Assembly: GCA_947589435.1 (NCBI GenBank) | Contig: CANQBI010000001.1 | Coordinates: forward strand, 12,740 to 76,739 | Source of the DNA: an uncultured Bacilli bacterium | Lineage (GTDB): Bacteria; Bacillota_I; Bacilli_A; RF39; UBA660 | Reading direction: 5' to 3' | DNA length: 64,000 nucleotides | Shown here: positions 1 to 64,000 of the stretch, in pieces | How positions within the stretch are numbered: position 1 is the first letter of the stretch | How the letters are laid out: each line of letters starts with the position of its first letter | The notes under the pieces: model-generated | Databases searched by the model: none | The model's input: the letters and a program-made list of their open reading frames with translations, nothing else | What the model was told of the DNA's origin: nothing | Translations under genes and position numbers: made by a program

Positions 1-208
1 ATTCGGATTGAAGTAGCTCTTTTTTTGCGTTTAAACAAGATGTCTATAATTAAAGATATGAACTTAAATAATATTTCTACTATTACATTCATAAATACCA
101 CCATCCTTCCCAAAAAAGATTTTGTTTGCAACCAAAACCCCTGAAAAGCTGGCGAGATTTCCCATCTCGAAGACTATATTTTATAGATATTTTTTCTAAA
201 GTCAAGCC

Positions 209-268
209 GTTCGACAAAACATGTCAAAACTTCTAAAAATACGACAAAATTCGACATTTCTGTCGAAC
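209..268. promoter_or_regulatory. Cluster of four TGTCGAA / TTCGACA (Spo0A-box-like) heptamers, including one inverted pair
   Basis: Read directly: gTTCGACAaaa, aTTCGACAtttcTGTCGAAct, plus a near-match tACGACAaaa, all within about 60 bp of non-coding DNA at the window edge. Confidence 0.35.
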
Positions 269-293
269 TTTGTCTATTATTTATATTAATTAT

Positions 294-1493
294 TTAGGCA
301 TTGCTTGTACTAGTAATTACATATGGACTATCTTCTGTTCCATTACCAACTAGTCCTGTTGTGGATGGTAGATAGAAGACTGGGCGAACCGCAACCGTAT
401 TGTTCACCCAATCGTAGAGCAAGTAGCCGCTCGTAACCACAGCCCACGCACCGTAAGCGCCGCTGCTGCTGAAGTAGCCATACCTAGTCATTGTCCATTC
501 GTATGTACTTCCATATGTTCCTGTTTTTCCGCTCATTGTGTTGGTAATATGCAACCAACTATTGGCGTTTGAACCATAACTCCATGAATTGTAATAATCT
601 CCACCATACATTAATCCTATTTGATATTGCCCCGTTGTTTTTGTTTTTGCTTCCGCTCCACTACTTGTTGCGTTTGTTCTATCTCCTTTCCACCATTTTA
701 CTGCTGGTATTATATTCTTTATTCCTGCGTCTAAAAAACTTCCTCCGTTTATGGCTTTCCTTACTGTGTTGTTGTTATTATCCCAATCTATATTTGTACT
801 ATAGTCTGTTGACCATGCTTGGCTTGTGCTTGTTGGGATTACCTTTATTACTTTTAACATACCTGCTTCTAAACCTAAGTCTTTTTGTTCACTTCCGTCG
901 GTTACGCCAATAATACGATATAAGTATTTATTACTTTCGGCACTTCCACATGTATCAGGATTTAGTGGTCCTCCTATACATACAAAGTTATTTGTTACTT
1001 GGTCTTTTGTTCCCTTGAATCTATATAATCCTTCTACTGCTGTTCTTTTGTCTTTTGTTCCTCCTCCATAATATTGTCCACCTTGGGCATTTAATACTTC
1101 TAAAGCAGGTCTTCCCTTACCAAAATATAAGGTACAATATATTGTCTTTTTAGTTGTTATTGTTGCCGTATTTCTATCTTCGTTAAATGTTACATATTGT
1201 TTTGTATCTCCTACATCAGTTCCACTTGCGTCTTCACATTTTGTTCCGACATATGTATATTGTGCTTTATCAGGCCATTTACTTCTATCTTCTTGTTCAT
1301 ACCATTCAAAGTCATTTTCTCCTCCACTTTGAACTTTTATTGAAAGTGTTTTATCCTTATTATTGAATACATCTACTATTTTAATATCTTCTAAAACTTC
1401 ATTGTCTTTTCTTACACTAAAGTAACTATATCCTTCATATATCATTCCAATAGTTAATATAACTAATATTACATTAAATACTTTCTTTTTCAT
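294..1493 (-). CDS. Secreted/membrane-anchored protein of unknown function. Diverged paralog (about half of residues identical by eye) of the ORF at 62776..63963.
   Basis: N-terminal hydrophobic segment. Motifs shared with the right-end paralog: ATITTKKTIYCTLYF, GRPALEVL, YRIIGVTDG, GLxAGMLKVIK, SQAWS, IGLMY..DYYNSW, AVRPVFYL near the C-terminus. Forms an operon-like pair with 1503..2207. Confidence 0.6.
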   Translation of the reverse strand: MKKKVFNVILVILTIGMIYEGYSYFSVRKDNEVLEDIKIVDVFNNKDKTLSIKVQSGGENDFEWYEQEDRSKWPDKAQYTYVGTKCEDASGTDVGDTKQYVTFNEDRNTATITTKKTIYCTLYFGKGRPALEVLNAQGGQYYGGGTKDKRTAVEGLYRFKGTKDQVTNNFVCIGGPLNPDTCGSAESNKYLYRIIGVTDGSEQKDLGLEAGMLKVIKVIPTSTSQAWSTDYSTNIDWDNNNNTVRKAINGGSFLDAGIKNIIPAVKWWKGDRTNATSSGAEAKTKTTGQYQIGLMYGGDYYNSWSYGSNANSWLHITNTMSGKTGTYGSTYEWTMTRYGYFSSSGAYGAWAVVTSGYLLYDWVNNTVAVRPVFYLPSTTGLVGNGTEDSPYVITSTSNA

Positions 1494-1502
1494 ATTTCCT
1501 CC

Positions 1503-2207
1503 TTAACTTTTATTAAAATATGCATAACATATATTTGGGCCATCTGTTTCAAATGAAAAGCCTTTACTTGTATCATAACTTATCGTTGTTTTAGCATTAT
1601 TTGTAGTATTACAACCAGATATTGTATTATCATATGTATAACCACTTGTTGGTATATCTTCTATCATTGTGTAATGTTTATTATTTTTTATTACCATTCC
1701 TAATGAATCTTCAATTAAAGCAAATACTATTACATCATCTTGGGTTAAATCTTTTCCATAATCATAATATATCCTGCATACCACTTGATTAGGATTATCT
1801 TGTGACATTTCTACAGTTACTAGTCCATCTTCTGAAATAGAATATACTTTTTCTTCATGCATTGTATACGTTCCACTTGTTGGTATGCAATTACTCTTTT
1901 TATCATTTACGACATATCCTGATACTAAAGCAGGTGTTCCTTCCATAATTGTATAATTCTTTGGATTAGTTACATCTTGTACATAAAACATTAAATTAAC
2001 ATCCGTTGTTCTATCAGTTAAAGGAGAAGTATCTCCCTTACCACTAAAGTTTCCTACTCTACTGGTAAATATAGGCACAGGATCTGTTTCACTGCTATAA
2101 TAAGCATAAGTGTTTTTTAAACATATAAATAAAGTTATTACAAAAAGACATATAACAAAATATATAACTTTTATATTTAACAATTTTTTCAATTTTTCTC
2201 TTATCAT
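1503..2207 (-). CDS. Secreted protein with a SipW-cognate (TasA/camelysin-type) signal-peptide motif. Paralog of 62031..62762.
   Basis: TM/signal segment followed by KNTYAYYSSETDPVPIFTS, which resembles the xGTxAxFxD motif next to the SipW cleavage site in TasA/CalY-class proteins. Conserved C-terminus (VVCRIYY, SKGF.F.T.G.NIC..YF) shared with 62031..62762. Confidence 0.55.
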   Translation of the reverse strand: MIREKLKKLLNIKVIYFVICLFVITLFICLKNTYAYYSSETDPVPIFTSRVGNFSGKGDTSPLTDRTTDVNLMFYVQDVTNPKNYTIMEGTPALVSGYVVNDKKSNCIPTSGTYTMHEEKVYSISEDGLVTVEMSQDNPNQVVCRIYYDYGKDLTQDDVIVFALIEDSLGMVIKNNKHYTMIEDIPTSGYTYDNTISGCNTTNNAKTTISYDTSKGFSFETDGPNICYAYFNKS

Positions 2208-2265
2208 TTAACCATTCCTTTATTCAACGTTGCTAATGCCGAAACAAAATTACGCAAAATATTTT

Positions 2266-2328
2266 TAGACAAATATTGTCTATGATATATTTATTTTAGA
2301 ACATTTTTGTCTGAAAATCAATAGACAA
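2266..2328. promoter_or_regulatory. Two inverted-repeat operator-like sites, TAGACAA-N3-TTGTCTA and TTGTCTG-N8-TAGACAA, in the divergent region between the secreted-protein pair and the XRE gene
   Basis: Perfect 7-bp inverted repeats read directly from sequence. Position is consistent with autoregulation by the adjacent HTH protein. Confidence 0.4.
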
Positions 2329-2364
2329 TTTTTAACTATGGTTAAATGTTTACTAGGTGATATT

Positions 2365-2589
2365 ATGAATAGAATTAGAGAAATAAGAGAAGATAAAGAT
2401 TTAACTCAAACTGAGGTGGCTAAAAAAATTGGCATAACTCAAAGAAATTATAGTTACATTGAAACGGGTAGAACAATGCTTACAGAAGATATTTTAGTAA
2501 AACTAGCCGAATTATATAATACAAGTACTGATTACATTTTATATAGAACTGATGAAAGAAAACCATATAAAAAATCAATAGTCAAATAA
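2365..2589 (+). CDS. XRE-family helix-turn-helix transcriptional regulator
   Basis: MNRIREIREDKDLTQTEVAKKIGITQRNYSYIETG is a typical Cro/C1 HTH. C-terminal DYILYRTDER is shared with the XRE genes at 60.8-61.8 kb. The ORF track starts at 2338; the internal ATG at 2365 is more likely. Confidence 0.75.
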   Translation: MNRIREIREDKDLTQTEVAKKIGITQRNYSYIETGRTMLTEDILVKLAELYNTSTDYILYRTDERKPYKKSIVK

Positions 2590-2601
2590 GGAATAATATA
2601 A

Positions 2602-2828
2602 ATGAACATAAATAGATTAAAAGAAATTCGAGAGGACAAAGACTACTCTCAAAAAGATATAGCTAAAATACTTAAAACTACACAACAGCAATATTCAAAA
2701 TATGAACTAGGTATCCAATTAATACCATAGATAGATTATGTATTCTAGCGGATTTTTACAATGTTAGTTTGGACTATTTATTATCAAGAAGTGATGATTG
2801 TAAAATATATTCTAAAACAAAAATATAA
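2602..2828 (+). pseudogene. Frameshifted XRE-family HTH regulator
   Basis: MNINRLKEIREDKDYSQKDIAKILKTTQQQYSKYELG runs into a stop. The C-terminal part IDRLCILADFYNVSLDYLLSRSDD continues in another frame. Confidence 0.55.
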
Positions 2829-2831
2829 TAA

Positions 2832-3128
2832 TTATTTTCTAAAGAATTCTCTTATATCTTCTTCTAAAGCATCTGCTATAAAGCCTAAATAATCTATCGT
2901 TACATGCTTACATCTTTTAGTATTTTCTATGTCACAAATATATTGTCTCGTTCCTCCAATTAAGTCGGCTATATCCTGTTGGGTATAGCCATATTTTTTT
3001 CTTAATCTTTTTAAGTTATTTCTCACAATATTATAATAATATTCTACATCGTGCAAATTATTTTTCATTTTTATATACTTTTCCATTATAAATATATTAT
3101 ATATAACATTTTTTTGTATATATATCAT
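2832..3128 (-). CDS. XRE-family HTH transcriptional regulator (start may be the internal Met at 3086)
   Basis: LKRLRKKYGYTQQDIADLIGGTRQYICDIENTKR HTH motif. Confidence 0.65.
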   Translation of the reverse strand: MIYIQKNVIYNIFIMEKYIKMKNNLHDVEYYYNIVRNNLKRLRKKYGYTQQDIADLIGGTRQYICDIENTKRCKHVTIDYLGFIADALEEDIREFFRK

Positions 3129-3207
3129 AAATAAATATTATTGACAATATGTTACATTTATGATATTTTAATTTTATCAGAGAGTGTAACAAAAAGGAGA
3201 ATGTTTT

Positions 3208-3510
3208 ATGGAAAATGTATCTAATACTATTAATATGAGTTTTAGAGTTGATAAAACACTTAAAAATGATGCAGATATTTTATTTAAAAAACTTGGACTT
3301 AACACAAGTGTGGCTTTAAACATGTTTTTAAGTCAATGTGTAAGAGAGCAATCATTGCCTTTTGTTCCTTCAATGAATGTAAGCGAAAGTAATAAACCTT
3401 CAAAAAGACTTATTAAAGCTACTAAAGAAGCCGAAGATATTTTATCAGGAAAAATCAAAGTTAAAGGCTATAATAATGTTGATGAGTTTATTAATGATAT
3501 GCTTAAGTGA
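3208..3510 (+). CDS. RelB/DinJ-family ribbon-helix-helix antitoxin
   Basis: MSFRVDKTLKNDADILFKKLGLNTSVALNMFLSQCVREQSLPF matches the DinJ pattern (..K..A..vl..GL.......l.......E..lPF). Its stop overlaps the next ORF's start (GTGA). Confidence 0.7.
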   Translation: MENVSNTINMSFRVDKTLKNDADILFKKLGLNTSVALNMFLSQCVREQSLPFVPSMNVSESNKPSKRLIKATKEAEDILSGKIKVKGYNNVDEFINDMLK

Positions 3511-4076
3511 TTAAAACTTTAACAAAAACAAAGCCAAGAACAAAAGGAACATCAGAAATTAAAAAAGAATTTAAAAATAAAAATACTAATTATTATAATA
3601 TTACACAAGAATGGCTTAAAAAATCTAACCCTAGTACTCCTTCAATTAAAGATGCTATTTCTGTAACAATTAACAACGAAACTTTTATGGTTGGGAAATT
3701 AAATAAAATCATTCATGAAAACAACGAAGTAGAAGTAGCAAAGTGGTTAAGCAAAACCTTTAAAGAAAATATTGAGTATTTGCCAAACATTAAAGAAAAA
3801 GAAGGAATACAATGTGCTGACTATATTTTTAAAAATGAATTTTGGGATTTAAAGGAATTAATTGGTAATGGAAAAAGGACATTAGAAGATGCTATTAAAA
3901 AGAAGAAAAAGCAAGCAAGTAATTTTATAATAGATATAACAAATTCCAAAATGTCAAAAGAAGAACTACTTAAACAAGCAATAAAAATATATAATGGTAA
4001 ATCTTTAAAATGGATTGATAAAATAATATTAAAAAAGAATAATGAATTAATTGCAGTTTTAAAAAGAAAAAAATAG
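3507..4076 (+). CDS. Lys-rich 189-aa protein translationally coupled to the DinJ-like gene. Candidate toxin partner of unclassified family.
   Basis: GTG start overlaps the TGA of 3208..3510. Basic, Lys-rich. No recognisable RelE/YafQ, PIN, Fic or P-loop signature. Followed by a strong hairpin terminator. Confidence 0.5.
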   Translation: MIKTLTKTKPRTKGTSEIKKEFKNKNTNYYNITQEWLKKSNPSTPSIKDAISVTINNETFMVGKLNKIIHENNEVEVAKWLSKTFKENIEYLPNIKEKEGIQCADYIFKNEFWDLKELIGNGKRTLEDAIKKKKKQASNFIIDITNSKMSKEELLKQAIKIYNGKSLKWIDKIILKKNNELIAVLKRKK

Positions 4077-4186
4077 ATTGATCCCAACCCGTACGGGTCA
4101 AGACCAATCTACTGATTACATTATACAACTTTTTTTTGCTTGTGTCAAAAATAAAACACAAATTTTTATAATTTATTTGCATTTTA

Positions 4187-4212
4187 AAAGGACAATCGCT
4201 GTCCTTTTTTAT
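4187..4212. terminator. Bidirectional rho-independent terminator (aaaaGGACAatcgcTGTCCtttttt)
   Basis: Perfect 5-bp stem flanked by an A-run and a T-run, between convergent genes (3507..4076 on + and divIC on -). Confidence 0.6.
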
Positions 4213-4502
4213 TTATTCCATTTAATAATGGTATCACCTTCACTAGATAACATATATTTTTCTTTAGCATATCTTGCTAAATATTCATCATCTTGTAATT
4301 TAGTTATCTCCGCACTTAACTTTTCTTCTTCCGATAGTAGTTCAGTATATTCACTATTTAGTTCTCTTTCTAATTGTCTATTTTTAAGGATTTGATGCCA
4401 ATCACTATAAACACTCCCAACTAAAAGAGATAACAATCCAATAATTGTTATAGTTATTAAGAATAATCTTTTCTTTTCTTTTTTACTTTTTTTAGTATGC
4501 AT
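4209..4502 (-). CDS. divIC: Septum formation initiator DivIC/FtsB
   Basis: Short N-terminal basic tail, single TM, coiled-coil (LERELNSEYTELLSEEEKLSAEITKLQDDEYLARYAKEKY). Conserved position next to yabP/yabQ. Confidence 0.75.
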   Translation of the reverse strand: MHTKKSKKEKKRLFLITITIIGLLSLLVGSVYSDWHQILKNRQLERELNSEYTELLSEEEKLSAEITKLQDDEYLARYAKEKYMLSSEGDTIIKWNK

Positions 4503-4570
4503 AAAAATTTCCCCTAATAACCTATTTTCACTTTTGATACTAGCACACTATAAAGTATTTTTCTAGTTGT

Positions 4571-4861
4571 TTAAGTCTTTTTGACGCTAAGTTTACTTAA
4601 CTTTTTATCTATTATATATCCCATAATAAATCCTAGGAATACTACCATAATAAAATAAATATGAAAATAACCTTTATTAAGATGGTATAAAATTATTATA
4701 TAGATTATCGCCATATCTAAAGTATAAATAAATGTTAAAATATGTTTTAAATATAATTTTAAATCTTTAATTAAATAAAAATTAATCTTAGTTACAAAAT
4801 AAAATATCACGCCATAGATAAATGACACAATAAAAGATATTATTTGAATATTACTATTCAT
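4571..4861 (-). CDS. yabQ: Spore cortex biosynthesis membrane protein YabQ-like
   Basis: Small polytopic membrane protein directly downstream of yabP, as in Bacillus and Clostridium. Confidence 0.5.
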   Translation of the reverse strand: MNSNIQIISFIVSFIYGVIFYFVTKINFYLIKDLKLYLKHILTFIYTLDMAIIYIIILYHLNKGYFHIYFIMVVFLGFIMGYIIDKKLSKLSVKKT

Positions 4862-5151
4862 TATTTAAATAACTTACTTAGAAGACTTTCTTCTTTATTT
4901 TTCTTCATATTATCCATATAAGCAATACTATATAGTTTACCTTTTATTTTGACATTACCATCATGGGTATCAAGTTTCACTATTTCTAATCCTTCACCTT
5001 TAAGTAAGATAACTCCCATATTAGATTCCATTAAAAATTCTTGGTCATCAAAACTACTTATTTTGCTAATACCAGTTAAATTCATAACACTACGATCTAC
5101 TACTTTTATTTCATGACTACCATAATTATTAACGTATTCGCTCGTCTCCAT
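4861..5151 (-). CDS. yabP: Sporulation protein YabP
   Basis: VMNLTGISKISSFDDQEFLMESNMGVILLKGEGLEIVKLD is the YabP beta-barrel signature. Position fits synteny. Confidence 0.75.
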   Translation of the reverse strand: METSEYVNNYGSHEIKVVDRSVMNLTGISKISSFDDQEFLMESNMGVILLKGEGLEIVKLDTHDGNVKIKGKLYSIAYMDNMKKNKEESLLSKLFK

Positions 5152-5217
5152 AAGTCCTCCTAGAAAAGTATATGAAAGAGGCCATAAATTTAGTCATAAA
5201 AAAAGTAGGTTTCCCTA

Positions 5218-5496
5218 CTATTTTTCTTCTTCTTCAACTGGTGTTGGATTATTGTATTCTTCTAAAATTTTTGATTCAAACATTTCTCTTGTTTCTGCAT
5301 TAGTTGGATGAACGATGTCTTCAAATTTATCATCATTTACTTTACGACTTGGCATAGCGCAAAATAATCTGTTTTCTCCTTCTATAATTCTAATATTGCT
5401 TACAACAAAGCAATCGTCGATAGTAACAGTAGCATAACCTTTAAGTCTTGAGCCCTCTCTATCAACTTTGTGAACACGTACTCTTGTGATTTCCAT
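5218..5496 (-). CDS. spoVG: Septation protein SpoVG
   Basis: MEITRVRVHKVDREGSRLKGYATVTIDDCFVVSNIRIIEGENRLFCAMPSRK is near-identical to the SpoVG consensus. Confidence 0.9.
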   Translation of the reverse strand: MEITRVRVHKVDREGSRLKGYATVTIDDCFVVSNIRIIEGENRLFCAMPSRKVNDDKFEDIVHPTNAETREMFESKILEEYNNPTPVEEEEK

Positions 5497-5616
5497 AAAA
5501 CACACTCCTTATCTTGAAATACTCACAATTTAATTTTAAAACAATCTTGTCATTTTTTCAACAATTTTATTAATTATTTCTTAATTTTTTGTGAATTATT
5601 TCTCTGAATAGCTAAT

Positions 5617-5832
5617 TTAACTTAAAAATTTTATCTTTATATCCCCAGTTATATACTCATTATAAGTAAAACTTTTTTCGTTTCCTTCATACAAAATGGT
5701 AAAAATATTCGGATAAGTTTTATAAAGAATACCTTCGTATTTGGATATTTTATTTCTAAGGCCATACACAGTTACCACAACTTTCCGATTTAAATTACTT
5801 TCAATTTTATTTTTCACAATATCTATATTCAT
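5617..5832 (-). CDS. veg: Veg protein (biofilm/sporulation-associated small protein)
   Basis: IESNLNRKVVVTVYGLRNKISKYEGILYKTYPNIFTI is typical Veg. Conserved position between yabG and spoVG. Confidence 0.8.
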   Translation of the reverse strand: MNIDIVKNKIESNLNRKVVVTVYGLRNKISKYEGILYKTYPNIFTILYEGNEKSFTYNEYITGDIKIKFLS

Positions 5833-6614
5833 TATCTTGGATACCCCACATACATAAGACCATTACCCATAATGCCACCCATACCATCTTTACCATATTT
5901 GGTTTTCTCTAAAGTACTTTTTAAATCAACTTCTTTATTTCTTTCGGTAAGAGCGATAGTAACGGCAATAATCGCGGGATCTAGGGCATGAATATTGACT
6001 CTTTTAGGACTTGAGGCAAAGTTAGCTCCCGCCATAATTAATTCTTCATAATTACTTTGACAAGCACCCGCAATAATAACTAACTTCTCATGACTTTTTT
6101 CATAATTGCGCGCCGCTTTTACGGCTTTAATAAAATTCTTGGTATTCTTATAATTTTCATTATCTTTAATACTACCTTTTTTCTTATAATAGGCATCATG
6201 ACCTGTAATAATTAAAATATCCGGCTTATATTCTTTTAATAAAAGTCCTACTTGTTCATACATATCTTCTTCTTTAATCTTTTTCCCGATGGCGTATACT
6301 CCTTCACTTTTATAAAACTTTAAACATTTATCTAAGTATTCACTATCTCCATCTATATGTAGTATTTTCCCTGGTAAGTAAAAATAATCATCTTTAACAA
6401 TATCTTTAGTGCCTCTTTCTCCTTTAAAGAAATCATCTTCTCTTGGTTTTTCACATTTTACTAAATCGGAAAAAGGACTATCCGCATATAGTCTTACTTC
6501 TACCCCTTTTAAATAATATAAACCATCTTTTATACTTATAACCTTAAAGACCGTATCATGATTATAACTTTTTCTGGTTACAAAATCCCCTTTATTAATT
6601 TCCAAACATATCAC
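5832..6614 (-). CDS. yabG: Sporulation-specific protease YabG
   Basis: Size and conserved blocks (ILIITGHDAY, LVIIAGACQSNYE) fit YabG. Synteny ksgA-yabG-veg. Confidence 0.7.
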   Translation of the reverse strand: MICLEINKGDFVTRKSYNHDTVFKVISIKDGLYYLKGVEVRLYADSPFSDLVKCEKPREDDFFKGERGTKDIVKDDYFYLPGKILHIDGDSEYLDKCLKFYKSEGVYAIGKKIKEEDMYEQVGLLLKEYKPDILIITGHDAYYKKKGSIKDNENYKNTKNFIKAVKAARNYEKSHEKLVIIAGACQSNYEELIMAGANFASSPKRVNIHALDPAIIAVTIALTERNKEVDLKSTLEKTKYGKDGMGGIMGNGLMYVGYPR

Positions 6615-6676
6615 CAGTAAATTTTATGAATAAATATTAATTTTATGCTTATAAAGGGCTTTAACTAAAGACTTAT

Positions 6677-7720
6677 TTGCAAATGCTTCTGTTTTATGTT
6701 ATCATAATTGCTAATTTAAGGGGGTTCATTTTTATGACAAATTTAACAAAGTATGAAAAAAATTTAAAAAAAGCCCAAAATGCCGATAAAATAGTTTATT
6801 ACGATTATATACAATATAAAAGAGCAGCTGGATGGTGGTCAGGATTACATAGTGATGATTGGCATCGACCTAATATAATTAAAAAAGCAAGATATAATGG
6901 TACATTTTTACAAAAATTGCCTCAATATTATTTTTTAGGATTTCCAATAAAAGAATTACTAAAAGAAAATTATTCTAATGGCTACTGTCATGCTTGTGCT
7001 GTTGCCTTAAGTTTATATTTTAAAGATTTTGAAATAATAACTTGCAATTTACAAAATTATGCAGAATATTATACAAAGAAATCAGGAAGAAAAACAGATT
7101 ATGAGCATACATTTTTATTAATTGATTTAAATAACAATAAAACGGTAATAGATACAACATTTGGCTTTATTACTGACTTCGAAACTTATAAGAAAATATT
7201 TAATCCAAATAATATTAGAATTATAACTTCGGAACAACTAAAAAAAGTAAAACCATATCAATTTATAAAATCATTAAAAGACTATTCTGGTGCACCACTT
7301 GGATTTAATGAAGTATACGACGAGGAAAAACAAAAATGGCATCCAAATGAGGAAGCCCAAAAACATCAAAGAATTATGCAAGAATATATGAATATGTGTC
7401 AAAATTATAACAACACTCAAAATCCTCATTTAACGGATTTTATTAACAGATGTTTATTTAAAACTTCTAATAGTGAGTGCCTTTGGCTTTGGAGACTTGA
7501 TTTAAGTCACAAGGAAGTAGGTAATACAAAGTTTGACTATCCAAAAACAAATTTATTTTCTTTAGAAGATGATGAATATGATGAAAATCTATATAGCCCT
7601 TATGAAGATACTACTTCTATAAATGAACAAGTACTACTTAGTTATCATAACCTAGAGAGCAATATTACCCCTAATGTAAAAATTAGAGTTCGCAACTTTA
7701 TAAATAAAATAAAAATATAA
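6677..7720 (+). CDS. Hypothetical protein with a possible Cys-His-Asp papain/transglutaminase-like core (start probably the internal Met near 6734)
   Basis: GYCHACAVALSLYF followed by YEHTFLLI and IDTTFG, spaced like a Cys, His, Asp triad. Transcribed against the local replication direction. Confidence 0.3.
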   Translation: MQMLLFYVIIIANLRGFIFMTNLTKYEKNLKKAQNADKIVYYDYIQYKRAAGWWSGLHSDDWHRPNIIKKARYNGTFLQKLPQYYFLGFPIKELLKENYSNGYCHACAVALSLYFKDFEIITCNLQNYAEYYTKKSGRKTDYEHTFLLIDLNNNKTVIDTTFGFITDFETYKKIFNPNNIRIITSEQLKKVKPYQFIKSLKDYSGAPLGFNEVYDEEKQKWHPNEEAQKHQRIMQEYMNMCQNYNNTQNPHLTDFINRCLFKTSNSECLWLWRLDLSHKEVGNTKFDYPKTNLFSLEDDEYDENLYSPYEDTTSINEQVLLSYHNLESNITPNVKIRVRNFINKIKI

Positions 7721-7795
7721 TTTTAATTTAAAAATTTTTAAATTACAAATTTCTTTTGCATATTTTTACGAAAAATTTTATGCTTATAAAAAGCC

Positions 7796-8107
7796 TTACA
7801 TAAAGGCCCTGATATTAAAATTATAAATAATTATTTCACTATCTAAATAATTAATAATGGTATTATTATCTTCAATATTTATTTTAATTTTATCTTTTGG
7901 TATTTTAAGTTCTAGTTCATATTCTGGTGGCATATACATCCCTCTTGTATTTAAAACATTACCGACATTTATATTTCGAAAAAACAAAATATTTTTATTC
8001 GTTACTAAAACACTTAAATTATAGGTGTTATTGTCGATGTCCACTATTAAATTTTCTTGTTCCGTTAAAGTTACTTCATTATTATTTTTAAAATCATAAT
8101 TATACAT
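7796..8107 (-). CDS. Hypothetical protein
   Basis: ORF only. Overlaps by 1 nt and appears co-transcribed with 8107..8493. Confidence 0.4.
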   Translation of the reverse strand: MYNYDFKNNNEVTLTEQENLIVDIDNNTYNLSVLVTNKNILFFRNINVGNVLNTRGMYMPPEYELELKIPKDKIKINIEDNNTIINYLDSEIIIYNFNIRAFM

Positions 8108-8493
8108 TATAAAGTATCATTTCTTTCCATACTTGTAAGTCTCACACTTTTTAAAGTCATTTTATTAAATATTTCTTTAATGTTATCATTTAAGGTTGGT
8201 CCACTATAATCGAAAGTAAATTCATAGAGACTTCCCTCTACTATTTCATCCTCTATTAAATCTCTTAAGACTTTAACAGTTTCTCTTTCACTATTATTTT
8301 GAATCTCTAAATTAACATAACTAGCATCCTCATTATTGGAAGTTACCCCTAAGATATAGTAAGTTCTTACAAAATCCACATAGTTTTTTTCATATTGTTT
8401 ATTTTTATTTAAACTAAATAATAAAACAATAAATAGAACAACGACTAATAATAAGATACCCCCGATTAAAAACATTTTATTTTTTTCTTTCAT
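8107..8493 (-). CDS. Hypothetical membrane-anchored protein
   Basis: N-terminal TM helix (LIGGILLLVVVLFIVLLF). Confidence 0.4.
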   Translation of the reverse strand: MKEKNKMFLIGGILLLVVVLFIVLLFSLNKNKQYEKNYVDFVRTYYILGVTSNNEDASYVNLEIQNNSERETVKVLRDLIEDEIVEGSLYEFTFDYSGPTLNDNIKEIFNKMTLKSVRLTSMERNDTL

Positions 8494-8525
8494 TTAATCC
8501 ACCCTCTTTAAACAAATTTATCTTA

Positions 8526-9311
8526 TCAAAGATTATTGGAAATAGCAACAAAGACTTCTTCGGATAATTCTTCTGCTCTCACATTTTCTTCTAAATTATA
8601 TTTATCTAATATCTCTTTTACTTTAGTAAAATCATAATTACTTAAATTATTCTTTAAAGTTTTTCTTTTAAATTTAAAACTATCATTTATTAATTTAAAG
8701 TATTTGTCTTTATCCACCTTTGTTTTATCTTCTCTTTTCGTAAACTTAATGATGGCACTTTCCACTTTAGGCACCGGATTAAAAGAATTCTTGCTTACTT
8801 TAAATAATTTCTCTACCTTATAATAATACTTCAAAAATAAAGTAATACTTCCATATTCCTTAGATTTGGGACTAGCCGTAAACCTATCTGCCACTTCATC
8901 TTGCACCATAAATAACATATTTTTAATATCTAACTCTGAATCAATAATCTTCTTAATAATCGGTGTTGTTATATAGTATGGTAAATTTCCTACAATATAT
9001 AAGTCTTTATACTTGATATCTTTAATATCTTCTTTTAGATTACTATTTAAAAAATCCCCCCAAATAATTCTGGTTTTATTATCTTCTAAACTACTTAAAT
9101 AACTTTTTAAATCGGTATCTATTTCATAACAAAAAAGTAAAGCATTCTTTAACTTTAACTTTCTAGTTAAGGCTCCCATTCCCGGACCTATTTCGATTAT
9201 TAAATCATCAGGACTGGCCATAATATTATCACTAATATTAGTAATAACATTATCATCAACAAGAAAATTTTGGCCTAAACTCTTTTTAGCCTTCATTTTC
9301 CCCATAACCAA
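8526..9311 (-). CDS. rsmA: 16S rRNA (adenine1518/1519-N6)-dimethyltransferase RsmA/KsgA
   Basis: KKSLGQNFL..D, EIGPGMGALT and VGNLPYYITTPII motifs. Confidence 0.9.
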   Translation of the reverse strand: MVMGKMKAKKSLGQNFLVDDNVITNISDNIMASPDDLIIEIGPGMGALTRKLKLKNALLFCYEIDTDLKSYLSSLEDNKTRIIWGDFLNSNLKEDIKDIKYKDLYIVGNLPYYITTPIIKKIIDSELDIKNMLFMVQDEVADRFTASPKSKEYGSITLFLKYYYKVEKLFKVSKNSFNPVPKVESAIIKFTKREDKTKVDKDKYFKLINDSFKFKRKTLKNNLSNYDFTKVKEILDKYNLEENVRAEELSEEVFVAISNNL

Positions 9312-9828
9312 ATCTTAAAACATCATAAGTTATAACACTACGTTCAACGATATCATAAGCATAACGAATATCACTACTAAGTAAATCTAGTGCATTACCT
9401 CTAACACCTCTATCAAGGACGATTGCAATAACTGGGTAAGGTGATATTCTATCGGTTTGAAATCTTACAATTGAGCCACATGGTAAGTTTTTAGAAGAGG
9501 CTACAATCCTTACTGTCCCATACATTGAATCTGGATAAGTAGTCTTTCCATCTGTAATATCATAAGATGGTTTACATCCTAAAGTCCCTCCACATAAAGG
9601 ACAATTATAAACATAACCAGTTAAATCTCCGGTAAAAGTATCTTTCGCGCTATAAATATCATTTTCTTGAAATTCTTTTGCTTTCATAGCCATTGTTGAT
9701 AAGTTTATTGTTTTATTTATATTATCACTATAAGATTTTGTTTCCACAATATGAACATAACTAGAAGATGCCACTACAAAAAGAATAATAAAAGCAGTAC
9801 GTACAAGAACATTAAATACTCTTTTCAT
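9286..9828 (-). CDS. 3D-domain (MltA-like) secreted protein, YabE-like
   Basis: Signal peptide. C-terminal block VRIVASSKNLPCGSIVRF...AIVLDRGVRGNALDL typical of the 3D domain. Syntenic with yabE next to ksgA. Confidence 0.6.
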   Translation of the reverse strand: MKRVFNVLVRTAFIILFVVASSSYVHIVETKSYSDNINKTINLSTMAMKAKEFQENDIYSAKDTFTGDLTGYVYNCPLCGGTLGCKPSYDITDGKTTYPDSMYGTVRIVASSKNLPCGSIVRFQTDRISPYPVIAIVLDRGVRGNALDLLSSDIRYAYDIVERSVITYDVLRFGYGENEG

Positions 9829-9902
9829 TTTTCACCTTCTAACATTATAATTATACCTAAAAAACACCTATTTGTCAAAAAAAGATAACAAGTGTTACCA
9901 AG

Positions 9903-10496
9903 TTATCTTTTCTTAACATCCATTGCCAGTTCATCGCTACTAATTAAAGTATTTTCATCTTCTTGAACAGTTTCAATTAACTCATCAGTAAAGTTAAACT
10001 TTCCAAGTTGTTCATAATATGCTTTTAACATATCATTAATTGATATTTTCTTAAAAACAAATATATTTCTATCTGTATTACTTTCTTTATTAATTCCACA
10101 ACATTCCGCAAAATGTTTTACATGATCCATAAATACATCACAAATAACTGAATCTTTAAAAGAACAATAAACTCTTTGATAAAACATGGTAATATCTACT
10201 TCTTTTTTGGTATAAGTATCAATATATACTTCTAAAAAGAATGGTCTAGTTTTAGCTTTATCAACATTTAAATCTTTTAACTCATTAATTTGATTTTTTA
10301 AATATTCTGAAAAGACAACATTCATAAAATACTTATAGTAATAATAAGCTTTTACTTCTTTAGTAACTAGTTCGTTTCTTTCTTTAGCGTCTCTATAATC
10401 TTTAGCTTGTTTTTGACCTTTTAAAAAATCTTGATTGATTTTCACATTTTTATTTACTTTGTTATCTAAAAAATCATATAAATTTTCTTTTTTCAT
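9903..10496 (-). CDS. Hypothetical protein
   Basis: ORF only. Confidence 0.4.
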   Translation of the reverse strand: MKKENLYDFLDNKVNKNVKINQDFLKGQKQAKDYRDAKERNELVTKEVKAYYYYKYFMNVVFSEYLKNQINELKDLNVDKAKTRPFFLEVYIDTYTKKEVDITMFYQRVYCSFKDSVICDVFMDHVKHFAECCGINKESNTDRNIFVFKKISINDMLKAYYEQLGKFNFTDELIETVQEDENTLISSDELAMDVKKR

Positions 10497-10567
10497 AAGT
10501 TTTCTCCTCGTCTTTAATACAAGGCTATATTATACAAAAGTTAAAAAAAATAATCAATATAAATTGA

Positions 10568-11323
10568 CTATTTTATTCGTTTAAACATATTTTCTAGATT
10601 CTTATTAGTTATATTAGATAGTTCTTCTAAACTAACATCTTTTAAATTAGCCACAAAATTGGCAATATCTATGATATGACTTGGATTATTTTGATGCCCC
10701 CTAAAAGGTTCAGGGGTAAGATAAGGACTATCTGTTTCTAATATTAAACTTTCTAAAGGAATCTCTTTAATCACTTCTTTAATGTTAGCATTTTTAAAAG
10801 TTATAACCCCATTAATTCCCAAGAGATAACCTAACTTTAAGTATTCTCGAGCGGTTTCTTTAGACCCACTAAAAGAATGAATAACCCCTTTAACTTTATA
10901 TTTTTTTAAAGTATTAAGAGTATCTAAAGTAGCTTCTCTACTGTGAATTACGACAGGCATATCATGTTCTTCAGCCATCTTAAGTTGTAATTCTAAGAGT
11001 TTAATTTGGTCATCTTTATTTTCTTTACCATAATGATAATCTAGACCAATCTCCCCAATGGCTACTATTTTCGGATTATTTAAATTATCCTCAATAAATT
11101 TTAAATCCTCGTCTTTATAATCTTCCACATTCTCCGGATGAATTCCTAAAGTACCATACATATTATCATAAATACTTACAAGTTTTAATACTTCTTCGTT
11201 ACTTTCCTTATCACAGCCATCATTTATAAAACGATTTACTTTATTATTAATACTATCCTTTATTATAAAATCTAAATCTTCATAATATTCATGATATAAA
11301 TGACAATGACTATCTGTAAACAT
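10568..11323 (-). CDS. tatD: TatD-family Mg-dependent DNase
   Basis: N-terminal FTDSHCHL, plus GEIGLDYHY and HSREA blocks. Located next to metG as in Bacillus (yabD). Confidence 0.85.
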   Translation of the reverse strand: MFTDSHCHLYHEYYEDLDFIIKDSINNKVNRFINDGCDKESNEEVLKLVSIYDNMYGTLGIHPENVEDYKDEDLKFIEDNLNNPKIVAIGEIGLDYHYGKENKDDQIKLLELQLKMAEEHDMPVVIHSREATLDTLNTLKKYKVKGVIHSFSGSKETAREYLKLGYLLGINGVITFKNANIKEVIKEIPLESLILETDSPYLTPEPFRGHQNNPSHIIDIANFVANLKDVSLEELSNITNKNLENMFKRIK

Positions 11324-12846
11324 TAATCTTCTTTAATCCTTTCAAATAGATTTGCAGGTTTCTCACTACCAAGATTATAAACTTCCACCATTTTATTTAT
11401 GCTATCAAATGAAGTATCTAAAACATTTAAACCTTTAAAGATTTTCTCGCTAGTTTCCGGAATAAAGGCTTGTAACATAATGGCACATACTCTTATTCCT
11501 TCAAGTAAATTATAGATAACTGTTTCTAATCTTTCCTTGTTTTCTTCATCTTTAGCAAGTACCCAAGGAGTCGTATCATCAATATATTTATTACATTTTC
11601 TTAATACATCAAAAATACATTCTAAAGCTTCATTAATTTTTAAAGATTCAACTTTACCATCAACTGTTGTCTTTAGATTATAAATACTTTCCGTTAAGTA
11701 AGCATCAATATCTTCGGTCTTCTCACTTTTATGAACAACACCCTCAAAATATTTAATACCCATTTGAATTGTTCTACTTACTAAATTTCCTAGGATATTA
11801 CATAAATCAGCATTAGTTCTCGTAATTAAAGCACTTTCCGAGAAATTACCATCACTACCAAAAGGTACTTCTCTTAAAGCATAATAACGAACAGCATCAA
11901 CACCATAAGAGTGAATGTATTCTCTTGGATCTTTATAATTACCTAAACTCTTACTAATTTTTCCCCCATCAATTATAAGCCATCCGTGCCCAAAGACTTG
12001 TTTTGGTAACTCTAATCCTAAAGCCATTAGTATGGCAGGCCAAATAATCGTATGAAAACGCACTATTTCTTTTCCAACTAAATGTAAATCACATGGCCAA
12101 TATTTCTTAAATTTCTCTGTTTCTTCGGGATAACCTAAACTAGTTATATAGTTAGTTAAAGCATCTATCCAAACATAAATAACGTGTTTTTCATCAAAAG
12201 TAACCGGTATTCCCCATTTAAATGAAGTTCTTGAAACACATAAATCTTCCAAGCCTGGTTTAATAAAATTATTAAGCATTTCATTTTTTCTTGATTCAGG
12301 CTCAATAAAGTGAGGATGAGATTCAAAGTAATCCTCTAACTTTTGTTGATATTTACTTAATTTAAAGAAGTAAGCCTCTTCCGTAACTAAATTAACATCT
12401 CTTCCACAATCAGGACATTTACCATCAACAAGTTGTGTTTCCGTCCAAAATGATTCACATGGAACACAATAAAGGCCTTTATACTCTCCTTTATAAATAT
12501 CTCCCTGATCATATAATTTTTTAAATATTTCTTGCACTCTTTTTGTGTGGTCTTCATCTGTGGTTCTAATAAAATAATCATAAGAAATATTTAAACTTTT
12601 CCATAAATCTTTTGCATTTAAAATAATTTTATCAACATATTCCTTAGGAGTAACTCCGGATTCTTTCGCTTTATTTTCAATCTTTAAGCCATGTTCATCA
12701 GTTCCGGTTTGAAAGTAGACATCATATCCTGATAATCTTTTGTATCTTGCTATGGCATCGGCAATAATCGTGGTGTAACAATGCCCAATATGAAACTCCG
12801 CACTTGGATAATAAATTGGTGTTGTTATATAATATTTTTTATTCAT
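11323..12846 (-). CDS. metG: Methionine--tRNA ligase, short form lacking the C-terminal tRNA-binding extension
   Basis: HIGH motif (AEFHIGHCYT), KMSKS-type motif (KISKSLGN), zinc knuckle CPDCG. Confidence 0.9.
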   Translation of the reverse strand: MNKKYYITTPIYYPSAEFHIGHCYTTIIADAIARYKRLSGYDVYFQTGTDEHGLKIENKAKESGVTPKEYVDKIILNAKDLWKSLNISYDYFIRTTDEDHTKRVQEIFKKLYDQGDIYKGEYKGLYCVPCESFWTETQLVDGKCPDCGRDVNLVTEEAYFFKLSKYQQKLEDYFESHPHFIEPESRKNEMLNNFIKPGLEDLCVSRTSFKWGIPVTFDEKHVIYVWIDALTNYITSLGYPEETEKFKKYWPCDLHLVGKEIVRFHTIIWPAILMALGLELPKQVFGHGWLIIDGGKISKSLGNYKDPREYIHSYGVDAVRYYALREVPFGSDGNFSESALITRTNADLCNILGNLVSRTIQMGIKYFEGVVHKSEKTEDIDAYLTESIYNLKTTVDGKVESLKINEALECIFDVLRKCNKYIDDTTPWVLAKDEENKERLETVIYNLLEGIRVCAIMLQAFIPETSEKIFKGLNVLDTSFDSINKMVEVYNLGSEKPANLFERIKED

Positions 12847-12860
12847 CTTTTTACCTCTTT

Positions 12861-13463
12861 CTATAATATATTCTTTAAATCCCTAATATTTTTAATAGTT
12901 TCGTATTTATCACTTTCCTCATTTGTTTTCCATATAGCTCTTATTCCTAAAGACATAGGAAATATTACATCTTTTTCTAAACTATCCCCAATATAGACAA
13001 ATTCTTCTTTTTTATAATTCTTTAAAATAATATCAAATGCTTTCGGATTAGGTTTAAAATAATTTTGATCAGCCCCAATGACATCTTTAAAATATTTAAG
13101 TATGCCAGACCTTCTTAATCTTTCTTTTTGACATTCTGTAAACCAATTCGTAAGAACATATAAATTATACTTTTTACTTAAGTATTCTAAAGTATCTATA
13201 ACACTAACATTCTTTTCCACACAGTTATCTAAATTTTTCATATACTTATCAACAAACTCTACAGTTAAATCAGTTCCACACTTTTCATTAATAAAATTAA
13301 CTAAATCTTCTTTTTCTAACTTTTCTTTAACTCTTTCATTTTCATCTACAGTTTCAAATATCTTATGAATTAATTCAATACTATAATTAAATCCTTCCTC
13401 ATTAATTGTTTTAACTATAGCCTTAAAAAACTCTTCTTTCCATTCAATTAAGGTATTATCCAC
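12861..13463 (-). CDS. HAD-superfamily hydrolase
   Basis: Haloacid dehalogenase-like fold. Apparently first gene of the T-box-controlled operon with metG. Confidence 0.5.
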   Translation of the reverse strand: MDNTLIEWKEEFFKAIVKTINEEGFNYSIELIHKIFETVDENERVKEKLEKEDLVNFINEKCGTDLTVEFVDKYMKNLDNCVEKNVSVIDTLEYLSKKYNLYVLTNWFTECQKERLRRSGILKYFKDVIGADQNYFKPNPKAFDIILKNYKKEEFVYIGDSLEKDVIFPMSLGIRAIWKTNEESDKYETIKNIRDLKNIL

Positions 13464-13502
13464 ATCAAATATTACTGCTTTTATATTATCACCTTCTTTT
13501 AA

Positions 13503-13740
13503 TTAAAAAAATTCATAAACAAAGGACGAAACATTTTCCGCGGTACCACCTTTATTTATGAATTTATTCATACACTTACTCGTTATAAAGCACGACTGCT
13601 TCTTAACTCCCTTGTTCATACCTAATTACGATCTTTGTTAATTTCCACCCACCATTAACTCTCTATATAAGACTATGTAATTATCACACAATATCCTCGT
13701 TAAGTAAGTTAATTTTATCATATTATTTTAATTTTAACAA
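13503..13740 (-). ncRNA. T-box riboswitch leader (probably Met-specific) upstream of the HAD-metG operon
   Basis: On the minus strand: AAAGGTGGTACCGCGG (T-box consensus) inside a terminator hairpin (UUCAUAAAUAAAGG ... CCUUUGUUUAUGAA) followed by U7. An upstream AGAGAG element, and GGUAUGA offers an AUG specifier followed by a purine. Confidence 0.7.
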
Positions 13741-13997
13741 TTGCTAAATGCTAATATAACATTTTTCTTTTAGAAATTTCTTTATATTTTCTATATTTTT
13801 TAACTTCATAATATCAATTAATAATTATACCATCTTTTTATGTGAATATTTTTATATATATTTATTAATTTTATTTCACATAAAGTATATATTAATAATT
13901 GTTAAAATACACTCAAAAATTTTTTTATAACAATTTTTTTATAACTTGACATATACCGAGTATTCCAATAAAATAATATCTCATATAGGAGGACAAA

Positions 13998-15317
13998 ATG
14001 GAAAAAGAAGGAAAAAAGATAGATTCTGATAGATTTCATAAAATATATAGAATACCAAATATAGATACTCATGGGGAATATTTAACAATTAGAAAATTTT
14101 TAAAGAAAGATTTTGATTCTTTACCAAAATTAGATGATTTTATTAATACATACATGAATAATTATAATATATGGCACGAAACCGATGAGGAAAGAGAAGC
14201 TAGAGCCAATCGAGAATACAACCGAGAAATTGATGGCTATAATTTTTATAAAAAGAATTTACTTACAGCAATTAAAAAAATCTTAGAAAAAGATGAAAAT
14301 GAAATTTTAGATAATGTGTATGTTAAATATATTCATTGTATATATCCAGATGTTACTACAAGACCTGAATCTTTTGTAAGATTACCATATTATGATCGAA
14401 ATAGAAATATTAGAGATAGACATGGCAGTTTAATTTTAAAAACAAAGGATGGTAAATCGGCAATTTTAATTGTTATTCATAATTCTTATGCCTATAATCA
14501 AAATAGTAAAAAGAATTTAGATATAAAAATTATTCTCAAATTTGCCAAATATGAGTATAAACCATTACATCCTGATCCCGATAAAAGAATTCCTGTAATT
14601 GCTCATAATTTAGAAACTAATTTAGAAGGCTTAATTAATTATAAAACATGTCAAATTGAAAATGAAAAATTTGATAAAATATATTATAAACAAAATAAAT
14701 TATTTTCTGGTTATCTCTTATTAGTTGGAGAAAGAAATGGAAAACTTGGAACCACAGATGGCTATGTTCCCCCAAAATTTGATGATATAAATGGTGTTAT
14801 TAGAGTAAATCATTATGAAGTTCCAAAAGATACTCCTTGTTATATAACTACCTTAAATGGTAAAGAAGGCGCCTATTTTATTGGTAAAAGAGGCCACTAT
14901 AGATATGTTGATAACGGACTTCATGAACGGACATTTGCCCAAACCAGTTTGAAAAAAATTATAATTCCTAATTTCTTTGATAAGGTTACCTTATTAGATT
15001 TTAGCCCAATTTGTCATCCTAATCATTCAATGGAAGAATTTATTTCTAATCCAATTTTTAAAGTTGTTCTTAATGGTAAAGAAGGAATATATCTAGGTGG
15101 CAAAAAGAAATTTTTAACCCCTCCTATCTTTGACATTGATGGTATATCTAACTATGATTTAGATAATCAAACAGTTGAAGGTTATATTGATGGTATTTAC
15201 CATATTTATCAAAATGGTGTCTTAAAAAGAATAGAAAATGTTGATTTTACTATTTCAGATGATACTAAAGAAACGTTGACTTTATTTTTAAATAAAGTTC
15301 GAAAAAGAAATAGATAA
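13998..15317 (+). CDS. Hypothetical protein with internal repeats (LNGKEGxY.GK)
   Basis: Two copies of the NGKEG(A/I)Y(F/L)(I/G)GK block. No known domain recognised. Encoded against the replication direction. Confidence 0.4.
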   Translation: MEKEGKKIDSDRFHKIYRIPNIDTHGEYLTIRKFLKKDFDSLPKLDDFINTYMNNYNIWHETDEEREARANREYNREIDGYNFYKKNLLTAIKKILEKDENEILDNVYVKYIHCIYPDVTTRPESFVRLPYYDRNRNIRDRHGSLILKTKDGKSAILIVIHNSYAYNQNSKKNLDIKIILKFAKYEYKPLHPDPDKRIPVIAHNLETNLEGLINYKTCQIENEKFDKIYYKQNKLFSGYLLLVGERNGKLGTTDGYVPPKFDDINGVIRVNHYEVPKDTPCYITTLNGKEGAYFIGKRGHYRYVDNGLHERTFAQTSLKKIIIPNFFDKVTLLDFSPICHPNHSMEEFISNPIFKVVLNGKEGIYLGGKKKFLTPPIFDIDGISNYDLDNQTVEGYIDGIYHIYQNGVLKRIENVDFTISDDTKETLTLFLNKVRKRNR

Positions 15318-15375
15318 AGTACTAAAAAATAGCAATTTTATGATTTGCTATTTTTATATTAAATAAATTATTATT

Positions 15376-16477
15376 TTATACAATAACACTACTAATTGGT
15401 ATTATATCGTGAGTATCAGTTAATTTTTTAACATTTTTTTCATTACAAATAATGCCATCTTTACCAACATTTTTTAAATTCTTTATTTTATTAAAAGAAG
15501 ATATCATACTTACATTAACATTATCTTTATATTTAATTTCAAAAGGGTGATATATATTATCATAGTCTTTTATTATTAAATCTATCTCATTACCATCTTT
15601 AGCTCTATAATAACTAAAAGTATTTCCTAAACTATAATTACTATTAGTTTTTAACATTTCCGAAATAATATAATTTTCAAATAAAAAACCAAAATTTGTA
15701 TAATCAATTAAAGCTTTTTTAGTATTTATACCTAGCAAATATGTGCATAAACCATTATCTATAAAAATAATTTTTGGTTGCGATGTTATTCTTTTTAATT
15801 CTTCTTTTCTTAATGGATAAATTAATTTTTATCTCTTTCTAAATATAAATTAACATAACTAGAAAAAAAGTATTCTCTTTTAATATTTTGAGTTAAATAT
15901 TCAGGCATTCCCCTTTTAAAATTAAATCTAATATTTTATCTTTTGATATCATATCTCTATTAGTAAATTTCTCTAAATCATAAGGTGGTAATTTACTTTT
16001 ACATAGTTCTCTATTAGTAAATGATGTCATATCGAGAACACCCATTCTACCAGCCAGTGACTCACTAACATTTTTCATTAATTCAATTTTTTGGAAACAT
16101 GTTAGCCAGAATAATCCTTTCTCTTTTGTGTTTTCACATGCTATTTTTATAAGAAAGTAATTTTGGAGCATATTGAATTTCATCAATTATTATTGGAATT
16201 TTATAAATACTCAGAAATTCTTTCGGATTTTCATTAGCATTTTTCTAATTTCTAAATCGTCTAAGGTTACATATTTTCTTATTTTTTCTTTTATGTTTTT
16301 TAAAAAGTTTGTTTTTCCTACTTGTCTTGGCCCTGTAATTAAGACGACTTTAAACATTTTATTATATTCCAAAAACACTTCTTCAATATTTCTTTTTAAA
16401 TTCATGATAATCACCATTATTAATATAACACTTTTTATGGTTTGTATTAAATTTAAAACCAATTCCATTTTAGACAA
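15376..16477 (-). pseudogene. Disrupted COG1373-type AAA ATPase (DUF4143 family), split over three reading frames
   Basis: Fragment 16211..16477 carries the Walker A motif (LITGPRQVGKT). Fragments 15893..16186 and 15376..15738 continue the same family in other frames. An intact paralog lies at 58328..59542. Confidence 0.6.
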
Positions 16478-16520
16478 AAAATAGCTAATTTGGAATTTAA
16501 AAAATCAAAGAAAAGATGCT

Positions 16521-17030
16521 TTAATTAACATCTATTTTATTAACAATTAATTTTGTAATTATTTTAGCTAGTTTAATATTATTATCATCTTTTTTATTAC
16601 TAATTATTATGACAAGCCCACTACAATCAATGGAAGTAATAATAGGTATAACACTAAAATATGCATTAGTATTAAAGTCATTTTCTAAAGACTCACTTGT
16701 ATAAGTTTCTCTATTATCAATTAAACTTTTATATTTTTCTTTTAATGTAATATTATTTAAATCTTTTAAATTACTACTCGTAGCAATAATCTTTTCTCTA
16801 TCACTAATAATAACTCCAACATTACAAATATCATAAATAATATTACAAAGATTTTCACTTATATCTTTAATATTTTCAACTTGCGAATATTTTTTTATTA
16901 TAATAGCATTATCTGAAGTATATATTTCTAAAGGTTCACCATCTCTAATACCTAAGTTATATCTTATTTCTTTCGGAACTACAATTCTTCCTAATTCATC
17001 TATTCTTCTAGTAATTCCACTTTTAATCAT
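16521..17030 (-). CDS. spoVT: Stage V sporulation protein T (AbrB-type swapped-hairpin N-domain plus GAF-like C-domain)
   Basis: GITRRIDELGRIVVPKEIRYNLGIRDGEPLEIY N-terminus. About 170 aa. Position next to mfd as in Bacillus. Confidence 0.8.
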   Translation of the reverse strand: MIKSGITRRIDELGRIVVPKEIRYNLGIRDGEPLEIYTSDNAIIIKKYSQVENIKDISENLCNIIYDICNVGVIISDREKIIATSSNLKDLNNITLKEKYKSLIDNRETYTSESLENDFNTNAYFSVIPIITSIDCSGLVIIISNKKDDNNIKLAKIITKLIVNKIDVN

Positions 17031-17078
17031 TTACTACCCACTCCTTTTTATATTGTAGGTAGTTTTTAGTAATTTATA

Positions 17079-20000
17079 CTAATTATCTTTAACAGCGAGA
17101 AGAAGTTTTACTAAATAGTAAATATAATGTTCTGGTAAGCCTTTATAAAACAAGGTGATAATTATATTTTTATGAAGATATTTAATATTAAACTTTGTAG
17201 AGATACTCATAGTTTCAAATAATAGTTTATCACCTTTAATATTGTTTGATACCTCTTCTGGTAAGGTAATTTCCACAAAACGATCAGTTTTATTAATTCT
17301 TGTAATATTTAACATCTTACATAGATTAGTAAACCATTCCTCATACATATAGACTTCCATATCACTATCAATTTTCCCAAATCTATCTTCAAGTTCGGCT
17401 TTTACTTCTCTTAGTTTTTCTAAGGAGTCAATTTCATTAATTTTTTGGTGAATTTCAATTTTAATATCTTCATCAGCGACATAATCATCTTTAATATGAG
17501 TAGATACTTCAATCAAGTTTTTATTATCGGTATCCTCTTCTTCCACATATTCGCCTTTTGCTTTTTTTAGTTCATCTTCAATTAGTTTCATATACAAAGA
17601 TATACCAACAGAATCCACAAATCCTGCTTGATCACTACCAAAGATATCACCAGCTCCTCTTATCGACAAATCACGCATTGCTATTTTATAACCACTTCCC
17701 AGTTCGGTAAATTCTTTAATAGCTTGGAGTCTTTTAACAGCGATATCATTTAACATCTTTTGTTTATTATATAAAAGGTATGCATAAGCAACTTTATCAC
17801 TACGTCCGACTCTTCCTCTTATTTGGTATAATTGGGCAAGGCCAAAATTATCAGCATCATAAACAATTAAAGTATTAGCGTTCGCTATATCAATACCATT
17901 TTCAATGATTGTGGTACAAATTAAAATATCATATTCATAAGCCACAAAATCTTCCATAATAGTTTCAAGTTCTTCTTTACTCATTTTACCGTGAGCTACT
18001 CTGATTCTAGCTTCAGGTACTAAAGTGTTTATTTTACTCGCTATCTTATCTAAATCTTCAATCCGGTTATACAAAATAAATACTTGTCCTTTTCGAGATA
18101 ATTCTTTATAAATAGCATCTTTCACTAATAAATCTTGTTCTTCAATGACATAAGTTTGAACGGGATATCTATTAATTGGAGGTGTATCTATAATGGATAA
18201 GTCTCTTAAACCCGATAAAGCCATCTTTAAAGTTCTTGGAATTGGGGTTGCTGATAAAGTTAACACATTAACATCATTTTTATATTCTTTAATTTTTTCT
18301 TTATGTTTAACGCCAAAGCGTTGTTCTTCATCCACTACTAAAAGACCTAATTTCGATGGTTTAATATCGTCACTTAAAATGCGGTGCGTTCCCACTAAAA
18401 TATCTATTTTACCCTCACTTAAGGCGCTTATTATATATTTTCCTTCTTTAGGAGTTGTAAAACGATTAAAAAGACGGATATTTACCGGAATATCTTTAAA
18501 TCTTTCACAAATAACATTATATTGTTGCTTAGCTAAAATCGTGGTTGGACACAAATACATTACTTGATAATTATTAATAACAGTTTTAAATATAGCGCGC
18601 ATAGCCACTTCTGTTTTTCCAAAACCAACATCGCCACAAAGAAGTCTATCCATTGGAACTTCACTATCTAAATCATTTTTAATCTCCGCAATGGCTTTAG
18701 TTTGGTCTTTAGTTTCTTCATAAGGAAAAGATGAAGCAAAGAGACTTTCTTCTTCATAATCTTGGTAGGCAATGCCTTTAATACTAGCTCTTTTTTGGTA
18801 TAAATCTAAAAGTTCTTTCGAAATATCTTTGGCTTTTGCTTTAATATAGGTTTTTGTCTTCGCCCAACTTGCCGAATTTAACTTATTAATCTTTGGCTTT
18901 ATCCCATCTTTACTTGAATATTTATATATGGAATTTATTTTTTCAACGGGAATATATATTTTATCATTACCTTCATATAAAAGTTGAATGTAATCTTTTT
19001 CTAAACCATCTTTGGTTAAAGTAACAAGACCATTATAAATACCTATGCCATGATTTAAATGGACAACATAATCACCTTTTTCTAAATCATTATAACTTTT
19101 AATTTTTTTTCCAATATGTAAGTTATTTTTATACTTAGGCATTTCTTTTAAAGAAGAGCCAATATCATATTCCGATACACAAACCAAATCATTAAAAATA
19201 AATCCTTTATTAATTCTTTGTTTAATGATATTAGCCTCTGGTATTAAATTTTTAATAGTTTTAATTTGTTTATCTAAGGAAAGATAAAAGTAAACCTTTT
19301 TCTTTTCTTTTTGCCACCGATAATAAGTATCTTTTAAAAGTTCAAAGTTTTCATTAAAACTAGGTATTTCTTTGGCTACAATATCCGTAGGATTATTAAT
19401 ATTATCAATATATAATTCAAATTTAGGATTAATATCTTCAAGTTTATACATGTATTTTTCTGTTTCATTTTGTTTCTCTTGATATTCTAAAATTTCTTCA
19501 GATAATTTTTTATAAGCCACCATTATTTGATCTTTATTTAGATAAACGACAATACCTTCATTTGAATAATCAAATAAAGAACTCTTATCAGTAGTTTCGA
19601 CCTCGGTAAAAGGCTTTAAAGTAATTTCTTTGATTTCATTTATCGTTCTTTGATTATTTTCATCAAAATAACGAATAGATTCAATGGTATTATCAAACAT
19701 TTCAATTCTTATTGGGTGTACTTCATTAACAATATAAATATCAATTATAAAACCCCTTAGAGAATATTCTCCCGATGTAGTTACTAATGATTCTTGTTTA
19801 TAGCCAAAATCCTCCAGAGTATTTATAAGATTGTTTCTATTTATTTCTTCATTAACTTTTAAACTATAACTATTTTGACTACTTATACTAGGTAAATATT
19901 TTAAATATCCCATTAAGTTAGTAACAATAATCATTTTTTTATTTTTAATTTTTTCTAAAACATTTAATCTACCTAAACTAAATTCTGGCGACATTGCCAC

Positions 20001-20237
20001 TACTTTAGAAGTAATAAAATCATCCATTGGAAATAATTCAACATCTTCCGTATGAGTTTTTAAAGCATTATAAACTTTATTACTTTCATATAAATTACTT
20101 GTTACTAAAATAACATTTTTATTTTCTTTTTTAAATAATTCTAGCAAGTAAAAAGCGATTAACTCATTTGTTAACCCATATGTCACAGCATTATTTTGAA
20201 AGTTAAAAAGTTTATCAAACGGCATATTATCCTCCAA
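17079..20237 (-). CDS. mfd: Transcription-repair coupling factor Mfd
   Basis: About 1050 aa. Helicase motifs LLCGDVGFGKTEVA, DEEQRFG, QLYQIRGRVGRS. UvrB-homology N-terminal region. Confidence 0.9.
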   Translation of the reverse strand: MEDNMPFDKLFNFQNNAVTYGLTNELIAFYLLELFKKENKNVILVTSNLYESNKVYNALKTHTEDVELFPMDDFITSKVVAMSPEFSLGRLNVLEKIKNKKMIIVTNLMGYLKYLPSISSQNSYSLKVNEEINRNNLINTLEDFGYKQESLVTTSGEYSLRGFIIDIYIVNEVHPIRIEMFDNTIESIRYFDENNQRTINEIKEITLKPFTEVETTDKSSLFDYSNEGIVVYLNKDQIMVAYKKLSEEILEYQEKQNETEKYMYKLEDINPKFELYIDNINNPTDIVAKEIPSFNENFELLKDTYYRWQKEKKKVYFYLSLDKQIKTIKNLIPEANIIKQRINKGFIFNDLVCVSEYDIGSSLKEMPKYKNNLHIGKKIKSYNDLEKGDYVVHLNHGIGIYNGLVTLTKDGLEKDYIQLLYEGNDKIYIPVEKINSIYKYSSKDGIKPKINKLNSASWAKTKTYIKAKAKDISKELLDLYQKRASIKGIAYQDYEEESLFASSFPYEETKDQTKAIAEIKNDLDSEVPMDRLLCGDVGFGKTEVAMRAIFKTVINNYQVMYLCPTTILAKQQYNVICERFKDIPVNIRLFNRFTTPKEGKYIISALSEGKIDILVGTHRILSDDIKPSKLGLLVVDEEQRFGVKHKEKIKEYKNDVNVLTLSATPIPRTLKMALSGLRDLSIIDTPPINRYPVQTYVIEEQDLLVKDAIYKELSRKGQVFILYNRIEDLDKIASKINTLVPEARIRVAHGKMSKEELETIMEDFVAYEYDILICTTIIENGIDIANANTLIVYDADNFGLAQLYQIRGRVGRSDKVAYAYLLYNKQKMLNDIAVKRLQAIKEFTELGSGYKIAMRDLSIRGAGDIFGSDQAGFVDSVGISLYMKLIEDELKKAKGEYVEEEDTDNKNLIEVSTHIKDDYVADEDIKIEIHQKINEIDSLEKLREVKAELEDRFGKIDSDMEVYMYEEWFTNLCKMLNITRINKTDRFVEITLPEEVSNNIKGDKLLFETMSISTKFNIKYLHKNIIITLFYKGLPEHYIYYLVKLLLAVKDN

Positions 20238-20255
20238 AATTTATTACTTTATCTA

Positions 20256-20783
20256 TTACTTTTCAATATTACCATCAATAAAATTCTCGATTAATTCATT
20301 AAATTTAGGAAAGTTACTTTCAATTAATTTTAATTCTTCATCTGGTATTTTAGCTAAAACATATTTATCTGTAGGCATTAAACTATTCTTACCAATACCG
20401 ACCTTTATTCTTAAAAAATCTTCACTAGATAACTCACTTATAATTGATTTAATTCCATTATGGCCTCCCGATGAACTATTTTTCTTAACTTTATAGGTAC
20501 CAACTTCTAAATCTAAATCATCTTGAATTACTAAGATATCTTCCGTCTTTATTTTATAAAATTTAACTACTTTACTTACAGCCATACCGGATAAGTTCAT
20601 ATAAGTAAGAGGCTTAATAAATATAACATCTTCGCCATTTACCTCAGTACTATAGAAATTACTTTCCATTTTATTTTTCCAATCAACTTTACCTAAGTAA
20701 TTATCTAAAACCATAAATCCAATATTATGTCTGGTATTTTTATATTCTCTTCCGGGATTACCTAACCCTACTACAAGCTTCAT
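20256..20783 (-). CDS. pth: Peptidyl-tRNA hydrolase
   Basis: MKLVVGLGNPG..Y..TRHNIGF signature. Confidence 0.9.
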   Translation of the reverse strand: MKLVVGLGNPGREYKNTRHNIGFMVLDNYLGKVDWKNKMESNFYSTEVNGEDVIFIKPLTYMNLSGMAVSKVVKFYKIKTEDILVIQDDLDLEVGTYKVKKNSSSGGHNGIKSIISELSSEDFLRIKVGIGKNSLMPTDKYVLAKIPDEELKLIESNFPKFNELIENFIDGNIEK

Positions 20784-21502
20784 ACTTCCTCCTTAAATAT
20801 ATCTTGATAAGTAGTCCTTCCTTCAATACTCACGGGATTACTTATTTTTATACCCATTTTACTATTTTTAATACATCTTACTAAAACCATACTTGGTTTA
20901 TTTTTTTCTTTAGTTTTAATAAGTTCAATATTTTTAACATTTAGTTTATACTTATTACCTAAGATAATTATTTCATCTAATCTTTCAAGGCGATGAATTA
21001 AATAAAACTCCCCCTTACTGTCTAAGTGTTCACTTGCAATTCTAAAAATATCATCAAGAGTAACTAATATTTCATGGCGGGCTATAGCAAGAGGTTCAAA
21101 ATCATTAGTATAACTTTTTTCATCCACCTTAAAATATGGGGGATTACAAGTAATTATATCATATTTTTTTAAACCTTTGATAGTTTTAATATCTAAAATA
21201 TTATTATTATAGACAGTTATTTGATGGTCCAGTTTATTATATGAAATGCTTTTAACTGCTAAATCATAAACGTCTTTTTGAACTTCGATGGCCTCGATAT
21301 TTGCTTTAGTTTTTGTTGATAATATTAGAGGTACTGAGGCATTACCGGTACATAAATCTAATATTTCTTTAGTTCTATTAGTAATTTTTACATATTCCGC
21401 TAGTAAAATAGAATCTATTGAAAATTTAAAATGGGTATCATATTGATAAATTTTTAAATCATAATCATATAAATCATTCAATACTATTTTCGGTATTCTC
21501 AT
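20780..21502 (-). CDS. tRNA (adenine37-N6)-methyltransferase-like SAM-dependent MTase (YabB/TrmN6 family)
   Basis: LDLCTGNASV (SAM motif I) and ITCNPPYF (motif IV). Confidence 0.65.
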   Translation of the reverse strand: MRIPKIVLNDLYDYDLKIYQYDTHFKFSIDSILLAEYVKITNRTKEILDLCTGNASVPLILSTKTKANIEAIEVQKDVYDLAVKSISYNKLDHQITVYNNNILDIKTIKGLKKYDIITCNPPYFKVDEKSYTNDFEPLAIARHEILVTLDDIFRIASEHLDSKGEFYLIHRLERLDEIIILGNKYKLNVKNIELIKTKEKNKPSMVLVRCIKNSKMGIKISNPVSIEGRTTYQDIFKEEV

Positions 21503-22262
21503 TAAAATCTACTTCTTCTTTATTACTACCCACTAAAACTTTGCATTTACGATTTAAAACATCCACACTGACAACAGAACCTTCGCCACTCGGTGTATTA
21601 ATAGTATCACCAACACTCGGAAGTCCTTTACTACATTCTAAATAATTATCATCTTCATATTGTAAACAACATAGAAGTCGACCACATAAACCATTTATTT
21701 TAGATGGATTTAAAGCTAAATTTTGATTTTTAGCCATATTCATCGAAATAGCGTCAATATGATTTAAGAATCTAGAACAACATATTCTGCCGCCACAAAT
21801 ACCAATACCCCCAATTTCTTTAGCTTTATCACGGGCGCCAATTTGGCGAAGTTCAATTCTTGTGTGATATATTCCTGCTAGTCTTTTGGCAAGTTCTCTA
21901 AAATCTACTCTTTCATCAGATGTAAAATTAAATAATAATTGGGTTCGATCAAAAGTAAACTCAGCGCTTAAAACATGCATATTAAGACCTAATGTTGCCA
22001 CTAAACTTTTACATTTTTCTAAAGCCCCACTAGCTTCATTTAAAAGTTTTAAATATTCTTCTTTATCTTCTTCTTGGGCATATCTAATAATATTTTTATA
22101 ACTATTTTCTTCTTCATCAGTAGAGATAATACCACTAATCTTACCATATTGTAGACCTTTTTCAGTTTCCACAATTACATAATCATCAATTTTATAATCA
22201 TCATTACCATTAAAATAATAACTTTTACCTTGTTCTTTAAATTTAACACTATAAACCTTCAT
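21474..22262 (-). CDS. yaaT: PSP1-domain protein, stage 0 sporulation protein YaaT-like
   Basis: PSP1 C-terminal conserved Cys cluster (GIGICGGRICCSRFL ... LCGRLLCCLQYE). Confidence 0.8.
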   Translation of the reverse strand: MKVYSVKFKEQGKSYYFNGNDDYKIDDYVIVETEKGLQYGKISGIISTDEEENSYKNIIRYAQEEDKEEYLKLLNEASGALEKCKSLVATLGLNMHVLSAEFTFDRTQLLFNFTSDERVDFRELAKRLAGIYHTRIELRQIGARDKAKEIGGIGICGGRICCSRFLNHIDAISMNMAKNQNLALNPSKINGLCGRLLCCLQYEDDNYLECSKGLPSVGDTINTPSGEGSVVSVDVLNRKCKVLVGSNKEEVDFNENTENSIE

Positions 22263-23127
22263 TATTAATTACCTCCATTTCTATTACAAACTTATCTAGT
22301 AACAAATCTAAATTAACATTATAAGTTAACTCTTTCAAATAGTCTATTAATAAGTTAACTTTCTTTTTTAGATTATTTATACTTAATTTATCTATGAATA
22401 ATAAATTATCTTTTATTTCTTTACCAAGTATTTTATTATTCAAAGCCTCTTTATATTTTTTTAAAGCCATTTGCATTAAAATTTTAATGTCATCCTTGGT
22501 ATATTCTCCTAGACACTCTTTATTATACAAGATTAATTTACTTTTTTCCATTTCTATTTTTGTTAAGTAGTCATTTAAAGTATTTAAATAAGTATTATAT
22601 TCATCTTCACTAAGTCCTAATTCTTCAAAATCACTATTGGTAAAATTAACATCAATATTTTGACATCTACTTACAATAGTGGAAATAACATTATCTTTAT
22701 TATTAGTGATAAAGAAACCTATAACATCCCCATCGGGTTCTTCTAAGAATTTTAACATTGTATTAGCGGATTCCTTATTCATCTTCTCAGCGTTCTTAAT
22801 TATATAAATATTTTCCTTAGTATATTGAGAATCTTTGGAAAATAAATATTTAAGTTCTAAAATTTGTTCTTTTTTAATAAAGGTTCCATCTGGCTCAATT
22901 ACTTTTAAGCTAGGAAGATTATGAACATCAATTAAATGACATAAAGAACACTTATTACAATTATCCCCATATTCATTAACGCAAAAAATGTTCTTTATAA
23001 CTTTTAAAAGAACTTCATAACATTTAGCAATATTATTAGTTGATATCAAATAAGCATGAGCTAATTTTTTATCGTGATAATATTGAATTAAATTTTCTAA
23101 AGCACTACTTTCTATACTTACCTCCAA
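22249..23127 (-). CDS. holB: DNA polymerase III delta-prime subunit
   Basis: AAA-like clamp-loader fold without an intact P-loop. Position between recR/bofA and yaaT as in Bacillus. Confidence 0.6.
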   Translation of the reverse strand: MEVSIESSALENLIQYYHDKKLAHAYLISTNNIAKCYEVLLKVIKNIFCVNEYGDNCNKCSLCHLIDVHNLPSLKVIEPDGTFIKKEQILELKYLFSKDSQYTKENIYIIKNAEKMNKESANTMLKFLEEPDGDVIGFFITNNKDNVISTIVSRCQNIDVNFTNSDFEELGLSEDEYNTYLNTLNDYLTKIEMEKSKLILYNKECLGEYTKDDIKILMQMALKKYKEALNNKILGKEIKDNLLFIDKLSINNLKKKVNLLIDYLKELTYNVNLDLLLDKFVIEMEVINNEGL

Positions 23128-23325
23128 TTACAAGATATAGAGAATAGCAAATAGTGATAATAAACCAGGTACTCCTAAAAAGGAAGTAACAGTTATAGTT
23201 GAAATATTTATTGGTAAATAAACCCCAACATTTTTAAGCATTATATTAATACCATAGATAATTCCAAATGCAAATACTATTCTTTTTAAGATTGTACCTA
23301 GTTTATTCATCATAATATCACCCAC
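23128..23325 (-). CDS. bofA: BofA-like sigma-K processing regulatory membrane protein
   Basis: GVYLPINISTITVTSFLGVPGLLSLFAI aligns with B. subtilis BofA (G.H.PINL.TT.ISG.LGIPG...L). Confidence 0.65.
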   Translation of the reverse strand: MGDIMMNKLGTILKRIVFAFGIIYGINIMLKNVGVYLPINISTITVTSFLGVPGLLSLFAILYIL

Positions 23326-23330
23326 TAAAT

Positions 23331-23350
23331 TTTATTTCCCGGGAAATATT
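23331..23350. repeat. 20-bp palindromic element TTTATTTCCCGGGAAATATT, copy 1, immediately 3' of recR
   Basis: Identical 20-mer recurs at 26657..26676, immediately 3' of gyrA. Confidence 0.6.
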
Positions 23351-23351
23351 T

Positions 23352-23954
23352 TTATTCCGAAATCTTTTTGCGATCCTCTAATGCCTTGTCTAAAGTTATA
23401 ATATCTAAGTAATCAATTTCCGCTCCCATTGGAATGCCATATGATAATCTAGATATTGTAACATTTTTCTTTTCAAATATCTTTTTTATATAAAGAGTTG
23501 TGGTTTCTCCTTCAATTGTTGACTTCAATGCTAGAATTAATTCTGGATTCTCAGCTTCTTCAACTCTTTTTACTAATGATGATATATTAATATCTTCAGG
23601 TCCAATGTCATCCATTGGGGATATAAGTCCATTAAGAACATGATATACTCCTTTATAATTACCCACTTTTTCAAAAGAAAAGACACTTTTATAATCTTCA
23701 ATAACACATATTAGATTTTTATCTCTTGTACTATCACTACAAATATTACATATATCATTTTCGGTTAATTGCCCACATATTTGGCAATTTTTTAATTTAG
23801 ACTTTGTATTTTCTAATACCTTAGCCATATCTTTTAAATCATCATCTTTTAAATCGATGGTTGCAAGAGCCATTCTTTCGGCCGATTTATCGCCAACGCC
23901 AGGCATTTTTTTATAAAAATTAATTATTTTTTCTAATGTTTCTGGATATATCAT
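23352..23954 (-). CDS. recR: Recombination protein RecR
   Basis: HhH N-terminus, C4 zinc finger CQICGQ..CNIC, Toprim domain. Confidence 0.9.
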   Translation of the reverse strand: MIYPETLEKIINFYKKMPGVGDKSAERMALATIDLKDDDLKDMAKVLENTKSKLKNCQICGQLTENDICNICSDSTRDKNLICVIEDYKSVFSFEKVGNYKGVYHVLNGLISPMDDIGPEDINISSLVKRVEEAENPELILALKSTIEGETTTLYIKKIFEKKNVTISRLSYGIPMGAEIDYLDIITLDKALEDRKKISE

Positions 23955-23956
23955 AA

Positions 23957-24256
23957 TTACATTAACCCATCTAAGGCCCCAGCATATTGACCTAATTTTT
24001 CATTCATGGCTTTACTTATTTTAAGTAAGGCATCTTTACTGGCAATTAAATACATATCTTCTAAGATTTCTTTATCTTCCTCAGATATTGGTCCTTCCTT
24101 AGTTATTTTAACACTTTTTACTTCTTTAGAACCTGTATAAGTTATTTCCACCCATTCACTTTTACCAACAAATTCCATTTTTTCTAACTCTTCTTTTTTA
24201 GCTGTTATTTCTCTTTGAATTTTTTGGGCTTGAGCCATTAAATTTTGCATATTCAT
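23957..24256 (-). CDS. ybaB: Nucleoid-associated protein YbaB/EbfC
   Basis: About 100 aa with GGLGNLMKQAQ-type motif (MNMQNLMAQAQK). Confidence 0.85.
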   Translation of the reverse strand: MNMQNLMAQAQKIQREITAKKEELEKMEFVGKSEWVEITYTGSKEVKSVKITKEGPISEEDKEILEDMYLIASKDALLKISKAMNEKLGQYAGALDGLM

Positions 24257-24270
24257 AATAATTCACCTCC

Positions 24271-25830
24271 TTAAATTATTTCTACTTTATCTTTATCAAA
24301 AACATCATTTATTTCAGTTTTTGATTCCAATACTTTTTCTTCTATGTATTTATATACTTTTTTATTTTTTAAATTAGTAATGTATTTTTCTTTTTCATGA
24401 TTCCAACGGTCTTCGCCAATAAATACTAATTTGTATTTTCCTATATTTTCTTTTTCTATATCATTTTCTATTTCTAAAGACATTTTATTAGCCATATCAA
24501 CATTATGTTTATTATTAGTAGTTAAAATTAGATAGGAAGTTGAAGCCGCAACTACATTACTATCTTCTAATATTGCTTTTGTTTTACCATTATTGGAGAT
24601 AGTTAAATAATTCTTTAAATCTTTTTTAGCTTGTTCTAATGCTGTTTTTTTAGCTTCAACAAAACAGTTATTAATTCTAATATTTATAAATTCTTCTAAA
24701 TTATTATTTTCTACCTTATTTTCATCAATATTAGTTTGATTATTTTCGGTAATTTCATCTTCTTTTTTTACTTCTTTTTCAACACTAGATTTTTGTATTT
24801 CTTTATCAGTATTAAAATAATCTAATAAAATCATTTCTAATATAGTATAAGAATCAACATTAATATTTATTTTAGATAAACTATCAGCAAGACTTAATAT
24901 CATATTTTTATAATCAGTAAATTGAAGTCTGTTATATTGACCATTTATTTTATAATTTTTAGCTTTATTACTTACGACATCGATTATTTTCTTGATTAAA
25001 CTTTTATAATCAACCGCTCTATTACGATATTCATTTACCAGATTTAAAAATTTATCAACATCATTATCCTCAATAGTTTTAATTAAATCGTTAATACCTT
25101 TTTGCGAAATAGTTTTAATTTGTTTTTCAATTAAATCTAAAGTTATTTTATCAGCATTTTTAGATAATTGATCTAAAAGACTTAAAGCATCCCGCATGCC
25201 ACCTTCCGAAAGATAAGCAATTTCCTCTAAGGCATCATCATCAATATTTATATTTTCCAACTTACAAATTTCTTTTAATCTTTTAACAATATCACTAACT
25301 TTTATCTTTTGAAAATCAAATCTTTGACATCTTGATAAAATAGTAATTGGAACATTTTCAATATTTGTGGTAGCTAATATAAATATTGAGTGTGCTGGTG
25401 GTTCCTCTAATGTTAATAATAAGGCATTAAAAGCACTTGTTGATAACATATGTACTTCATCGATAATATATACTTTATATTTACCATTTGTTGGAGTTAA
25501 TTTAACATTTTCTATTAATCCTCTTATTTCATCAACACCATTATTTGAAGCTGCATCTATTTCTATAATATCGGGATTATCGTGAAAATTAGTGCAAAAA
25601 TCACATTTACAACAAGGTGAACCATCAACAGGTTCTAAACAATTTATAGCCTTCGAAAACACCTTTGCTGTTGTGGTTTTTCCAGTTCCTCTAGGTCCTG
25701 AAAAAATATAAGCATGGGATATATTGTTGTGAATAATTGAATTTTTTAATGTTTTAATTATATAATCCTGACCGATAATATTTTCAAAATCATCTGGTCT
25801 ATATTTTCGATAAAGCACTTTGTATTTCAT
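24271..25830 (-). CDS. dnaX: DNA polymerase III subunit tau/gamma
   Basis: GPRGTGKTT Walker A, zinc module (CxxC..C..CxxC), DEVHMLS, SRC. Confidence 0.9.
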   Translation of the reverse strand: MKYKVLYRKYRPDDFENIIGQDYIIKTLKNSIIHNNISHAYIFSGPRGTGKTTTAKVFSKAINCLEPVDGSPCCKCDFCTNFHDNPDIIEIDAASNNGVDEIRGLIENVKLTPTNGKYKVYIIDEVHMLSTSAFNALLLTLEEPPAHSIFILATTNIENVPITILSRCQRFDFQKIKVSDIVKRLKEICKLENINIDDDALEEIAYLSEGGMRDALSLLDQLSKNADKITLDLIEKQIKTISQKGINDLIKTIEDNDVDKFLNLVNEYRNRAVDYKSLIKKIIDVVSNKAKNYKINGQYNRLQFTDYKNMILSLADSLSKININVDSYTILEMILLDYFNTDKEIQKSSVEKEVKKEDEITENNQTNIDENKVENNNLEEFINIRINNCFVEAKKTALEQAKKDLKNYLTISNNGKTKAILEDSNVVAASTSYLILTTNNKHNVDMANKMSLEIENDIEKENIGKYKLVFIGEDRWNHEKEKYITNLKNKKVYKYIEEKVLESKTEINDVFDKDKVEII

Positions 25831-25883
25831 GATGTAATTCCTTTCACCTTTAATTATACCATATTAAAGCCGATTTTTTACCA

Positions 25884-26297
25884 TTAATCACGTAAATTTT
25901 TAAAAAAGTTATCAATTAGTTTTTGATATTTTAATTTTAATCTATTACAAATATTTGTTTGTTTAAATATATGATTATCTTTATTTTGATTTAATAGATA
26001 ATAAACATTATTTATTCGACATTCTTTGATTATCATTTCACACATTTTGCAAGGTTCTAAAGTAACGTACATATCACAATCATTAAGACGCCAATCTTTT
26101 AATTTTTTTTCCGCCTTTTGAATTGCTTTTATTTCAGCATGACCAAGCACATTACATTTTTTTTGGCGATTATTAAACGCCTTACTAATTATTTTATTAT
26201 CTTTAACTATAACAACTCCCACCGGGATTTCCTTCTTTTTGTAAGCTTTTAAAGCTTCTTTATAAGCTTGTTCCATATATTCTATCAACATTATCAT
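25884..26297 (-). CDS. tadA: tRNA-specific adenosine deaminase TadA
   Basis: HAE and PCxxC zinc-binding motifs (LGHAEIKAI ... LEPCKMC). The ORF-track N-terminal extension (GTG at 26318) overlaps the SRP RNA 3' end, so a later Met is the likely start. Confidence 0.8.
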   Translation of the reverse strand: MIMLIEYMEQAYKEALKAYKKKEIPVGVVIVKDNKIISKAFNNRQKKCNVLGHAEIKAIQKAEKKLKDWRLNDCDMYVTLEPCKMCEMIIKECRINNVYYLLNQNKDNHIFKQTNICNRLKLKYQKLIDNFFKNLRD

Positions 26298-26304
26298 CTC
26301 CACT

Positions 26305-26385
26305 AAAAAAGCACACACAAATAGGGACTGATGTGGCTGCTGTCTTCCAACTCTGACCAGGTTACAGTATATTTGTTGTGCATTT
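26305..26385 (-). ncRNA. ffs: Small (4.5S-type) signal recognition particle RNA
   Basis: Minus-strand ACCUGGUCAGAGUUGGAAGACAGCAGCCACAUCAG matches the conserved SRP RNA domain IV (ACCAGGUCAGGUCCGGAAGGAAGCAGCCAAGGCAG). A closing helix GCACAACAAAUA/UAUUUGUGUGUGC and a U-run follow. Neighbours tadA and dnaX, as SRP RNA does in Bacillus. Confidence 0.8.
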
Positions 26386-26424
26386 AGATAATAACATATT
26401 TATTTGTATTATGCAAATTATGTT

Positions 26425-26646
26425 AATGTTTCACGTGAAACATTAAACAGCAAATTAATGTGTTGTATTAACATGTAACATTATTATATTTATCATTTAA
26501 TTTAATTTATTTTTTTAACATTATTAATTGTCAATGTTTTAAAATTAAGTATTTACTTTATGTAAATTATAAATGAATTTTAAAATAAATTTAAAAATTA
26601 TTAATTTTTTATTAAAAAGAAAAATCAATGTTTCACGTGAAACATT
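26425..26646. promoter_or_regulatory. Two identical perfect 20-bp palindromes AATGTTTCACGTGAAACATT, 202 bp apart, bracketing an ORF-free AT-rich spacer between gyrA and ffs
   Basis: Read directly: 26425..26444 and 26627..26646 are identical, each perfectly self-complementary. Confidence 0.5.
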
Positions 26647-26656
26647 GATTTAAAAG

Positions 26657-26676
26657 TTTATTTCCCGGGAAATATT
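26657..26676. repeat. 20-bp palindromic element TTTATTTCCCGGGAAATATT, copy 2, overlapping the gyrA stop codon
   Basis: Identical to 23331..23350. Confidence 0.6.
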
Positions 26677-29188
26677 ATTCTTGAGTTTCATTAGTTGAAG
26701 ATTCTTGTTCAATCTCTTTGTCATTTGATTGTTCAATGGATTGTTCTTCAGTATTATTTTCTTCTTCATTATTAATATGATCAACAACACTAACTGTAGC
26801 AACTAATTGATTATCTCTTAATGATATTAGTCTTAAACCTTGAGTAACTCTACCAAGTGTTGAAATTTGGTTAATTGGTAACTTAATTGTAATACCAGCG
26901 TTTGTCATAATAACAACATCTTTATCATCTTCAGCAACTTTAGCTGCTACTAAATTTCCATTCTTTTCTGTAACATTAAGAGCTAGTACTCCTTTACTTC
27001 CCCGTTTTGTTTGTCTAAATTCACAAACTTTTGTGCGTTTACCATAACCCTTCTCTGTTACTAGTAAAATAACTGAATCTTCGGAAACAACTTCCGAACA
27101 AATACATTCGCCACCACTTAAGTTAATGCCTTTAACACCAGCGGCAGTTCTACCCATGGCTCTAATTTCATCTTCAGAAAATTTAACCATTCGACCTTTA
27201 TCGCTACCTAAAAGGACTATATCATTACCAGTCGTCTTTTTAACATCTAAAAGTTCATCATTATCTTTTAAACTAATACATAATTTACCCGTAGTTCTGA
27301 TGCTATCAAATTCACTGATAATCGTTTTCTTCACAATACCTTTTTTAGTGGCAAATAATAAGTATTTATATTCTTCATCTTTATTAATTTTTAATACTGA
27401 GTTAATCTTTTCATCTTTTTCAATTTGTAATAGGTTAATTACTGGTATACCTTTAGATTGACGACTAAATTCTGGTATTTCATAACCCTTAATCCGATAC
27501 ACTTTACCTTTATTAGTAAAGAACATAATGTAATCATGGGTTGATAAATTAATTAGATGTTCAACATAATCCTCATCATTAGTCGTAAGTCCTTTAACAC
27601 CCATTCCACCACGATTTTGGGTTCTAAAGGTATCATTAGCTGTTCTCTTAATATAACCTTTATTAGTTAAAACTACCATAACATCTTCTTCAGGTATTAA
27701 AGATTCATCTTCAATATACTCAATTGCTGTCATATCAATTTTTGTTCTTCGTTCATCTGCATATTTTTCTTTTATTTCTAATAATTCATTCTTAATTATT
27801 TCTAGAACCTTATCACGAGATGCTAAAATACCTTTTAATTCTTCAATCTTTAGAAGTAATTCTTTTAATTCTTCTTCAATCTTAGCTCTTTCTAAGCCTG
27901 TTAAACGACGAAGTTTTAATTCTAGAATAGCATCTGCTTGTACTTCTGTTAATGAATACTTATTCATTAAAGTTTCTTTAGCTATAACATCTGTTTCAGA
28001 CTCCCTTATAATCTTAATAAAATCGTCTAAATTATCAAGAGCAATCTTATAACCCTCTAAAATATGTACTCTCTTCTCAGCTTTATCAAGTTCAAAACGC
28101 GTTCTTCTAATAATAACTTCTTCTTGATAATTAATGTATTTTGAAATTATGTCTTTTAATCCAAGAGTTCTAGGAACTTTATTATCAATCATTAAGAAGA
28201 TAATACCGTAATTTACTTGGAATTGGGTATGTTTATACAAGTTATTTAAAACAACTTGCGGATTAGCATCTTTCTTTAAAGTAATCGTGATTTTAATACC
28301 ATCTTTTAAATCAGTATGATAATCAGCAATACCATCTATTACTTTATTATGAACAAGTTCCGCTACTTTAGTTTTAAGTTCGGATACATTAACACCATAT
28401 GGAACTTCATCAACAATAATATAATGTTTACCATCTTTTTCTTCAATACTTGCTTTACTTCTGATAGTAATGCTACCTCTTCCAGTTTCATAGGCTTTTT
28501 TAATACCACTATTACCAAGAATTATCCCACCAGTTGGAAAATCCGGCCCTTTAATATATTGCATTAAACCATCAGTATCAATATCAGGATTATCTATATA
28601 AGCAACACATCCATCAATAACTTCACCTAAATTATGAGGAGGTATATTGGTAGCCATACCAACGGCAATACCCATTGTACCATTAACTAAAATGTTTGGA
28701 AATCTTGATGGTAATATTTCTGGTTCTTTCTCTGATTCATCAAAGTTTGGTATGAAATTAACCGTATCTTTATTAATATCTCTAAGTAACTCCAAAGAAA
28801 TTTTAGAAAGTCTTGATTCAGTATAACGCATTGCTGCAGCACCATGACCAGCAATATTACCAAAGTTACCGTGACCATCAACTAAAGTATTTCTATAGTT
28901 GAAATCTTGGGCCATTCTAACCATAGCCTCATAAATACTTGAGTCTCCATGAGGGTGATATTTACCCATTACATCTCCCACAATACGGGCTGATTTTTTA
29001 TGAGGTTTATCTGGAGTATATCCTGATTCATACATTGACCATAAAATCCGACGATGAACGGGTTTTAAACCATCTCTTAAATCCGGTAAAGCCCGAGAAA
29101 TTATAACACTCATGGAATATTCAATAAATGATGATTTAATTTCATTAACAATATTATTTTCTTCTAATCTATCTCTACTATGATCCAT
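26675..29188 (-). CDS. gyrA: DNA gyrase subunit A
   Basis: AMRYTE with catalytic Tyr. QRGG-like [10 protein letters not shown]-terminal beta-pinwheel repeats. Acidic tail. Confidence 0.95.
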
Positions 29189-29197
29189 AAAAACCTC

Positions 29198-32213
<3,016 letters not shown>

Positions 32214-32303
32214 AATTAGCCCTTCTTTTGACTTTATTTTAATAAAATGGTATGTTAAGTACACCTATACCTACTTATAATTATAACACAAAATAACGAT
32301 ATT

Positions 32304-32756
32304 TTAAACAAAATTTATCATTTTTCGGGAATTTAAAGTGTTATTTAATTTCAAACATAACAAAATTAATTTTTCAAAACTCTTTTTGGATAAATCAGAG
32401 TAAAAAACATAATTATTAGGACAAGATATTTCTAATCTTCCATTTACTTCTTCATAGTTAATTATTTTGTTAACATTTAAAAATAAACATTCCGGCTGTC
32501 TTGGAGAACCTAATTGCATAAATACTAAGTTGTTATTTTCATCGATAATAATCGGAACCCGATACTTAATATTTAATATACTTTTAGCACATTCAATCCT
32601 TCCTTCTAAACTACTACCATAATAATTGCAATTAAATTCTAATACTTTTTTAAAACTGGCATTAAGATATTTAATTTCATCTTCATCATAAATGATGGTT
32701 TTTCTTTGTTTTTTTGAAACTGCTACCGTATTTTTGGTAATTAAATAATTATTCAT
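32304..32756 (-). CDS. comK: ComK-family competence transcription factor homolog (short form)
   Basis: FNCNYYGSSLEGRIE and VPIIIDENNNLVFMQLGSPRQPECLFLNVNKI align with B. subtilis ComK (SCRFFGSSYAGRK ... PPIMVDPSNQIFLFPTLSSTRPQCGWISHVHV). Confidence 0.75.
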   Translation of the reverse strand: MNNYLITKNTVAVSKKQRKTIIYDEDEIKYLNASFKKVLEFNCNYYGSSLEGRIECAKSILNIKYRVPIIIDENNNLVFMQLGSPRQPECLFLNVNKIINYEEVNGRLEISCPNNYVFYSDLSKKSFEKLILLCLKLNNTLNSRKMINFV

Positions 32757-32873
32757 AAAATTTCCTCCTTAAAAAAATTTAAGGTCTACTATAGCATACA
32801 AAAGTTAAAAAAATTGTCGAACGAACGACAATAGATTAAAAAATTTAAAAAAAGAACTAATTTTAAAGTCCTT

Positions 32874-33596
32874 TTATCTATTTTTAGGAGTATCTTGATA
32901 ATATGTATCTATTATTTTAGGAAAATATCCTGTTATTTCAGTAATAAATTTTTTAGATAATCCTAAATCTTTTAAACCTTTAACATAAAGTTCTTCATTA
33001 TATTTTCCATCTTTATCTTTAAAATAATAATTTTTTTCTAACATTTGAACTATCCGATATATTATATTTTGGGGAATATAGCCCATATAATTTTGATTAA
33101 AGAAAAAAATATTTTTAACATAATATATATATGCTTCTCTACTTAACAATGGTTGATATCTTTCTTCTTCTCTTTTAATAAAACTTAAATAATCTTCTCT
33201 TACTTCCCATACCTTTTTAGTATAGTACTCTAACATTTGAACTTCACTCCAAATGGCCGTTAGTAAATCTTTATTCGTACAGTTATTATTAAATGTAATA
33301 ATTACTTCTTTTCCTTCCGGAAAAGCTTTGTTAATACAATTAACTCTCCATATTTTACCTAAATTATAACTATCTAGAAAATTAGTAATATAATCTTTAA
33401 TTTTATCATAACGATAAGTAGTAAAATTAAATCGAATATCTCCATTTGTTAAATAGCAATTATTAACTTTATGATTATAATCATTATATTTAGATACTAA
33501 TTCTTCTAAAAATCTTTTGTATTCTAATCTTTCTTCTAAATAATCGGTATCTAATTTTTCCATTCTTAATGTTTTTATTTCATCTTCTTTTTTCAT
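32874..33596 (-). CDS. Hypothetical protein inserted between dnaN and recF
   Basis: ORF only, no recognisable domain. Occupies the slot where an S4-like yaaA usually sits. Confidence 0.4.
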   Translation of the reverse strand: MKKEDEIKTLRMEKLDTDYLEERLEYKRFLEELVSKYNDYNHKVNNCYLTNGDIRFNFTTYRYDKIKDYITNFLDSYNLGKIWRVNCINKAFPEGKEVIITFNNNCTNKDLLTAIWSEVQMLEYYTKKVWEVREDYLSFIKREEERYQPLLSREAYIYYVKNIFFFNQNYMGYIPQNIIYRIVQMLEKNYYFKDKDGKYNEELYVKGLKDLGLSKKFITEITGYFPKIIDTYYQDTPKNR

Positions 33597-33637
33597 TATA
33601 TTTCTCCTTTGGTTTAAATTTTATTATATTGTATTTA

Positions 33638-34756
33638 TTAATAAGTCTTAACTGGTAAAATAAGTTCAATTAAAGATTCATCTTCCACAGACTTAATTAA
33701 AATAGGTTTATCATCACTGTTAATAAGTAATAAAATGTTATCATCTTTAATAACTTTTAAGGCTTCAAGCATATATCTTGAAGAAAAAGCAATTTCTAAT
33801 TTTTCTTTATTACTACATTCAATATTTAATTTTTCTTCGGTTTTACCTATTTCAGAGGCACTTGATGATATAGTCATTATTTTGCCATCAATTAATACTC
33901 GCACAATATTTTTGTCTTTACTTTGAGCAAGAAGACTAGCTCTATCAACTGCATCATTAAAGGCTTTTAAATCTAAATTAATCATATAAGCAAAATCATT
34001 AGGAATAAAATGACTAGTATCTGGATATGTTCCACTTAATAAGTTAGTTTGAAATTCAATATTTTTATATTTAAATAATATCTTATTATTAAAGATGTGC
34101 ATAACCACTTCTTCATCGTCACTTAACATTTTTTCTAACTCACTAATATTTCTTCCGGGAATAACAATATTAACTGTATTATTAACAATTTTATCTAACT
34201 TAACATTTTTCTTCGCTAAACGATAAGAATCGGTGGCAATACATTCTAAAGTGTCTCCAATAATTTTTAAGTTAATCCCTGTTAATAAAGGTCTTACTTC
34301 TTGCGTTGATACGGCATAAACCGTTTCGTTGATAATACTTTTTAAAGCCTCACTTTTAATAACAATTGGTTCTTTACTTTCTTCTAAAGAAATATGGGGA
34401 TAATCATTAATATCATAACAATTTAAACTATATTCGTTATTATCAGTATAAATTTTAATTTTTGTTTCATCTTCCGTTTCAAAAGAAATAACATCAGATG
34501 GCATCTTCCTTATAATATCTAAAATAAACTTACTTTGAATAATAATCTTTCCTGTACTTTCTATCTTTTTAATTTCTTTACTCGAAATAATCTCTCTTAT
34601 GGTAAGTTCCGAATCACTAGCCATTAAACTTAACCCATCTTCGGTAAGTTCAAACTTAATTCCATTAAGTATTGGAATAGTTGTTCTAGTTCCAATTGCT
34701 TTGGTTACATTGCTTAAAGCTTCAAGTAAAATATTCTTATCAATAACAAATTTCAT
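33638..34756 (-). CDS. dnaN: DNA polymerase III beta sliding clamp
   Basis: 372 aa, three-domain beta-clamp pattern. Directly downstream of dnaA. Confidence 0.9.
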   Translation of the reverse strand: MKFVIDKNILLEALSNVTKAIGTRTTIPILNGIKFELTEDGLSLMASDSELTIREIISSKEIKKIESTGKIIIQSKFILDIIRKMPSDVISFETEDETKIKIYTDNNEYSLNCYDINDYPHISLEESKEPIVIKSEALKSIINETVYAVSTQEVRPLLTGINLKIIGDTLECIATDSYRLAKKNVKLDKIVNNTVNIVIPGRNISELEKMLSDDEEVVMHIFNNKILFKYKNIEFQTNLLSGTYPDTSHFIPNDFAYMINLDLKAFNDAVDRASLLAQSKDKNIVRVLIDGKIMTISSSASEIGKTEEKLNIECSNKEKLEIAFSSRYMLEALKVIKDDNILLLINSDDKPILIKSVEDESLIELILPVKTY

Positions 34757-34873
34757 AAATCTTTCCTTCTTTCTTTTTATTATTAATATTATTGTTATTA
34801 TAGTGTTTAAAATGTTGATAATTGTTAATTATTTTAAAATTCCTTTTAAATTCGGTTATTTTTCTAAACTTGT

Positions 34874-36229
34874 TTATAACTTTGATTTAATATCTTTTAA
34901 CAAGTTATCTAAATTATGATTATTTTTTAAATCATTTTTGATTTTCTCACAACTAGCTACAACTGTGGAATGATCTCGGCCTCCAAATTCTAAACCAATT
35001 TTAGCTAGATTTTCTTCGGTTTCTATTCGACATAAGTACATGGCAATATGTCTGGGTCTTGCAATATTATTACTTCTTCTTTTACTTTTTAAATCCTCAA
35101 CAGTTATTTTAAAGTAATCAGCCACCACTTTTTGAATATGGGATATCGTATTTTCTTGATATATATTGGTACTTACATAATCTTTTAAAGCTTCGACCGC
35201 AAAATCTAAGTTAATAACCTCGGGAGCCATCATGGCGGTATAAGCAAGTAATCTATTAATAGTGCCTTCAATGTGTCTTACATCATTCGGACAAGCATTA
35301 GCAATATATTCGATAACATCTTTATTTATCTTATCTTTAATTGAAGAATTTTTTAATTTCTGTTTAATTATTTCACATCTTAGTTCAAATTCCGGTGGAC
35401 AAATATCTACCGGAAGTCCCCAGGCAAACCGACTTTGGAGTCTTTCCTCAATCTTTTTTAAATCATCCGGGCTCCGGTCACTCGATATAATAATCTGTTT
35501 ATTGGCTTGATTTAAAGCTTCAAAAGTGTGGAAAAATTCTTGTTGAGTTTTCTCTGCTCCCACTAGAAACTGGATATCATCGATGATTAAGACATCAACA
35601 TTGCGATATTTATTTTTAAAGTTATTGGCATATTGAATACTTTCTTTGCCATTTTCCATCTTGGAAATACCCGTATATTCATCCCTAAAATCACTACTGG
35701 TAGTATATAAAACTTTTTTATTGGAATGTTCTGTTATATAGTTACCTATTGCATGCATTAAATGCGTTTTCCCAAGACCACTTCTTCCATATATAAATAA
35801 AGGATTCCTTGTTGTTCCCGGAGCTTGAGCCACATTCATTGCGGAAATAAAGGCTAGTCTATTGGATTCTCCCACTACAAAGTTATCAAAATTAAGGTTA
35901 GGATTTAAATTCGTATTCCACTCGATTGTTTGATATTCTTCCTCAATTGCTTCTTCTAAAGTTTTATTATTTTCTTCTTGGATTTCTTCATCGGTTAAAA
36001 ATTTAAAATTATAATTAATTCCTGTTAAGGAATATAAAGTATCATTAAGTAAATCAATATATTGTAATTTAAGTATTTGTTTATGAATCGCTAAAGGTAC
36101 TTTGATAACAATATCTTTGTCATCCATACTGATAAGTTCTAAACCCTTAAACCAGGTGGCAAAAGAAGTTGGACTTACATCTTGTTCAAGTTCTTTTAAC
36201 AAATCTTTAAATACATCTTGAGTTTTCAA
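34874..36229 (-). CDS. dnaA: Chromosomal replication initiator DnaA
   Basis: GRSGLGKTHL Walker A. AAA+ box VII. C-terminal DNA-binding helix (RPRHIAMYLCR, GGRDHSTV). Confidence 0.95.
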   Translation of the reverse strand: MKTQDVFKDLLKELEQDVSPTSFATWFKGLELISMDDKDIVIKVPLAIHKQILKLQYIDLLNDTLYSLTGINYNFKFLTDEEIQEENNKTLEEAIEEEYQTIEWNTNLNPNLNFDNFVVGESNRLAFISAMNVAQAPGTTRNPLFIYGRSGLGKTHLMHAIGNYITEHSNKKVLYTTSSDFRDEYTGISKMENGKESIQYANNFKNKYRNVDVLIIDDIQFLVGAEKTQQEFFHTFEALNQANKQIIISSDRSPDDLKKIEERLQSRFAWGLPVDICPPEFELRCEIIKQKLKNSSIKDKINKDVIEYIANACPNDVRHIEGTINRLLAYTAMMAPEVINLDFAVEALKDYVSTNIYQENTISHIQKVVADYFKITVEDLKSKRRSNNIARPRHIAMYLCRIETEENLAKIGLEFGGRDHSTVVASCEKIKNDLKNNHNLDNLLKDIKSKL

Positions 36230-36606
36230 CTTACCTCACCCCGCTATCATACCTATCCCAAAATAATTGTAACATTAAACCAAATTTAATAAAAGAATAA
36301 TTTGCATTGTTAATAGTTATCCACAAGTTTTCCACCTAATTTTCTTTGATAAAATCTATCATACACAAAGTTATCAACATTTTCAACATTTTTTTGTTAA
36401 CTTTTTAACTTATCAACATGTTAATAAATTATTTAGGTTTGTTAATAATGTTGAAAACTTAATTTATATAGGATATACCTATGTTATCTTATGATATTTG
36501 CAAACAAATTAAAAACTTTTAGGTGTTAATAATTAAAATATCCATTGTTTTTTCCACATTTTAGTTATAAAATAGTTAACTATTAAAGTTAAAAAGAGGG
36601 ACTAAT
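36230..36606. promoter_or_regulatory. oriC / dnaA promoter region with a DnaA-box cluster
   Basis: Perfect DnaA box TTATCCACA at 36316..36324. Near-consensus boxes TTTTCCACC (36327), TTATCAACA (36371 and 36410), TTTTCCACA (36550). Very AT-rich. Coincides with the global gene-strand switch. Confidence 0.8.
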
Positions 36607-38469
36607 ATGGATGAACTTAAAATAATTAAGAAAAAATATGGCGAAGAAATGATGCATTATATTAGAGATAACTTTGCTAGTATATTAGAAAAAAATGGCC
36701 AAATGCTTAATCTTTTAACTAATCATTTTAATGAAAGTCATAGTCTATATGAAGATCTATATAATAATGGTTTACGATATAATTTTAAAGAATACATCTA
36801 TAGTTTAACAGATGAATCAAAGCCCAAAAAAATTGAAAAAGATTTAAAGTCGCCAAAAGAATTACTAGAGTCAGTTGGATATGATTTATATGAGTGTAAG
36901 AGTGAAGAAGATATTCAAAAGTTTAAAAAGTATTATGCTCATGGTGAAGAGTTATGTACTTTTAATGGGGGAAGATTAGAAAGATGTTATGTATTTTTTG
37001 CGGTTAAAAAGAATGTTTTAGATATTAAAAGAGAAAACTTTCCTAATCCCCAAAGACAAGATGCCTATGGCACAAGCATCTTAAGTATTCAATTTGATCG
37101 AACTGTATCTCATAGATTATCTATTAAAAATCGCTATAATCATCATGTCAATAATCCGGATAGTACTTTTTCCAATAATTTAGATAATATAGTAGAAGGT
37201 TTAACAGCAGCTTTTGCTAAATACTATGGTTTAAAACAAGAAATTAAAAGTTCTAATTTTGAAATAAATGGTTATGTTAGAGCGAGTGATGGTAAATTTT
37301 ATAAATATAATCTTGAAATAGATAATGTTTATTACTGTCCCGATAATATAATAATTAAAAATGATGGTAATGTTAAGAAATATCCTAAAGAAAAGTATCT
37401 TATTTTTGATTATTTTATTTTAAATTTAGAAACTAAAAAAATTGAAAGTTATACTAGTGAAAATGATGGGTTTATCCATAGCTTAGGTAAAATAAAAAAA
37501 ATTACAATAACCAATAAAAAAGATTATAAGGAATTATTAATATATAATGAAGATGGCTTTGAAATAACAATTAATTTAGATAAAAATAACAGTATTATAA
37601 TGGTTGATAATTCCTATGTTAAAGAAATAAAGGAAAATTATTTGTTATATAATTATAGATGTCAAAAAATATATCTTTCTAATGTTAAAAAGATAAGTTC
37701 TAATTTTATGAAAGCAAACCTAGATTTAGAAGAAATATTTTTACCAAAATGTGAAACTATAACTGATGACTTTTTACATAATAATTTAAAATTAAAAACC
37801 TTTTATTTTCCTAATGTAACTTTTATTGGCAATAATTTTTTAAAATTCAATAGTATTATAGAGGACATTTCTTTACCAATATGTAAAACTATTAAAAATG
37901 ATTTTTTATATTTTAATACTGATTGTAAAAAAATAGATATGCCTATGTTGGAAACAGTAGAAAGAAATTTTATGATGTATAATAAAGAATTAGAAACAAT
38001 AAATTTGCCATCTTTAGTTTCGACTGATCGAAATTTTTTATGTTCTAATATTATTTGTAAAAAGATAAATATGCCTAAGTTAGAAACAATAGGCAAAAAC
38101 TTTATGAGTGATAATAAATGTTTAGAAGTTATAAGTCTTCCTTCTTTAAAATATATATGTGAACATTTTTTATATAATATAGAGGAAATTAAAATCTTAT
38201 ATCTGCCGGATGTTTACTATATTTTTGGTAATATTTTAGGATGTTCTAAAATAGAAGCAGCTATCCTTCCTAATCTTATATCTATATCATCTTATCCACA
38301 ATTTTTTGAAATAACCAAATATTTATATGCTCCCAAGTTAGAAAAAGTTTCTGATATTTCATTTTTTAAAAATACACAATATTGTTATACACCACTTTTA
38401 AAAGAATTTTGTAATACCGAAGATATAATTTTAGAAAGTAATCAAATAAAATTAAAAAGATGTAAGTGA
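36607..38469 (+). CDS. Leucine-rich-repeat (BspA/LRR_5-like) protein with a unique 340-aa N-terminal domain and no signal peptide
   Basis: C-terminal half made of about 22-23-aa repeats (L..I.LP.L..I...FL..N..L). No N-terminal hydrophobic segment. Confidence 0.6.
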   Translation: MDELKIIKKKYGEEMMHYIRDNFASILEKNGQMLNLLTNHFNESHSLYEDLYNNGLRYNFKEYIYSLTDESKPKKIEKDLKSPKELLESVGYDLYECKSEEDIQKFKKYYAHGEELCTFNGGRLERCYVFFAVKKNVLDIKRENFPNPQRQDAYGTSILSIQFDRTVSHRLSIKNRYNHHVNNPDSTFSNNLDNIVEGLTAAFAKYYGLKQEIKSSNFEINGYVRASDGKFYKYNLEIDNVYYCPDNIIIKNDGNVKKYPKEKYLIFDYFILNLETKKIESYTSENDGFIHSLGKIKKITITNKKDYKELLIYNEDGFEITINLDKNNSIIMVDNSYVKEIKENYLLYNYRCQKIYLSNVKKISSNFMKANLDLEEIFLPKCETITDDFLHNNLKLKTFYFPNVTFIGNNFLKFNSIIEDISLPICKTIKNDFLYFNTDCKKIDMPMLETVERNFMMYNKELETINLPSLVSTDRNFLCSNIICKKINMPKLETIGKNFMSDNKCLEVISLPSLKYICEHFLYNIEEIKILYLPDVYYIFGNILGCSKIEAAILPNLISISSYPQFFEITKYLYAPKLEKVSDISFFKNTQYCYTPLLKEFCNTEDIILESNQIKLKRCK

Positions 38470-38493
38470 TATGAGTAAAATTCCTTTATTTTC

Positions 38494-38523
38494 TTGACAT
38501 TATCCTCTTTTTAATATTATAAT
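38494..38523 (+). promoter_or_regulatory. Sigma-A-type promoter for rpmH-rnpA (TTGACA, about 18 bp spacer, TATAAT)
   Basis: TTGACA at 38494..38499 and TATAAT at 38518..38523, about 33 bp upstream of the rpmH start. Confidence 0.6.
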
Positions 38524-38555
38524 AAGGACGCTTACTGAAAGAAAGAGGTGGAATA

Positions 38556-38679
38556 CATGAAAAGAACATATCAACCAAATAATCGCAAAAAAGCTAAAAA
38601 GCACGGATTCTTTGCTCGTAAAGGTACAAAGATTATTAATAATCGTCGTAAGAAAGGTCGTAAGGAATTAACAAAATAG
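38556..38679 (+). CDS. rpmH: 50S ribosomal protein L34. Reading frame as given appears interrupted by a 1-nt insertion.
   Basis: ATG AAA AGA ACA TAT CAA CCA AAT AAA gives MKRTYQPNK. The sequence then reads aaaTcgc, where aaaCGC (K-R) is expected, and in that frame a TAA follows after a few codons. The downstream frame encodes [31 protein letters not shown], the normal L34 C-terminal portion. Confidence 0.6.
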
Positions 38680-38701
38680 TTTCTTACGGGTTTTTTTAAT
38701 T

Positions 38702-39040
38702 ATGAAAAAAAGAGATGTTGTAAAATCTAATCTTTTATTTAATGATATAATTAATAAAGGTCATAAATTAAGTAATGAATATTTTATCATTTGTCGTATG
38801 AAAAAAGATAAAGAAGCAAATAACTATGGTATTGCGGTGGGTAAAAAGATTGGTAATGCCGTAATGCGTAATCATGTTAAAAGACAAGTGCGAAATATTA
38901 TTACGCATAATATGGAGGTATTTCCAAAATTTCATAATTATATTATAATAGTAAAGAAAGAAGTATTAAATATTCCTTACGATAAAATGGAAACAATGCT
39001 TGTTAATTTAGTTAAAAAGGAGAATACTTATGAAAAATAA
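38702..39040 (+). CDS. rnpA: Ribonuclease P protein component
   Basis: Basic 112-aa protein immediately after rpmH. RNR-like motif region (VGKKIGNAVMRNHVKRQVRN). Confidence 0.9.
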   Translation: MKKRDVVKSNLLFNDIINKGHKLSNEYFIICRMKKDKEANNYGIAVGKKIGNAVMRNHVKRQVRNIITHNMEVFPKFHNYIIIVKKEVLNIPYDKMETMLVNLVKKENTYEK

Positions 39041-40076
39041 AATATTAGTTTTAATAATGATGGTGTTACTAGTTTCTGGGTGTGGCGCTAATGATTATAT
39101 AAAAGATAAGGATAATCATATTGTCGTTTATGAAGAAACAGGACAAAATTTACCTAATAATATATTATGTAAACCAGAAGAAGGAACAGACCTATATAAT
39201 CTTTATTTAGAACACGATAAGGAACTTAAAATATCTTTAAAGAAATTACCAAGTTGTCGTGATTTTAAAATAACTTCCAATAAAACTACTAGTATTTGGG
39301 AATTGTTATTTGTAAAACCTTTAGCCTTCTTAATTTTAAAACTAGGGGGACTTGTAAAAAACATGGGTATTTCCTTAATTTTAGTGGGTTTACTTATCAG
39401 AGTTATTTTACTGCCATTCTCTTATAAAACCCATAAACAAAGTAAGAATATGCAAAAGGTTAATCGAGAGATGCAAAAGTTAGAATATAAGTATCGCGGA
39501 AGAGAAGACAGGGATTCCATGATGATGAAAAGTCAAGAAATGATGGCGATTTATAAAAAATATAATGTGAAGCCAATGTCTGGTTGCTTAGTCGCATTCT
39601 TACAACTTCCTTTGTTCTTTGCTTTTCTTCAAGCCATTAATAGAGTACCAGCCATCTTTGAAGATAAACTTCTAGGCTTTAACTTGGGCATGACGCCTTA
39701 TGTTGGATTATCTAATGGTAATTACTTATATATTTTATTAATTATTCTTATTGCTTTATCAACATATTTCTCATTTAAGTATTCGATGAGTGCGGCAGGA
39801 GCCATGAACCAAACACCAGAAGCAAAAAGTCAAATGAAGATGATGACTAATATTATGGTGGTAATTATCGTAGTAACATCATTCTCTCTAACAACAGCGT
39901 TATCATTCTACTGGATTGTTACTTACGCATTTATAGCTATTCAGACATTTATCTTTAAGTGGTTATCCGGTGATATAAAAAGAAAACCTAAAAAAGATGA
40001 TAAAGATGATAAAAAGAATAAGAAGATAAAAGAAAAATTAGAAGTTAAAAGAGGTCTTAAATATGGAAATAATTAA
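39030..40076 (+). CDS. yidC: Membrane protein insertase YidC/OxaA (lipoprotein type)
   Basis: Lipobox LVSGCG. Conserved TM helices (MQKLQP-like region KNMQKVNREMQKLEYKY). Lys-rich C-tail. Confidence 0.9.
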   Translation: MKNKILVLIMMVLLVSGCGANDYIKDKDNHIVVYEETGQNLPNNILCKPEEGTDLYNLYLEHDKELKISLKKLPSCRDFKITSNKTTSIWELLFVKPLAFLILKLGGLVKNMGISLILVGLLIRVILLPFSYKTHKQSKNMQKVNREMQKLEYKYRGREDRDSMMMKSQEMMAIYKKYNVKPMSGCLVAFLQLPLFFAFLQAINRVPAIFEDKLLGFNLGMTPYVGLSNGNYLYILLIILIALSTYFSFKYSMSAAGAMNQTPEAKSQMKMMTNIMVVIIVVTSFSLTTALSFYWIVTYAFIAIQTFIFKWLSGDIKRKPKKDDKDDKKNKKIKEKLEVKRGLKYGNN

Positions 40077-40671
40077 AAAAGAAGGAAAAGAATTAGAAAG
40101 TATATTAGAGAGTATTTGTGAAGAATACAAGGTTAGTAAAGATGATTTTTACTATCATTATACTGAAAGTAAAACCGGTTTGTTTGGAAAAAACAGTGTT
40201 ATTAATGTGGAAGTAATCTTAAAAAGTGAGTTACTTAACTTTATTAAAGAATATTTAGAAGAACTCCTTACTAATATGGGACTTAATGTTAATTTTGAAA
40301 GCAAACTAAGAGAAGATGTTATGTATGTTAAGATTTATTCCGATAATAACCCAGTTCTAATTGGAAAAGGTGGTAATACTTTAAAAGCCTTAGAAAATAT
40401 TGTCAGACAAAAAGTTAATACCGAATTTGGGGTTAGACCATATATTTCCTTAGATGTAGAAAATTATCGCGAAAAACAACAAAAAAGAATTGAAAGACTT
40501 GCGAAGAATATAGCAAGAGAAGTAGCAAGAACCAAAGTAGAAGTTCACCTAGATAATATGAATGCTTACGAAAGAAGAATTGTTCATAACATTTTAACTA
40601 ATTTCAAAGGCGTTAAAACCGAAAGTACTGGCGAAGAACCAAATCGACATGTAATAATTAAACCAGAATAG
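40063..40671 (+). CDS. jag: Jag/KhpB RNA-binding protein (KH plus R3H domains)
   Basis: C-terminal R3H motif (MNAYERRIVHNIL). Position after yidC. Confidence 0.85.
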   Translation: MEIIKKEGKELESILESICEEYKVSKDDFYYHYTESKTGLFGKNSVINVEVILKSELLNFIKEYLEELLTNMGLNVNFESKLREDVMYVKIYSDNNPVLIGKGGNTLKALENIVRQKVNTEFGVRPYISLDVENYREKQQKRIERLAKNIAREVARTKVEVHLDNMNAYERRIVHNILTNFKGVKTESTGEEPNRHVIIKPE

Positions 40672-40732
40672 TAAGATTTAGGGGGATTTATGAAAAAAAA
40701 GATTTTTTAAAAATAATAAATTAACTAAAATT

Positions 40733-41071
40733 ATGAGTATTATAGCAGGCTTATATTTTGCTGGTATATTAATACTAGAACCCACAACAATAACTATCAT
40801 GATGGGAATTATTGGGGGTGCTACACTTGTGGCAAGTGGAATTTATATGGATTCGGTTAAAAATAAAAAAATTTTAGAAAATGTTAGTAAAAATATTTCG
40901 GATAGTAGTTATTTAAAAGAAAATGATTTAAATATAAATTTCGAATATGAAAGACAACAAACAAAAACAAAAGAAAATTTTTATAGTATTGATATTAATA
41001 AATTAGGATTTGGAACAAATGAAATTGTTTCAAATAAAGAAGAAGGAAAACAACTAGTTAGAAAAAGATAA
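40733..41071 (+). CDS. Hypothetical small membrane protein
   Basis: Two N-terminal TM helices. Part of a three-gene insertion between jag and mnmE. Confidence 0.4.
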   Translation: MSIIAGLYFAGILILEPTTITIMMGIIGGATLVASGIYMDSVKNKKILENVSKNISDSSYLKENDLNINFEYERQQTKTKENFYSIDINKLGFGTNEIVSNKEEGKQLVRKR

Positions 41072-41108
41072 TTAAAAAATATAAAATATAATTGATTGGG
41101 GTTTTATA

Positions 41109-41669
41109 ATGGAGGAAAAAGAAATAACTAAAATTGAAAAATTTAAAAAAATACCAACATTAAGTAATGAAGAATATCAGTTATTTTTATCAAAAGAATA
41201 TGAAAATTGGTATTATGAATTTATTTCGTATGCTATTAAATGTATATCATTTAATTTTAAGACCCAACATATGAATTTTTGGTTTATAGAATGTGATAAT
41301 AAAAAAGTAAAAAAAGAAGATATTAAAAATGTAATTTTATTGTTAAGTGTTTATTTAAATTACTGTAATGATAAACATATTGATATTCATTATGGCTATG
41401 ATAAATTAAACCAAATATCTTATAATAATGTTTGCTATTTTAAAGAAAATAATCAATATTTTAGATTTAATAGAGAAATGTTTTTAAATATTGATCCATA
41501 TGAAGAACTCTATTCTATGTCTTTTTGTGATAGTAAACACGTGAATGAAGAACAAGTGATTACATTTGATATGCTGCAAAGTTATGTTTTAGAAAAAGTA
41601 GTTCAACTTGAAGATACTCTAGATTCAACTTCTTCAAAAACTCTTACTAAAAAATGTAAGATATACTGA
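41109..41669 (+). CDS. Hypothetical protein
   Basis: ORF only. Confidence 0.4.
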   Translation: MEEKEITKIEKFKKIPTLSNEEYQLFLSKEYENWYYEFISYAIKCISFNFKTQHMNFWFIECDNKKVKKEDIKNVILLLSVYLNYCNDKHIDIHYGYDKLNQISYNNVCYFKENNQYFRFNREMFLNIDPYEELYSMSFCDSKHVNEEQVITFDMLQSYVLEKVVQLEDTLDSTSSKTLTKKCKIY

Positions 41670-41749
41670 AAATAGAAGAAATTAAAGTAAAACTTGGTGT
41701 CAAATCAAGTTTTTTTAATCTAAAAAAGACGTTTTTATGATATGATAAA

Positions 41750-43246
41750 TTGGGGATGTTTAAGATGCATTTATTGGGAGATTTTATTTATAATAACATT
41801 AAATATTTAATTTATATTAATAACAAGAACTTTACTTTTAGTAAGGTAGTTAATAATGAAGAAATATTTTATTTAACGGAAGAAGAACATAATTTAATAA
41901 AAGAAGTTTTAAAACAAATTCTTCCGACGGGTAATTTAATTAAATTAAATAATGTTACTTATAATCATAAGAAATATAATCATTATTTAGATATGACTAA
42001 TGATTTACATTATTTTTATGGCCAAAATAATAATATCAAAGATTTAGCGAATTTATGTTATCTCTATAATAATGAAGTAGAGTACGTAGGAGATAAACAT
42101 TTAAATAACGAAGATAAGGCTAAGAAAAGATATCAAAGATTAGTTAAAGTTAATAAAATATTAATAACTTTAAATATCTCTTTGGTGGCTTTTTTATCGA
42201 TTATTCCCAAAATTAATCCTGATATCAATAGATATATTAATAATCCCGTAACTTTAGCAATAAGAGAACTGGATAATAGAGTCATGACTTTAGAAGAAGT
42301 ATATGATTATTTAGATAAAAATCCTTACCTTAGTGAAAAAGAAAAAGAATATATTCATAAATTTGAAGATTTTATCATTACAGAACTACCATATACCAAT
42401 TATCAAGATTTAAAAGAAAATTTATTAAATATGAGAACTATTTATCATGAAGAACCAGGTGAATTTAGAGGTACTTGGACTTATCAAGGTAAAGAAAAAT
42501 ATAATATTGATATTTATAATAGTAAAAGTAGTGGGGATTTAGAAGAGGCTGATTATAGTACTTTTTCACATGAAGTATTACATGCTTTTACCGTTAATTA
42601 TGGTCATAAACCGAGATATATGAGTCCTTTTTATGAATTTATTAATATGGTTTTAAATAATGAATTTGTTAGTAATGAGGGTGGTTATTATCAATATGAT
42701 ATCGGTTATAGTGCCCTAAATAATGAAGGATACGCCTTAATGGAGTTATTTAACACCGATACTTTAAGAAGATTTCACGCCGAAGATGATGGAAATATCT
42801 TGCTTAAAGAATTAGAAACAATTATACCAGATCAATGGTTAGGTATTAAATTATTTAATACTTTTAATGATTATTATCTAATGTTAAAAAGTCATACTTA
42901 TACTAATGAAGAGTTAAATAGTATAAAATCAGAATTAAAAACAATGATAAATAGATATTATTTAGCAAAGAATAAACAAAATATTAGTGAAAATATTTAT
43001 ATGGCTTATTTATTAGATGTTAATACACTTATTAATAAGTTAGCCTCATCTTATAATGATTATGTTATTGAATTTCAATTTGTTAATATGAAATATTATT
43101 TTAATGATAAAATACCTCATAATAAAGAATTTGTTTTAAGATTAAAATCACCCGAAACAGGTGAGGTTTTGAAAGAAGTATCCTTAGATGATACCGCAAG
43201 TGTGGATAATGATTTATTAAATATTTTTTCTGATAAAACTAAATAA
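41750..43246 (+). CDS. Hypothetical membrane-anchored protein with an HExxH motif (possible zincin-like metallopeptidase)
   Basis: One TM helix (ILITLNISLVAFLSII). FSHEVLHAFT contains HExxH. No further family assignment possible by eye. Confidence 0.4.
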   Translation: MGMFKMHLLGDFIYNNIKYLIYINNKNFTFSKVVNNEEIFYLTEEEHNLIKEVLKQILPTGNLIKLNNVTYNHKKYNHYLDMTNDLHYFYGQNNNIKDLANLCYLYNNEVEYVGDKHLNNEDKAKKRYQRLVKVNKILITLNISLVAFLSIIPKINPDINRYINNPVTLAIRELDNRVMTLEEVYDYLDKNPYLSEKEKEYIHKFEDFIITELPYTNYQDLKENLLNMRTIYHEEPGEFRGTWTYQGKEKYNIDIYNSKSSGDLEEADYSTFSHEVLHAFTVNYGHKPRYMSPFYEFINMVLNNEFVSNEGGYYQYDIGYSALNNEGYALMELFNTDTLRRFHAEDDGNILLKELETIIPDQWLGIKLFNTFNDYYLMLKSHTYTNEELNSIKSELKTMINRYYLAKNKQNISENIYMAYLLDVNTLINKLASSYNDYVIEFQFVNMKYYFNDKIPHNKEFVLRLKSPETGEVLKEVSLDDTASVDNDLLNIFSDKTK

Positions 43247-43306
43247 TAGTGAAAAAATAGAAATTTTGTGTTAAGATAGGAAACCAAAAGAAAGGAAGTA
43301 TTAGAA

Positions 43307-44650
43307 ATGGAAGATACTATTTGTGCCGTAGCTACTTCAAGAATGGTGGGAGCTATTTCCATAATTAGAGTAAGTGGTGATGAAGCCTTAGACATAGTTT
43401 CCCATATTTTTAAAGGTAAAGATTTAAAAAAAGTAGCTAGTCATACTATTAACTATGGCCATATTGTTTATAATGATGAAGTTATTGATGAAGTATTAGT
43501 ATCTGTCATGTTAAAACCTAATACTTATACCAAAGAAGATGTGGTGGAAATTAATAGCCATGGGGGTATTAATACCACCAAAAAAATATTAGAAATACTT
43601 GTAAGTCTTGGTTGTCGTTTAGCAGAACCAGGCGAATTTACGAAAAGAGCTTTCTTAAATGGCCGAATAGATTTAGCGGAAGCCGAATCGGTTAATGATT
43701 TAATTAATGCCAAAACTGATATGGCAAGAAAGCTAGCCTTAAATAATTTAACAGGTAATTTTTCGAAAGAAATTAAAAGAGTTCGCCAAAAAATAACCGA
43801 TGTTATGGCAAACATTGAAGTAAATATTGATTATCCGGAATATAACGATATTGAAGTTGTAACGAATGATACTCTTTTACCTAAATTAAAAGAGGTAAAG
43901 AGTGATGTTGAAAGACTAATTAGAAGTTCTGAGAATAGTAAAATAATTAAAGAAGGAATCGATGTGGCCATTGTCGGTAAACCTAATGTGGGGAAAAGTA
44001 GTATTTTAAATAGATTGCTTGATGAAGATAAAGCCATTGTTACAGATATTGCGGGGACAACTAGAGATATTGTCGAAGGTTCCATTAGTTTAAATGGGTT
44101 TTTAATTAATTTTATTGATACGGCCGGGATTAGAGAAACCGAAGATGTGGTGGAAAAAATCGGGGTTCAAAAAAGTAGAGAAGTATTAGATAAAGCCGAT
44201 TTAGTTATTGTTGTTTTAAATAATAATGAAAAAATAACGGACTATGAAGAAGATTTAATTAAAAGTATACCCGAAAATAAAAGAATTATCTTAGTTAATA
44301 AATCCGATTTAGATAGGAAAATAGATTTAGATGATAAGTATATTTTAGGTAATACTGTTAGTGATAAAGGATTAGATAATTTAAAAAATGAAATAATCAA
44401 AGTTTTAGATTTAAATAATTTAATGAATAAGGATTTAACATATGCTTCCAATGTTAGACAATTAAGTTTACTAAAGAAGGCTTTAAAATCTTTAGAAGAC
44501 GCTATTAAAAATATTGGTGGAAATGTGCCAATCGATATGATTGAAATAGATATTTCTAATGCGTGGAAACATTTGGGAGAAATAACTGGTGAAGTCTATG
44601 AAGATGAATTGTTAGATACCTTATTTAGTAATTTTTGTGTAGGAAAGTAA
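43307..44650 (+). CDS. mnmE: tRNA modification GTPase MnmE
   Basis: G1 GKPNVGKSS, G3 DTAGIR, G4 NKSD. C-terminal CxGK. Confidence 0.95.
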   Translation: MEDTICAVATSRMVGAISIIRVSGDEALDIVSHIFKGKDLKKVASHTINYGHIVYNDEVIDEVLVSVMLKPNTYTKEDVVEINSHGGINTTKKILEILVSLGCRLAEPGEFTKRAFLNGRIDLAEAESVNDLINAKTDMARKLALNNLTGNFSKEIKRVRQKITDVMANIEVNIDYPEYNDIEVVTNDTLLPKLKEVKSDVERLIRSSENSKIIKEGIDVAIVGKPNVGKSSILNRLLDEDKAIVTDIAGTTRDIVEGSISLNGFLINFIDTAGIRETEDVVEKIGVQKSREVLDKADLVIVVLNNNEKITDYEEDLIKSIPENKRIILVNKSDLDRKIDLDDKYILGNTVSDKGLDNLKNEIIKVLDLNNLMNKDLTYASNVRQLSLLKKALKSLEDAIKNIGGNVPIDMIEIDISNAWKHLGEITGEVYEDELLDTLFSNFCVGK

Positions 44651-44660
44651 GGGGATTATT

Positions 44661-46517
44661 ATGTATGATGTTATAGTTGTTGGAGGAGGACACGCCGGAT
44701 GTGAAGCTGCCAATATTGCGGGTGTAATGGGAATGAAAGTTCTTCTTTTAACGATGAATTTAAATAATATAGCGGATATGCCTTGTAATCCTTCTATTGG
44801 GGGAACTGCTAAAGGAGTAATTGTAAGAGAAATAGATGCTTTAGGGGGCTTAATGGGAGTAGTGGCTGATAAAAGTCATTTTCAAATTAAAATGCTTAAT
44901 AATTCTAAAGGACCAGCCGTAAGAAGTTTAAGAGCCCAAGCCGATAAAAGAGTTTATCCTAAAAAGATGAGAGAGGCTTTAGATAATAATAAAAACTTAG
45001 AAATAAAAGAAGGTTTAGTAGAAGACTTAATTGTGGAAGACAATATTGTTAAAGGCGTAATTTTAGATAATGGGGAAAAGATAGCAAGTAAATGTGTTAT
45101 TTTAACTACCGGAACATATCTTAAAGCCAATGTTTTAGTGGGGAGTGAAAATACGCCTTCAGGACCTCATGGAGAAGGAAGAAGTAATCATTTAAGTGAT
45201 AATTTAAAGAAGTTAGGATTAAATATAATTCGTCTTAAAACGGGAACTCCGGAAAGAATAAAGGCGAGTTCTATTGATTTTTCGAAATGTACGGAAGAAC
45301 TTGGTGATGATACTTATTATACTTTTAGTCACGATATAAAACCTTGTTATAAGATAAATGAACAACAAAAATGTTATTTATTATATACCAATGAAAAAAC
45401 CCATCAAATTATTAGAGACCATTTAAATGAATCAGCAATGTATGGAGGATATGCCACCGGGGTAGGTCCAAGATATTGTCCTTCTATTGAAGATAAGATT
45501 GTAAGATTTGCAGATAAACCTCGCCATCAATTATTTTTAGAACCCGAAAGTATCTATTATGATGAATGGTACTTACAAGGGTTTTCCACAAGTATGCCAA
45601 GATACGTGCAAGAAGAAATGGTTCATAGTTTAAAAGGACTTGAAAACGCCATTATTACCAAATATGCTTATGCCATTGAATATGATGCCATAAATGCTTT
45701 ACAAATAAATCCTAGTTTAGAAAATAAGATATTAGAAAATTTATTTACCGCAGGGCAAATTAATGGTACTAGTGGTTATGAAGAAGCTGCTGGACAAGGG
45801 TTAATCGCAGGGATTAATGCGGCTTTAAAATTACAAGGTAAAGAACCTTTAATATTAAAAAGAAATGAAGCTTATATTGGGGTTTTAATTGATGATTTAG
45901 TAACTAAAGGAGTAAAAGATCCTTATCGTATGCTTACTAGTCGGGCTGAATTTCGTCTTATTTTAAGACATGATAATGCTGATTTAAGACTAAGAGAAAT
46001 TGGTTATAAGATTGGGACAATTAATGAGGAACAATACGAAAGATTACAAAAGAAAAAGAAAGATATTCAAAAGTTAAAAGAAGAAATTAAAAGATGGGGA
46101 ATTACCTTAGAAAAATCCGCCATTAAATTTAAAGAAAATAATTTACCTGTACCAAAACAAAATATTACTTTTGCCGAACTATTAAAAAGACCAGAAATTA
46201 CTTTTGATTTTGCTAATACATTACATAAATTTGATTATGATAAAGAAGTTTTAGAACAAGTTGAAATTGAAATTAAGTATGAAGGTTATATTAAAAAAGC
46301 CTATAAAGAGGCGGAAAAATTAAAGAAAATTGAAGAAAAACAAATACCTGAAGATATTGATTATAAACTCGTAAGTAACTTGGCTAGTGAGGCTCGCCAA
46401 AAATTATCTGAAGTAAGGCCTAAAACCCTAGCGCAAGCCTCACGTATTAGCGGGGTAAATCCTTCAGATATTGCCATTTTAGCAGTTTATTTAAAGAAAG
46501 AGTATAACCATGAATAA
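44661..46517 (+). CDS. mnmG: tRNA uridine 5-carboxymethylaminomethyl modification enzyme MnmG
   Basis: FAD motif VIVVGGGHAGCEAA. About 620 aa. Conserved throughout. Confidence 0.95.
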   Translation: MYDVIVVGGGHAGCEAANIAGVMGMKVLLLTMNLNNIADMPCNPSIGGTAKGVIVREIDALGGLMGVVADKSHFQIKMLNNSKGPAVRSLRAQADKRVYPKKMREALDNNKNLEIKEGLVEDLIVEDNIVKGVILDNGEKIASKCVILTTGTYLKANVLVGSENTPSGPHGEGRSNHLSDNLKKLGLNIIRLKTGTPERIKASSIDFSKCTEELGDDTYYTFSHDIKPCYKINEQQKCYLLYTNEKTHQIIRDHLNESAMYGGYATGVGPRYCPSIEDKIVRFADKPRHQLFLEPESIYYDEWYLQGFSTSMPRYVQEEMVHSLKGLENAIITKYAYAIEYDAINALQINPSLENKILENLFTAGQINGTSGYEEAAGQGLIAGINAALKLQGKEPLILKRNEAYIGVLIDDLVTKGVKDPYRMLTSRAEFRLILRHDNADLRLREIGYKIGTINEEQYERLQKKKKDIQKLKEEIKRWGITLEKSAIKFKENNLPVPKQNITFAELLKRPEITFDFANTLHKFDYDKEVLEQVEIEIKYEGYIKKAYKEAEKLKKIEEKQIPEDIDYKLVSNLASEARQKLSEVRPKTLAQASRISGVNPSDIAILAVYLKKEYNHE

Positions 46518-47226
46518 GGAAGATTTTATTGAAAGTTTAAAAAAATTAAATATTGAAGTTACTAATGAGACTATAGAAAAATTAGAAATATACAAAAATT
46601 TTTTACAAGAATATAATAAACATACTAATCTAACGCGAATTATTAGTGATGAAGATATTTATTTAAAACATTTTTATGATTCTTTAACTATTTTAAAAGC
46701 CTTTGATTTAAATAATGCCAATAATCTTTTAGATATTGGAACGGGAGCTGGTTTTCCAGGAATGGTTTTAAAAATATTTTTTCCTAATTTAAATGTTACT
46801 TTGTTAGATTCAAATAATAAGAAAACTAAATTTTTAGAAGAAATTACCCAAAAGCTAAATCTAGATGTGGAAATAGTTAATCAAAGAGTAGAGGATTATG
46901 CGAAAGATAACTTAAATAAATTTGATGTTGTTACATCACGAGCTGTAGCAAATATGCGAGTTCTTACCGAACTTTCTCTTCCCTTAGTAAATTTTAAAGG
47001 TGTCTTTGTGGCTTATAAAGGTAGTAATTTAGATGAACTTGAAGATGCCAAAGATACAATTGAAATAATGCATGGGAAAATACTCCGGATTATAACTTTT
47101 ATATTATATGACTATGATAATGTTGAAAGAAATATAATAGTAATTAGAAAATATGAAGATACAAAATTAAAAGATTTAAGACCTTATAACAAAATTTTGC
47201 ATAAACCTCTTGCGAAAAATGCGTAA
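46510..47226 (+). CDS. rsmG: 16S rRNA (guanine527-N7)-methyltransferase RsmG
   Basis: DIGTGAGFPG SAM motif. Overlaps the mnmG stop. Confidence 0.9.
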   Translation: MNKEDFIESLKKLNIEVTNETIEKLEIYKNFLQEYNKHTNLTRIISDEDIYLKHFYDSLTILKAFDLNNANNLLDIGTGAGFPGMVLKIFFPNLNVTLLDSNNKKTKFLEEITQKLNLDVEIVNQRVEDYAKDNLNKFDVVTSRAVANMRVLTELSLPLVNFKGVFVAYKGSNLDELEDAKDTIEIMHGKILRIITFILYDYDNVERNIIVIRKYEDTKLKDLRPYNKILHKPLAKNA

Positions 47227-47263
47227 ATAAGTTAGAATTAAATAATAGAGGTAGGGGTAAAAA

Positions 47264-48430
47264 GTGGATACTGAAAAAAATACAGATACACAAATTTTAA
47301 ATGTGCCAATTGAAGACATAATTCCTAATCGTTTTCAACCACGACTTAATTTTGATGAAAATTCATTAAAGGAACTAGCATCTTCAATTAAAGAACATGG
47401 GATTATTCAACCCCTAGTTTTAAGACGCCTTAATGATAAGTATGAAATCATTGCAGGGGAAAGAAGATATAAAGCTGCTAAACTTGCGGGACTTACATCA
47501 GTGCCAGCAATTCTTAGTGATTTAGATGATAATGCGAGTGCGGAAGTTGCCATTGTGGAAAATGTTCAAAGAAAAGATTTAACCTCAATTGAAGAAGCTA
47601 AATCTTATAAAACATTACTTGATAAAGGGTATTTAACCCAAGAAGAACTGGCTAAAAAAATGGGGTTAAGTCAATCAGCAATTTCTAATAAATTAAGATT
47701 ATTATCTTTATCAGATGAAGTTCAAAAAGCCATTATGGAAGGTAAAATTTCCGAAAGACATGCCAGAAGCCTATTACAATTAGAAGATGAAGATGACCAA
47801 AATAGTTGGTTAAAAAGAATTATTGAAGAAAGATTAACGGTTAGAGATTTAGACCAAAAATTAAAAGATTTAAATAAAAAAGAAAAATCAGAAGATGATG
47901 TACCAATAATTGAATCAACTCCAAGTATTTCGGATATAAAAGAAAAAGCTACTGATATAGTATCTTCTAAACCAATTGAGAATAAAGAAGAAGTAAAAAC
48001 TGAAGAAAAGAAAACTAATGTAATACCTAATAAATTCTTTAATTTTTTAGAGGATGAACAAGCCAATATGAATGTATCAGAACCAACAGAAGAAGAAAAA
48101 GAAGAAATTGCGGAAGCAATGAATGTAAATCCGATAATTTATCCAAAAGCTCCAGTAGTAAATGTTGAACCAGTTGTTGATTCAGTTGTTGAGCCAGTTG
48201 CGAGCGAAGAAGAAATTGAAATGTTAGATTTTGATGTTCCAACCAAAGAGCAAGAAGTAAAAGATGCAGATAATAAAGTTGAGGAACAAAAAGAATTTAG
48301 TTTAGATAAAGCTTATGAATTAATTAGTAAATTAGAAGATGATTTAAGAAATAATAATTATAAAATTAGTATGTCTCGAGAAAATGATGATAAAGAAGTT
48401 AGATATACAATTACAATAAGTAAAGAATAG
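47264..48430 (+). CDS. ParB/Noc-family DNA-binding protein with a long acidic C-terminal extension. No adjacent ParA.
   Basis: ParB box (IIQPLVLRR, YEIIAGERRYKAAKLAG) and HTH (QEELAKKMGLSQSAISNKLRLL). About 190-aa Glu/Lys/Asp-rich tail. Confidence 0.8.
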   Translation: MDTEKNTDTQILNVPIEDIIPNRFQPRLNFDENSLKELASSIKEHGIIQPLVLRRLNDKYEIIAGERRYKAAKLAGLTSVPAILSDLDDNASAEVAIVENVQRKDLTSIEEAKSYKTLLDKGYLTQEELAKKMGLSQSAISNKLRLLSLSDEVQKAIMEGKISERHARSLLQLEDEDDQNSWLKRIIEERLTVRDLDQKLKDLNKKEKSEDDVPIIESTPSISDIKEKATDIVSSKPIENKEEVKTEEKKTNVIPNKFFNFLEDEQANMNVSEPTEEEKEEIAEAMNVNPIIYPKAPVVNVEPVVDSVVEPVASEEEIEMLDFDVPTKEQEVKDADNKVEEQKEFSLDKAYELISKLEDDLRNNNYKISMSRENDDKEVRYTITISKE

Positions 48431-48578
48431 ATAAAAGTATAACAAAATAAGTTATGCTTTTTTAATAATACAAAAAACTACTCCAGGAATACTGGGGTAG
48501 CTAACCTATAAGACAACGCCAACTTCTTGCATTTTCTAATTTAATTATACTTAAGAGATCTTAAAAATGCAATATTTT

Positions 48579-50531
48579 TTATTCTTTTTCATCTTCTTTA
48601 CTGACAACTTCGGCTTTACTAATATTTGGTTCACTTCCTTTTAAGTAGTAGTACATTACAGCTCTACTAGAGTCTTTGGTAACTTCACCTGTAACAGCAT
48701 CTAGAATAATTCCGACCACATCATTTGGGGTATCATACCAGTTATCTTCATAACCCGTTTGGATTTCTTCCATTGTATCGGCCCAGATGTTTTTAGCAAC
48801 ACTGCTATAACTTTTGGTAAATTCACGGTTATTATCGTAACCTAACCAAACTAACATTAAATCATCTTTATTATAGCCTACTGTCCAATAATCGGTAGGC
48901 GTAGTTCCGGTTTTGATAGCATATTTTCTGGATAATTTACCGGCAATGGTTACCGCAGTAGCACTTGTATAATCTCTAAATGCGGAACTAGTGGTATTAG
49001 ATAATAATTCATTTAAAATATAAACATAATTAGGATTTAAGACTAAACTATTCTTTTCTTCTTTTGTATAAATAACAACTCCATCAGCATCTTCTATTTT
49101 TCTAATTAAATATAAATCTTTTTTGTATCCTCCAGAAGCTAAAGTATTATAGCCCGTAGCATAATCTAAGATGTTTATTTCACCCGTACCTAAGGCTAGC
49201 GATGGTACTGGTAATAATTCTTCTTTAATTCCGGCTTTGTTGGCTGTTTTTACAAGTTCTTCTGGTCCTAGAAAAAGGTTGGTTTTGACCGCATAAATAT
49301 TATCGGAAAAAGCAATTGCTGCGGCCATTGTTATATCTTTATTCGCGTATTTATCATTAGAATTAGTGGGAGAATAACTTTCTTTATTATTAATATTAAA
49401 AGTAGTGTATTCACTTTTAAATTTAGAAGAAGATATTAAATTATTTTCTAAAGCTCCATAGTAAAGGAAGGCTTTCATGGTAGAACCTACTTGTCTTTTT
49501 GATTCTGTAGCTCTATTGTAGGCACTTAAACTATAGTCATATCCTCCGGTTAAAGCTTCAATTTTACCTGATTGGGGGTCCACAATAACACTGGATACTT
49601 GAACCTCACTTTCCGAATTTAAATTTTTTAAAATATTTTTTTCTAAACTAGTTTGTTTGGCCATATCAAGGTTAGTATATATTTTAAGACCACCTGTTTC
49701 TAAAATACTTTTACTAATTCCGAGTTCTTCTAGTTCTTTATAAACGGCATCTTGATAATACATAAGCATTTGTAAGTTATTTTCACTATTTTTACCAACA
49801 ATAGTAACATTGTCAAAGTTTAAACTATCGTATTCTTCTTGGGTAATTTCCTCGTTATTATATAAAACTTTGGCCACTACTTTAGCCCTGCTAATTGAGG
49901 CATCATAGTTAGATACCGGATTATATTTATTGGGACTTTTCGGAATACCTGCCAAAATGATAGCCTCTTCTAAAGTAAGATTTTGGACATCCTTATTAAA
50001 ATAATAGTTGGCAGCATTACTAACCCCATAATTACCATTTCCATAGTTAATCGTGTTAAGGTAGGCTTCTAAGATTTCATCTTTATCGTATTGAATTTCG
50101 GCAATGACGGTTAAAAAGGCTTCTTCAAACTTTCTTTTCCAAGTTTTATCAAAGTCTAAATATAAGTTTTTAACTAACTGTTGGGTAATTGTGGAGGCCC
50201 CTTCGACGATATGTCCACTTGTTATATTATTCATCATGGCTTTACCGATTCTTAAAATATCAAATCCTTTATGGGTATAAAATTTTTTATCTTCCACAGT
50301 TACAACGGCATTTACAAGCTTTTCATCAATTTCTTCTAAATCGGCCCAAGTTGAGGTACTACTTCCTTTAACTACCAAAGTATCCTTGTTATCATATAAA
50401 TAAAATGTTCCATTATTGGTTATATTAAGTTTTGGCGTAATTAAAGCATAAATATTAATCCCAACATAAGAAATAATAAAGGCTAAAAAGCCAAATAATA
50501 ACGTCTTTAAAACCATTCTTTTTAAGCGCAA
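48579..50531 (-). CDS. Class A penicillin-binding protein (glycosyltransferase plus transpeptidase)
   Basis: GT motifs EDKKFYTHKGFD, GASTITQQ, RKFEE. TP motifs STMK, SDN, KTGTT. N-terminal TM anchor. Confidence 0.85.
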   Translation of the reverse strand: MRLKRMVLKTLLFGFLAFIISYVGINIYALITPKLNITNNGTFYLYDNKDTLVVKGSSTSTWADLEEIDEKLVNAVVTVEDKKFYTHKGFDILRIGKAMMNNITSGHIVEGASTITQQLVKNLYLDFDKTWKRKFEEAFLTVIAEIQYDKDEILEAYLNTINYGNGNYGVSNAANYYFNKDVQNLTLEEAIILAGIPKSPNKYNPVSNYDASISRAKVVAKVLYNNEEITQEEYDSLNFDNVTIVGKNSENNLQMLMYYQDAVYKELEELGISKSILETGGLKIYTNLDMAKQTSLEKNILKNLNSESEVQVSSVIVDPQSGKIEALTGGYDYSLSAYNRATESKRQVGSTMKAFLYYGALENNLISSSKFKSEYTTFNINNKESYSPTNSNDKYANKDITMAAAIAFSDNIYAVKTNLFLGPEELVKTANKAGIKEELLPVPSLALGTGEINILDYATGYNTLASGGYKKDLYLIRKIEDADGVVIYTKEEKNSLVLNPNYVYILNELLSNTTSSAFRDYTSATAVTIAGKLSRKYAIKTGTTPTDYWTVGYNKDDLMLVWLGYDNNREFTKSYSSVAKNIWADTMEEIQTGYEDNWYDTPNDVVGIILDAVTGEVTKDSSRAVMYYYLKGSEPNISKAEVVSKEDEKE

Positions 50532-50984
50532 TTTATCGTCACCCTTAATATTATGTAAAAAATATTTAAAATTATGTTGAAATTATATAGTTGTTATGTT
50601 ATAGTTTTTAAGACAAAAGAGGTGATTATATTAAAACATTAATAAACTGGCGTTTATATAATGATGGTAATTTAATCATTAATGATGAAAATGTCACGTG
50701 TGAGTTTAAAAAAGATGAGTATTTAATTTATGAAGATGATGAAAGTATAAATCGGATATTTCTAAAAGAAAAAAGATATGAAAGAGAGAATAATGAGTCT
50801 TTATTTGTAATAGATATCAAAAACAAAAAATTTAGTTTTTTACTTAAAGAAAAAGACTATTTAGTAGAAGATAAACTAGATGAAGGTTACTTAGAAATTG
50901 ATGAAGATATTACTTTAATGTATAAATTTAGTAATGAAGAAAAGAAAATAGTAATACAAATATTATAGTAACATATATAAGTAT

Positions 50985-51458
50985 GTGCATATAATGAGTA
51001 GAATGGAGAAGAGAATTATGAATTTAAAAGATATATCAAAAGAAGAATTAGAATCAATGAGTTATGATGAAATAGCTTATTTAGTTTTAGAACAAAATGG
51101 TAAGAAGATGAAACTTTTAGATTTATTTAAAAAAGTTTGTAAAGTTTTAGAATTACCAGAAGAAACTGTGGAAGATAGAATTGCGGATTTCTTTGAATTA
51201 CTTTCAATTAACAAAAAATTTGTTTTACTTCCTAATGGTTATTGGGATTTATCGACTAATCATGTTCAAGATATGGTGGTAGAAGATGAAGAAGATACCG
51301 AAGTTGAACTTGAAGAAGATACGGAAGATACCATAGAAGATGAAGAAAATGATGACGATGATATTTTCTATGATACGGATTTAGATGATAGTGATGATGA
51401 CGATGATGATTTAAAAGATTTAGTTATCATTGATGATGAAGAAAATATGGGTGAATAA
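50985..51458 (+). CDS. rpoE: DNA-directed RNA polymerase delta subunit
   Basis: N-terminal HARE-HTH domain (SYDEIAYLVLEQNGKKM...FLLPNGYWDL) followed by a poly-Asp/Glu tail. Confidence 0.8.
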   Translation: MHIMSRMEKRIMNLKDISKEELESMSYDEIAYLVLEQNGKKMKLLDLFKKVCKVLELPEETVEDRIADFFELLSINKKFVLLPNGYWDLSTNHVQDMVVEDEEDTEVELEEDTEDTIEDEENDDDDIFYDTDLDDSDDDDDDLKDLVIIDDEENMGE

Positions 51459-51538
51459 TTAACTATTATTTAAATTAACATATATTAATAAATAAACGTG
51501 AGACAGTAGTGTTTCACTTTTTATTACGGAGGTTTTGT

Positions 51539-52408
51539 ATGAAAATTTTAAAAAATATTGGTATTAGAATATCTTTTATTACCATTTTAATTAATTTTTT
51601 ATTGTTTTTATTTAAGTTAATTGCGGGTTTAATTGGTCATTCTGGAGCTATGGTTTCCGATGCTGTTCATTCTTTATCCGATGTCATTACGACGATTTTA
51701 GTTATCTTTGGTCTTATGATGTCGAGTAAGAGTGCGGATAGGGAGCACCCTTATGGCCATGAAAGAATGGAGTCTGTTTTTGGAACGCTTCTTTCATTTA
51801 TGTTATTTTTAACCGGAATGGGTATCGGTTATAAAGGGATGATGAATATTTTATCGGGAAGTAAGTTAGTAGTTCCAGGAGTAATTTCTTTAATCGCGGC
51901 CTTTATTTCGATTGTTATTAAAGAGGCAATGTTTCATTATACGAATTACTATGCGAAGAAATTAAACTCTACATCTCTGAAGGCTGATGCTTGGCACCAT
52001 CGGAGTGATGCTCTATCTAGTATTGCCTCTTTTGCCGCTATTTTAGCCTCTCGTTTAGGTCTTCCTATTTTAGACCCTATTTGTAGTGTGGTAATATCCC
52101 TATTCATAATTTATAGTGCGATTTCTATTTTTAGGGAAGCCACTAAAGAAATGGTGGATACCGCTTGTGATGAAGAAACATACAATAAAATATTAAATTT
52201 AGTTAAAAAATGTTATAAAAATATAGACATTAAGGATTTAAAAACGAGAATGTTTGGAAGCAAAATATATATTGATTTAGAAATTGCTCTTGATGGTAAT
52301 ACTTCTTTAAATAAAGTTGATAATATTGTAAGAAAAATCCATGATAATGTCGAAAAAGAATTTACTTTAGTCAAACATTGTAATATCCATGTTATTCCGA
52401 AGAAATAA
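51539..52408 (+). CDS. Cation diffusion facilitator family transporter
   Basis: Six TM helices. CDF signature SDAVHSLSD and the HH.SDA pattern. Start taken as MKILKN at 51539 rather than the ORF-track 51509. Confidence 0.8.
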   Translation: MKILKNIGIRISFITILINFLLFLFKLIAGLIGHSGAMVSDAVHSLSDVITTILVIFGLMMSSKSADREHPYGHERMESVFGTLLSFMLFLTGMGIGYKGMMNILSGSKLVVPGVISLIAAFISIVIKEAMFHYTNYYAKKLNSTSLKADAWHHRSDALSSIASFAAILASRLGLPILDPICSVVISLFIIYSAISIFREATKEMVDTACDEETYNKILNLVKKCYKNIDIKDLKTRMFGSKIYIDLEIALDGNTSLNKVDNIVRKIHDNVEKEFTLVKHCNIHVIPKK

Positions 52409-52470
52409 CTTGAATAAATTTATTTAAAGTGCTATTCTTAATAAAGAAAATAAAGAATGGGGGATTAGAT

Positions 52471-52629
52471 ATGAATGCTGAAATAAAGGCTGAAGTAGAA
52501 ACAAAAGATTTAGAATTAGCCTCAAAAGTTTTAAATAAGATAGGTTTAGATTTAGAAACTTATCTTAAAATGGCAATTACTGAACTAATTAATAAAGGTG
52601 ATATTCCATTTGAACTTGATAATGAATAA
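52471..52629 (+). CDS. Orphan RelB/DinJ-like ribbon-helix-helix protein (52 aa)
   Basis: MNAEIKAEVETKDLELASKVLNKIGLDLETYLKMAITELINKGDIPFEL follows the DinJ pattern. GGGGGA ribosome-binding site 7 nt upstream of the ATG. Confidence 0.6.
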   Translation: MNAEIKAEVETKDLELASKVLNKIGLDLETYLKMAITELINKGDIPFELDNE

Positions 52630-52708
52630 GAAATAGGAAATTCCTGTTTTTTTATTGTCATTTTAGTTAAAAAGTGCTACAATATACCCTTAATTAAAGG
52701 GGAAAATT

Positions 52709-53542
52709 ATGGGATATTATAGAAGAGAAGAAATAAATATAGAAAAAGATAAATATGCTATTTTAGATGAAAGTAAGTTGGGGAAAGAATATTCCTTTTT
52801 AGGAAATGGTTCGGAAGGTACAGTATATAAGATAGATGATAATACAGCTTTTAAAATGTTTAATCTTTTAAGAGAGAAAGATAAACTTAAAAATAAATTT
52901 TCAAAAATTGAAGTATTAAAAAAAATTAAAGATTCTTCTTTTGCTTTTCCTACCGAAATAGTAGGATTTAGTGATGGTTATAAAGAAGGTTATTTAATGC
53001 CTTATATAAAGCCAAGCGAAGATTATAGTAGTTTATCAGAATTAAATTATCTTAAAGAATACCCTAAATTATTAAAAATGGTAATATCTTTATCTGATGC
53101 TTTAAAAAGAATTCATAAAAAGGGAATAACTCTTGGGGATTTTCGTTTAGGAAATATTATTATTGATACTAATGATAATCCTGTCTTTGTCGATACGGAT
53201 AATTATGCCTTTTCAGGTTTTGATTATGATATAAAAGTATATCAAATAGATGATGTTGAAGAAAAATATTCTTCTCTTAATTATCAAGAAATAGATAAAT
53301 ATCTTTTTGGTAAATTTTGTTTAGAACTTTTTTGTGATGAATTATATACTCATATAAATGATAGAATGCTTCCAATAATGATTAATATGATGAATATAAA
53401 TAAATATGAAAAAGATGCTTTGAGGTTATTATTTTCAAGATATGGTAATAAACCTTATATTGGAGATATTTTAAAAAGTATTAATCCAAGTGAAGCTTTA
53501 ATAAGTGAAGAACAAGGAAAAATATTAGAAAGGATAAGATAG
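52709..53542 (+). CDS. Minimal protein-kinase-like fold protein, paralog A
   Basis: Gly-rich loop GNGSEGTVYK, beta3 Lys (AFKMF), catalytic-loop-like LGDFRLGNIIID (D..R..N), DFG-like VDTDN. 277 aa. Confidence 0.55.
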   Translation: MGYYRREEINIEKDKYAILDESKLGKEYSFLGNGSEGTVYKIDDNTAFKMFNLLREKDKLKNKFSKIEVLKKIKDSSFAFPTEIVGFSDGYKEGYLMPYIKPSEDYSSLSELNYLKEYPKLLKMVISLSDALKRIHKKGITLGDFRLGNIIIDTNDNPVFVDTDNYAFSGFDYDIKVYQIDDVEEKYSSLNYQEIDKYLFGKFCLELFCDELYTHINDRMLPIMINMMNINKYEKDALRLLFSRYGNKPYIGDILKSINPSEALISEEQGKILERIR

Positions 53543-53544
53543 AA

Positions 53545-54366
53545 ATGGAAACTTTACTTAGTGGTAAAAAAATAAAAACTAAATCGAATATCATCGATAT
53601 TGCTAGTTTAAGTGATTATGAATGTTATGGTAAAGGTGATGAAGGAAAAATCTATAAAATAGATGATAATTTAGCCTTTAAAAGATTTTTTGTGCAAGAT
53701 ACTAATTTAGATAATAAGTTTAAAAAATTAGAATTATTAATATCTTTAAAAAATCCTTATTTTACCTTTCCTTTAGGGTTAGTTAGACTTGATGGTAAAA
53801 TAATTGGTTATTATATGCCTTTTGTTAAAGAACATTTTGGTTATCCTTCTTTTGCTTATCTTAGACACATTAAAAGTAGAAATGATTTAATAAAAATGTT
53901 TATTAAAGGAGATGCCGCGATAAAGTTTGCTCATGATAATAACCTTACTCTAGGGGATATTAAATATAACAATATTTTAATTGATAATAATAACAATCCT
54001 ATTTTTATAGATACCGATAATTTTGCTTATGGTAACCTTAGTTACGATTTAGACCCTAAAGCTTCACATACTTTAGAAAGAATCTATAATAGAGAGTTTT
54101 CACAAAAAGATAATGATATTTATTTATATAGTAAAATGGTTATGAGTTATATATTTAGTGAAGGAGAAATTTATATTTATAATAATAAAGATTTTTTAAA
54201 AAAATTAATGTCTTTTGTAGAGGCTCCTAAAGATATTAAAGAAGAATTAGAATGTATATTCTCAGATAGTGAAAATAAACCTTATATTGGACCAATTTTA
54301 AAGAAAATTAATCCTTCCATTACATTAATACCATCTTATTATAAAAATAAATTAAACACTTGGTAA
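53545..54366 (+). CDS. Minimal protein-kinase-like fold protein, paralog B
   Basis: Same layout: GKGDEGKIYK, AFKRF, LGDIKYNNILID (D.K..N), IDTDN. Shared C-terminal motif NKPYIG.ILK.INPS. 3 nt from paralog A. Confidence 0.55.
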   Translation: METLLSGKKIKTKSNIIDIASLSDYECYGKGDEGKIYKIDDNLAFKRFFVQDTNLDNKFKKLELLISLKNPYFTFPLGLVRLDGKIIGYYMPFVKEHFGYPSFAYLRHIKSRNDLIKMFIKGDAAIKFAHDNNLTLGDIKYNNILIDNNNNPIFIDTDNFAYGNLSYDLDPKASHTLERIYNREFSQKDNDIYLYSKMVMSYIFSEGEIYIYNNKDFLKKLMSFVEAPKDIKEELECIFSDSENKPYIGPILKKINPSITLIPSYYKNKLNTW

Positions 54367-54435
54367 AATTCATTATCTTGACAAATTAACTGATAAATGA
54401 TAAAATTTCAGTAGATTTGTCAAAGGGCGATAATA

Positions 54436-55062
54436 ATGGAAAAACAAACAATTGAAGAATTTAAAGAAGAAAGTAATATCGAAATTATTAAATCACTTAT
54501 GAAAATGCATAATGGATATATTACTTCCAAAGAATTAACCAATTTAGGTATTCACAGAATGTATCTAAATATTATGTGGAAAAAAGGAATGGTTGAAAGA
54601 GTAGGTAATGGGGTATATATGGACCCAAATATAATTGAAGATTTTTATTATATCTTTAATCTTAGTATGCCTAATACAATATTTTCACATATGACTGCTC
54701 TTTATTTTCATAATCTATCTAATAAAGCTCCAAGTAAGGAATATGATATAACGGTAAGAAAAAATTACAATAGTCCTCATCTAAAAGATAATGATGTCTT
54801 TTATGTTTCTGATGATATTTATGAGTTAGGACTTATCGAGGTTGAAACTCCTTTAGGTAATAAAGTAAGGGCCTATGATAAAGAAAGATGTATTTGTGAT
54901 ATTATTAGGTCTAAAAAAAGAATGGATTTAGAATTAGTTAAATACAGTGTTAAAGAATATGTAAAAAGAAAAGATAAAGATTTAATAAAACTTTCTAAAT
55001 ATGCTGATGCTATGGGAATAAAAGAGGAAGTAATGAATTATATAGAGGTTTTTTGTGACTAG
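54436..55062 (+). CDS. abiEi: AbiEi/AbiGi-family antitoxin (winged-HTH) of a type IV abortive-infection TA pair
   Basis: About 200 aa. N-terminal wHTH. 8-nt overlap with the downstream nucleotidyltransferase gene. Confidence 0.65.
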   Translation: MEKQTIEEFKEESNIEIIKSLMKMHNGYITSKELTNLGIHRMYLNIMWKKGMVERVGNGVYMDPNIIEDFYYIFNLSMPNTIFSHMTALYFHNLSNKAPSKEYDITVRKNYNSPHLKDNDVFYVSDDIYELGLIEVETPLGNKVRAYDKERCICDIIRSKKRMDLELVKYSVKEYVKRKDKDLIKLSKYADAMGIKEEVMNYIEVFCD

Positions 55063-55891
55063 TAGAAGTTTAAAAGATAGATTAAAGAATATTTCTAAAG
55101 AAAAAGATGTTGATTTTAACACTTTATTAAGACTTTATATGTATGAAAGATTTATTGAAAGATTGTATGAAAGTAGATATAGAGATAATTTTATTTTAAA
55201 GGGTGGATTTTATATTAGTGTTTTATTTGGTATAGAAAATAGAACTACAATGGATATAGACTCGGCTTTAAAAAATGTAAACTTTTCCCAAGAGGAGATT
55301 ATAAAAATGATTAAAGAAATTATAGCAATTAATCTCAATGATAATGCTAAGTTAAGTTATTTAAGTATTGATAAAATTAGAGAAGAAGATGAATATGGTG
55401 GTTTTCGTATTAATCTTCAAGTTGAAATAGATAAAATAATAGAAAAATTTCATATTGATATTGCTACGGGAGATCCTATAACACCTCAAGAGATAAGTTA
55501 TAAATATAAACCATTATTAAGAAATGATTATATCAATTTATGGGCTTATAATTTAGAAACTATCCTTGCTGAAAAATTAGAAACTATTTTAAGTAGAGTG
55601 GAATTAAATGGTCGAATGAAAGATTTTTATGATATTTATTTAATTTATACGAAAGATTGGGATAATATTAATATAGATAATTTAAGAATGGCTATCCAAA
55701 AAACATTTTCTAAAAGAGAATATATAGGGAATATTATAGAAACTTTAAACACAATTAAAAATAGTAATGTATTAAAAATTAGGTGGAAAAGTTATCAAAA
55801 GAAATATACTTATGCTAAAGATATTTCTTTTGAAGATATAATGAATTCTTTAGAAATAATGTTAAATAAAATAAATAAAGTTATAATATAG
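55055..55891 (+). CDS. abiEii: AbiEii/AbiGii-family nucleotidyltransferase toxin (DUF1814)
   Basis: GTG start. FILKGGFYISVLFG...R.TMDIDSA is the pol-beta-type NTase motif (GG/GS ... D.D) of the family. Confidence 0.7.
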   Translation: MTSRSLKDRLKNISKEKDVDFNTLLRLYMYERFIERLYESRYRDNFILKGGFYISVLFGIENRTTMDIDSALKNVNFSQEEIIKMIKEIIAINLNDNAKLSYLSIDKIREEDEYGGFRINLQVEIDKIIEKFHIDIATGDPITPQEISYKYKPLLRNDYINLWAYNLETILAEKLETILSRVELNGRMKDFYDIYLIYTKDWDNINIDNLRMAIQKTFSKREYIGNIIETLNTIKNSNVLKIRWKSYQKKYTYAKDISFEDIMNSLEIMLNKINKVII

Positions 55892-55974
55892 ATAAATAAT
55901 TAGGAAATTTAGAACAAATTAATTGCTAGATTTCCTTTATAATGTTATAATTTTTCTTGAAAAAGGTGATATTA

Positions 55975-57035
55975 TGTTTGAAAGATTAGATAATATAGTA
56001 GCAAAGTATAATGAATTAAAAGAGGAACTTACTAAACCTGAAGTATTAAATGATTATAATAAGTTAAAAACATTATCTAAAGAACAAAGTGATTTAGAGG
56101 AAGTAGTTAATAAGTATGATGAATATAAAAATACTACTAAAGCTTTAGAAGAAGCTAAAAGTATGATAAATGACCCAGAGTTTAAAGAAATAGCGGAAAG
56201 TGAAGTTGAAAGTTTAACTGCTAAAATAGAAAGTCTTAAAAGTGAACTTGAAATACTACTTGTTCCAAAAGATGAAAATGATGGTAAGAATGTTATTATG
56301 GAAATAAGAGGAGCAGCAGGGGGAGATGAAGCTAATATCTTTGCTGGTGATTTATTTAGAATGTATTCTTATTATGCGGAGAATAATGGTTGGAAGATAG
56401 AAGTTTTAAATGCTATTGAAGGCACTAGTGGTGGTTTTTCGCAAATTGAATGTATGATTAAAGGGGATAATGTTTATTCTAAATTAAAATATGAAAGTGG
56501 TTCTCACAGAGTTCAAAGAGTACCTGTTACGGAAACGCAAGGAAGAGTTCATACTTCAACGGCCACAGTTTTAGTTATGCCGGAAGTAGAAGATGTGGAT
56601 ATTGAAATTAAAGAAAGTGATTTAAAGATAGATGTTTTCCATTCAAGTGGGGCTGGTGGACAATCTGTTAATACTTCTAACTCTGCAGTTAGAATCACCC
56701 ATATTCCAACGGGGGTAGTGGTAGGTTGTCAAACAGAAAGAAGTCAGTTAAAAAATAAAGAAAATGCGATGAAGCTTCTTAGAATAAAATTACACGATGA
56801 AATGAAACAAAAACAAGATGCCTCAGTAGAAGCCGAAAGAAAGAGTAAGATTGGAACTGGAGATAGATCTGAGAAAATTAGAACTTATAATTATCCGCAA
56901 AATAGAGTTACCGATCATCGAATTAATTTCTCGGTTATGGAACTTGATAGAGTTATGGATGGTCATCTAGACCCTATTATTGAAGCATTAATTACAGAAG
57001 ACTTAAGATTAAAATTACAAGGTGAAAATAATTAA
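55975..57035 (+). CDS. prfA: Peptide chain release factor 1
   Basis: PAT-equivalent region. GGQ motif ([11 protein letters not shown]). RVTDHR. Start taken as MFERLDNIV. Confidence 0.95.
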
Positions 57036-57037
57036 TT

Positions 57038-57265
57038 ATGAGTGTTAGTTTTAATGAGTATGCTTGTTTAGAGTGTGGAACAAGACAAATTTTTCCTGTT
57101 AAGAATAGCGCTAAAGTTGGGGTAGTTAATGAGGCTTTTTGCTTTAAATGTGAAAGAAGAACAAAACATGTTCATGTGGGAGACATTAAAACATTTTTAG
57201 AATTAGATAATTCTGGAAAAAATGAAGAATATCGGAAAGTATTAAAAAAGAAATATGATAGATAA
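57038..57265 (+). CDS. Small zinc-ribbon protein between prfA and prmC
   Basis: CLECG ... CFKCERR four-Cys pattern. 75 aa. Overlaps the prmC start. Confidence 0.5.
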   Translation: MSVSFNEYACLECGTRQIFPVKNSAKVGVVNEAFCFKCERRTKHVHVGDIKTFLELDNSGKNEEYRKVLKKKYDR

Positions 57266-57995
57266 TTATGATGTAGAGTTATTAAAAAAATATTTACCTA
57301 AAGAAAAATTTGAAGAAGGATTAAAAAAGTTAAAAAGTGGTTATCCAGTCCAATATATTATTGGCAATGTAGATTTTTATAATTTAAATATTTTAGTTAA
57401 TGAAAATGTGTTAATACCAAGATTTGAAACTGAATACTTAGTAGATAAAACTATTAAGTATTTAAAGAAATTAAATCTAAGTAATCCTAAAATATTAGAA
57501 ATAGGTACTGGTAGTGGGTGTATTAGTATTGCTTTAAAGAAAAATATCGAATGTGAGATTATCTCCATTGATATAAGTAAAGAGGCTTTAGATTTAGCTA
57601 ATATTAATGCTAAAAATAATAATGTTGATATTAACTTTATTAATGAAGATATTAATAATTATGAAGATGATAATAAATATGATTTAATTATTAGTAATCC
57701 TCCTTATGTCCCATATAATTCCGAAGTATCTGATAAGATAAAATATGAACCAGAGAGGGCTATCTTTGCAAAAGATAATGGATTATATTTTTATAAAGTT
57801 ATTTTAGAAAGATTAAAAGATAATTTAAAAGAAGATTATTTAATAGCTTTTGAAATAGGAGATAAAGAAGGAAGTAAGATAAAAGAACTTGCATCAATTT
57901 ATTTAAATAATTCTTATGTTTTAATAGAAAAAGATTATAATAATTATGAAAGATATGTATTTATATCTAATAAAGAAATAATAAGTATAGATTAA
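57255..57995 (+). CDS. prmC: Release factor glutamine methyltransferase PrmC/HemK
   Basis: EIGTGSGCIS SAM motif and NPPYV catalytic motif. Confidence 0.9.
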   Translation: MIDNYDVELLKKYLPKEKFEEGLKKLKSGYPVQYIIGNVDFYNLNILVNENVLIPRFETEYLVDKTIKYLKKLNLSNPKILEIGTGSGCISIALKKNIECEIISIDISKEALDLANINAKNNNVDINFINEDINNYEDDNKYDLIISNPPYVPYNSEVSDKIKYEPERAIFAKDNGLYFYKVILERLKDNLKEDYLIAFEIGDKEGSKIKELASIYLNNSYVLIEKDYNNYERYVFISNKEIISID

Positions 57996-58111
57996 TTTTT
58001 ATACTTTTTTGTTGAGTCATTTTAATTATATATCACAAACAAATGAATGTCAATACATATTTTCGCACACTAAACATTTTTAGATTAATTATTTTTAAAA
58101 CTTTAACAAAA

Positions 58112-58290
58112 ACTAGCAAAAAAGTAGACGAAACTAGCAAAAATCTAGCAAAAATCTAGCAAAAACTAGCAAAAAACTAGCAAAACTAGCAAAAAAGCGG
58201 CGAAAAATATCTAAAAGCGGCAAAAAAGCGGCAAAAAAGCGGCAAAAAGTATTCAAAAGCGGCGAAAAAGCAGCAAATTTTTGCCGCTTT
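58112..58290. repeat. Two adjacent 10-11-bp tandem repeat blocks, about 7 copies of (A)CTAGCAAAAA(A) then about 6 copies of GCGGC(A/G)AAAAA, ending in a GCGGC...GCCGC hairpin
   Basis: Read directly. A5-6 tracts recur with about 10-11 bp periodicity over about 170 bp. No ORF. Confidence 0.8.
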
Positions 58291-58327
58291 AACCTATAAA
58301 TAAGTATTATAATTTAATTTTACTGCA

Positions 58328-59542
58328 CTAAAATTCACTACCTAGTAAGAAATCAATTAAATTTAAATGAATAATACCATCTCTAGATAAGTCTTCTTTA
58401 TCTAAAGAAATAACATATTTAGGATAGTTATCTTGAATATCTTTAAAGGCCCCAAATTCTCTTTCTATTACTTCTTTATTATCTTTTATTTCATAAGTAA
58501 CTTGAATATATTTAGTTTCTTCATCTTTTTTGGCAATAAAGTCTATTTCACCTTTTTTAGTTTTACCAACATAGACAGTATAGTTTCTATTGATAAGTTC
58601 ATTATAAACAATATTTTCTAAGATAATATAATTTTTAAATTCGGGATTATTAACTTTTATTTGGGCAATACCTAAATCAGTTGCATAATATTTATTTAAA
58701 GTTTTTAAGACCCCTTTACCATTTAAATCATTACGATATACTTTTCTAATAATTAAAGCTTTACATAAAGCATCTATATAAATATATAATGTTTCATTAG
58801 ATATTTTTTTATATTCTTTACTTAAATATTTAATAATATTATCTGCGGAAAATTCTCTACCCATTGTTTCAATTAAATATTGGAGTATTTTATCAAATAG
58901 AAAAGTATCTTTTAAATTAAGCCTTTTAACAACATCTCTTAAGATAATTGAGTCATATACACTATGTAAATAGTTTTTAATATCCGTTTCATTTGTAAAT
59001 TCACATCTATTAGGTAGTCCTCCCCATTTAGCATAATCCCAAAATGTATTTAAGTCATTTCCATCTTTTTTAGTTAAAGAAATATATTCTTTATATGATA
59101 GAGGATTTATATTAAATAAAACATATCTTCCGGATAAATCAGAAGATAATTCTTCAGATAATAACTTACTATTAGAACCCGTTAAAAATATACTTATATT
59201 TTTAACGGAAGCCCTTAAGGAATTAATTACTTTTTCAAAGTTATCAACATTTTGAATTTCATCTAAAAAGACATAGTATATTTTATCATCTTTAATTTGC
59301 TCCTTAATATATTTATTTAGTTTTTTATAATCAGTTAACTCTTCATATTCAATAAATTCAAAGTTAATATTAATAATATGATCATTACGAATTTTTTTCT
59401 TAGTGGTAAGTTCATCTATTATTTGATTTAAAATAATAGATTTACCACATCTTCTTATTCCTACAAGTATTTTAATTAAATTAGAATCATAAAACCCTCT
59501 AATTTTAGATAAATAGTCCTCTCTTATAAGCATAATATTCAC
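58328..59542 (-). CDS. COG1373-type AAA ATPase with C-terminal DUF4143 domain
   Basis: Walker A GIRRCGKS. Walker B-like VFLDEIQ. 404 aa. Paralog of the disrupted gene at 15.4-16.5 kb. Confidence 0.7.
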   Translation of the reverse strand: MNIMLIREDYLSKIRGFYDSNLIKILVGIRRCGKSIILNQIIDELTTKKKIRNDHIININFEFIEYEELTDYKKLNKYIKEQIKDDKIYYVFLDEIQNVDNFEKVINSLRASVKNISIFLTGSNSKLLSEELSSDLSGRYVLFNINPLSYKEYISLTKKDGNDLNTFWDYAKWGGLPNRCEFTNETDIKNYLHSVYDSIILRDVVKRLNLKDTFLFDKILQYLIETMGREFSADNIIKYLSKEYKKISNETLYIYIDALCKALIIRKVYRNDLNGKGVLKTLNKYYATDLGIAQIKVNNPEFKNYIILENIVYNELINRNYTVYVGKTKKGEIDFIAKKDEETKYIQVTYEIKDNKEVIEREFGAFKDIQDNYPKYVISLDKEDLSRDGIIHLNLIDFLLGSEF

Positions 59543-59582
59543 CTCAATAACTATTATATATTATTATTCATTATTTGTAAAG

Positions 59583-59654
59583 TTATTACGTTTAACCGTA
59601 ATAACTTTCAAAAATTAAGAATTATTACGTTTGAGTGTAATAATTTCTTTGTAT
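59583..59654. promoter_or_regulatory. Two related palindromic operator-like sites, TTATTACG-N6-CGTAATAA and ATTATTAC-N8-GTAATAAT, in the 5' region of the AAA ATPase gene
   Basis: Read directly: 59583..59604 and 59631..59654. 8-bp perfect arms. Confidence 0.45.
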
Positions 59655-59798
59655 ATAATAGAAAAATAGAGCATCTACCAGTTATGATAGATGCTCAATA
59701 CCGTCTATTTTGGACTGAGAATATCTAATATAAATTAGACATCTCTTTTCCTTACATAAATATTATATACTAATTTTAATTATATATGCAATACATAT

Positions 59799-60758
59799 CT
59801 ATTTTAATATATATTTTGTGCTAGGGCCATTTCCTATTTTACTAATAATATTATTATCAGTCATTTTGTTTAATATTATGGAAGTTGTGGTTTTTTCTTT
59901 ATTTATTAACTTTTCGGCTTCTTTTCTGGTTACTTCATTATGACTATTTAAATAATTAATAATTGTTTTTTCTTCCTTATTATCATCATCATTTTCTATT
60001 AAAGTTATTCTGGGAAGCTTAACAACAAATGAAGCTGGTAGGGCATTAATTTCTAAATTTAAATTAATATTTTTATAATATTCATTTACCCTTTTTAAAC
60101 CACTTCCGATTGCTTCAACTCTTTTTAAACGCATAAATATAGCTTGTAAATAAGGATTTCTTGATGTTGATAGGCCTGCAAGGGCATCTTCAATTGTTAT
60201 ATTTCCATATAAAGAACCATAACTAATAAATTCTATACCTTCATCTTTATATATATTTATAATATTAGAAGTAATCGTGGAATAATCTCTATGGATTAAA
60301 GAATTTAAAATAATTTCTCTTAAAACAAATTCAGGATATTCCTCTATATCTTTTCTTATTGAATTATCTATTAAGCCATAAGTTGCCGAATTAAGTTTTA
60401 AATAAGTTAAAGCATTATCATATATTTCTAATAATGAACCACTAAATTCTTTTCTATCTAAAAAATTAGTTTTAGAAGTTGATTCATAAGAAGCAACTTT
60501 TATAGTAAATGGATTTTGGTCAGATAGTAAAAGTGCTAAATTAGTATATTGGTCTTGTTCATTTTTTAAATGTAAATTCTTTTTAATACTATTATCATTA
60601 ATATCAATATTAACTTCATTAAAAGCATCTTTAATATAATTAAATGTTAATTGTTGATTTATAGATACTGTAGTTTCATATTTAATATTTGCATAAATTT
60701 CTTTATATAACTTTTCAATATATTTTTGATTATAATCAATATTATCATTCATAAACAA
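59799..60758 (-). CDS. AlbA_2 (Schlafen-like) plus HATPase_c_4 domain protein (often annotated transcriptional regulator or RecG-like C-terminal domain)
   Basis: C-terminal block RNPYLQAIFMRLKRVEAIGSGLKRV is characteristic of HATPase_c_4. Terminal wHTH-like tail. Confidence 0.55.
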   Translation of the reverse strand: MFMNDNIDYNQKYIEKLYKEIYANIKYETTVSINQQLTFNYIKDAFNEVNIDINDNSIKKNLHLKNEQDQYTNLALLLSDQNPFTIKVASYESTSKTNFLDRKEFSGSLLEIYDNALTYLKLNSATYGLIDNSIRKDIEEYPEFVLREIILNSLIHRDYSTITSNIINIYKDEGIEFISYGSLYGNITIEDALAGLSTSRNPYLQAIFMRLKRVEAIGSGLKRVNEYYKNINLNLEINALPASFVVKLPRITLIENDDDNKEEKTIINYLNSHNEVTRKEAEKLINKEKTTTSIILNKMTDNNIISKIGNGPSTKYILK

Positions 60759-60854
60759 TTCCCCTTTAAGTAATATTATATAACAAAAATGATAATATTG
60801 TATAAAAAATCGTTCAATCGTTCAAAATTTAACCGAACGATAAAAAATAAAGAG

Positions 60855-61307
60855 TTACTTTCTCTTATGAGGAACTCTTTCATCTGTTAAATATAAAATA
60901 TAATCAATAGGAACATTATAATATAAAGCTAATTTTATTAATTTATAAACCGGAATGTTTTTAGCACCAGTTTCATATTCGGCATAACCATTTCTACTCA
61001 TATCTAAGACTTTGCCTATATCTTCTTGAATTAAATCTCTATCTTCTCTAATTTCTTTAAGTCTATTCATATTATAATTAGTATGATATATTTTAGAAGG
61101 TTTATATTCGCATTTTATTTGAGTAAGTCCTAATAAATAGTCTATAGATACTTTAAAATAATTAGCAAAATCTTTTAATTTATTTAAAGGTATGGCTCTT
61201 TTTTCAGTTTCATACCTTGAATAATTAATTTGACTAATTTTTAAATCTTCAGAAATATTTTTTTGAGAAATGTTTTTCTCTTTTCTTAACACTTTTAATC
61301 TGTTCAT
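60855..61307 (-). CDS. Tandem double-HTH XRE-family regulator
   Basis: Two Cro/C1 HTH units. C-terminal DYILYLTDERVPHKRK. Confidence 0.75.
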   Translation of the reverse strand: MNRLKVLRKEKNISQKNISEDLKISQINYSRYETEKRAIPLNKLKDFANYFKVSIDYLLGLTQIKCEYKPSKIYHTNYNMNRLKEIREDRDLIQEDIGKVLDMSRNGYAEYETGAKNIPVYKLIKLALYYNVPIDYILYLTDERVPHKRK

Positions 61308-61361
61308 AAAAAAATTATATAAAACATGATAAAAGTTGTTAATTGTATGTCGCTTTAAGGC

Positions 61362-61826
61362 TTAAATAAAATTTATTTTTCTTTTATGAGGTATTCTTTC
61401 ATCAGTTGCGTATAATATATAATCAATAGGAACATTATAAAATAAAGCAAGTTTAATTAATTTATTAATAGGTATATCATTGGCGCATCTTTCAATTTCT
61501 TTATAACCACTTCTTGTAATACCTAATATATTTCCAACGTCTTTTTGAAGTAAGTCTTTATCTTCTCTTATATCTTTTAATCTAGTCATATTAGAATTTA
61601 TTGGGATAATTTTAGATTCGGGATATTTAGTAATAATATCAGTTAAACCTACTATACAATCAATTGATGTATTAAAATATCTAGCAAATTTTTTTAATGT
61701 AATAGTGGACATAGTTCTTTTTTCAGTTTCGTATTGCGAATATCCATTTTGACTTATATTTAAATCATTAGCAATTTCTTTTTGTGATAAATTTCTTGCT
61801 TTTCTTAATGTTTTTAAATTATTCAT
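61362..61826 (-). CDS. Tandem double-HTH XRE-family regulator (paralog of 60855..61307)
   Basis: Two HTH units. C-terminal DYILYATDERIPHKRK. Confidence 0.75.
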   Translation of the reverse strand: MNNLKTLRKARNLSQKEIANDLNISQNGYSQYETEKRTMSTITLKKFARYFNTSIDCIVGLTDIITKYPESKIIPINSNMTRLKDIREDKDLLQKDVGNILGITRSGYKEIERCANDIPINKLIKLALFYNVPIDYILYATDERIPHKRKINFI

Positions 61827-62030
61827 ATTTAAATCACACTAAAATTATACATAGGCATTATTTGAGATATTGATTTATGGCATAAGTTGAGATATAATAT
61901 AAATATAATATATACCAATAAGCGACTTAATTGGAATATTTTATTTGTATTTTTATTTCGGTATTTATAACAATTGTATAATTTATTTAAATATAACAAA
62001 TAATAAAAATAAATAAGAAAAGGGAAGTAT

Positions 62031-62762
62031 ATGATTAAAGAAAGACTAGAAAAATTAAAACATTTAGAACATAAAGAAGTCTATTTATTAGTGGGTTTTA
62101 TTATTTTAGCATTAGTCTTAATATTAATTAAAAATATTATTAAGAATACTTATGCTTATTATAATTATGAAACAGATCCAGTACCTATATTTACTAGTAA
62201 AGTAGGTAACTTTAGTGGTAAAGGAGATACTAGTCCTTTAGATCAACCATCAGATGTTAATGTTTTATATTATATTCAAAATGGATTAGATTTAAAGAAG
62301 TATGATGTGTATGATACTCCACCTTTAGATGTTAAAAGTAATTATGTATTAGATGAAAAAAGAAGTAATTGTATTCCAACTGATGGAAAGTATGAAATGG
62401 ATGGAGATAAAACATATTCTATAAAAGAAGATGGAACAGTAACAGTAAAAATATCACAAGATAAACCAAAACAAGTAGTATGTAGAATATATTATAGTTT
62501 TAACTTAACACCATATGAAGAAAAAGATGGAGATGTAAAAGTAATAATTTACTTACAATCTGACACTGGTGATATTGTAACTGTAAGGAACAATAAATAT
62601 TACATCTTGGGAGATACAGTGCCAGAAGGTTATGAAATGGCTGATTATGAATGTAATAATACAAATATAGCAACAGAAGTAAATTATGATTCAAGTAAAG
62701 GGTTTACTTTTAAAACAACAGGAAAGAATATATGTCATACATATTTTGATAAAACTAGTTAA
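62031..62762 (+). CDS. Secreted protein with a SipW-cognate-type signal-peptide motif. Paralog of 1503..2207.
   Basis: TM segment then KNTYAYYNYETDPVPIFTSKVGNFSGKGDTSPL, near-identical to the left-end paralog. Conserved C-terminus. Confidence 0.55.
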   Translation: MIKERLEKLKHLEHKEVYLLVGFIILALVLILIKNIIKNTYAYYNYETDPVPIFTSKVGNFSGKGDTSPLDQPSDVNVLYYIQNGLDLKKYDVYDTPPLDVKSNYVLDEKRSNCIPTDGKYEMDGDKTYSIKEDGTVTVKISQDKPKQVVCRIYYSFNLTPYEEKDGDVKVIIYLQSDTGDIVTVRNNKYYILGDTVPEGYEMADYECNNTNIATEVNYDSSKGFTFKTTGKNICHTYFDKTS

Positions 62763-62775
62763 GGAGGAACATTAA

Positions 62776-63963
62776 ATGAAGAAAAGAATATTTGTATATG
62801 GATTAATTCTAATAACAATAGGGGTAATTGTTTTTGAAGGTTATTCTATTGTAAATATGGTTAATAATCATAAAAATAAAGTATTACAGGATATCAAAAC
62901 AGTAGATATATTTGAAAATAAAGATAAAGCCTTATCTATAATGATTCAGCAACCAGATTATAGTTATAAAGAAGACACAAGTAGAACAGCATGGCCAAGT
63001 ACAAGTGAATATTTATATTCAGGAGCTAAGTGTACATACCAGGATGGAAGTGAAATAGTTGATACAGGACAATATATAAGTTTTGAAGAAATAAGTCATA
63101 CAGCAACAATCACAACCAAGAAGACAATATACTGTACATTATACTTTGCCAATGGAAGACCAGCCTTAGAAGTATTAAAAGCAACAAATGATAATACATA
63201 TGCCGGAGGAGGACAACATACAACAGTAGTAGAAGGATTGTATAGATTTAAAGGAGATTACGATAAAGTATTAAATAACTATATATGTTTAGGAGCATAT
63301 GAAAATCCAGAAAAATGCAAAACAAATGCCAATAATATGTATAGAATAATAGGGGTAACAGACGGAACAGAAGAAAGTACGCTAGGATTAAAAGCAGGGA
63401 TGTTAAAAGTAATAAAGGCAACACCATCAAATACAAGCCAAGCATGGTCAAGTAGTGGTAACTACGATTGGGATAATACAAATGCAACAGCAAGAAAATA
63501 CCTAAATGACACATTCTATACAGGAAATACAATAGATGCAAGAATAAAACCATACATAGCAGAAGTAAATTGGTGGAAAGGAGACAATGAAGGTTCATGG
63601 CTAACTCCTCCAACATCAGAAACAAAGACAAAAACAACAAGTCAATATAGGATAGGCTTAATGTATGCAAGTGATTATTATAACTCATGGACATATAGTA
63701 GTAGTGGAAATACAAATAGTTGGTTAGATATAACACATGGATTAAGTAGTAGTTCAACATATAGTAATTACATTGAATGGACAATGACTAAGTATGGCTC
63801 AAGCTATGCGTGGTATGTGCGTGCAGACGGCGCCTTGCTCTGGAATAATATCAATGTGACCAATGCGTATGCGGTTCGCCCAGTCTTCTATCTGTCATCC
63901 ACAGCAGGGCTAATAGGATTTGGAACTGAACAACAACCTTATACAATAACAACTATTAAATGA
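62776..63963 (+). CDS. Secreted/membrane-anchored protein. Paralog of 294..1493.
   Basis: Shares ATITTKKTIYCTLYF, GRPALEVL, YRIIGVTDG, GMLKVIK, YRIGLMY.SDYYNSW and AVRPVFYL blocks with 294..1493. Confidence 0.6.
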   Translation: MKKRIFVYGLILITIGVIVFEGYSIVNMVNNHKNKVLQDIKTVDIFENKDKALSIMIQQPDYSYKEDTSRTAWPSTSEYLYSGAKCTYQDGSEIVDTGQYISFEEISHTATITTKKTIYCTLYFANGRPALEVLKATNDNTYAGGGQHTTVVEGLYRFKGDYDKVLNNYICLGAYENPEKCKTNANNMYRIIGVTDGTEESTLGLKAGMLKVIKATPSNTSQAWSSSGNYDWDNTNATARKYLNDTFYTGNTIDARIKPYIAEVNWWKGDNEGSWLTPPTSETKTKTTSQYRIGLMYASDYYNSWTYSSSGNTNSWLDITHGLSSSSTYSNYIEWTMTKYGSSYAWYVRADGALLWNNINVTNAYAVRPVFYLSSTAGLIGFGTEQQPYTITTIK

Positions 63964-64000
63964 TTATGAATATCTCCCAAGGCGGCATTATGGCGATAAT

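Follow-up and report, generated by a model that had tools for sequence, protein, structure and literature searches.

Two paralogous small-large gene pairs on either side of a Bacilli replication origin belong to a family of frequently swapped cassettes

Each end of a 64,000-nucleotide stretch of DNA from an uncultured Bacilli bacterium (the window) carries a small and a large gene beside XRE-type regulators, and the two gene pairs lie in opposite orientation on either side of the replication origin. This raises the question of what the pairs encode, and whether their placement bears any significance of its own. The reading to which we give slightly better than even chances is that each pair belongs to a three-part cassette encoding an XRE-controlled, hypervariable, two-subunit surface binding complex. 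The relevant features are as follows.

243..274, minus strand: terminator-like hairpin (14-bp stem and T run), putative end of the two-gene transcription unit
294..1493, minus strand: left large gene, ORF of 399 aa
1503..2207, minus strand: left small gene, ORF of 234 aa, without Pfam or NCBIfam family
2019..2111, minus strand: most conserved stretch of the small family (left-gene codons 33-63), T-x-A-Y-Y...PVPIFTGKVGNFxGKGDTSPL, with putative signal-peptidase site
2208..2337, no strand: divergent intergenic region between left XRE and small genes, with sigma-70-like promoter and palindrome
2338..2589, plus strand: left XRE-family HTH gene, 83 aa, tail TDYILYRTDERKPYKKSIVK (Pfam HTH_3, E=1.4e-17)
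2602..2730, plus strand: truncated XRE fragment (42 codons, cut short by a premature stop), left over from a second regulator copy
2832..3128, minus strand: second-type XRE HTH gene, 98 aa, recurring near cassettes (11 members, 9 loci)
34874..36229, minus strand: dnaA, outside the cassettes and given as context, with the replication origin just beyond
60855..61307, minus strand: right XRE gene B, 150 aa, two HTH domains, tail DYILYLTDERVPHKRK (Pfam HTH_3, E=8e-24, two stretches)
61362..61826, minus strand: right XRE gene A, 154 aa, two HTH domains, tail DYILYATDERIPHKRK (Pfam HTH_3), divergent from the small gene
61827..62030, no strand: right divergent intergenic and promoter region
62031..62762, plus strand: right small gene, ORF of 243 aa
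62776..63963, plus strand: right large gene, ORF of 395 aa

The gene pairs and their regulators

The first-pass annotation had described the pairs as diverged paralogs of identical internal order and opposite orientation, and this description is borne out. All four ORFs are present at their coordinates, both pairs run from the small to the large gene on opposite strands, and BLASTP alignment returned significant protein identities of 47% for the small proteins (234 vs 243 aa, E=7e-69) and 52% for the large proteins (399 vs 395 aa, E=2e-121), that is, about half of the residues, while the coding block displays 67% DNA identity over 1.87 kb. At this level of DNA identity the duplication is old, as had been proposed, and it includes the XRE neighbours. 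The small gene lies directly upstream of the large gene in 36 related loci, and the gaps between them measure 9 and 13 nt in the two window pairs; this spacing of 9-13 nt, together with the hairpin, which resembles an intrinsic terminator and is located 20 nt past the left large gene, predicts a two-gene operon.

The XRE genes reported to adjoin both pairs are indeed located divergently upstream of them, and the C-terminus (DYILY.TDER) that they were said to have in common reads (T/I)DYILYxTDERxP(Y/H)K in the three genes 2338..2589, 61362..61826 and 60855..61307, all of which match Pfam HTH_3 (E=1e-17 to 8e-24). The left gene is 68% identical at the DNA level, over 222 nt, to the second HTH domain of 61362..61826, and a four-fold HTH repeat is discernible in the DNA of the right XRE genes. 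A divergent XRE gene is present within ~300 bp in 22 of the 30 cassette loci with enough upstream sequence. The left intergenic region harbours a sigma-70-like promoter (2321..2293, minus strand) and a perfect palindrome, TAGACAATATTTGTCTA (~2266-2282), which is also present in the syntenic locus L021 and represents a candidate XRE operator. Locus-specific palindromes were detected upstream of 14 of 33 small genes vs 8 +/- 2.3 expected, a modest enrichment (z ~2.6). The XRE regulator of each cassette probably represses or switches its own cassette via these palindromes.

Position, copy number and replacement of the cassettes

The cumulative GC skew reaches its minimum at ~36 kb and switches at ~36.3 kb, and around this point the minus strand encodes dnaA and dnaN, the plus strand rnpA and yidC, which supports an origin at ~36.3 kb, between the pairs. 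The earlier claim of approximate symmetry about oriC holds insofar as the pairs are ~34 kb and ~26 kb distant from it, the symmetry being only rough. The modules also point away from the origin, as had been stated, but so does almost every long ORF in the window, and their orientation thus reflects the leading-strand bias of the window as a whole.

Two inverted copies at 34 kb and 26 kb from the origin could represent a simple, isolated ancient duplication, made symmetric by an origin-centred inversion and without further significance. We give this reading next to no credence, as related genomes contain at least 16 copies, the positions of both loci are conserved in sister genomes, cassettes of other species occupy other origin-proximal sites (L027 and L037, at window-equivalent 48.5 kb and 58 kb) and the orientation merely tracks the strand bias described above. 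An origin-centred rearrangement was likewise rejected, since for each locus a sister genome has a counterpart at the same position with almost identical flanks. The window pairs belong to an undescribed cassette that is frequently swapped and exists in at least sixteen copies, and neither the single old duplication nor the ori-symmetric rearrangement suggested at first pass can be upheld. The small-large family was found only in MAGs of uncultured rabbit and goat gut Bacilli, two of which contain 16 large genes each and another 21, and no other gene families were found to recur beside the cassettes across the related loci.

In sister genomes, the flanks are 91-100% identical to their window counterparts, as opposed to only 46-80% for the cassette body. 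Locus L007 has flanks with 93-100% identity to the right window locus around a cassette that matches the right copy at 53-80% and the left type at 62-93%, with a 5' recombination breakpoint within small-gene codons ~30-62, matching the conserved stretch 2019..2111; at L021, the corresponding values are 89-98% for the flanks and 46-78% for the cassette. Such near-identical flanks around a diverged body indicate that cassettes are replaced by recombination, which swaps the cassette body and leaves regulator, promoter and flanks in place. The mosaic loci are metagenome assemblies, in which chimeric assembly at conserved segments is conceivable, but this would need a double switch back into the same flanks. 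For the window itself, three independent contigs confirm the arrangement (99.6-100% identity).

Mycoplasma, for one, has multigene families (Vlp/Vsa/MgPa) whose variable surface proteins diversify through recombination. The cassettes resemble these in their many paralogs within a small AT-rich genome of the class Bacilli, in the conservation of the N-terminal export region as opposed to the variable exposed region, and in their mosaic alleles and replacement at fixed loci. Conversely, the cassette proteins are not lipoproteins, simple-repeat or invertible-promoter switches were not found, and each cassette is a complete two-gene operon with its own XRE gene rather than a silent donor for one expression site.

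The small protein and its cleavage-site pattern

The left small protein comprises a leader (n- and h-regions, aa 1-32), a putative cleavage site T33-Y-A35↓Y-Y37 and a conserved segment (aa 36-66), followed by two Ig-like domains with the Cys pairs C107/C144 and C199/C227. The TYAYY..ETD segment highlighted previously is real and falls within the most conserved part of the protein, where entropy amounts to 0.2-0.8 bits (codons 33-63) vs 1.2-1.9 elsewhere. T33, A35 and Y37 are invariant in the small family (P3 = T, P2 aromatic (H/Y), P1 = A, P2' invariantly aromatic), and the pattern [STAV]-x-A↓[YF]-Y, and with it the -3/-1 rule, is kept across ~55 remote homologs; in the right small protein, cleavage is predicted after A42 (NTYA↓YY). 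The AlphaFold model consists of two Ig-like sandwiches at moderate confidence (pLDDT 73), with the conserved segment unstructured. The designation of the pairs as secreted-protein modules is an oversimplification, given that the N-terminal anchor of the large protein looks uncleaved; the small protein, with its TasA-like cleavage-site pattern, may be either secreted or anchored.

The operon with its adjoining XRE-family regulator recalls SinR and tapA-sipW-tasA of Bacillus, a known repressor and operon. The TasA cleavage site is GGGTWA↓AFND, and on account of its aromatic P2', TasA is poorly cleaved by LepB, the P-type peptidase of E. coli (PMC10269814); the leader of the small protein likewise ends in T-aromatic-A↓x-aromatic, T-(H/Y)-A↓(Y/F)-Y mirroring T-W-A↓A-F, aromatic P2' included (PMC10269814). 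The cassette might thus encode a matrix or fibre module of the TasA/TapA kind that depends on SipW and is governed by a SinR-like XRE repressor. An ER-type signal peptidase would then cut the small protein, whose new N-terminus (YY..PVPIFTGKVGNF) would be the donor strand for polymerising subunits into a fibre, with the lectin-like large protein as anchor or adhesin. The segment past the cleavage site is the most conserved of the protein and lacks order in the monomer model, which is what one would expect of a donor strand, and one remote homolog (P0182) has TIGR04088 as its only NCBIfam match (E=0.058, 13.6 bits vs a cutoff of 19).

We nonetheless consider a fibre module rather unlikely. Kinship to TasA and camelysin (and BsaA) finds no match in HMM searches, as the window proteins have no TasA/Peptidase_M73 or TIGR04088 match in Pfam or NCBIfam and none of the 47 small-family members matches TIGR04088, even at E<=10. 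Neither is the fold TasA-like, being Ig-like rather than a jelly-roll, and TasA is absent from the Foldseek PDB matches of the small-protein model. A scan of the window and of 81 related loci detected no signal-peptidase motif, and the cassettes have no linked sipW; the T-x-A↓aromatic-aromatic motif is absent from the large protein, a membrane-anchored, lectin-like partner, and at least 16 diverged, hypervariable copies per genome with rapid allelic replacement are unlike matrix-fibre operons.

The large protein and its pairing with the small protein

The left large protein is composed of an N-terminal membrane helix (aa 2-26), an Ig-like domain (~37-126) and a DUF6273-type C-type-lectin-like head (~130-395), modelled by AlphaFold with a pLDDT of 86 and a pTM of 0.80. 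The AVRPVFYL...G.GTE..PY block noted at first pass was recovered, with R370, P371, F373, L375, G383, G385 and P390 invariant across 78 homologs, while the N-terminal anchor is unconserved. PF19789 (DUF6273) is matched by 25 of the 78 family members (best 2.6e-10), and aa 211-374 of the right protein give a sub-threshold match (E=0.002, 18.5 bits vs a cutoff of 23.5). Cys pairs are conserved in every extracellular domain of both proteins, which fits an extracytoplasmic location, and hhalign relates the large Ig domain to the first Ig domain of the small protein (probability 73%, E=3e-5). Variability is concentrated in the head loops aa 226-285 and 316-360, and dN/dS rises to 0.7-0.9 in aa 301-350, though averaged dN/dS is <1 everywhere, so that positive selection is not demonstrated.

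Foldseek matched the model to the Thomasclavelia ramosa IgA peptidase (9qa6, E=3.5e-4), the N-terminal domain of which is a DUF6273 domain of C-type-lectin-like fold (PMC12237041, PMC12402451), and to viral DUF6273 proteins (E=6.5e-8). The head has the fold of these binding domains, including those of phage 'tentaclins' and Mtd-like DGR targets, with the same V-R-P-x-F/L final strand, and, as in the phage proteins, it varies in surface loops; about a third of the large family passes the Pfam search. It differs in residing on a chromosomal, membrane-anchored protein whose N-terminal TM helix is followed by a novel Ig-like stalk with a Cys pair. It also has a partner protein, is devoid of an attached peptidase or phage tail, and is diversified by cassette recombination among many paralogs without reverse transcriptase or template repeat. 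The second-best PDB fold match is the C-terminal domain of Legionella pneumophila Lcl (8q4e, DUF1566-type CTLD, E=0.035), a bacterial surface adhesin that attaches to host glycosaminoglycans through its C-type-lectin-like head, according to work cited in PMC12237041; Lcl is only 14% identical over the structural alignment, and has a collagen-like stalk, is trimeric and is encoded by a single-copy gene.

Since DUF6273 heads are characteristic of the receptor-binding proteins of gut phages (PMC10743442) and the best-scoring family for the XRE genes is that of the phage RstR repressors, the cassettes could be phage-derived, e.g. prophage remnants with receptor-binding or superinfection-exclusion proteins beside CI/Cro-like XRE repressors. 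This is very unlikely: tblastn against 50,697 phage records gave no match for either protein, phage structural, integrase and reverse-transcriptase genes do not recur near the cassettes, a template/variable repeat of the DGR kind was not found, and both proteins possess membrane-targeting N-termini, which are absent from tail fibres.

The large gene occurs alone in more distant MAGs, and pairing is thus not obligatory for the lectin-like protein. Where both genes are present, the small leader covaries with the large TM helix (r=0.69-0.81, Mantel 0/2000) and the Ig domains of the two proteins covary with each other (r=0.6), compared with only 0.15-0.31 for physically adjacent segments, which suggests that the two proteins pair. 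Furthermore, 14 fusion proteins match both profiles, in architectures that include leader+lectin head, leader+head+Ig+Ig and leader+Ig+Ig+head.

Hypervariable cassettes within conserved flanks, a tightly co-adapted pair and many alleles per genome would also suit a polymorphic system for self/non-self (kin) recognition or for contact-dependent competition, in which matched surface pairs would mediate recognition between cells and selection of a social or competitive kind, not pressure from hosts or phages, would drive allelic replacement, and the neighbouring genes include a RelB/CdiA_C toxin-antitoxin pair as well as AAA_14/DUF4143 and Schlafen-like genes. Such a system appears unlikely, given that these neighbours are not conserved between loci, that Pfam and NCBIfam detected no toxin, nuclease or immunity domain in either protein, and that a lectin-like head is a generic binding module.

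In the favoured reading, that of a surface binding complex, each window end carries one cassette, composed of a divergent XRE-family regulator (one to four HTH units) and the two-gene operon. The large protein would be held in the membrane by its uncleaved helix and display its Ig-like stalk and head outside the cell; the small protein would be exported via its leader, and its two Ig-like domains are homologous to the stalk domain. The two may form a cognate pair at the cell surface, leader or TM helix with TM helix and Ig with Ig, the variable head loops binding an external ligand, e.g. a host or dietary glycan or another cell. Against this reading, the covariation of leader and TM helix is strong, which would be odd if the leader were simply cleaved off and discarded.

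Paralogous cassettes and a dispersed gene family

The four open reading frames that the first-pass annotation had assigned to two paralogous gene pairs were all recovered, and are listed here with the adjoining XRE genes and dnaA:

294–1493, minus strand: left large gene
1503–2207, minus strand: left small gene
2338–2589, plus strand: left XRE gene
34874–36229, minus strand: dnaA
60855–61307 and 61362–61826, minus strand: right XRE genes
62031–62762, plus strand: right small gene
62776–63963, plus strand: right large gene

Paralogy was borne out for the large proteins (399 versus 395 aa, 52% identity, E=2e-121) and for the small proteins (234 versus 243 aa, 47% identity, E=7e-69), while the coding DNA of the left and right pairs is 67% identical across 1.87 kb. 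Since the XRE genes share in this similarity (68% over 222 nt), the duplicated unit comprises a regulator, a small gene and a large gene, and is referred to as a cassette. The small gene comes first in both copies, as had been noted, with the large gene 9–13 nt downstream, and the left large gene is followed by a strong terminator-like hairpin at 243–274. The cassette coding regions (1–2000 and 62001–64000) have a G+C content of 0.30–0.33, versus 0.22–0.27 in their surroundings.

The replication origin lies within the window, as had been proposed: cumulative GC skew turns at approximately 36 kb, and around this point dnaA and dnaN occupy the minus strand and rnpA and yidC the plus strand. The two pairs do flank the origin, but the symmetry read into their positions is only loose (approximately 34 kb versus 26 kb), and their orientation away from it, though real, is common to nearly all long open reading frames in the window.

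A scan of one genome per species yielded 147 relatives, of which 78 loci were examined; all reside in uncultured 'Bacilli bacterium' metagenome-assembled genomes (MAGs) from gut data sets (rabbit, goat and one more). Among the best 80 stretches, at least 16 large genes were present in each of two MAGs and at least 21 in a third. Among the MAGs nearest to the window, 36 loci have a small gene immediately followed by a large gene, and a divergent XRE gene lies within approximately 300 bp in 22 of the 30 loci with enough upstream sequence, about 13 of these 22 regulators carrying the tail DY(I/L)(L/I)..TD.R.P(Y/H). In all-against-all clustering of neighbouring genes, the XRE, small and large genes were the only recurrent families; large genes of the more distant MAGs are solitary, with housekeeping genes around them. 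Because the family is multi-copy and occupies other sites, the two copies in the window represent members of a large dispersed family, and the origin-centred inversion or single duplication initially envisaged was abandoned.

Homologs are rare: a search of 5.8 billion clusters gave 111 for the large protein and 48 for the small one, with no name on any in the hit lists, and the clusters of six family proteins that were looked up were all without a name. No description of the cassette family was found in the consulted papers that mention DUF6273. A tblastn search of 50,697 phage records produced no match to the small or large protein, and a phage origin was therefore rejected.

All four XRE regulators adjoining the pairs exceed the gathering score for HTH_3 (PF01381, cutoff 23) with 63.9, 30.1, 83.8 and 82.6 bits, in agreement with their earlier assignment, and between one and four regulator units are present per cassette. 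G/C-containing palindromes with arms of at least 7 bp occur in 14 of 33 upstream regions, where approximately 8 ± 2.3 are expected by chance, and they are locus-specific (TAGACAATATTTGTCTA at the left locus, TAACCAACAAATTGTTGGTTA in locus L014 of another MAG). These observations are weakly compatible with a model in which every XRE protein acts on the divergent promoter next to it. The left XRE gene is immediately followed by a 42-codon XRE fragment with a premature stop (2602–2730, plus strand). This fragment shows similarity to the opening part of HTH domain 2 in the right XRE genes and probably represents what is left of a second, decayed regulator.

Domain structure of the large and small proteins

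The AlphaFold model of the large protein, built from 78 homologs (pLDDT 86, pTM 0.80), comprises an N-terminal helix (aa 2–26), a beta-sandwich (approximately 37–126) that forms a stalk, and a globular alpha/beta domain (130–395) that forms a head. Foldseek matched the globular domain to the Thomasclavelia ramosa IgA peptidase (9qa6, E=3.5e-4, probability 1.0), to gut-phage and viral DUF6273 proteins (E=6.5e-8 to 2e-4), to the C-terminal domain of Legionella Lcl (0.035) and to classical C-type lectins. The first of these matches bears on DUF6273 because the matched part of the peptidase is its N-terminal domain, which has been described as C-type-lectin-like (PMC12237041) and labelled DUF6273 (PMC12402451). 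DUF6273 heads also constitute the tips of phage 'tentaclins' that are diversified by diversity-generating retroelements (DGRs; PMC10743442). The predicted head of the large protein thus has the C-type-lectin-like fold of known DUF6273 domains. At sequence level, the DUF6273 model (PF19789) scored 18.5 bits (E=0.002) against the right large protein, below the gathering score of 23.5, and did not match the left one; among the 78 aligned family members, 25 reached E<=0.01 (lowest value 2.6e-10), which would place the window proteins in the family by transitivity. Searching the PDB by sequence with both family profiles gave matches at chance level only (E>=0.05). No conserved cleavage site was seen at the N-terminus of the large protein across the family, and this region is consequently read as a membrane anchor.

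The small protein matched no Pfam or NCBIfam family. Its model, of moderate confidence (pLDDT 73), consists of a helix (2–31), an unstructured stretch (31–57) and two beta-sandwich domains, for which the top 50 Foldseek matches in the PDB were weak hits to cadherin/Ig domains (probability <=0.13). A Cys...Cys-x-x-Y-F signature occurs in these sandwich domains as well as in the large protein's stalk domain, and their profiles aligned in hhalign with a probability of 73% (E=3e-5), cross-hits between profiles being obtained as well. Invariant cysteine pairs are present in each predicted outside domain of both proteins, which fits a putative extracytoplasmic location.

It had been suggested that the small protein belongs with TasA and is processed by a SipW-type peptidase. 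At the level of the fold this did not hold, as the pLDDT 73 model shows a transmembrane helix and two Ig-like sandwiches rather than the TasA jelly-roll, and TasA was absent from the 50 best Foldseek matches. Neither the small nor the large protein matched the TasA/camelysin models (PF12389 and the NCBIfam TasA models) at E<=1, and none of 47 small-family members matched the NCBIfam TasA models at E<=10. Likewise, TIGR04088 (cutoff 19 bits) matched none of these 47 even at E<=10, while one of ten remote homologs tested (P0182) reached 13.6 bits (E=0.058), which is below the cutoff. The S26-type catalytic motif was absent from every open reading frame in the window and in 81 related loci, and no sortase or signal-peptidase linkage recurs at related loci; one remote homolog adjoins a sortase/SpaA pair on the opposite strand, an arrangement that is not conserved.

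Conservation in the small protein peaks in the unstructured stretch (entropy 0.2–0.8 bits versus 1.2–1.9 elsewhere). This stretch opens with T33-x-A35 followed by [YF]-Y37, in which T33, A35 and Y37 are invariant, P2 is H or Y and P1' is Y or F. A full HMMER scan of 1.84 billion representatives returned only 107 relatives, and in approximately 55 remote ones a corresponding [STAV]-x-A|[YF]-Y pattern lies right after the hydrophobic stretch. Signal peptidase I requires a small residue at -3, any residue at -2 and Ala at -1. Because the pattern fits this rule, the leader is likely to be cleaved after A35, as judged from the alignment. The aromatic residues at P2 and P2' that form the hallmark of the TasA site (T-W-A|A-F) are both encountered in the small protein, and the resemblance noted earlier is therefore real at the level of the cleavage site. 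SipW, an ER-type peptidase, processes the TasA site itself (GGGTWA|AFND), whereas the P-type LepB of E. coli does so poorly (PMC10269814). The paralogy, the regulators, the age of the duplication and the likeness of the cleavage site were retained from the first-pass annotation, while TasA/camelysin membership and the origin-symmetric scenario were not.

Putative protein pairing and replacement of cassette parts

Fourteen proteins were matched by both family profiles, and therein the small-type leader and the lectin-like head are combined in several ways:

Domain arrangement of fusion proteins
Leader joined directly to head: P0216, P0202, P0044
Leader–head–Ig–Ig: P0160, P0167
Leader–fn3 repeats–head: P0072, P0223, P0231
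Leader–Ig–Ig–...–head: P0249

At related locus L085 (3709–7480), the P0160 fusion gene (495 aa) is preceded by four divergently oriented single-HTH XRE genes in tandem and followed by a 381-aa gene that, by size and position, is probably a large gene.

Covariation between the two proteins was computed on pairwise identities across 20–29 cassettes. The small leader correlates with the membrane helix of the large protein (r=0.69 by alignment and 0.81 pairwise; Mantel 0/2000) and the small Ig domains with the large Ig domain (r=0.57–0.65), whereas physically adjacent segments of different classes correlate weakly (0.15–0.31). Since linkage alone would produce the opposite pattern, co-adaptation appears likely. 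A shared genealogy of the locus was rejected as the source of the leader/helix covariation, because the XRE gene, although adjacent to the leader, correlates at r=0.15 only. Furthermore, leader and helix 'types' recur jointly in different genomes. We infer that the two N-terminal helices and the Ig domains may touch each other or a common partner, contacts which would hold cognate pairs together among the many paralogs of one cell. The covariation is not easily reconciled with a leader that is merely removed and lost. In the family consensus, a conserved Lys (small protein, aa 31–32) immediately precedes the T-x-A site and a conserved Glu (large protein, aa 20) is located at the outer end of the membrane helix within I-x-E-x-Y; an ion pair between these two residues at the surface of the membrane is conceivable.

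Loci L007 and L021, from sister genomes, are syntenic with the right and left ends of the window, respectively. From the AAA_14 gene across the two XRE genes and the intergenic region to approximately nucleotide 100 of the small gene, L007 is 93–100% identical to the right locus of the window, and identity is again 91–100% downstream of the large gene. The cassette body (small and large genes) in between is 53–80% identical to the right cassette and 62–93% to the left type. The 5' switch falls in small-gene codons ~30–62, which encode the conserved leader motif, and the 3' switch at the stop codon of the large gene. In locus L021, compared with the left locus, the flanks are 89–98% identical and the cassette 46–78%. 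In both cases the regulator stays at the locus when the cassette body is swapped. No near-identical donor for the L007 cassette was present among the fetched loci, the best other locus reaching 80–82%. The helix of the large protein in L007 matches the type of the resident leader, with Ig domains of the other type on either side; it is not a remnant of the resident gene, since it is right-like in type yet only 72% identical to the right copy of the window.

As these loci are metagenome assemblies, chimeric joins at conserved segments have to be considered for both mosaics. Against this, L007 and L021 would each need a switch out of and then back into the same flank, and three independent contigs show the window's own arrangement at 99.6–100% identity. 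Cassettes of other species were also encountered at a position equivalent to 48.5 kb of the window (L037) and, at 58 kb, immediately behind the methyltransferase gene (L027). In L037, the complete small–large cassette (4950–7184; window-equivalent 48.44–48.59 kb) lies between a parB-like gene and the next gene, approximately 12 kb from the origin, and the corresponding site in the window is empty.

Variation, genomic setting and significance

Within the large protein, conservation is seen at the end of the stalk, in the initial portion of the head and in the C-terminal strand, while residues 226–285 and 316–360 are the most variable, and DNA similarity between cassettes is usually lost there. 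Pairwise dN/dS is 0.15–0.5 overall and rises to 0.7–0.9 in residues 301–350, which is suggestive of relaxed or diversifying selection, without constituting proof of either. Positive selection was not upheld, as pairwise values remain below 1 throughout the protein (maximum 0.9 in a 50-codon window). Diversification by a DGR was similarly discarded, with no direct repeat of the head-coding region within 4–6 kb and no reverse-transcriptase-like family recurrent near cassettes, as was simple-repeat phase variation, no homopolymer or invertible switch being found. Tandem Repeats Finder reported a single AT-rich array (13 nt, 2.7 copies) at 62120–62153 in the leader of the right small gene, and none in the left cassette.

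The best explanation, in which we place moderate confidence, is that the cassette is multi-copy, hypervariable and under XRE control, and that its two products form a binding complex at the cell surface, one subunit bearing a DUF6273 lectin-like head. Among known systems, its kin are the variable surface-protein families and CLec-fold binding proteins, here in an uncultured lineage. A more far-reaching and rather improbable reading is that of an undescribed surface-variation system, in which dozens of XRE-switched units would encode cognate two-subunit receptors matched by their membrane helices and Ig domains, recombination at the conserved leader motif and at the 3' end would move heads from one locus or strain to another, and TasA-like, ER-type processing would release or activate the small subunit. 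The matched helices and Ig domains would then confer pair specificity among at least 16 paralogs per cell. Should the cassettes indeed encode such surface receptors, small-genome uncultured gut Bacilli would spend a sizeable share of their coding capacity on a set of lectin-like receptors that is reshuffled by recombination: 16 or more cassettes of approximately 2.5 kb would make up a few percent of an assumed 1–2 Mb genome. This would point to strong and fluctuating selection on the cell surface by host glycans or IgA, phages or neighbouring cells, and candidate adhesins would be at hand for organisms that are not yet cultivable. The family joins three previously unconnected elements, namely per-locus XRE regulators, a TasA-like leader and the DUF6273 binding fold, whose known occurrences are in an IgA protease and in DGR-diversified phage tail proteins. 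The leader/helix covariation is a clean example on which the maintenance of partner specificity by pairs of paralogous membrane proteins could be tested.

Genes for an AAA_14/DUF4143 ATPase and for Schlafen-AlbA_2/HATPase_c_4 proteins were observed beside several cassettes in different genomes:

Sites of AAA_14/DUF4143 and Schlafen-AlbA_2/HATPase_c_4 genes
Window: 58328–60758, minus strand
L003: 2818–4272
L085: 1417–2673
L035: 207–1443

Their recurrence suggests that cassettes reside in small, defence-island-like variable regions. On the right side of the window, the variable island contains AAA_14/DUF4143, HATPase_c_4, two XRE genes and the cassette. In the gap after the methyltransferase gene (57255–57995), dense 11-nt tandem arrays at 58097–58277 (AAAAACTAGCA x8.5, then AAAAGCGGCAA) mark the exact end of synteny with L027 and L037 and the start of the island. 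On the left side, two overlapping genes (3208–4076, plus strand) encode a RelB antitoxin and a protein with a CdiA_C toxin-like domain (PF18451), and this toxin–antitoxin-like pair sits between the cassette and a conserved divIC/yabQ/yabP/spoVG block.

A scan of the 64 kb for tRNA genes found none, and the Rfam scan detected nothing near the cassettes; the bacterial small SRP RNA (26297–26390, minus strand; RF00169, 55 bits) is the sole Rfam family at the gathering threshold in the window. At the origin, between dnaA and rnpA, a 620-aa open reading frame (36607–38469, plus strand) has no Pfam match at E<=1e-5 and no obvious signal peptide; its C-terminal half is composed of leucine-rich-repeat-like units, and it contains a 132-nt tandem repeat at 37901–38153.

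Follow-up and report, generated by a model that had tools for sequence, protein, structure and literature searches.

CdiA_C (PF18451; cd13442) is the tRNase family to which CdiA-CT(II) of Burkholderia pseudomallei 1026b (PDB 4G6V) and Myxococcus SitA3 belong. The Burkholderia toxin forms the tip of secreted CdiA, is accompanied by a CdiI-type immunity gene and has a PD-(D/E)XK alpha/beta fold, and the activity of its family is Mg2+-dependent tRNA cleavage. Type II toxin-antitoxin systems such as DinJ-YafQ and RelBE pair a ribbon-helix-helix antitoxin with a RelE-fold ribonuclease, and in type II systems antitoxin and toxin families are well known to exchange partners. In type III systems (ToxIN, CptIN), a structured RNA inhibits an RNA-cleaving protein toxin. 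Classical type I toxins are small membrane peptides, and in the Bacillus subtilis type I systems txpA/RatA and bsrG/SR4 the toxin and antitoxin genes overlap at their 3' ends. The antitoxin of a further type I system of this species, yonT/SR6, likewise overlaps the toxin 3' end (PMC5848175). The cd13442 domain has already been named among the C-terminal toxin domains of MuF phage toxins, in a paper that expects small protein immunity ORFs downstream of the toxins and says nothing of an RNA partner (Jamet et al. 2017, PMC5576092).

Here we describe a locus in which a gene of the CdiA_C family is coupled to a relB/dinJ antitoxin gene and faces a candidate small-RNA gene on the opposite strand. 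In the window, by which we mean the whole 64-kb stretch of DNA analysed, the locus and its surroundings comprise the following features.

2338..2589, plus strand: XRE/HTH_3 gene, first of a tandem pair (HTH_3)
2602..2730, plus strand: XRE/HTH_3 gene, second of the tandem pair, truncated by a frameshift (HTH_3)
2832..3128, minus strand: divergent XRE-family regulator of 98 aa, sharing its intergenic region with relB (HTH_3)
3141..3169, plus strand: promoter-like site 5' of relB, TTGACA-17-TATTTT with an extended TG (consensus scan)
3208..3510, plus strand: relB/dinJ, 100-aa ribbon-helix-helix antitoxin (PF04221 and TIGR02384)
3507..4076, plus strand: 189-aa ORF with a GTG start, overlapping relB by GTGA
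3507..3567, plus strand: 5' end of the 189-aa ORF, ~20 codons with the GTG start included, yafQ-derived by junction alignment
3568..4076, plus strand: toxin module of the CdiA-CT(Bp1026b)-like PD-(D/E)XK tRNase type (PF18451, AF2 model, Foldseek and profile)
4061..4113, minus strand: candidate small RNA of ~50 nt (fold energy, covariance model and covariation)
4120..4148, minus strand: small-RNA promoter, -35 TTGACA at 4148-4143, 17-nt spacer and -10 TATAAT at 4125-4120 (12/12 consensus)
4186..4208, plus strand: intrinsic terminator (terminator scan)

A sequence-only reading of this DNA had described the 189-aa protein as unclassified, with no PIN, RelE, Fic, Doc or P-loop signature. The protein can be classified and does bear a signature, since residues 104-180 match Pfam CdiA_C (PF18451) with E=1.4e-13 and 51.2 bits against a cut-off of 26.6, over profile positions 3-80 of 81. 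The same domain was found in 13 of 14 close homologues. The protein had no match in PADLOC or NCBIfam. When an AF2 model of the protein (pLDDT 81.5) was searched with Foldseek, 4g6v_A was the sole match at E<=0.001 (E=2.4e-4, probability 1.0; TM-score 0.68, relative to the target), and the PD-(D/E)XK alpha/beta fold of 4G6V is present in the model. Single-protein phmmer and a 15-sequence profile, both run against PDB sequences, were too weak to reach 4g6v and gave a match to MutR that was rejected as spurious; a 68-sequence profile of the toxin family was needed, and it reached 4g6v_A with E=4.5e-4.

The active-site residues of the 4G6V toxin are E187, D214, D223 and K242 (reviewed in PMC9086364), and the profile alignment pairs them with E74, D105, D114 and K133 (+/-1) of the 189-aa protein, respectively. 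Among the 68 toxin-family sequences D105 is invariant, and E74 and K116 are conserved in at least 90%. E74, D105, D114 (with K116) and K133 (+/-1) are taken here as candidate catalytic residues. The earlier label 'Lys-rich' refers to a KKKKKQ stretch that does exist, but this stretch is a helix and lies opposite the catalytic Lys242 of 4G6V in the alignment. By profile and predicted fold, the 189-aa protein belongs to a type of tRNA-cutting toxin already known, with the PD-(D/E)XK domain of CdiA-CT(Bp1026b)/cd13442. The proposal of a new toxin family is thereby withdrawn, as this domain is already on record among the MuF toxin domains. The remote-homology and structure comparisons that had been suggested as a check led to the 4G6V tRNase, in a known toxin family and not a non-toxin one; the protein is very probably a toxin. 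Both tRNA cleavage, with the Mg2+ dependence of the 4G6V family, and toxicity would be expected of it. The dN/dS of the toxin, measured against 72-73% identical homologues, was ~0.22.

While the fold and the four catalytic equivalents are common to the window toxin and 4G6V, the two proteins are only ~15% identical and differ in several respects. The window toxin is a lone cytoplasmic protein rather than the tip of a secreted CdiA, and it adds an N-terminal beta-hairpin subdomain (residues ~26-70) that is common to the phage versions. At the (D/E)XK position it has the canonical Lys (K116), where 4G6V has Tyr. In contrast to the Bp1026b CdiA system, the locus is without a CdiI-type immunity gene; no plus-strand ORF lies between 4076 and the convergent divIC gene, and the window therefore has no downstream CdiI-like gene.

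The upstream gene had been read as a RelB/DinJ antitoxin, and this identification was borne out by both PF04221 (E=1e-8, 35.4 bits against a cut-off of 22.4) and TIGR02384 (66.4 bits against 45.65). The GTGA overlap of 3208..3510 with 3507..4076 was also seen, with both ORFs in place. Searches with RelB returned 331 homologues, and a metagenome scan returned one locus. The C-terminal half of RelB keeps the consensus of YafQ-paired antitoxins, and relB has a dN/dS of 0.27. The site at 3141..3169, judged by its consensus, may act as the promoter of the pair. It is overlapped by a 22-nt imperfect inverted repeat at 3122-3166, which could be an operator for RelB or for an XRE regulator.

The surroundings agree with what had been reported from the sequence. 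Three XRE regulators flank the pair, one of them frameshifted: the C-terminal half of the middle gene (2602..2730), IDRLCILADFYNVSLDYLL, is found in another frame, and an in-frame nonsense mutation was rejected as the cause of the truncation. In a sister locus (L050) both tandem XRE copies are intact at 76 aa, and a Fic gene that is absent from the window lies between the tandem pair and the divergent XRE gene. The divergent gene is kept in three sister loci (L040, L041 and L050). The minus-strand neighbours are DivIC, YabP, SpoVG and YabG, in keeping with the sporulation-gene setting described. GC skew is negative to ~36 kb and positive thereafter, which makes the minus strand the leading strand here, so that the relB-toxin pair on the plus strand is oriented against replication. 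There are no phage genes around the window toxin, which has no MuF domain and does not lie in a prophage.

It is unusual for a DinJ-type antitoxin gene to be coupled to a toxin that lies outside the RelE/YafQ superfamily, and on this point the sequence-only reading stands. To judge from the relatives of the two genes, however, the pair does not look like a co-evolved DinJ-toxin system. The gene downstream of relB is not of the RelE/YafQ/ParE superfamily here but CdiA_C, and tblastn found no match to YafQ anywhere in the 64-kb window. The nearest RelB relatives outside the window's own lineage are 58-69% identical, and in all of those inspected (L042-L049, L051 and L052) yafQ follows relB, as a gene in eight loci, as a gene with an ATGA overlap in L051 and as a pseudogene in L052. 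The DNA alignment with one of these relB-yafQ loci, L042, crosses the relB/toxin junction and extends ~20 codons into the 189-aa ORF. Ten N-terminal residues of the ORF line up with the start of YafQ in almost the same register; this evidence comes from ~20 Lys-rich codons, and its shuffle p is 0.004 against one YafQ and 0.057 against another. Homology to a solitary cassette (L038) begins at ~3568, and the AF2 pLDDT is below 50 across the yafQ-like N-terminal segment.

The pairing of RelB with CdiA_C was seen in one narrow lineage only, with RelB 94-100% identical, a count from which the partners of the 83-93% identical variants are left out. No RelB + CdiA_C neighbours were found in independent lineages among ~12 other stand-alone toxin loci: none of these homologues has RelB upstream, tblastn with RelB was empty in six, and no relB remnants were found 5' of the solitary homologues. 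The hybrid operon is intact in at least four sampled variants, and literature searches found no description of a RelB + CdiA_C pair. The RelB relatives carry yafQ, and the ORF has kept a yafQ-like stretch over its first ~20 codons. To judge from these alignments, the RelB-tRNase pair is therefore a hybrid peculiar to one lineage, formed when a tRNase cassette took the place of yafQ and acquired the translational coupling that yafQ had. The narrow lineage, the retained consensus of the RelB C-terminal half and the yafQ remnant all speak against co-evolution, as does the fact that toxin homologues elsewhere have no RelB and are accompanied instead by a conserved antisense RNA gene.

The ancestor would have been a type II operon, dinJ(relB)-yafQ, in which the stop codon of the first gene overlapped the start codon of the second. 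A self-contained cassette of tRNase and convergent small-RNA genes would then have recombined into yafQ ~20 codons from its start. The in-frame product, a YafQ(N-terminus)-tRNase chimera, would have retained both the relB promoter and the coupled translation. Compared with DinJ-YafQ/RelBE, the antitoxin gene, the promoter region, the codon overlap and the first ~20 toxin codons are alike, whereas the RelE-fold ribonuclease is gone and an unrelated nuclease fold is found in its place. The locus would show clearly how a type II operon can come to serve as the expression platform of a foreign toxin cassette. It also illustrates that annotation by neighbourhood, where a toxin next to RelB is taken to be neutralised by RelB, can mislead.

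At the 3' end of the toxin gene, a candidate small-RNA gene spans 4148-4061 on the minus strand and is convergent to the toxin gene. Its promoter, perfect at 12/12 positions, precedes a hairpin (4072-4113) in which 4112-4095 pairs with 4090-4073 around a GUAC loop, followed by a U-run at 4072-4061. The candidate RNA lies antisense to the toxin ORF over its final 15 nt, which include the stop codon, and continues antisense to the beginning of the 3' UTR. The hairpin is rich in G.U pairs. The region had previously been taken for a strong bidirectional terminator. Terminator-like hairpins are indeed there, at 4072-4113 and 4186-4208 (3 sites in the scanned region against 0.4 expected), but the one at 4072-4113 is stable only on the minus strand, with a folding energy of -25.1 kcal/mol (z=-7.4) compared to -13.2 kcal/mol on the plus strand. 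The terminator at 4186..4208 is probably the true end of the relB-toxin mRNA; if the mRNA does extend to this point, it would read through the whole small-RNA gene.

A covariance model of the hairpin gave one significant match in the 64 kb (51.8 bits, E=1e-8), the next best scoring 18.6 bits. Compensatory changes were found in 9 of 10 stem pairs and 95.7% of cells were paired, counts that are somewhat inflated by the fitting of the alignment to the model. The observed covariation was reached by 0 of 500 shuffles on four of five measures and by 4 of 500 on the remaining one, further pair types. One G.U pair is invariant among the 16 seed sequences. Rfam has no family that matches the window hairpin or those of 8 related loci, and literature searches turned up no small RNA partner of the toxin. 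An integron attC-like site or generic repeat was considered and rejected, given the single match in 64 kb and the location of every other significant match within ~1 kb of a toxin gene. A mimic of the tRNA-Pro anticodon arm was also rejected, the UUGGGA of the window copy not being conserved in other loci. A long G.U-rich hairpin right after a promoter could also mean transcriptional interference or a roadblock.

The toxin family comprises 1,210 relatives. Hundreds of phage MuF, minor-capsid and portal fusions (Phage_Mu_F, Phage_min_cap2 and portal proteins), a known class of polymorphic toxins, end in the ~165-aa toxin module, and solitary copies lie between housekeeping genes in many MAGs, without a protein partner. 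The RNA element accompanies the toxin in more than 45 related loci, Streptococcus phages included. Promoter, hairpin and U-run were found on the minus strand at the toxin 3' end in all 20 loci first examined, among them 5 MuF fusions, and the same promoter occupies the same place in further loci beyond these. Most of the related loci that were searched have covariance-model matches at the toxin-gene 3' end, and these are always on the strand opposite the toxin. Under a strict automated test, the element was present at 30 of 51 non-redundant toxin 3' ends compared to 2 of 308 other ORF 3' ends, and the hairpin was more stable on the minus strand in 26 of the 30. No conserved protein immunity gene or small ORF was found 3' of the homologous toxin genes.

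The fusion proteins that end in the ~165-aa module include those of phages 315.6, P9, SMP and IPP24, and the antisense RNA element follows their genes as it follows the toxin gene of the window. From the MuF toxins (PMC5576092), the window protein differs in having no MuF or minor-capsid delivery domain and in lying outside a phage packaging module. The RNA architecture is also present in a GBS phage, in addition to these Streptococcus phages. Three loci (L001, L025 and L031) hold additional RNA-gene copies outside any overlap with the toxin gene, and those in L025 and L031 each have their own promoter on the opposite strand.

Taken together, the identities of the proteins, the fold with its catalytic equivalents, the distribution of partners, the homology at the junction and an RNA element that is conserved and covaries can be read as a hybrid locus of two toxin-antitoxin systems, in which the hairpin RNA would be the neutraliser of the toxin and RelB mainly a repressor. 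We consider this reading reasonably likely. The ~50-nt hairpin RNA, transcribed from the perfect minus-strand promoter, would be the cognate neutraliser, and RelB would probably serve only as a ribbon-helix-helix repressor of the shared promoter; binding between RelB and the toxin is not expected. The RNA would have full complementarity to the toxin mRNA around the stop codon and in the 3' UTR. Most likely, duplex formation would lead to cleavage of the mRNA, by analogy with the 3'-overlapping type I antitoxins of Bacillus. In addition or alternatively, the RNA may act as a decoy that binds the tRNase. The decoy mode is suggested by the conservation of a G.U-containing stem and by the extra copies without toxin overlap, which fit a purely cis-antisense mechanism poorly.

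The predicted arrangement resembles the 3'-overlap type I systems of B. subtilis, often found on prophages, in that the small-RNA gene is convergent, has a strong promoter and an intrinsic terminator to itself, and is complementary to the 3' end of the toxin mRNA. The toxin, however, is a 19-kDa, 189-aa soluble nuclease or the C-terminus of a ~500-aa virion protein, in contrast to the type I membrane peptides of <60 aa. The RNA, at ~50 nt, is nearly all one hairpin, and its conserved G.U stem pair and non-overlapping copies set it further apart from the B. subtilis antitoxins. The likeness to type III systems is that a structured RNA would inhibit an RNA-cleaving toxin and that several loci hold multiple copies of the RNA gene. 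Unlike type III, the toxin strand has no upstream array of tandem repeats for the toxin to process; every RNA copy is on the opposite strand under a promoter of its own, and the window holds one copy.

Three other explanations were weighed against the hybrid locus with an RNA neutraliser. The pair could be a genuine new type II system in which RelB/DinJ neutralises the tRNase protein and the hairpin is merely a terminator or regulatory element. Co-translation through the 4-nt overlap and single promoter would suit such a system, as would an arrangement kept with 94-100% identical RelB and an intact toxin ORF, the dN/dS values of 0.27 for relB and 0.22 for the toxin, and the general readiness of antitoxin and toxin families to swap partners. 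The coupling, however, is accounted for by inheritance from relB-yafQ, the pairing is limited to a single narrow lineage, and the toxin-binding C-terminal half of RelB has kept its YafQ-paired consensus with no sign of re-tooling. The ~12 other stand-alone toxins have neither RelB nor another conserved protein partner, and the hairpin covaries and has its own consensus promoter. We regard a type II pair as quite unlikely. An intact operon and purifying selection on the toxin are also what a working RelB-toxin pair would be expected to show.

Unlikely too, if marginally less so, is that the toxin-like protein does not harm its own cell and requires no antitoxin, being a latent defence or abortive-infection nuclease or a cutter of foreign tRNA; the minus-strand element would then tune or terminate transcription and RelB would be a leftover repressor. 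This would explain the solitary copies among housekeeping genes in many MAGs, which have no protein partner, as well as the MuF fusions, which are structural proteins necessarily made in the producing cell, and the tRNA genes beside the phage versions suggest specificity for host tRNAs. Yet the catalytic residues are conserved, the characterised family members are potent tRNases, and PADLOC gave no defence-system match; moreover, a strong promoter and structured RNA so closely and almost universally tied to the stop codon of this one domain (30/51 vs 2/308) make ordinary termination unlikely. Finally, the locus could be a decaying accident, a non-functional fusion pseudogene beside an orphan antitoxin, as the frameshift in the adjoining XRE gene, the absence from the window of the Fic gene of L050 and the yafQ pseudogene that partners a related RelB in L052 might suggest. 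Against this stand an ORF that is intact in all sampled variants, the retained catalytic residues, the dN/dS of ~0.22 against 72-73% identical homologues and the perfect 12/12 promoter of the small RNA, and we consider decay very improbable.

The role of the RNA may extend beyond this locus. We raise tentatively, at slightly less than even confidence, that the hairpin RNA provides RNA-based immunity to a polymorphic-toxin tRNase from gut Bacilli chromosomes to the MuF virion toxins of Streptococcus phages, acting as a 3' antisense RNA or as a G.U pseudo-substrate that occupies the tRNase. If so, it would be the first case of RNA immunity on record for polymorphic toxins, would define a type I-like or type III-like class of toxin-antitoxin module around a large nuclease, and would add a nuclease-sized toxin to the repertoire controlled by RNA antitoxins. 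It would also answer how cells and phages that make a cytoplasmic tRNase without an immunity protein avoid self-poisoning, a question left open by the MuF work. Since the RNA element is present in culturable and well-studied systems, namely S. pyogenes prophage 315.6, S. equi P9 and S. suis SMP, the idea is directly testable. In many phages, genes for tRNA-Pro(UGG) and tRNA-Gly directly follow the RNA element; they could supply tRNAs that withstand the toxin and stand in for those it cuts.

The toxin locus and its flanks comprise the following features.

3208..3510, plus strand: relB, encoding a 100-aa RelB/DinJ antitoxin
3507..4076, plus strand: toxin ORF of 189 aa, its GTG start overlapping the upstream TGA stop
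4072-4113 and 4186-4208: terminator-like hairpins
294-1493, minus strand: flanking ORF of 399 aa, without a Pfam match, with an N-terminal hydrophobic segment
1503-2207, minus strand: flanking ORF of 234 aa, without a Pfam match, with an N-terminal hydrophobic segment
6677-7720, plus strand: flanking ORF of 347 aa, without a Pfam match

The two overlapping ORFs and their surroundings are as the sequence-only reading had described them. The RelB/DinJ identity of the upstream gene is unambiguous (PF04221, E=1e-8; TIGR02384, 66 bits where the cut-off is 45.65). Two tandem XRE genes, the second frameshifted, lie upstream of relB and a third is transcribed divergently from it, in a sporulation-gene setting with DivIC, YabP, SpoVG and YabG encoded on the minus strand. 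Since the sign of the GC skew flips at ~36-40 kb, the minus strand is the leading strand near the locus, and the pair is indeed encoded against replication. The skew passes from about -0.25 to +0.27 within 36000-40000, and the chromosomal replication origin is probably inside the window. Comparison with the sister locus L050, whose RelB is 94% identical, indicates that the stretch beside divIC is a variable toxin/regulator islet. At L050 (973-2052) there is a Fic-domain gene of 359 aa, and two XRE genes are intact; the place in the window matching the Fic gene (2731-2831) holds ~100 bp of non-coding DNA beside the frameshifted XRE gene. Judged by sequence, the flanking ORFs 294-1493 and 1503-2207 look like secreted or pilin-like proteins.

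The 189-aa protein had been regarded as unclassified, without a recognisable signature and possibly the founder of a new toxin family. Neither description holds. Residues 104-180 match Pfam CdiA_C (PF18451) with 51.2 bits, where the gathering score is 26.6. When an AlphaFold2 model built from 15 sequences (pLDDT 81.5, with disorder confined to residues 1-25) was compared with the PDB by Foldseek, the single significant match was 4g6v_A (E=2.4e-4, probability 1.0), and a 68-sequence profile also matched the 4g6v_A sequence (E=4.5e-4). This structure is the CdiA-CT/CdiI complex of Burkholderia pseudomallei 1026b. In the profile alignment, E74, D105, D114 and K133 (+/-1) align with E187, D214, D223 and K242 of 4g6v_A, the active site of the Mg2+-dependent tRNase CdiA-CT Bp1026b (PMC9086364). 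D105 is invariant among the 68 sequences, and E74, K116 and Q136 are conserved at 90% or more. PF18451 is a family of the PD-(D/E)XK clan in which the proteins that have been characterised, CdiA-CTII Bp1026b and SitA3, are tRNases (PMC9990079). The Pfam match and the catalytic-residue alignment therefore identify the "Lys-rich" segment as the catalytic-lysine helix; the "GNGKR" segment is, in the predicted model, the loop following β-strand 3. Because sequence, fold and catalytic residues were each tested and each agree, we file the toxin under PF18451/cd13442, a domain already known. The tRNase is most likely the toxin of the locus, so this part of the earlier interpretation stands.

An exhaustive profile search returned 1,210 cluster representatives, 598 of them at E<=1e-10. 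In about half of the best 150, a protein of 350-670 aa ends in the entire ~165-aa module, and the N-terminal part of the larger matches scanned, where recognised, is Phage_min_cap2, Phage_Mu_F or a portal protein. These long proteins are MuF polymorphic toxins of temperate phages, for which cd13442 is already among the toxin domains given (PMC5576092). By tblastn the module occurs in 43 phage records, of which Streptococcus accounts for 41; 315.6, P9, SMP and IPP24 are among them. Stand-alone versions of 147-199 aa lie between housekeeping genes in MAGs of uncultured Bacilli and Tenericutes. No conserved immunity ORF was found with the solitary toxin genes or phage fusions inspected. One stand-alone locus (L006, 558-2345) adjoins a reverse transcriptase (RVT_1) and a bAvd-like gene, a neighbourhood that by sequence looks like a diversity-generating retroelement.

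The association with RelB is local. RelB has 331 detectable homologues. The form linked to the toxin was found only in the window's own lineage (100% identical in L011, L040 and L041; 94% in L050), and no RelB gene or remnant was found upstream of ~12 stand-alone toxin homologues in other genomes. In the next relatives inspected, the partner is YafQ. A full-length, 65% identical RelB homologue (P0187), indexed in >800 blocks of the assembly collection, is followed by a 101-aa YafQ toxin in all eight places inspected. At L051 a 58% identical RelB precedes a 95-aa YafQ with an ATGA overlap, and at L052 (2812-3115) a 68% identical RelB precedes, with the same overlap, a yafQ pseudogene, so toxin loss behind this RelB lineage is recurrent. 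The L052 yafQ ORF ends after 33 codons, with the rest of yafQ downstream of the stop. In DinJ/RelB systems the C-terminal part of the antitoxin embraces the toxin; the window RelB retains the family C-terminal pattern P..L..A..E...I..GK.K.K.Y....D, and no YafQ is encoded across the entire 64 kb. Co-occurrence of the two families was looked for in independent lineages and not found, and for that reason the locus is not classed here as a bona fide type II pair.

The toxin ORF appears to be chimeric. An alignment of window DNA (3446-3577) with L042 spans the relB-yafQ junction of the latter, crossing the relB stop and taking in the opening ~20 codons of the next gene. Comparison of TKPRTKGTSEIKKEFKNK from the 189-aa protein with TKYEVKGTSKFKKQLKKI from YafQ gives 10 identical residues in nearly the same register from the start codon (composition-preserving shuffle, p=0.004 against the L042 YafQ and 0.057 against the L052 YafQ). 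A solitary cassette with its own promoter and Shine-Dalgarno sequence (L038) is homologous to the window only from ~3568 on, and the part of the ORF before this point is the segment left disordered by AlphaFold. These sequences are most simply explained by recombination of a tRNase cassette into yafQ, giving an in-frame fusion. The relB-toxin "translational coupling" would then be inherited from relB-yafQ and would not indicate that the two genes co-evolved. Nor is the fusion decaying, given a dN/dS of ~0.22 against 72-73% identical homologues.

At its 3' end the toxin gene meets a candidate minus-strand RNA gene with three parts.

4148-4120, minus strand: promoter with perfect sigma-70 consensus (TTGACA-17-TATAAT), reading straight into the hairpin
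4112-4073, minus strand: hairpin of 18-19 bp
4072-4061, minus strand: U-run

The hairpin at the toxin 3' end (4072-4113) had been taken for a strong bidirectional terminator. It is present, but the strength is one-sided: the stem reaches -25.1 kcal/mol (z=-7.4) on the minus strand and -13.2 kcal/mol on the plus strand, because it contains several G.U pairs. The predicted ~50-nt RNA would be antisense to the toxin ORF over its final 15 nt, which contain the stop codon, and to the first part of the 3' UTR; the plus-strand terminator (4186-4208) is situated beyond the complementary region. The toxin has a Lys/Arg-rich C-terminal tail (ending KRKK at the stop codon; 4062-4073 in the window) that is conserved across loci. 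The A-run encoding this tail doubles, on the opposite strand, as the terminator U-tract of the candidate antisense RNA, and an RNA-level constraint may therefore shape the protein end.

The promoter-hairpin-U-run arrangement was found 3' of the toxin gene in 20/20 loci first examined, including five MuF fusions, and also at loci missed by the covariance model. Streptococcus phages 315.6, SMP and IPP24 have it too, as does a GBS phage. A MAFFT alignment revealed compensatory changes in 7/10 outer stem pairs and one invariant G.U pair. In a model-based alignment 95.7% of cells were paired, compared to 30-54% in slid controls, and 9/10 pairs were compensatory; the observed values were reached by 0/500 shuffles on four of five measures and by 4/500 on further pair types. 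Across the whole window the covariance model had a single significant match (51.8 bits; runner-up 18.6 bits), and in ~300 kb of related loci all matches with E<0.01 lay within ~1 kb of a toxin gene, on the opposite strand. A strict automated criterion, which required a promoter of at least 10/12, a hairpin no weaker than -12 kcal/mol and a T-run close to the stop codon, selected 30/51 non-redundant toxin 3' ends compared to 2/308 other ORF 3' ends, with the minus-strand hairpin the more stable in 26 of the 30. Adding covariance-model matches and inspection by eye, the element is at no fewer than 45 of the 51. The hairpin RNA matches no Rfam family, and literature searches returned no description of the element.

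Further copies, each a promoter and hairpin outside the toxin ORF, were found at four loci.

L025, 3685-3740 and 4650-4708
L001, 4712-4767
L024, 3685-3740
L031, 4615-4661

Copies with their own promoters lie upstream of the toxin in L001 and L025 and downstream in L025 and L031. One, ~250 nt upstream, points away from the toxin gene; others are tandem downstream.

We infer that the hairpin RNA is the cognate antitoxin or immunity factor of the tRNase, which would explain how solitary genes and phage fusions do without a conserved immunity ORF. The constant overlap of the RNA gene with the stop-codon region leads us to prefer a type I-like antisense mechanism acting on the toxin 3' end; SR6/yonT (PMC5848175) is the closest precedent for such action. 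The RNA might also bind the tRNase directly, as a type III antitoxin or decoy; conservation of the G.U pair, covariation of the stem and the presence of extra copies clear of the toxin gene are compatible with this. The extra copies suggest action in trans, or they could be leftovers of lost cassettes. Under the favoured antisense action, the locus would work most like a 3'-overlapping type I module around a polymorphic-toxin nuclease. It does not qualify as a classical type I system, because its toxin is not of the type that defines that class. RelB is probably the autorepressor of the promoter now driving the toxin, and would not be expected to neutralise the toxin directly. The free-standing form of the toxin, its fusion behind a DinJ gene and its RNA partner are undescribed in the sources searched. 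The finding draws its weight mainly from the conservation of the RNA element and from the hybrid origin, rather than from the proposed new toxin family.

In 10 of ~30 phage MuF-tRNase loci, tRNA genes lie on the toxin strand just past the antisense RNA gene.

L020, 4602-4675; L021, 4661-4737; L022, 4591-4667; L023, 4560-4636
L057, 2105-2270; L068, 2057-2133; L071, 2070-2223
L072, 2133-2209; L074, 2134-2210; L075, 2080-2236

Nine of the ten carry tRNA-Pro(UGG); L020 has tRNA-Gly only. Three loci have a tRNA-Gly whose anticodon, ACC, is unusual, and one has tRNA-Ser(UGA). These tRNAs may be toxin-resistant replacements for the tRNAs that the toxin would cut, or decoys. Several phage loci also have a gene for a 45-62-aa single-pass membrane protein right after the antisense RNA promoter (L053, ~2600-2720, SpyM3_1432 of phage 315.6; L023, 4666-4803; L029, 5103-5246), one example of which begins MIAILIIIAILIFFIMCVLSAIRVELEKTRLENRE.

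Follow-up and report, generated by a model that had tools for sequence, protein, structure and literature searches.

Genes and features at the locus

Within the window, by which we mean the whole 64-kb stretch of DNA that was analysed, the genes run along the minus strand in the order dnaA (34874-36229), dnaN, a comK-like gene, recF, gyrB and gyrA and, past gyrA, a gap that contains two palindromes, ffs, tadA, dnaX, ybaB, recR, bofA and holB, followed further along by pth, mfd, spoVT, metG, rsmA and yabG. This order is collinear with the origin region of B. subtilis, with the correspondence covering its dnaA-gyrA and scr-dnaX regions. Four DnaA boxes, with at most one mismatch each, are clustered upstream of dnaA and the cumulative GC skew reaches its minimum at about 36 kb; oriC is therefore placed there, about 10 kb from the palindromes (Table 1). 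The original prediction had located the palindromes between the 3' end of gyrA and ffs, and the annotation bears this out, with the correction that everything lies on the minus strand and is read in the order gyrA, parS-2, spacer, parS-1, ffs, tadA, dnaX (the names of the two palindromes anticipate their assignment below).

Table 1. Positions of the features discussed in the text, numbered from the first nucleotide of the window.
Feature	Position	Strand	Remarks
ffs, small SRP RNA gene	26297..26390	-	Rfam RF00169, 55.1 bits, E = 2.6e-9
Predicted sigma-70-type ffs promoter	26388..26417	-	TTTGCA, 18-nt spacer, TG-extended TATTAT; from a consensus scan
parS-1, 20-bp palindrome	26425..26444	no strand	core 26427-26442; exact match to the parS consensus; ffs-proximal
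Spacer, non-coding, 182 bp	26445..26626	no strand	neither sequence nor length conserved
parS-2, 20-bp palindrome	26627..26646	no strand	core 26629-26644; exact match to the parS consensus; gyrA-proximal
NBS palindrome TATTTCCCGGGAAATA	26659..26674	no strand	exact published NBS; abuts the gyrA stop codon
gyrA, 3' end borders the site	26675..29188	-	NCBIfam NF004043, 1140 bits; stop codon 26675-26677
Second perfect NBS core ATTTCCCGGGAAAT	23334..23347	no strand	gap downstream of recR
DnaA-box cluster upstream of dnaA, taken as oriC	36317..36558	no strand	at the GC-skew minimum
Sole ParB-family gene in the window, Noc-type	47264..48430	+	directly after rsmG; ParB_N and HTH_ParB, GERR CTP motif

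Geometry of the two palindromes and their spacer

The 20-mer AATGTTTCACGTGAAACATT is found exactly twice in the 64-kb window, with a start-to-start distance of 202 bp, and two matches arose in none of 100 dinucleotide-preserving shuffles of the window. Both copies are perfect palindromes and, being identical, are thus direct and inverted repeats at once. The symmetry extends to 30 bp at copy 2 (26622-26651) and to 24 bp at copy 1 (26423-26446). Twin palindromes of this spacing had been predicted and stand as described, as does the AT-rich, ORF-free spacer of about 180 bp between them: it measures 182 bp, has a G+C content of 11% against 26.7% in the window, and holds just ORFs of 22-27 codons that are not conserved in relatives. 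No third copy of the 20-mer was found in the window with up to three mismatches allowed; within the 64 kb the motif is confined to the pair and is no dispersed repeat.

Several candidate functions of the segment were considered and rejected. Small peptides were discarded on the lack of conservation of these short ORFs. An Rfam scan of the region at the E-value threshold gave no RNA family besides ffs and one chance-level match, overlapping the gyrA-proximal end of the spacer (26618-26711, E = 0.92), and a small RNA was rejected on this result and on the unconserved spacer. With no DnaA boxes in 25736-29739, the AT-rich spacer was dismissed as a second replication origin or DNA-unwinding element, and a recent duplication was dismissed as the source of the two copies because their flanks are unrelated to each other.

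An arrangement of identical direct and inverted repeats around an AT-rich segment that lacks ORFs is also what a small invertible or mobile cassette, MITE-like or a recombinase substrate, would show at its ends, and such a cassette had been among the original suggestions. The spacer, however, cannot be aligned even among relatives with 88-99% identical GyrA, there is no recombinase or transposase gene nearby, no target-site duplication is apparent next to the 20-mers, whose flanks are unrelated, the 64 kb hold no further copy of the motif, and a core of perfect symmetry would give site-specific inversion no polarity. We therefore give the cassette next to no probability.

The palindromes match the parS consensus

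The 16-bp core shared by both copies, TGTTTCACGTGAAACA, shows no mismatch to TGTTNCACGTGAAACA, the parS consensus for B. subtilis, C. glutamicum and other species, and the parS of Hyphomonas is given as TGTTTCACGTGAAACA itself (PMC7022226). The parS duplex of in-vitro CTP and spreading assays is GGATGTTTCACGTGAAACATCC (PMC7053999), and its central 18 bp are common to the sites of the window. On the strength of this match the two 20-mers are very probably chromosomal parS, the centromere-like loading sites of ParB (Spo0J). The pair is a known and canonical element, previously unannotated, in an uncultured organism, and no new regulator site. The motif had been said to fit none of a list of common Firmicutes operators; it looked unfamiliar because parS was missing from that list, and its identity as a textbook parS had been overlooked. 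The broader idea of conserved, positionally biased sites for a dimeric protein was right, as the motif is not dispersed and is kept in relatives.

Two other assignments were rejected. A parS-like sequence, TGTTCCATGTGAATCA, lies inside metG at 12451-12466; with two core mismatches it falls within chance expectation and is probably non-functional. The flagged 20-mers were also considered as NBS, tATTTCCCGGGAAATa, which has A1 and C6 in place of the G1 and A6 of the 20-mers.

parS arrays in related genomes

The GyrA of the window was searched against one genome per species, giving 80 loci with 66-99% identical GyrA and 1.05 Mb of sequence, nearly all from metagenome-assembled genomes of uncultured gut Bacilli of rabbit, human and ruminants. 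Some of these relatives have been deposited as Tenericutes, Erysipelotrichaceae or Clostridium sp. CAG:762. Of the 80 loci, 70 carry perfect parS cores in the non-coding DNA that follows gyrA, before or after ffs, and 69 of these have at least two; the comparison with related gyrA-ffs gaps that had been proposed thus finds the motif conserved. All 309 perfect cores in the 1.05 Mb lie in non-coding DNA downstream of gyrA and none was found elsewhere in the 80 loci. The copy number ranges from 1 to 17 per locus with a median of three (at most 15 perfect cores, or 17 when one end mismatch is allowed), and as many as 17 sites are packed into some 1.6 kb of non-coding sequence. Tandem repeats carry the sites in some lineages, as in L065 with 10.8 copies of a 61-bp unit.

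The tandem-repeat loci are L065 (8650-9308), L025 (8461-8913), L050 (8587-8735) and L077 (8520-10110), with units of 61 bp, about 64 bp and 37 bp. The ten loci that have no parS downstream of gyrA are L028, L045, L047-L049, L059-L061, L063 and L072, and their centromere sites, if any, must lie elsewhere.

Aligned across the eight closest lineages, the gyrA-ffs gap is rich in indels, with a mean column identity of 54%, and is conserved only in islands: the NBS next to the gyrA stop codon, both parS sites and the ffs promoter. The sequence of parS-2 is invariant in all eight lineages and that of parS-1 in seven, with a single end-base change in L002. Such parS islands in drifting DNA are what strongly selected protein-binding sites would be expected to leave, and the quick change in copy number among relatives suggests that the number of sites can be tuned freely.

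Relation of the parS sites to gyrA and ffs transcription

On the sense strand of gyrA the extended palindrome of parS-2 is followed by TTTTTCTTTTT. It is the sole terminator-like match in 26200-26800, with 13 pairs where 0.1 matches are expected, and at the 3' end of gyrA a 101-nt region with a fold z-score of -2.7 forms a 13-bp hairpin at parS-2. Six of the eight closest lineages retain the T-run after parS-2; in its place, L073 and L018 have another hairpin with a T-run at the gyrA stop codon. As judged from these sequence features, parS-2 probably doubles as the gyrA transcription terminator in this lineage. The hairpin, followed by UUUUUCUUUUU and unique in its surroundings, could also be taken to mean that the palindromes act at the RNA level only, as gyrA terminator hairpins or as structure in the ffs 5' leader. 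We consider this extremely improbable: parS-1 is not followed by a T-run and, being upstream of the ffs promoter, would not be transcribed with ffs; the sequence is invariant and shows no covariation across lineages, as expected for recognition at the DNA level; arrays of up to 17 copies would make no sense as terminators; and L073 and L018, which lack the parS-2 T-run, have their own terminator hairpin.

The two blocks of the predicted ffs promoter, TTTGCA and a TATG/TAT -10 block, are conserved in the eight-lineage alignment. In the window and its six nearest lineages about 10 bp separate the -35 hexamer of ffs from parS-1 upstream of it. ParB bound to parS is reported to modulate nearby promoters in some species, and ParB at parS-1 could influence ffs transcription. 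Both points would fit an operator pair, at which a transcription factor would loop the DNA between two dimers and control ffs-tadA-dnaX or read-through from gyrA. The motif, however, is exactly parS, and more distant relatives have 65-175 bp between ffs and the last parS, or have their arrays on the far side of ffs. Neighbouring sites in the relatives are 36-1212 bp apart (median 139) and show no period of 10-11 bp (Rayleigh n*R^2 below 2); spacing varies freely without helical phase, and copy number, at 1-17, varies freely too. An operator pair is on these grounds very improbable; the looped or dimer-of-dimers regulator first proposed does not agree with such spacing and copy number, and promoter control of ffs, tadA and dnaX, also proposed, would be a side effect at most with the parS-ffs distance varying as it does.

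NBS sites form a second, separate class

The NBS palindrome at the gyrA stop codon is 30 bp from parS-2, centre to centre, and is invariant in all eight closest lineages. The second NBS core, downstream of recR, recurs at the same offset from gyrA in the relatives L008, L002, L003, L004, L054, L018 and L073. A census was made of every site of the form xTTTCyCGy'GAAAx' in 2.18 Mb of related loci, which returned 458 pure parS, 193 pure NBS and seven single-base variants; no chimeric or hybrid parS/NBS site was found among the 651 sites of these loci. The parS sites are limited to one gap, whereas the NBS are dispersed over other intergenic positions too, and a confined parS with a dispersed NBS is the known distribution of ParB and Noc sites. 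There are two separate classes of site and no chimeras, so two discrete specificities, parS and NBS, are under selection. That the classes are separate and differ in distribution points to two proteins rather than to one promiscuous binder.

The NBS are also concentrated at the ends of parS arrays. Their density within 130 bp of the array ends is 2.2 per kb against 0.088 per kb overall, about 25-fold, in loci (L002-L081 and L089-L168) that are not phylogenetically independent. An NBS is present at one end or both in 42 of 97 arrays and at both ends in 14, giving the layout NBS-(parS)n-NBS, and NBS at array ends recur with different offsets in different lineages. Examples of flanked arrays are those of L073 (8527/8562/8724/8749), L007 (4097-4735) and L091 (18740-19420). 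To our knowledge, an enrichment of NBS at the ends of parS arrays has not been described before.

A Noc-like protein is the only ParB-family protein near the origin

The best NCBIfam match of the single ParB-family protein of the window is the Noc model, at 273 bits and so below the cut-off of 315 bits, and among solved structures its best matches are Noc of Geobacillus thermoleovorans and of B. subtilis. Specificity in this family is set by four residues, R173/T179/A184/G201 for parS and Q173/K179/K184/R201 for NBS; parS-specific variants always have R173, and for NBS binding a single lysine, at 179 or 184, is sufficient (Jalal et al. 2020, PMC7383237). The protein of the window has Q173, K179, S184 and R201. 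The pattern Q-K-x-R is found in all 120 orthologues listed, with S, T, A, N or Q at position 184; in three of these the residues were read by eye from the sequences, the automatic pattern having missed them, and are the same. Across 267 homologues position 184 is S, T, A or N. Nearly all of the top 150 representative clusters are likewise Q-K-x-R, and none of the exceptions has R173/G201. From the Noc-type residues at 173, 179 and 201 the protein is predicted to bind NBS and not parS; per-variant scores for QKSR or QKNR are not part of the published supplement (PMC7383237).

The protein aligns with Noc of G. thermoleovorans from residue 21 and with that of B. subtilis from residue 27 onwards. 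Its start is directly preceded by in-frame stop codons, and the N-termini are equally short in all 120 orthologues listed. By sequence, the protein is one without the N-terminal amphipathic helix for membrane targeting, the helix that defines Noc function (PMC8429893). At its other end it carries a long C-terminal tail of about 180 residues, acidic in the copy of the window and variable in orthologues. The family comprises at least 150 clusters at 50% identity, with total lengths of up to about 850 residues.

The gene lies directly after rsmG, as noc does in B. subtilis. The B. subtilis order continues with the soj-spo0J pair; here the canonical rsmG-noc-soj-spo0J order is without soj and spo0J, and a convergent PBP gene stands in their place. 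No ParA/Soj/MinD-type deviant Walker A motif was found in any frame of the window. A tblastn search with the N-terminal 210 residues of the ParB family found nothing but the Noc-like gene in the window and the 80 gyrA-centred loci, and nothing but Q-K-x-R proteins in 80 dnaA-centred metagenome loci. On long contigs, no parA or parB was found within 10 kb of the Noc-like orthologues, where the genes are rsmG, the Noc-like gene and PBP genes. Altogether, no ParB with R173/G201 was found in the window, in the 160 related origin-region loci, among the top 120 homologues or in the top 150 clusters.

These observations could also be read as a takeover, in which the Noc-derived protein of the window has replaced a lost ParB and serves both parS and NBS, one protein for two classes of site. 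The Noc-like gene is the only ParB-family gene seen near oriC across the clade, soj and spo0J are missing from their canonical place, position 184 is S, T, A or N and not the lysine that is almost invariable in Noc, the protein lacks the Noc membrane helix and is therefore not a classical nucleoid-occlusion factor, and NBS and parS lie side by side. Against this, the parS-specific variants in deep mutational scanning keep R173, and the variants described there as non-functional, promiscuous or binding hybrid sites do not include the QKAR type (PMC7383237). A promiscuous binder should tolerate hybrid sites, of which there are none among the 651, the genomic distributions of parS and NBS differ, and the ParB of S. 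pneumoniae works without ParA. We consider a takeover highly unlikely. Since the two classes of site differ in their distributions, we infer instead that a canonical ParB is encoded outside the window. Its absence from the window is weak evidence against this, because parB of S. aureus is encoded away from noc.

Proposed role of the parS and NBS sites

The two palindromes have the parS sequence, lie close to the origin and are selectively conserved while the copy number of parS turns over among relatives. The mechanism that we propose for them is drawn from characterised members of the ParB family (PMC7053999, PMC7022226), and clamp loading, spreading and SMC recruitment at this locus are inferred by analogy. 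Each 16-bp palindrome would be recognised by one ParB dimer via its helix-turn-helix domain, and binding to parS would promote CTP binding and closure of the N-terminal gate. The closed clamp would then slide onto the flanking DNA, freeing parS for the next round, and with repeated loading a ParB domain several kb wide would form around gyrA-ffs, some 10 kb from oriC; two parS sites rather than one would be expected to raise the loading rate. As in other Firmicutes, such a domain would mark the origin for segregation and recruit the SMC condensin. In B. subtilis and S. pneumoniae the ParB domain loads SMC near the origin (PMC7053999, PMC7022226), and S. pneumoniae has ParB and four parS but no ParA, so that ParA is not obligatory (PMC7022226).

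A more tentative model, which we think unlikely, is that the centromere of this clade of small-genome gut Bacilli is composite: a dense parS array bracketed by NBS that load a Noc-derived clamp without a membrane anchor. DNA-bound proteins block the sliding of ParB on one side (PMC7053999), and an NBS-loaded clamp at the edges of the array could therefore be a boundary. We speculate that the Noc-derived clamp acts there as a roadblock, keeping ParB clamps inside the array and protecting gyrA and ffs; another possibility is that it belongs to the partition complex as a second component.

Comparison with known systems

The locus resembles the ParABS/Spo0J system in having the same 16-bp palindrome, close to the origin and in more than one copy. 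B. subtilis has 10 parS sites, eight of them in the origin domain (PMC7022226). In the ParABS/Spo0J system the sites are scattered over tens of kb, whereas in this clade all those detected lie in the gyrA-ffs gap and form tight arrays, and here neither parB nor parA is next to noc or near oriC. Many B. subtilis parS sites lie inside genes.

In relation to the Noc/NBS system of Bacillus and Staphylococcus, TATTTCCCGGGAAATA of the window equals the published NBS, and the protein of the window is nearest to Noc structures and has Q173, K179 and R201. It differs from Noc in being without the 10-residue membrane-targeting helix and helix alpha-2, in having S, T, A or N for K184 and in its long acidic C-terminal tail.

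Clusters of multiple parS sites are known from Corynebacterium (10), Streptomyces (21) and Myxococcus (22) (PMC7022226), which likewise provide multiple loading sites for ParB in the origin domain; unlike them, this clade packs up to 17 sites into about 1.6 kb and shows rapid turnover of copy number among close relatives. The parS density of this clade is closer to that of plasmid centromere repeats.

The parS pair itself is of little consequence, being a textbook explanation for what had been an unknown operator. For annotation, the sites mark the origin domain in these metagenome-assembled genomes and predict a ParB gene. For the study of ParB-family CTP switches, the interest lies in dense, fast-evolving parS arrays restricted to one gap, in the NBS at their ends and in a Noc-type family that is helix-less; arrays, NBS and an anchor-less Noc together offer a natural setting for asking how one stretch of DNA is shared or partitioned between two related sliding clamps.

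Other features of the origin region

Two ORFs beside oriC, at 36607-38469 (+) and 41750-43246 (+), encode 620 and 498 residues and have no Pfam match, and the former has no NCBIfam match either. Both are missing from the otherwise syntenic origin regions of the relatives L082 and L084, and they look like lineage-specific insertions. The window also holds the sporulation and competence genes yabG (5832-6614), spoVT (16521-17030), bofA (23128-23325) and the comK-like gene (32304-32756) in a lineage of about 27% G+C; spoIIR is present in the relatives L082 and L084, and the complete relative OZ007025.1 is just 1.34 Mb. An AbiEi/AbiEii toxin-antitoxin pair lies at 54436-55891 (+), and a RelB-like and CdiA_C-like pair, assigned from the annotation of the matching contig L087, at 3208-4076 (+).
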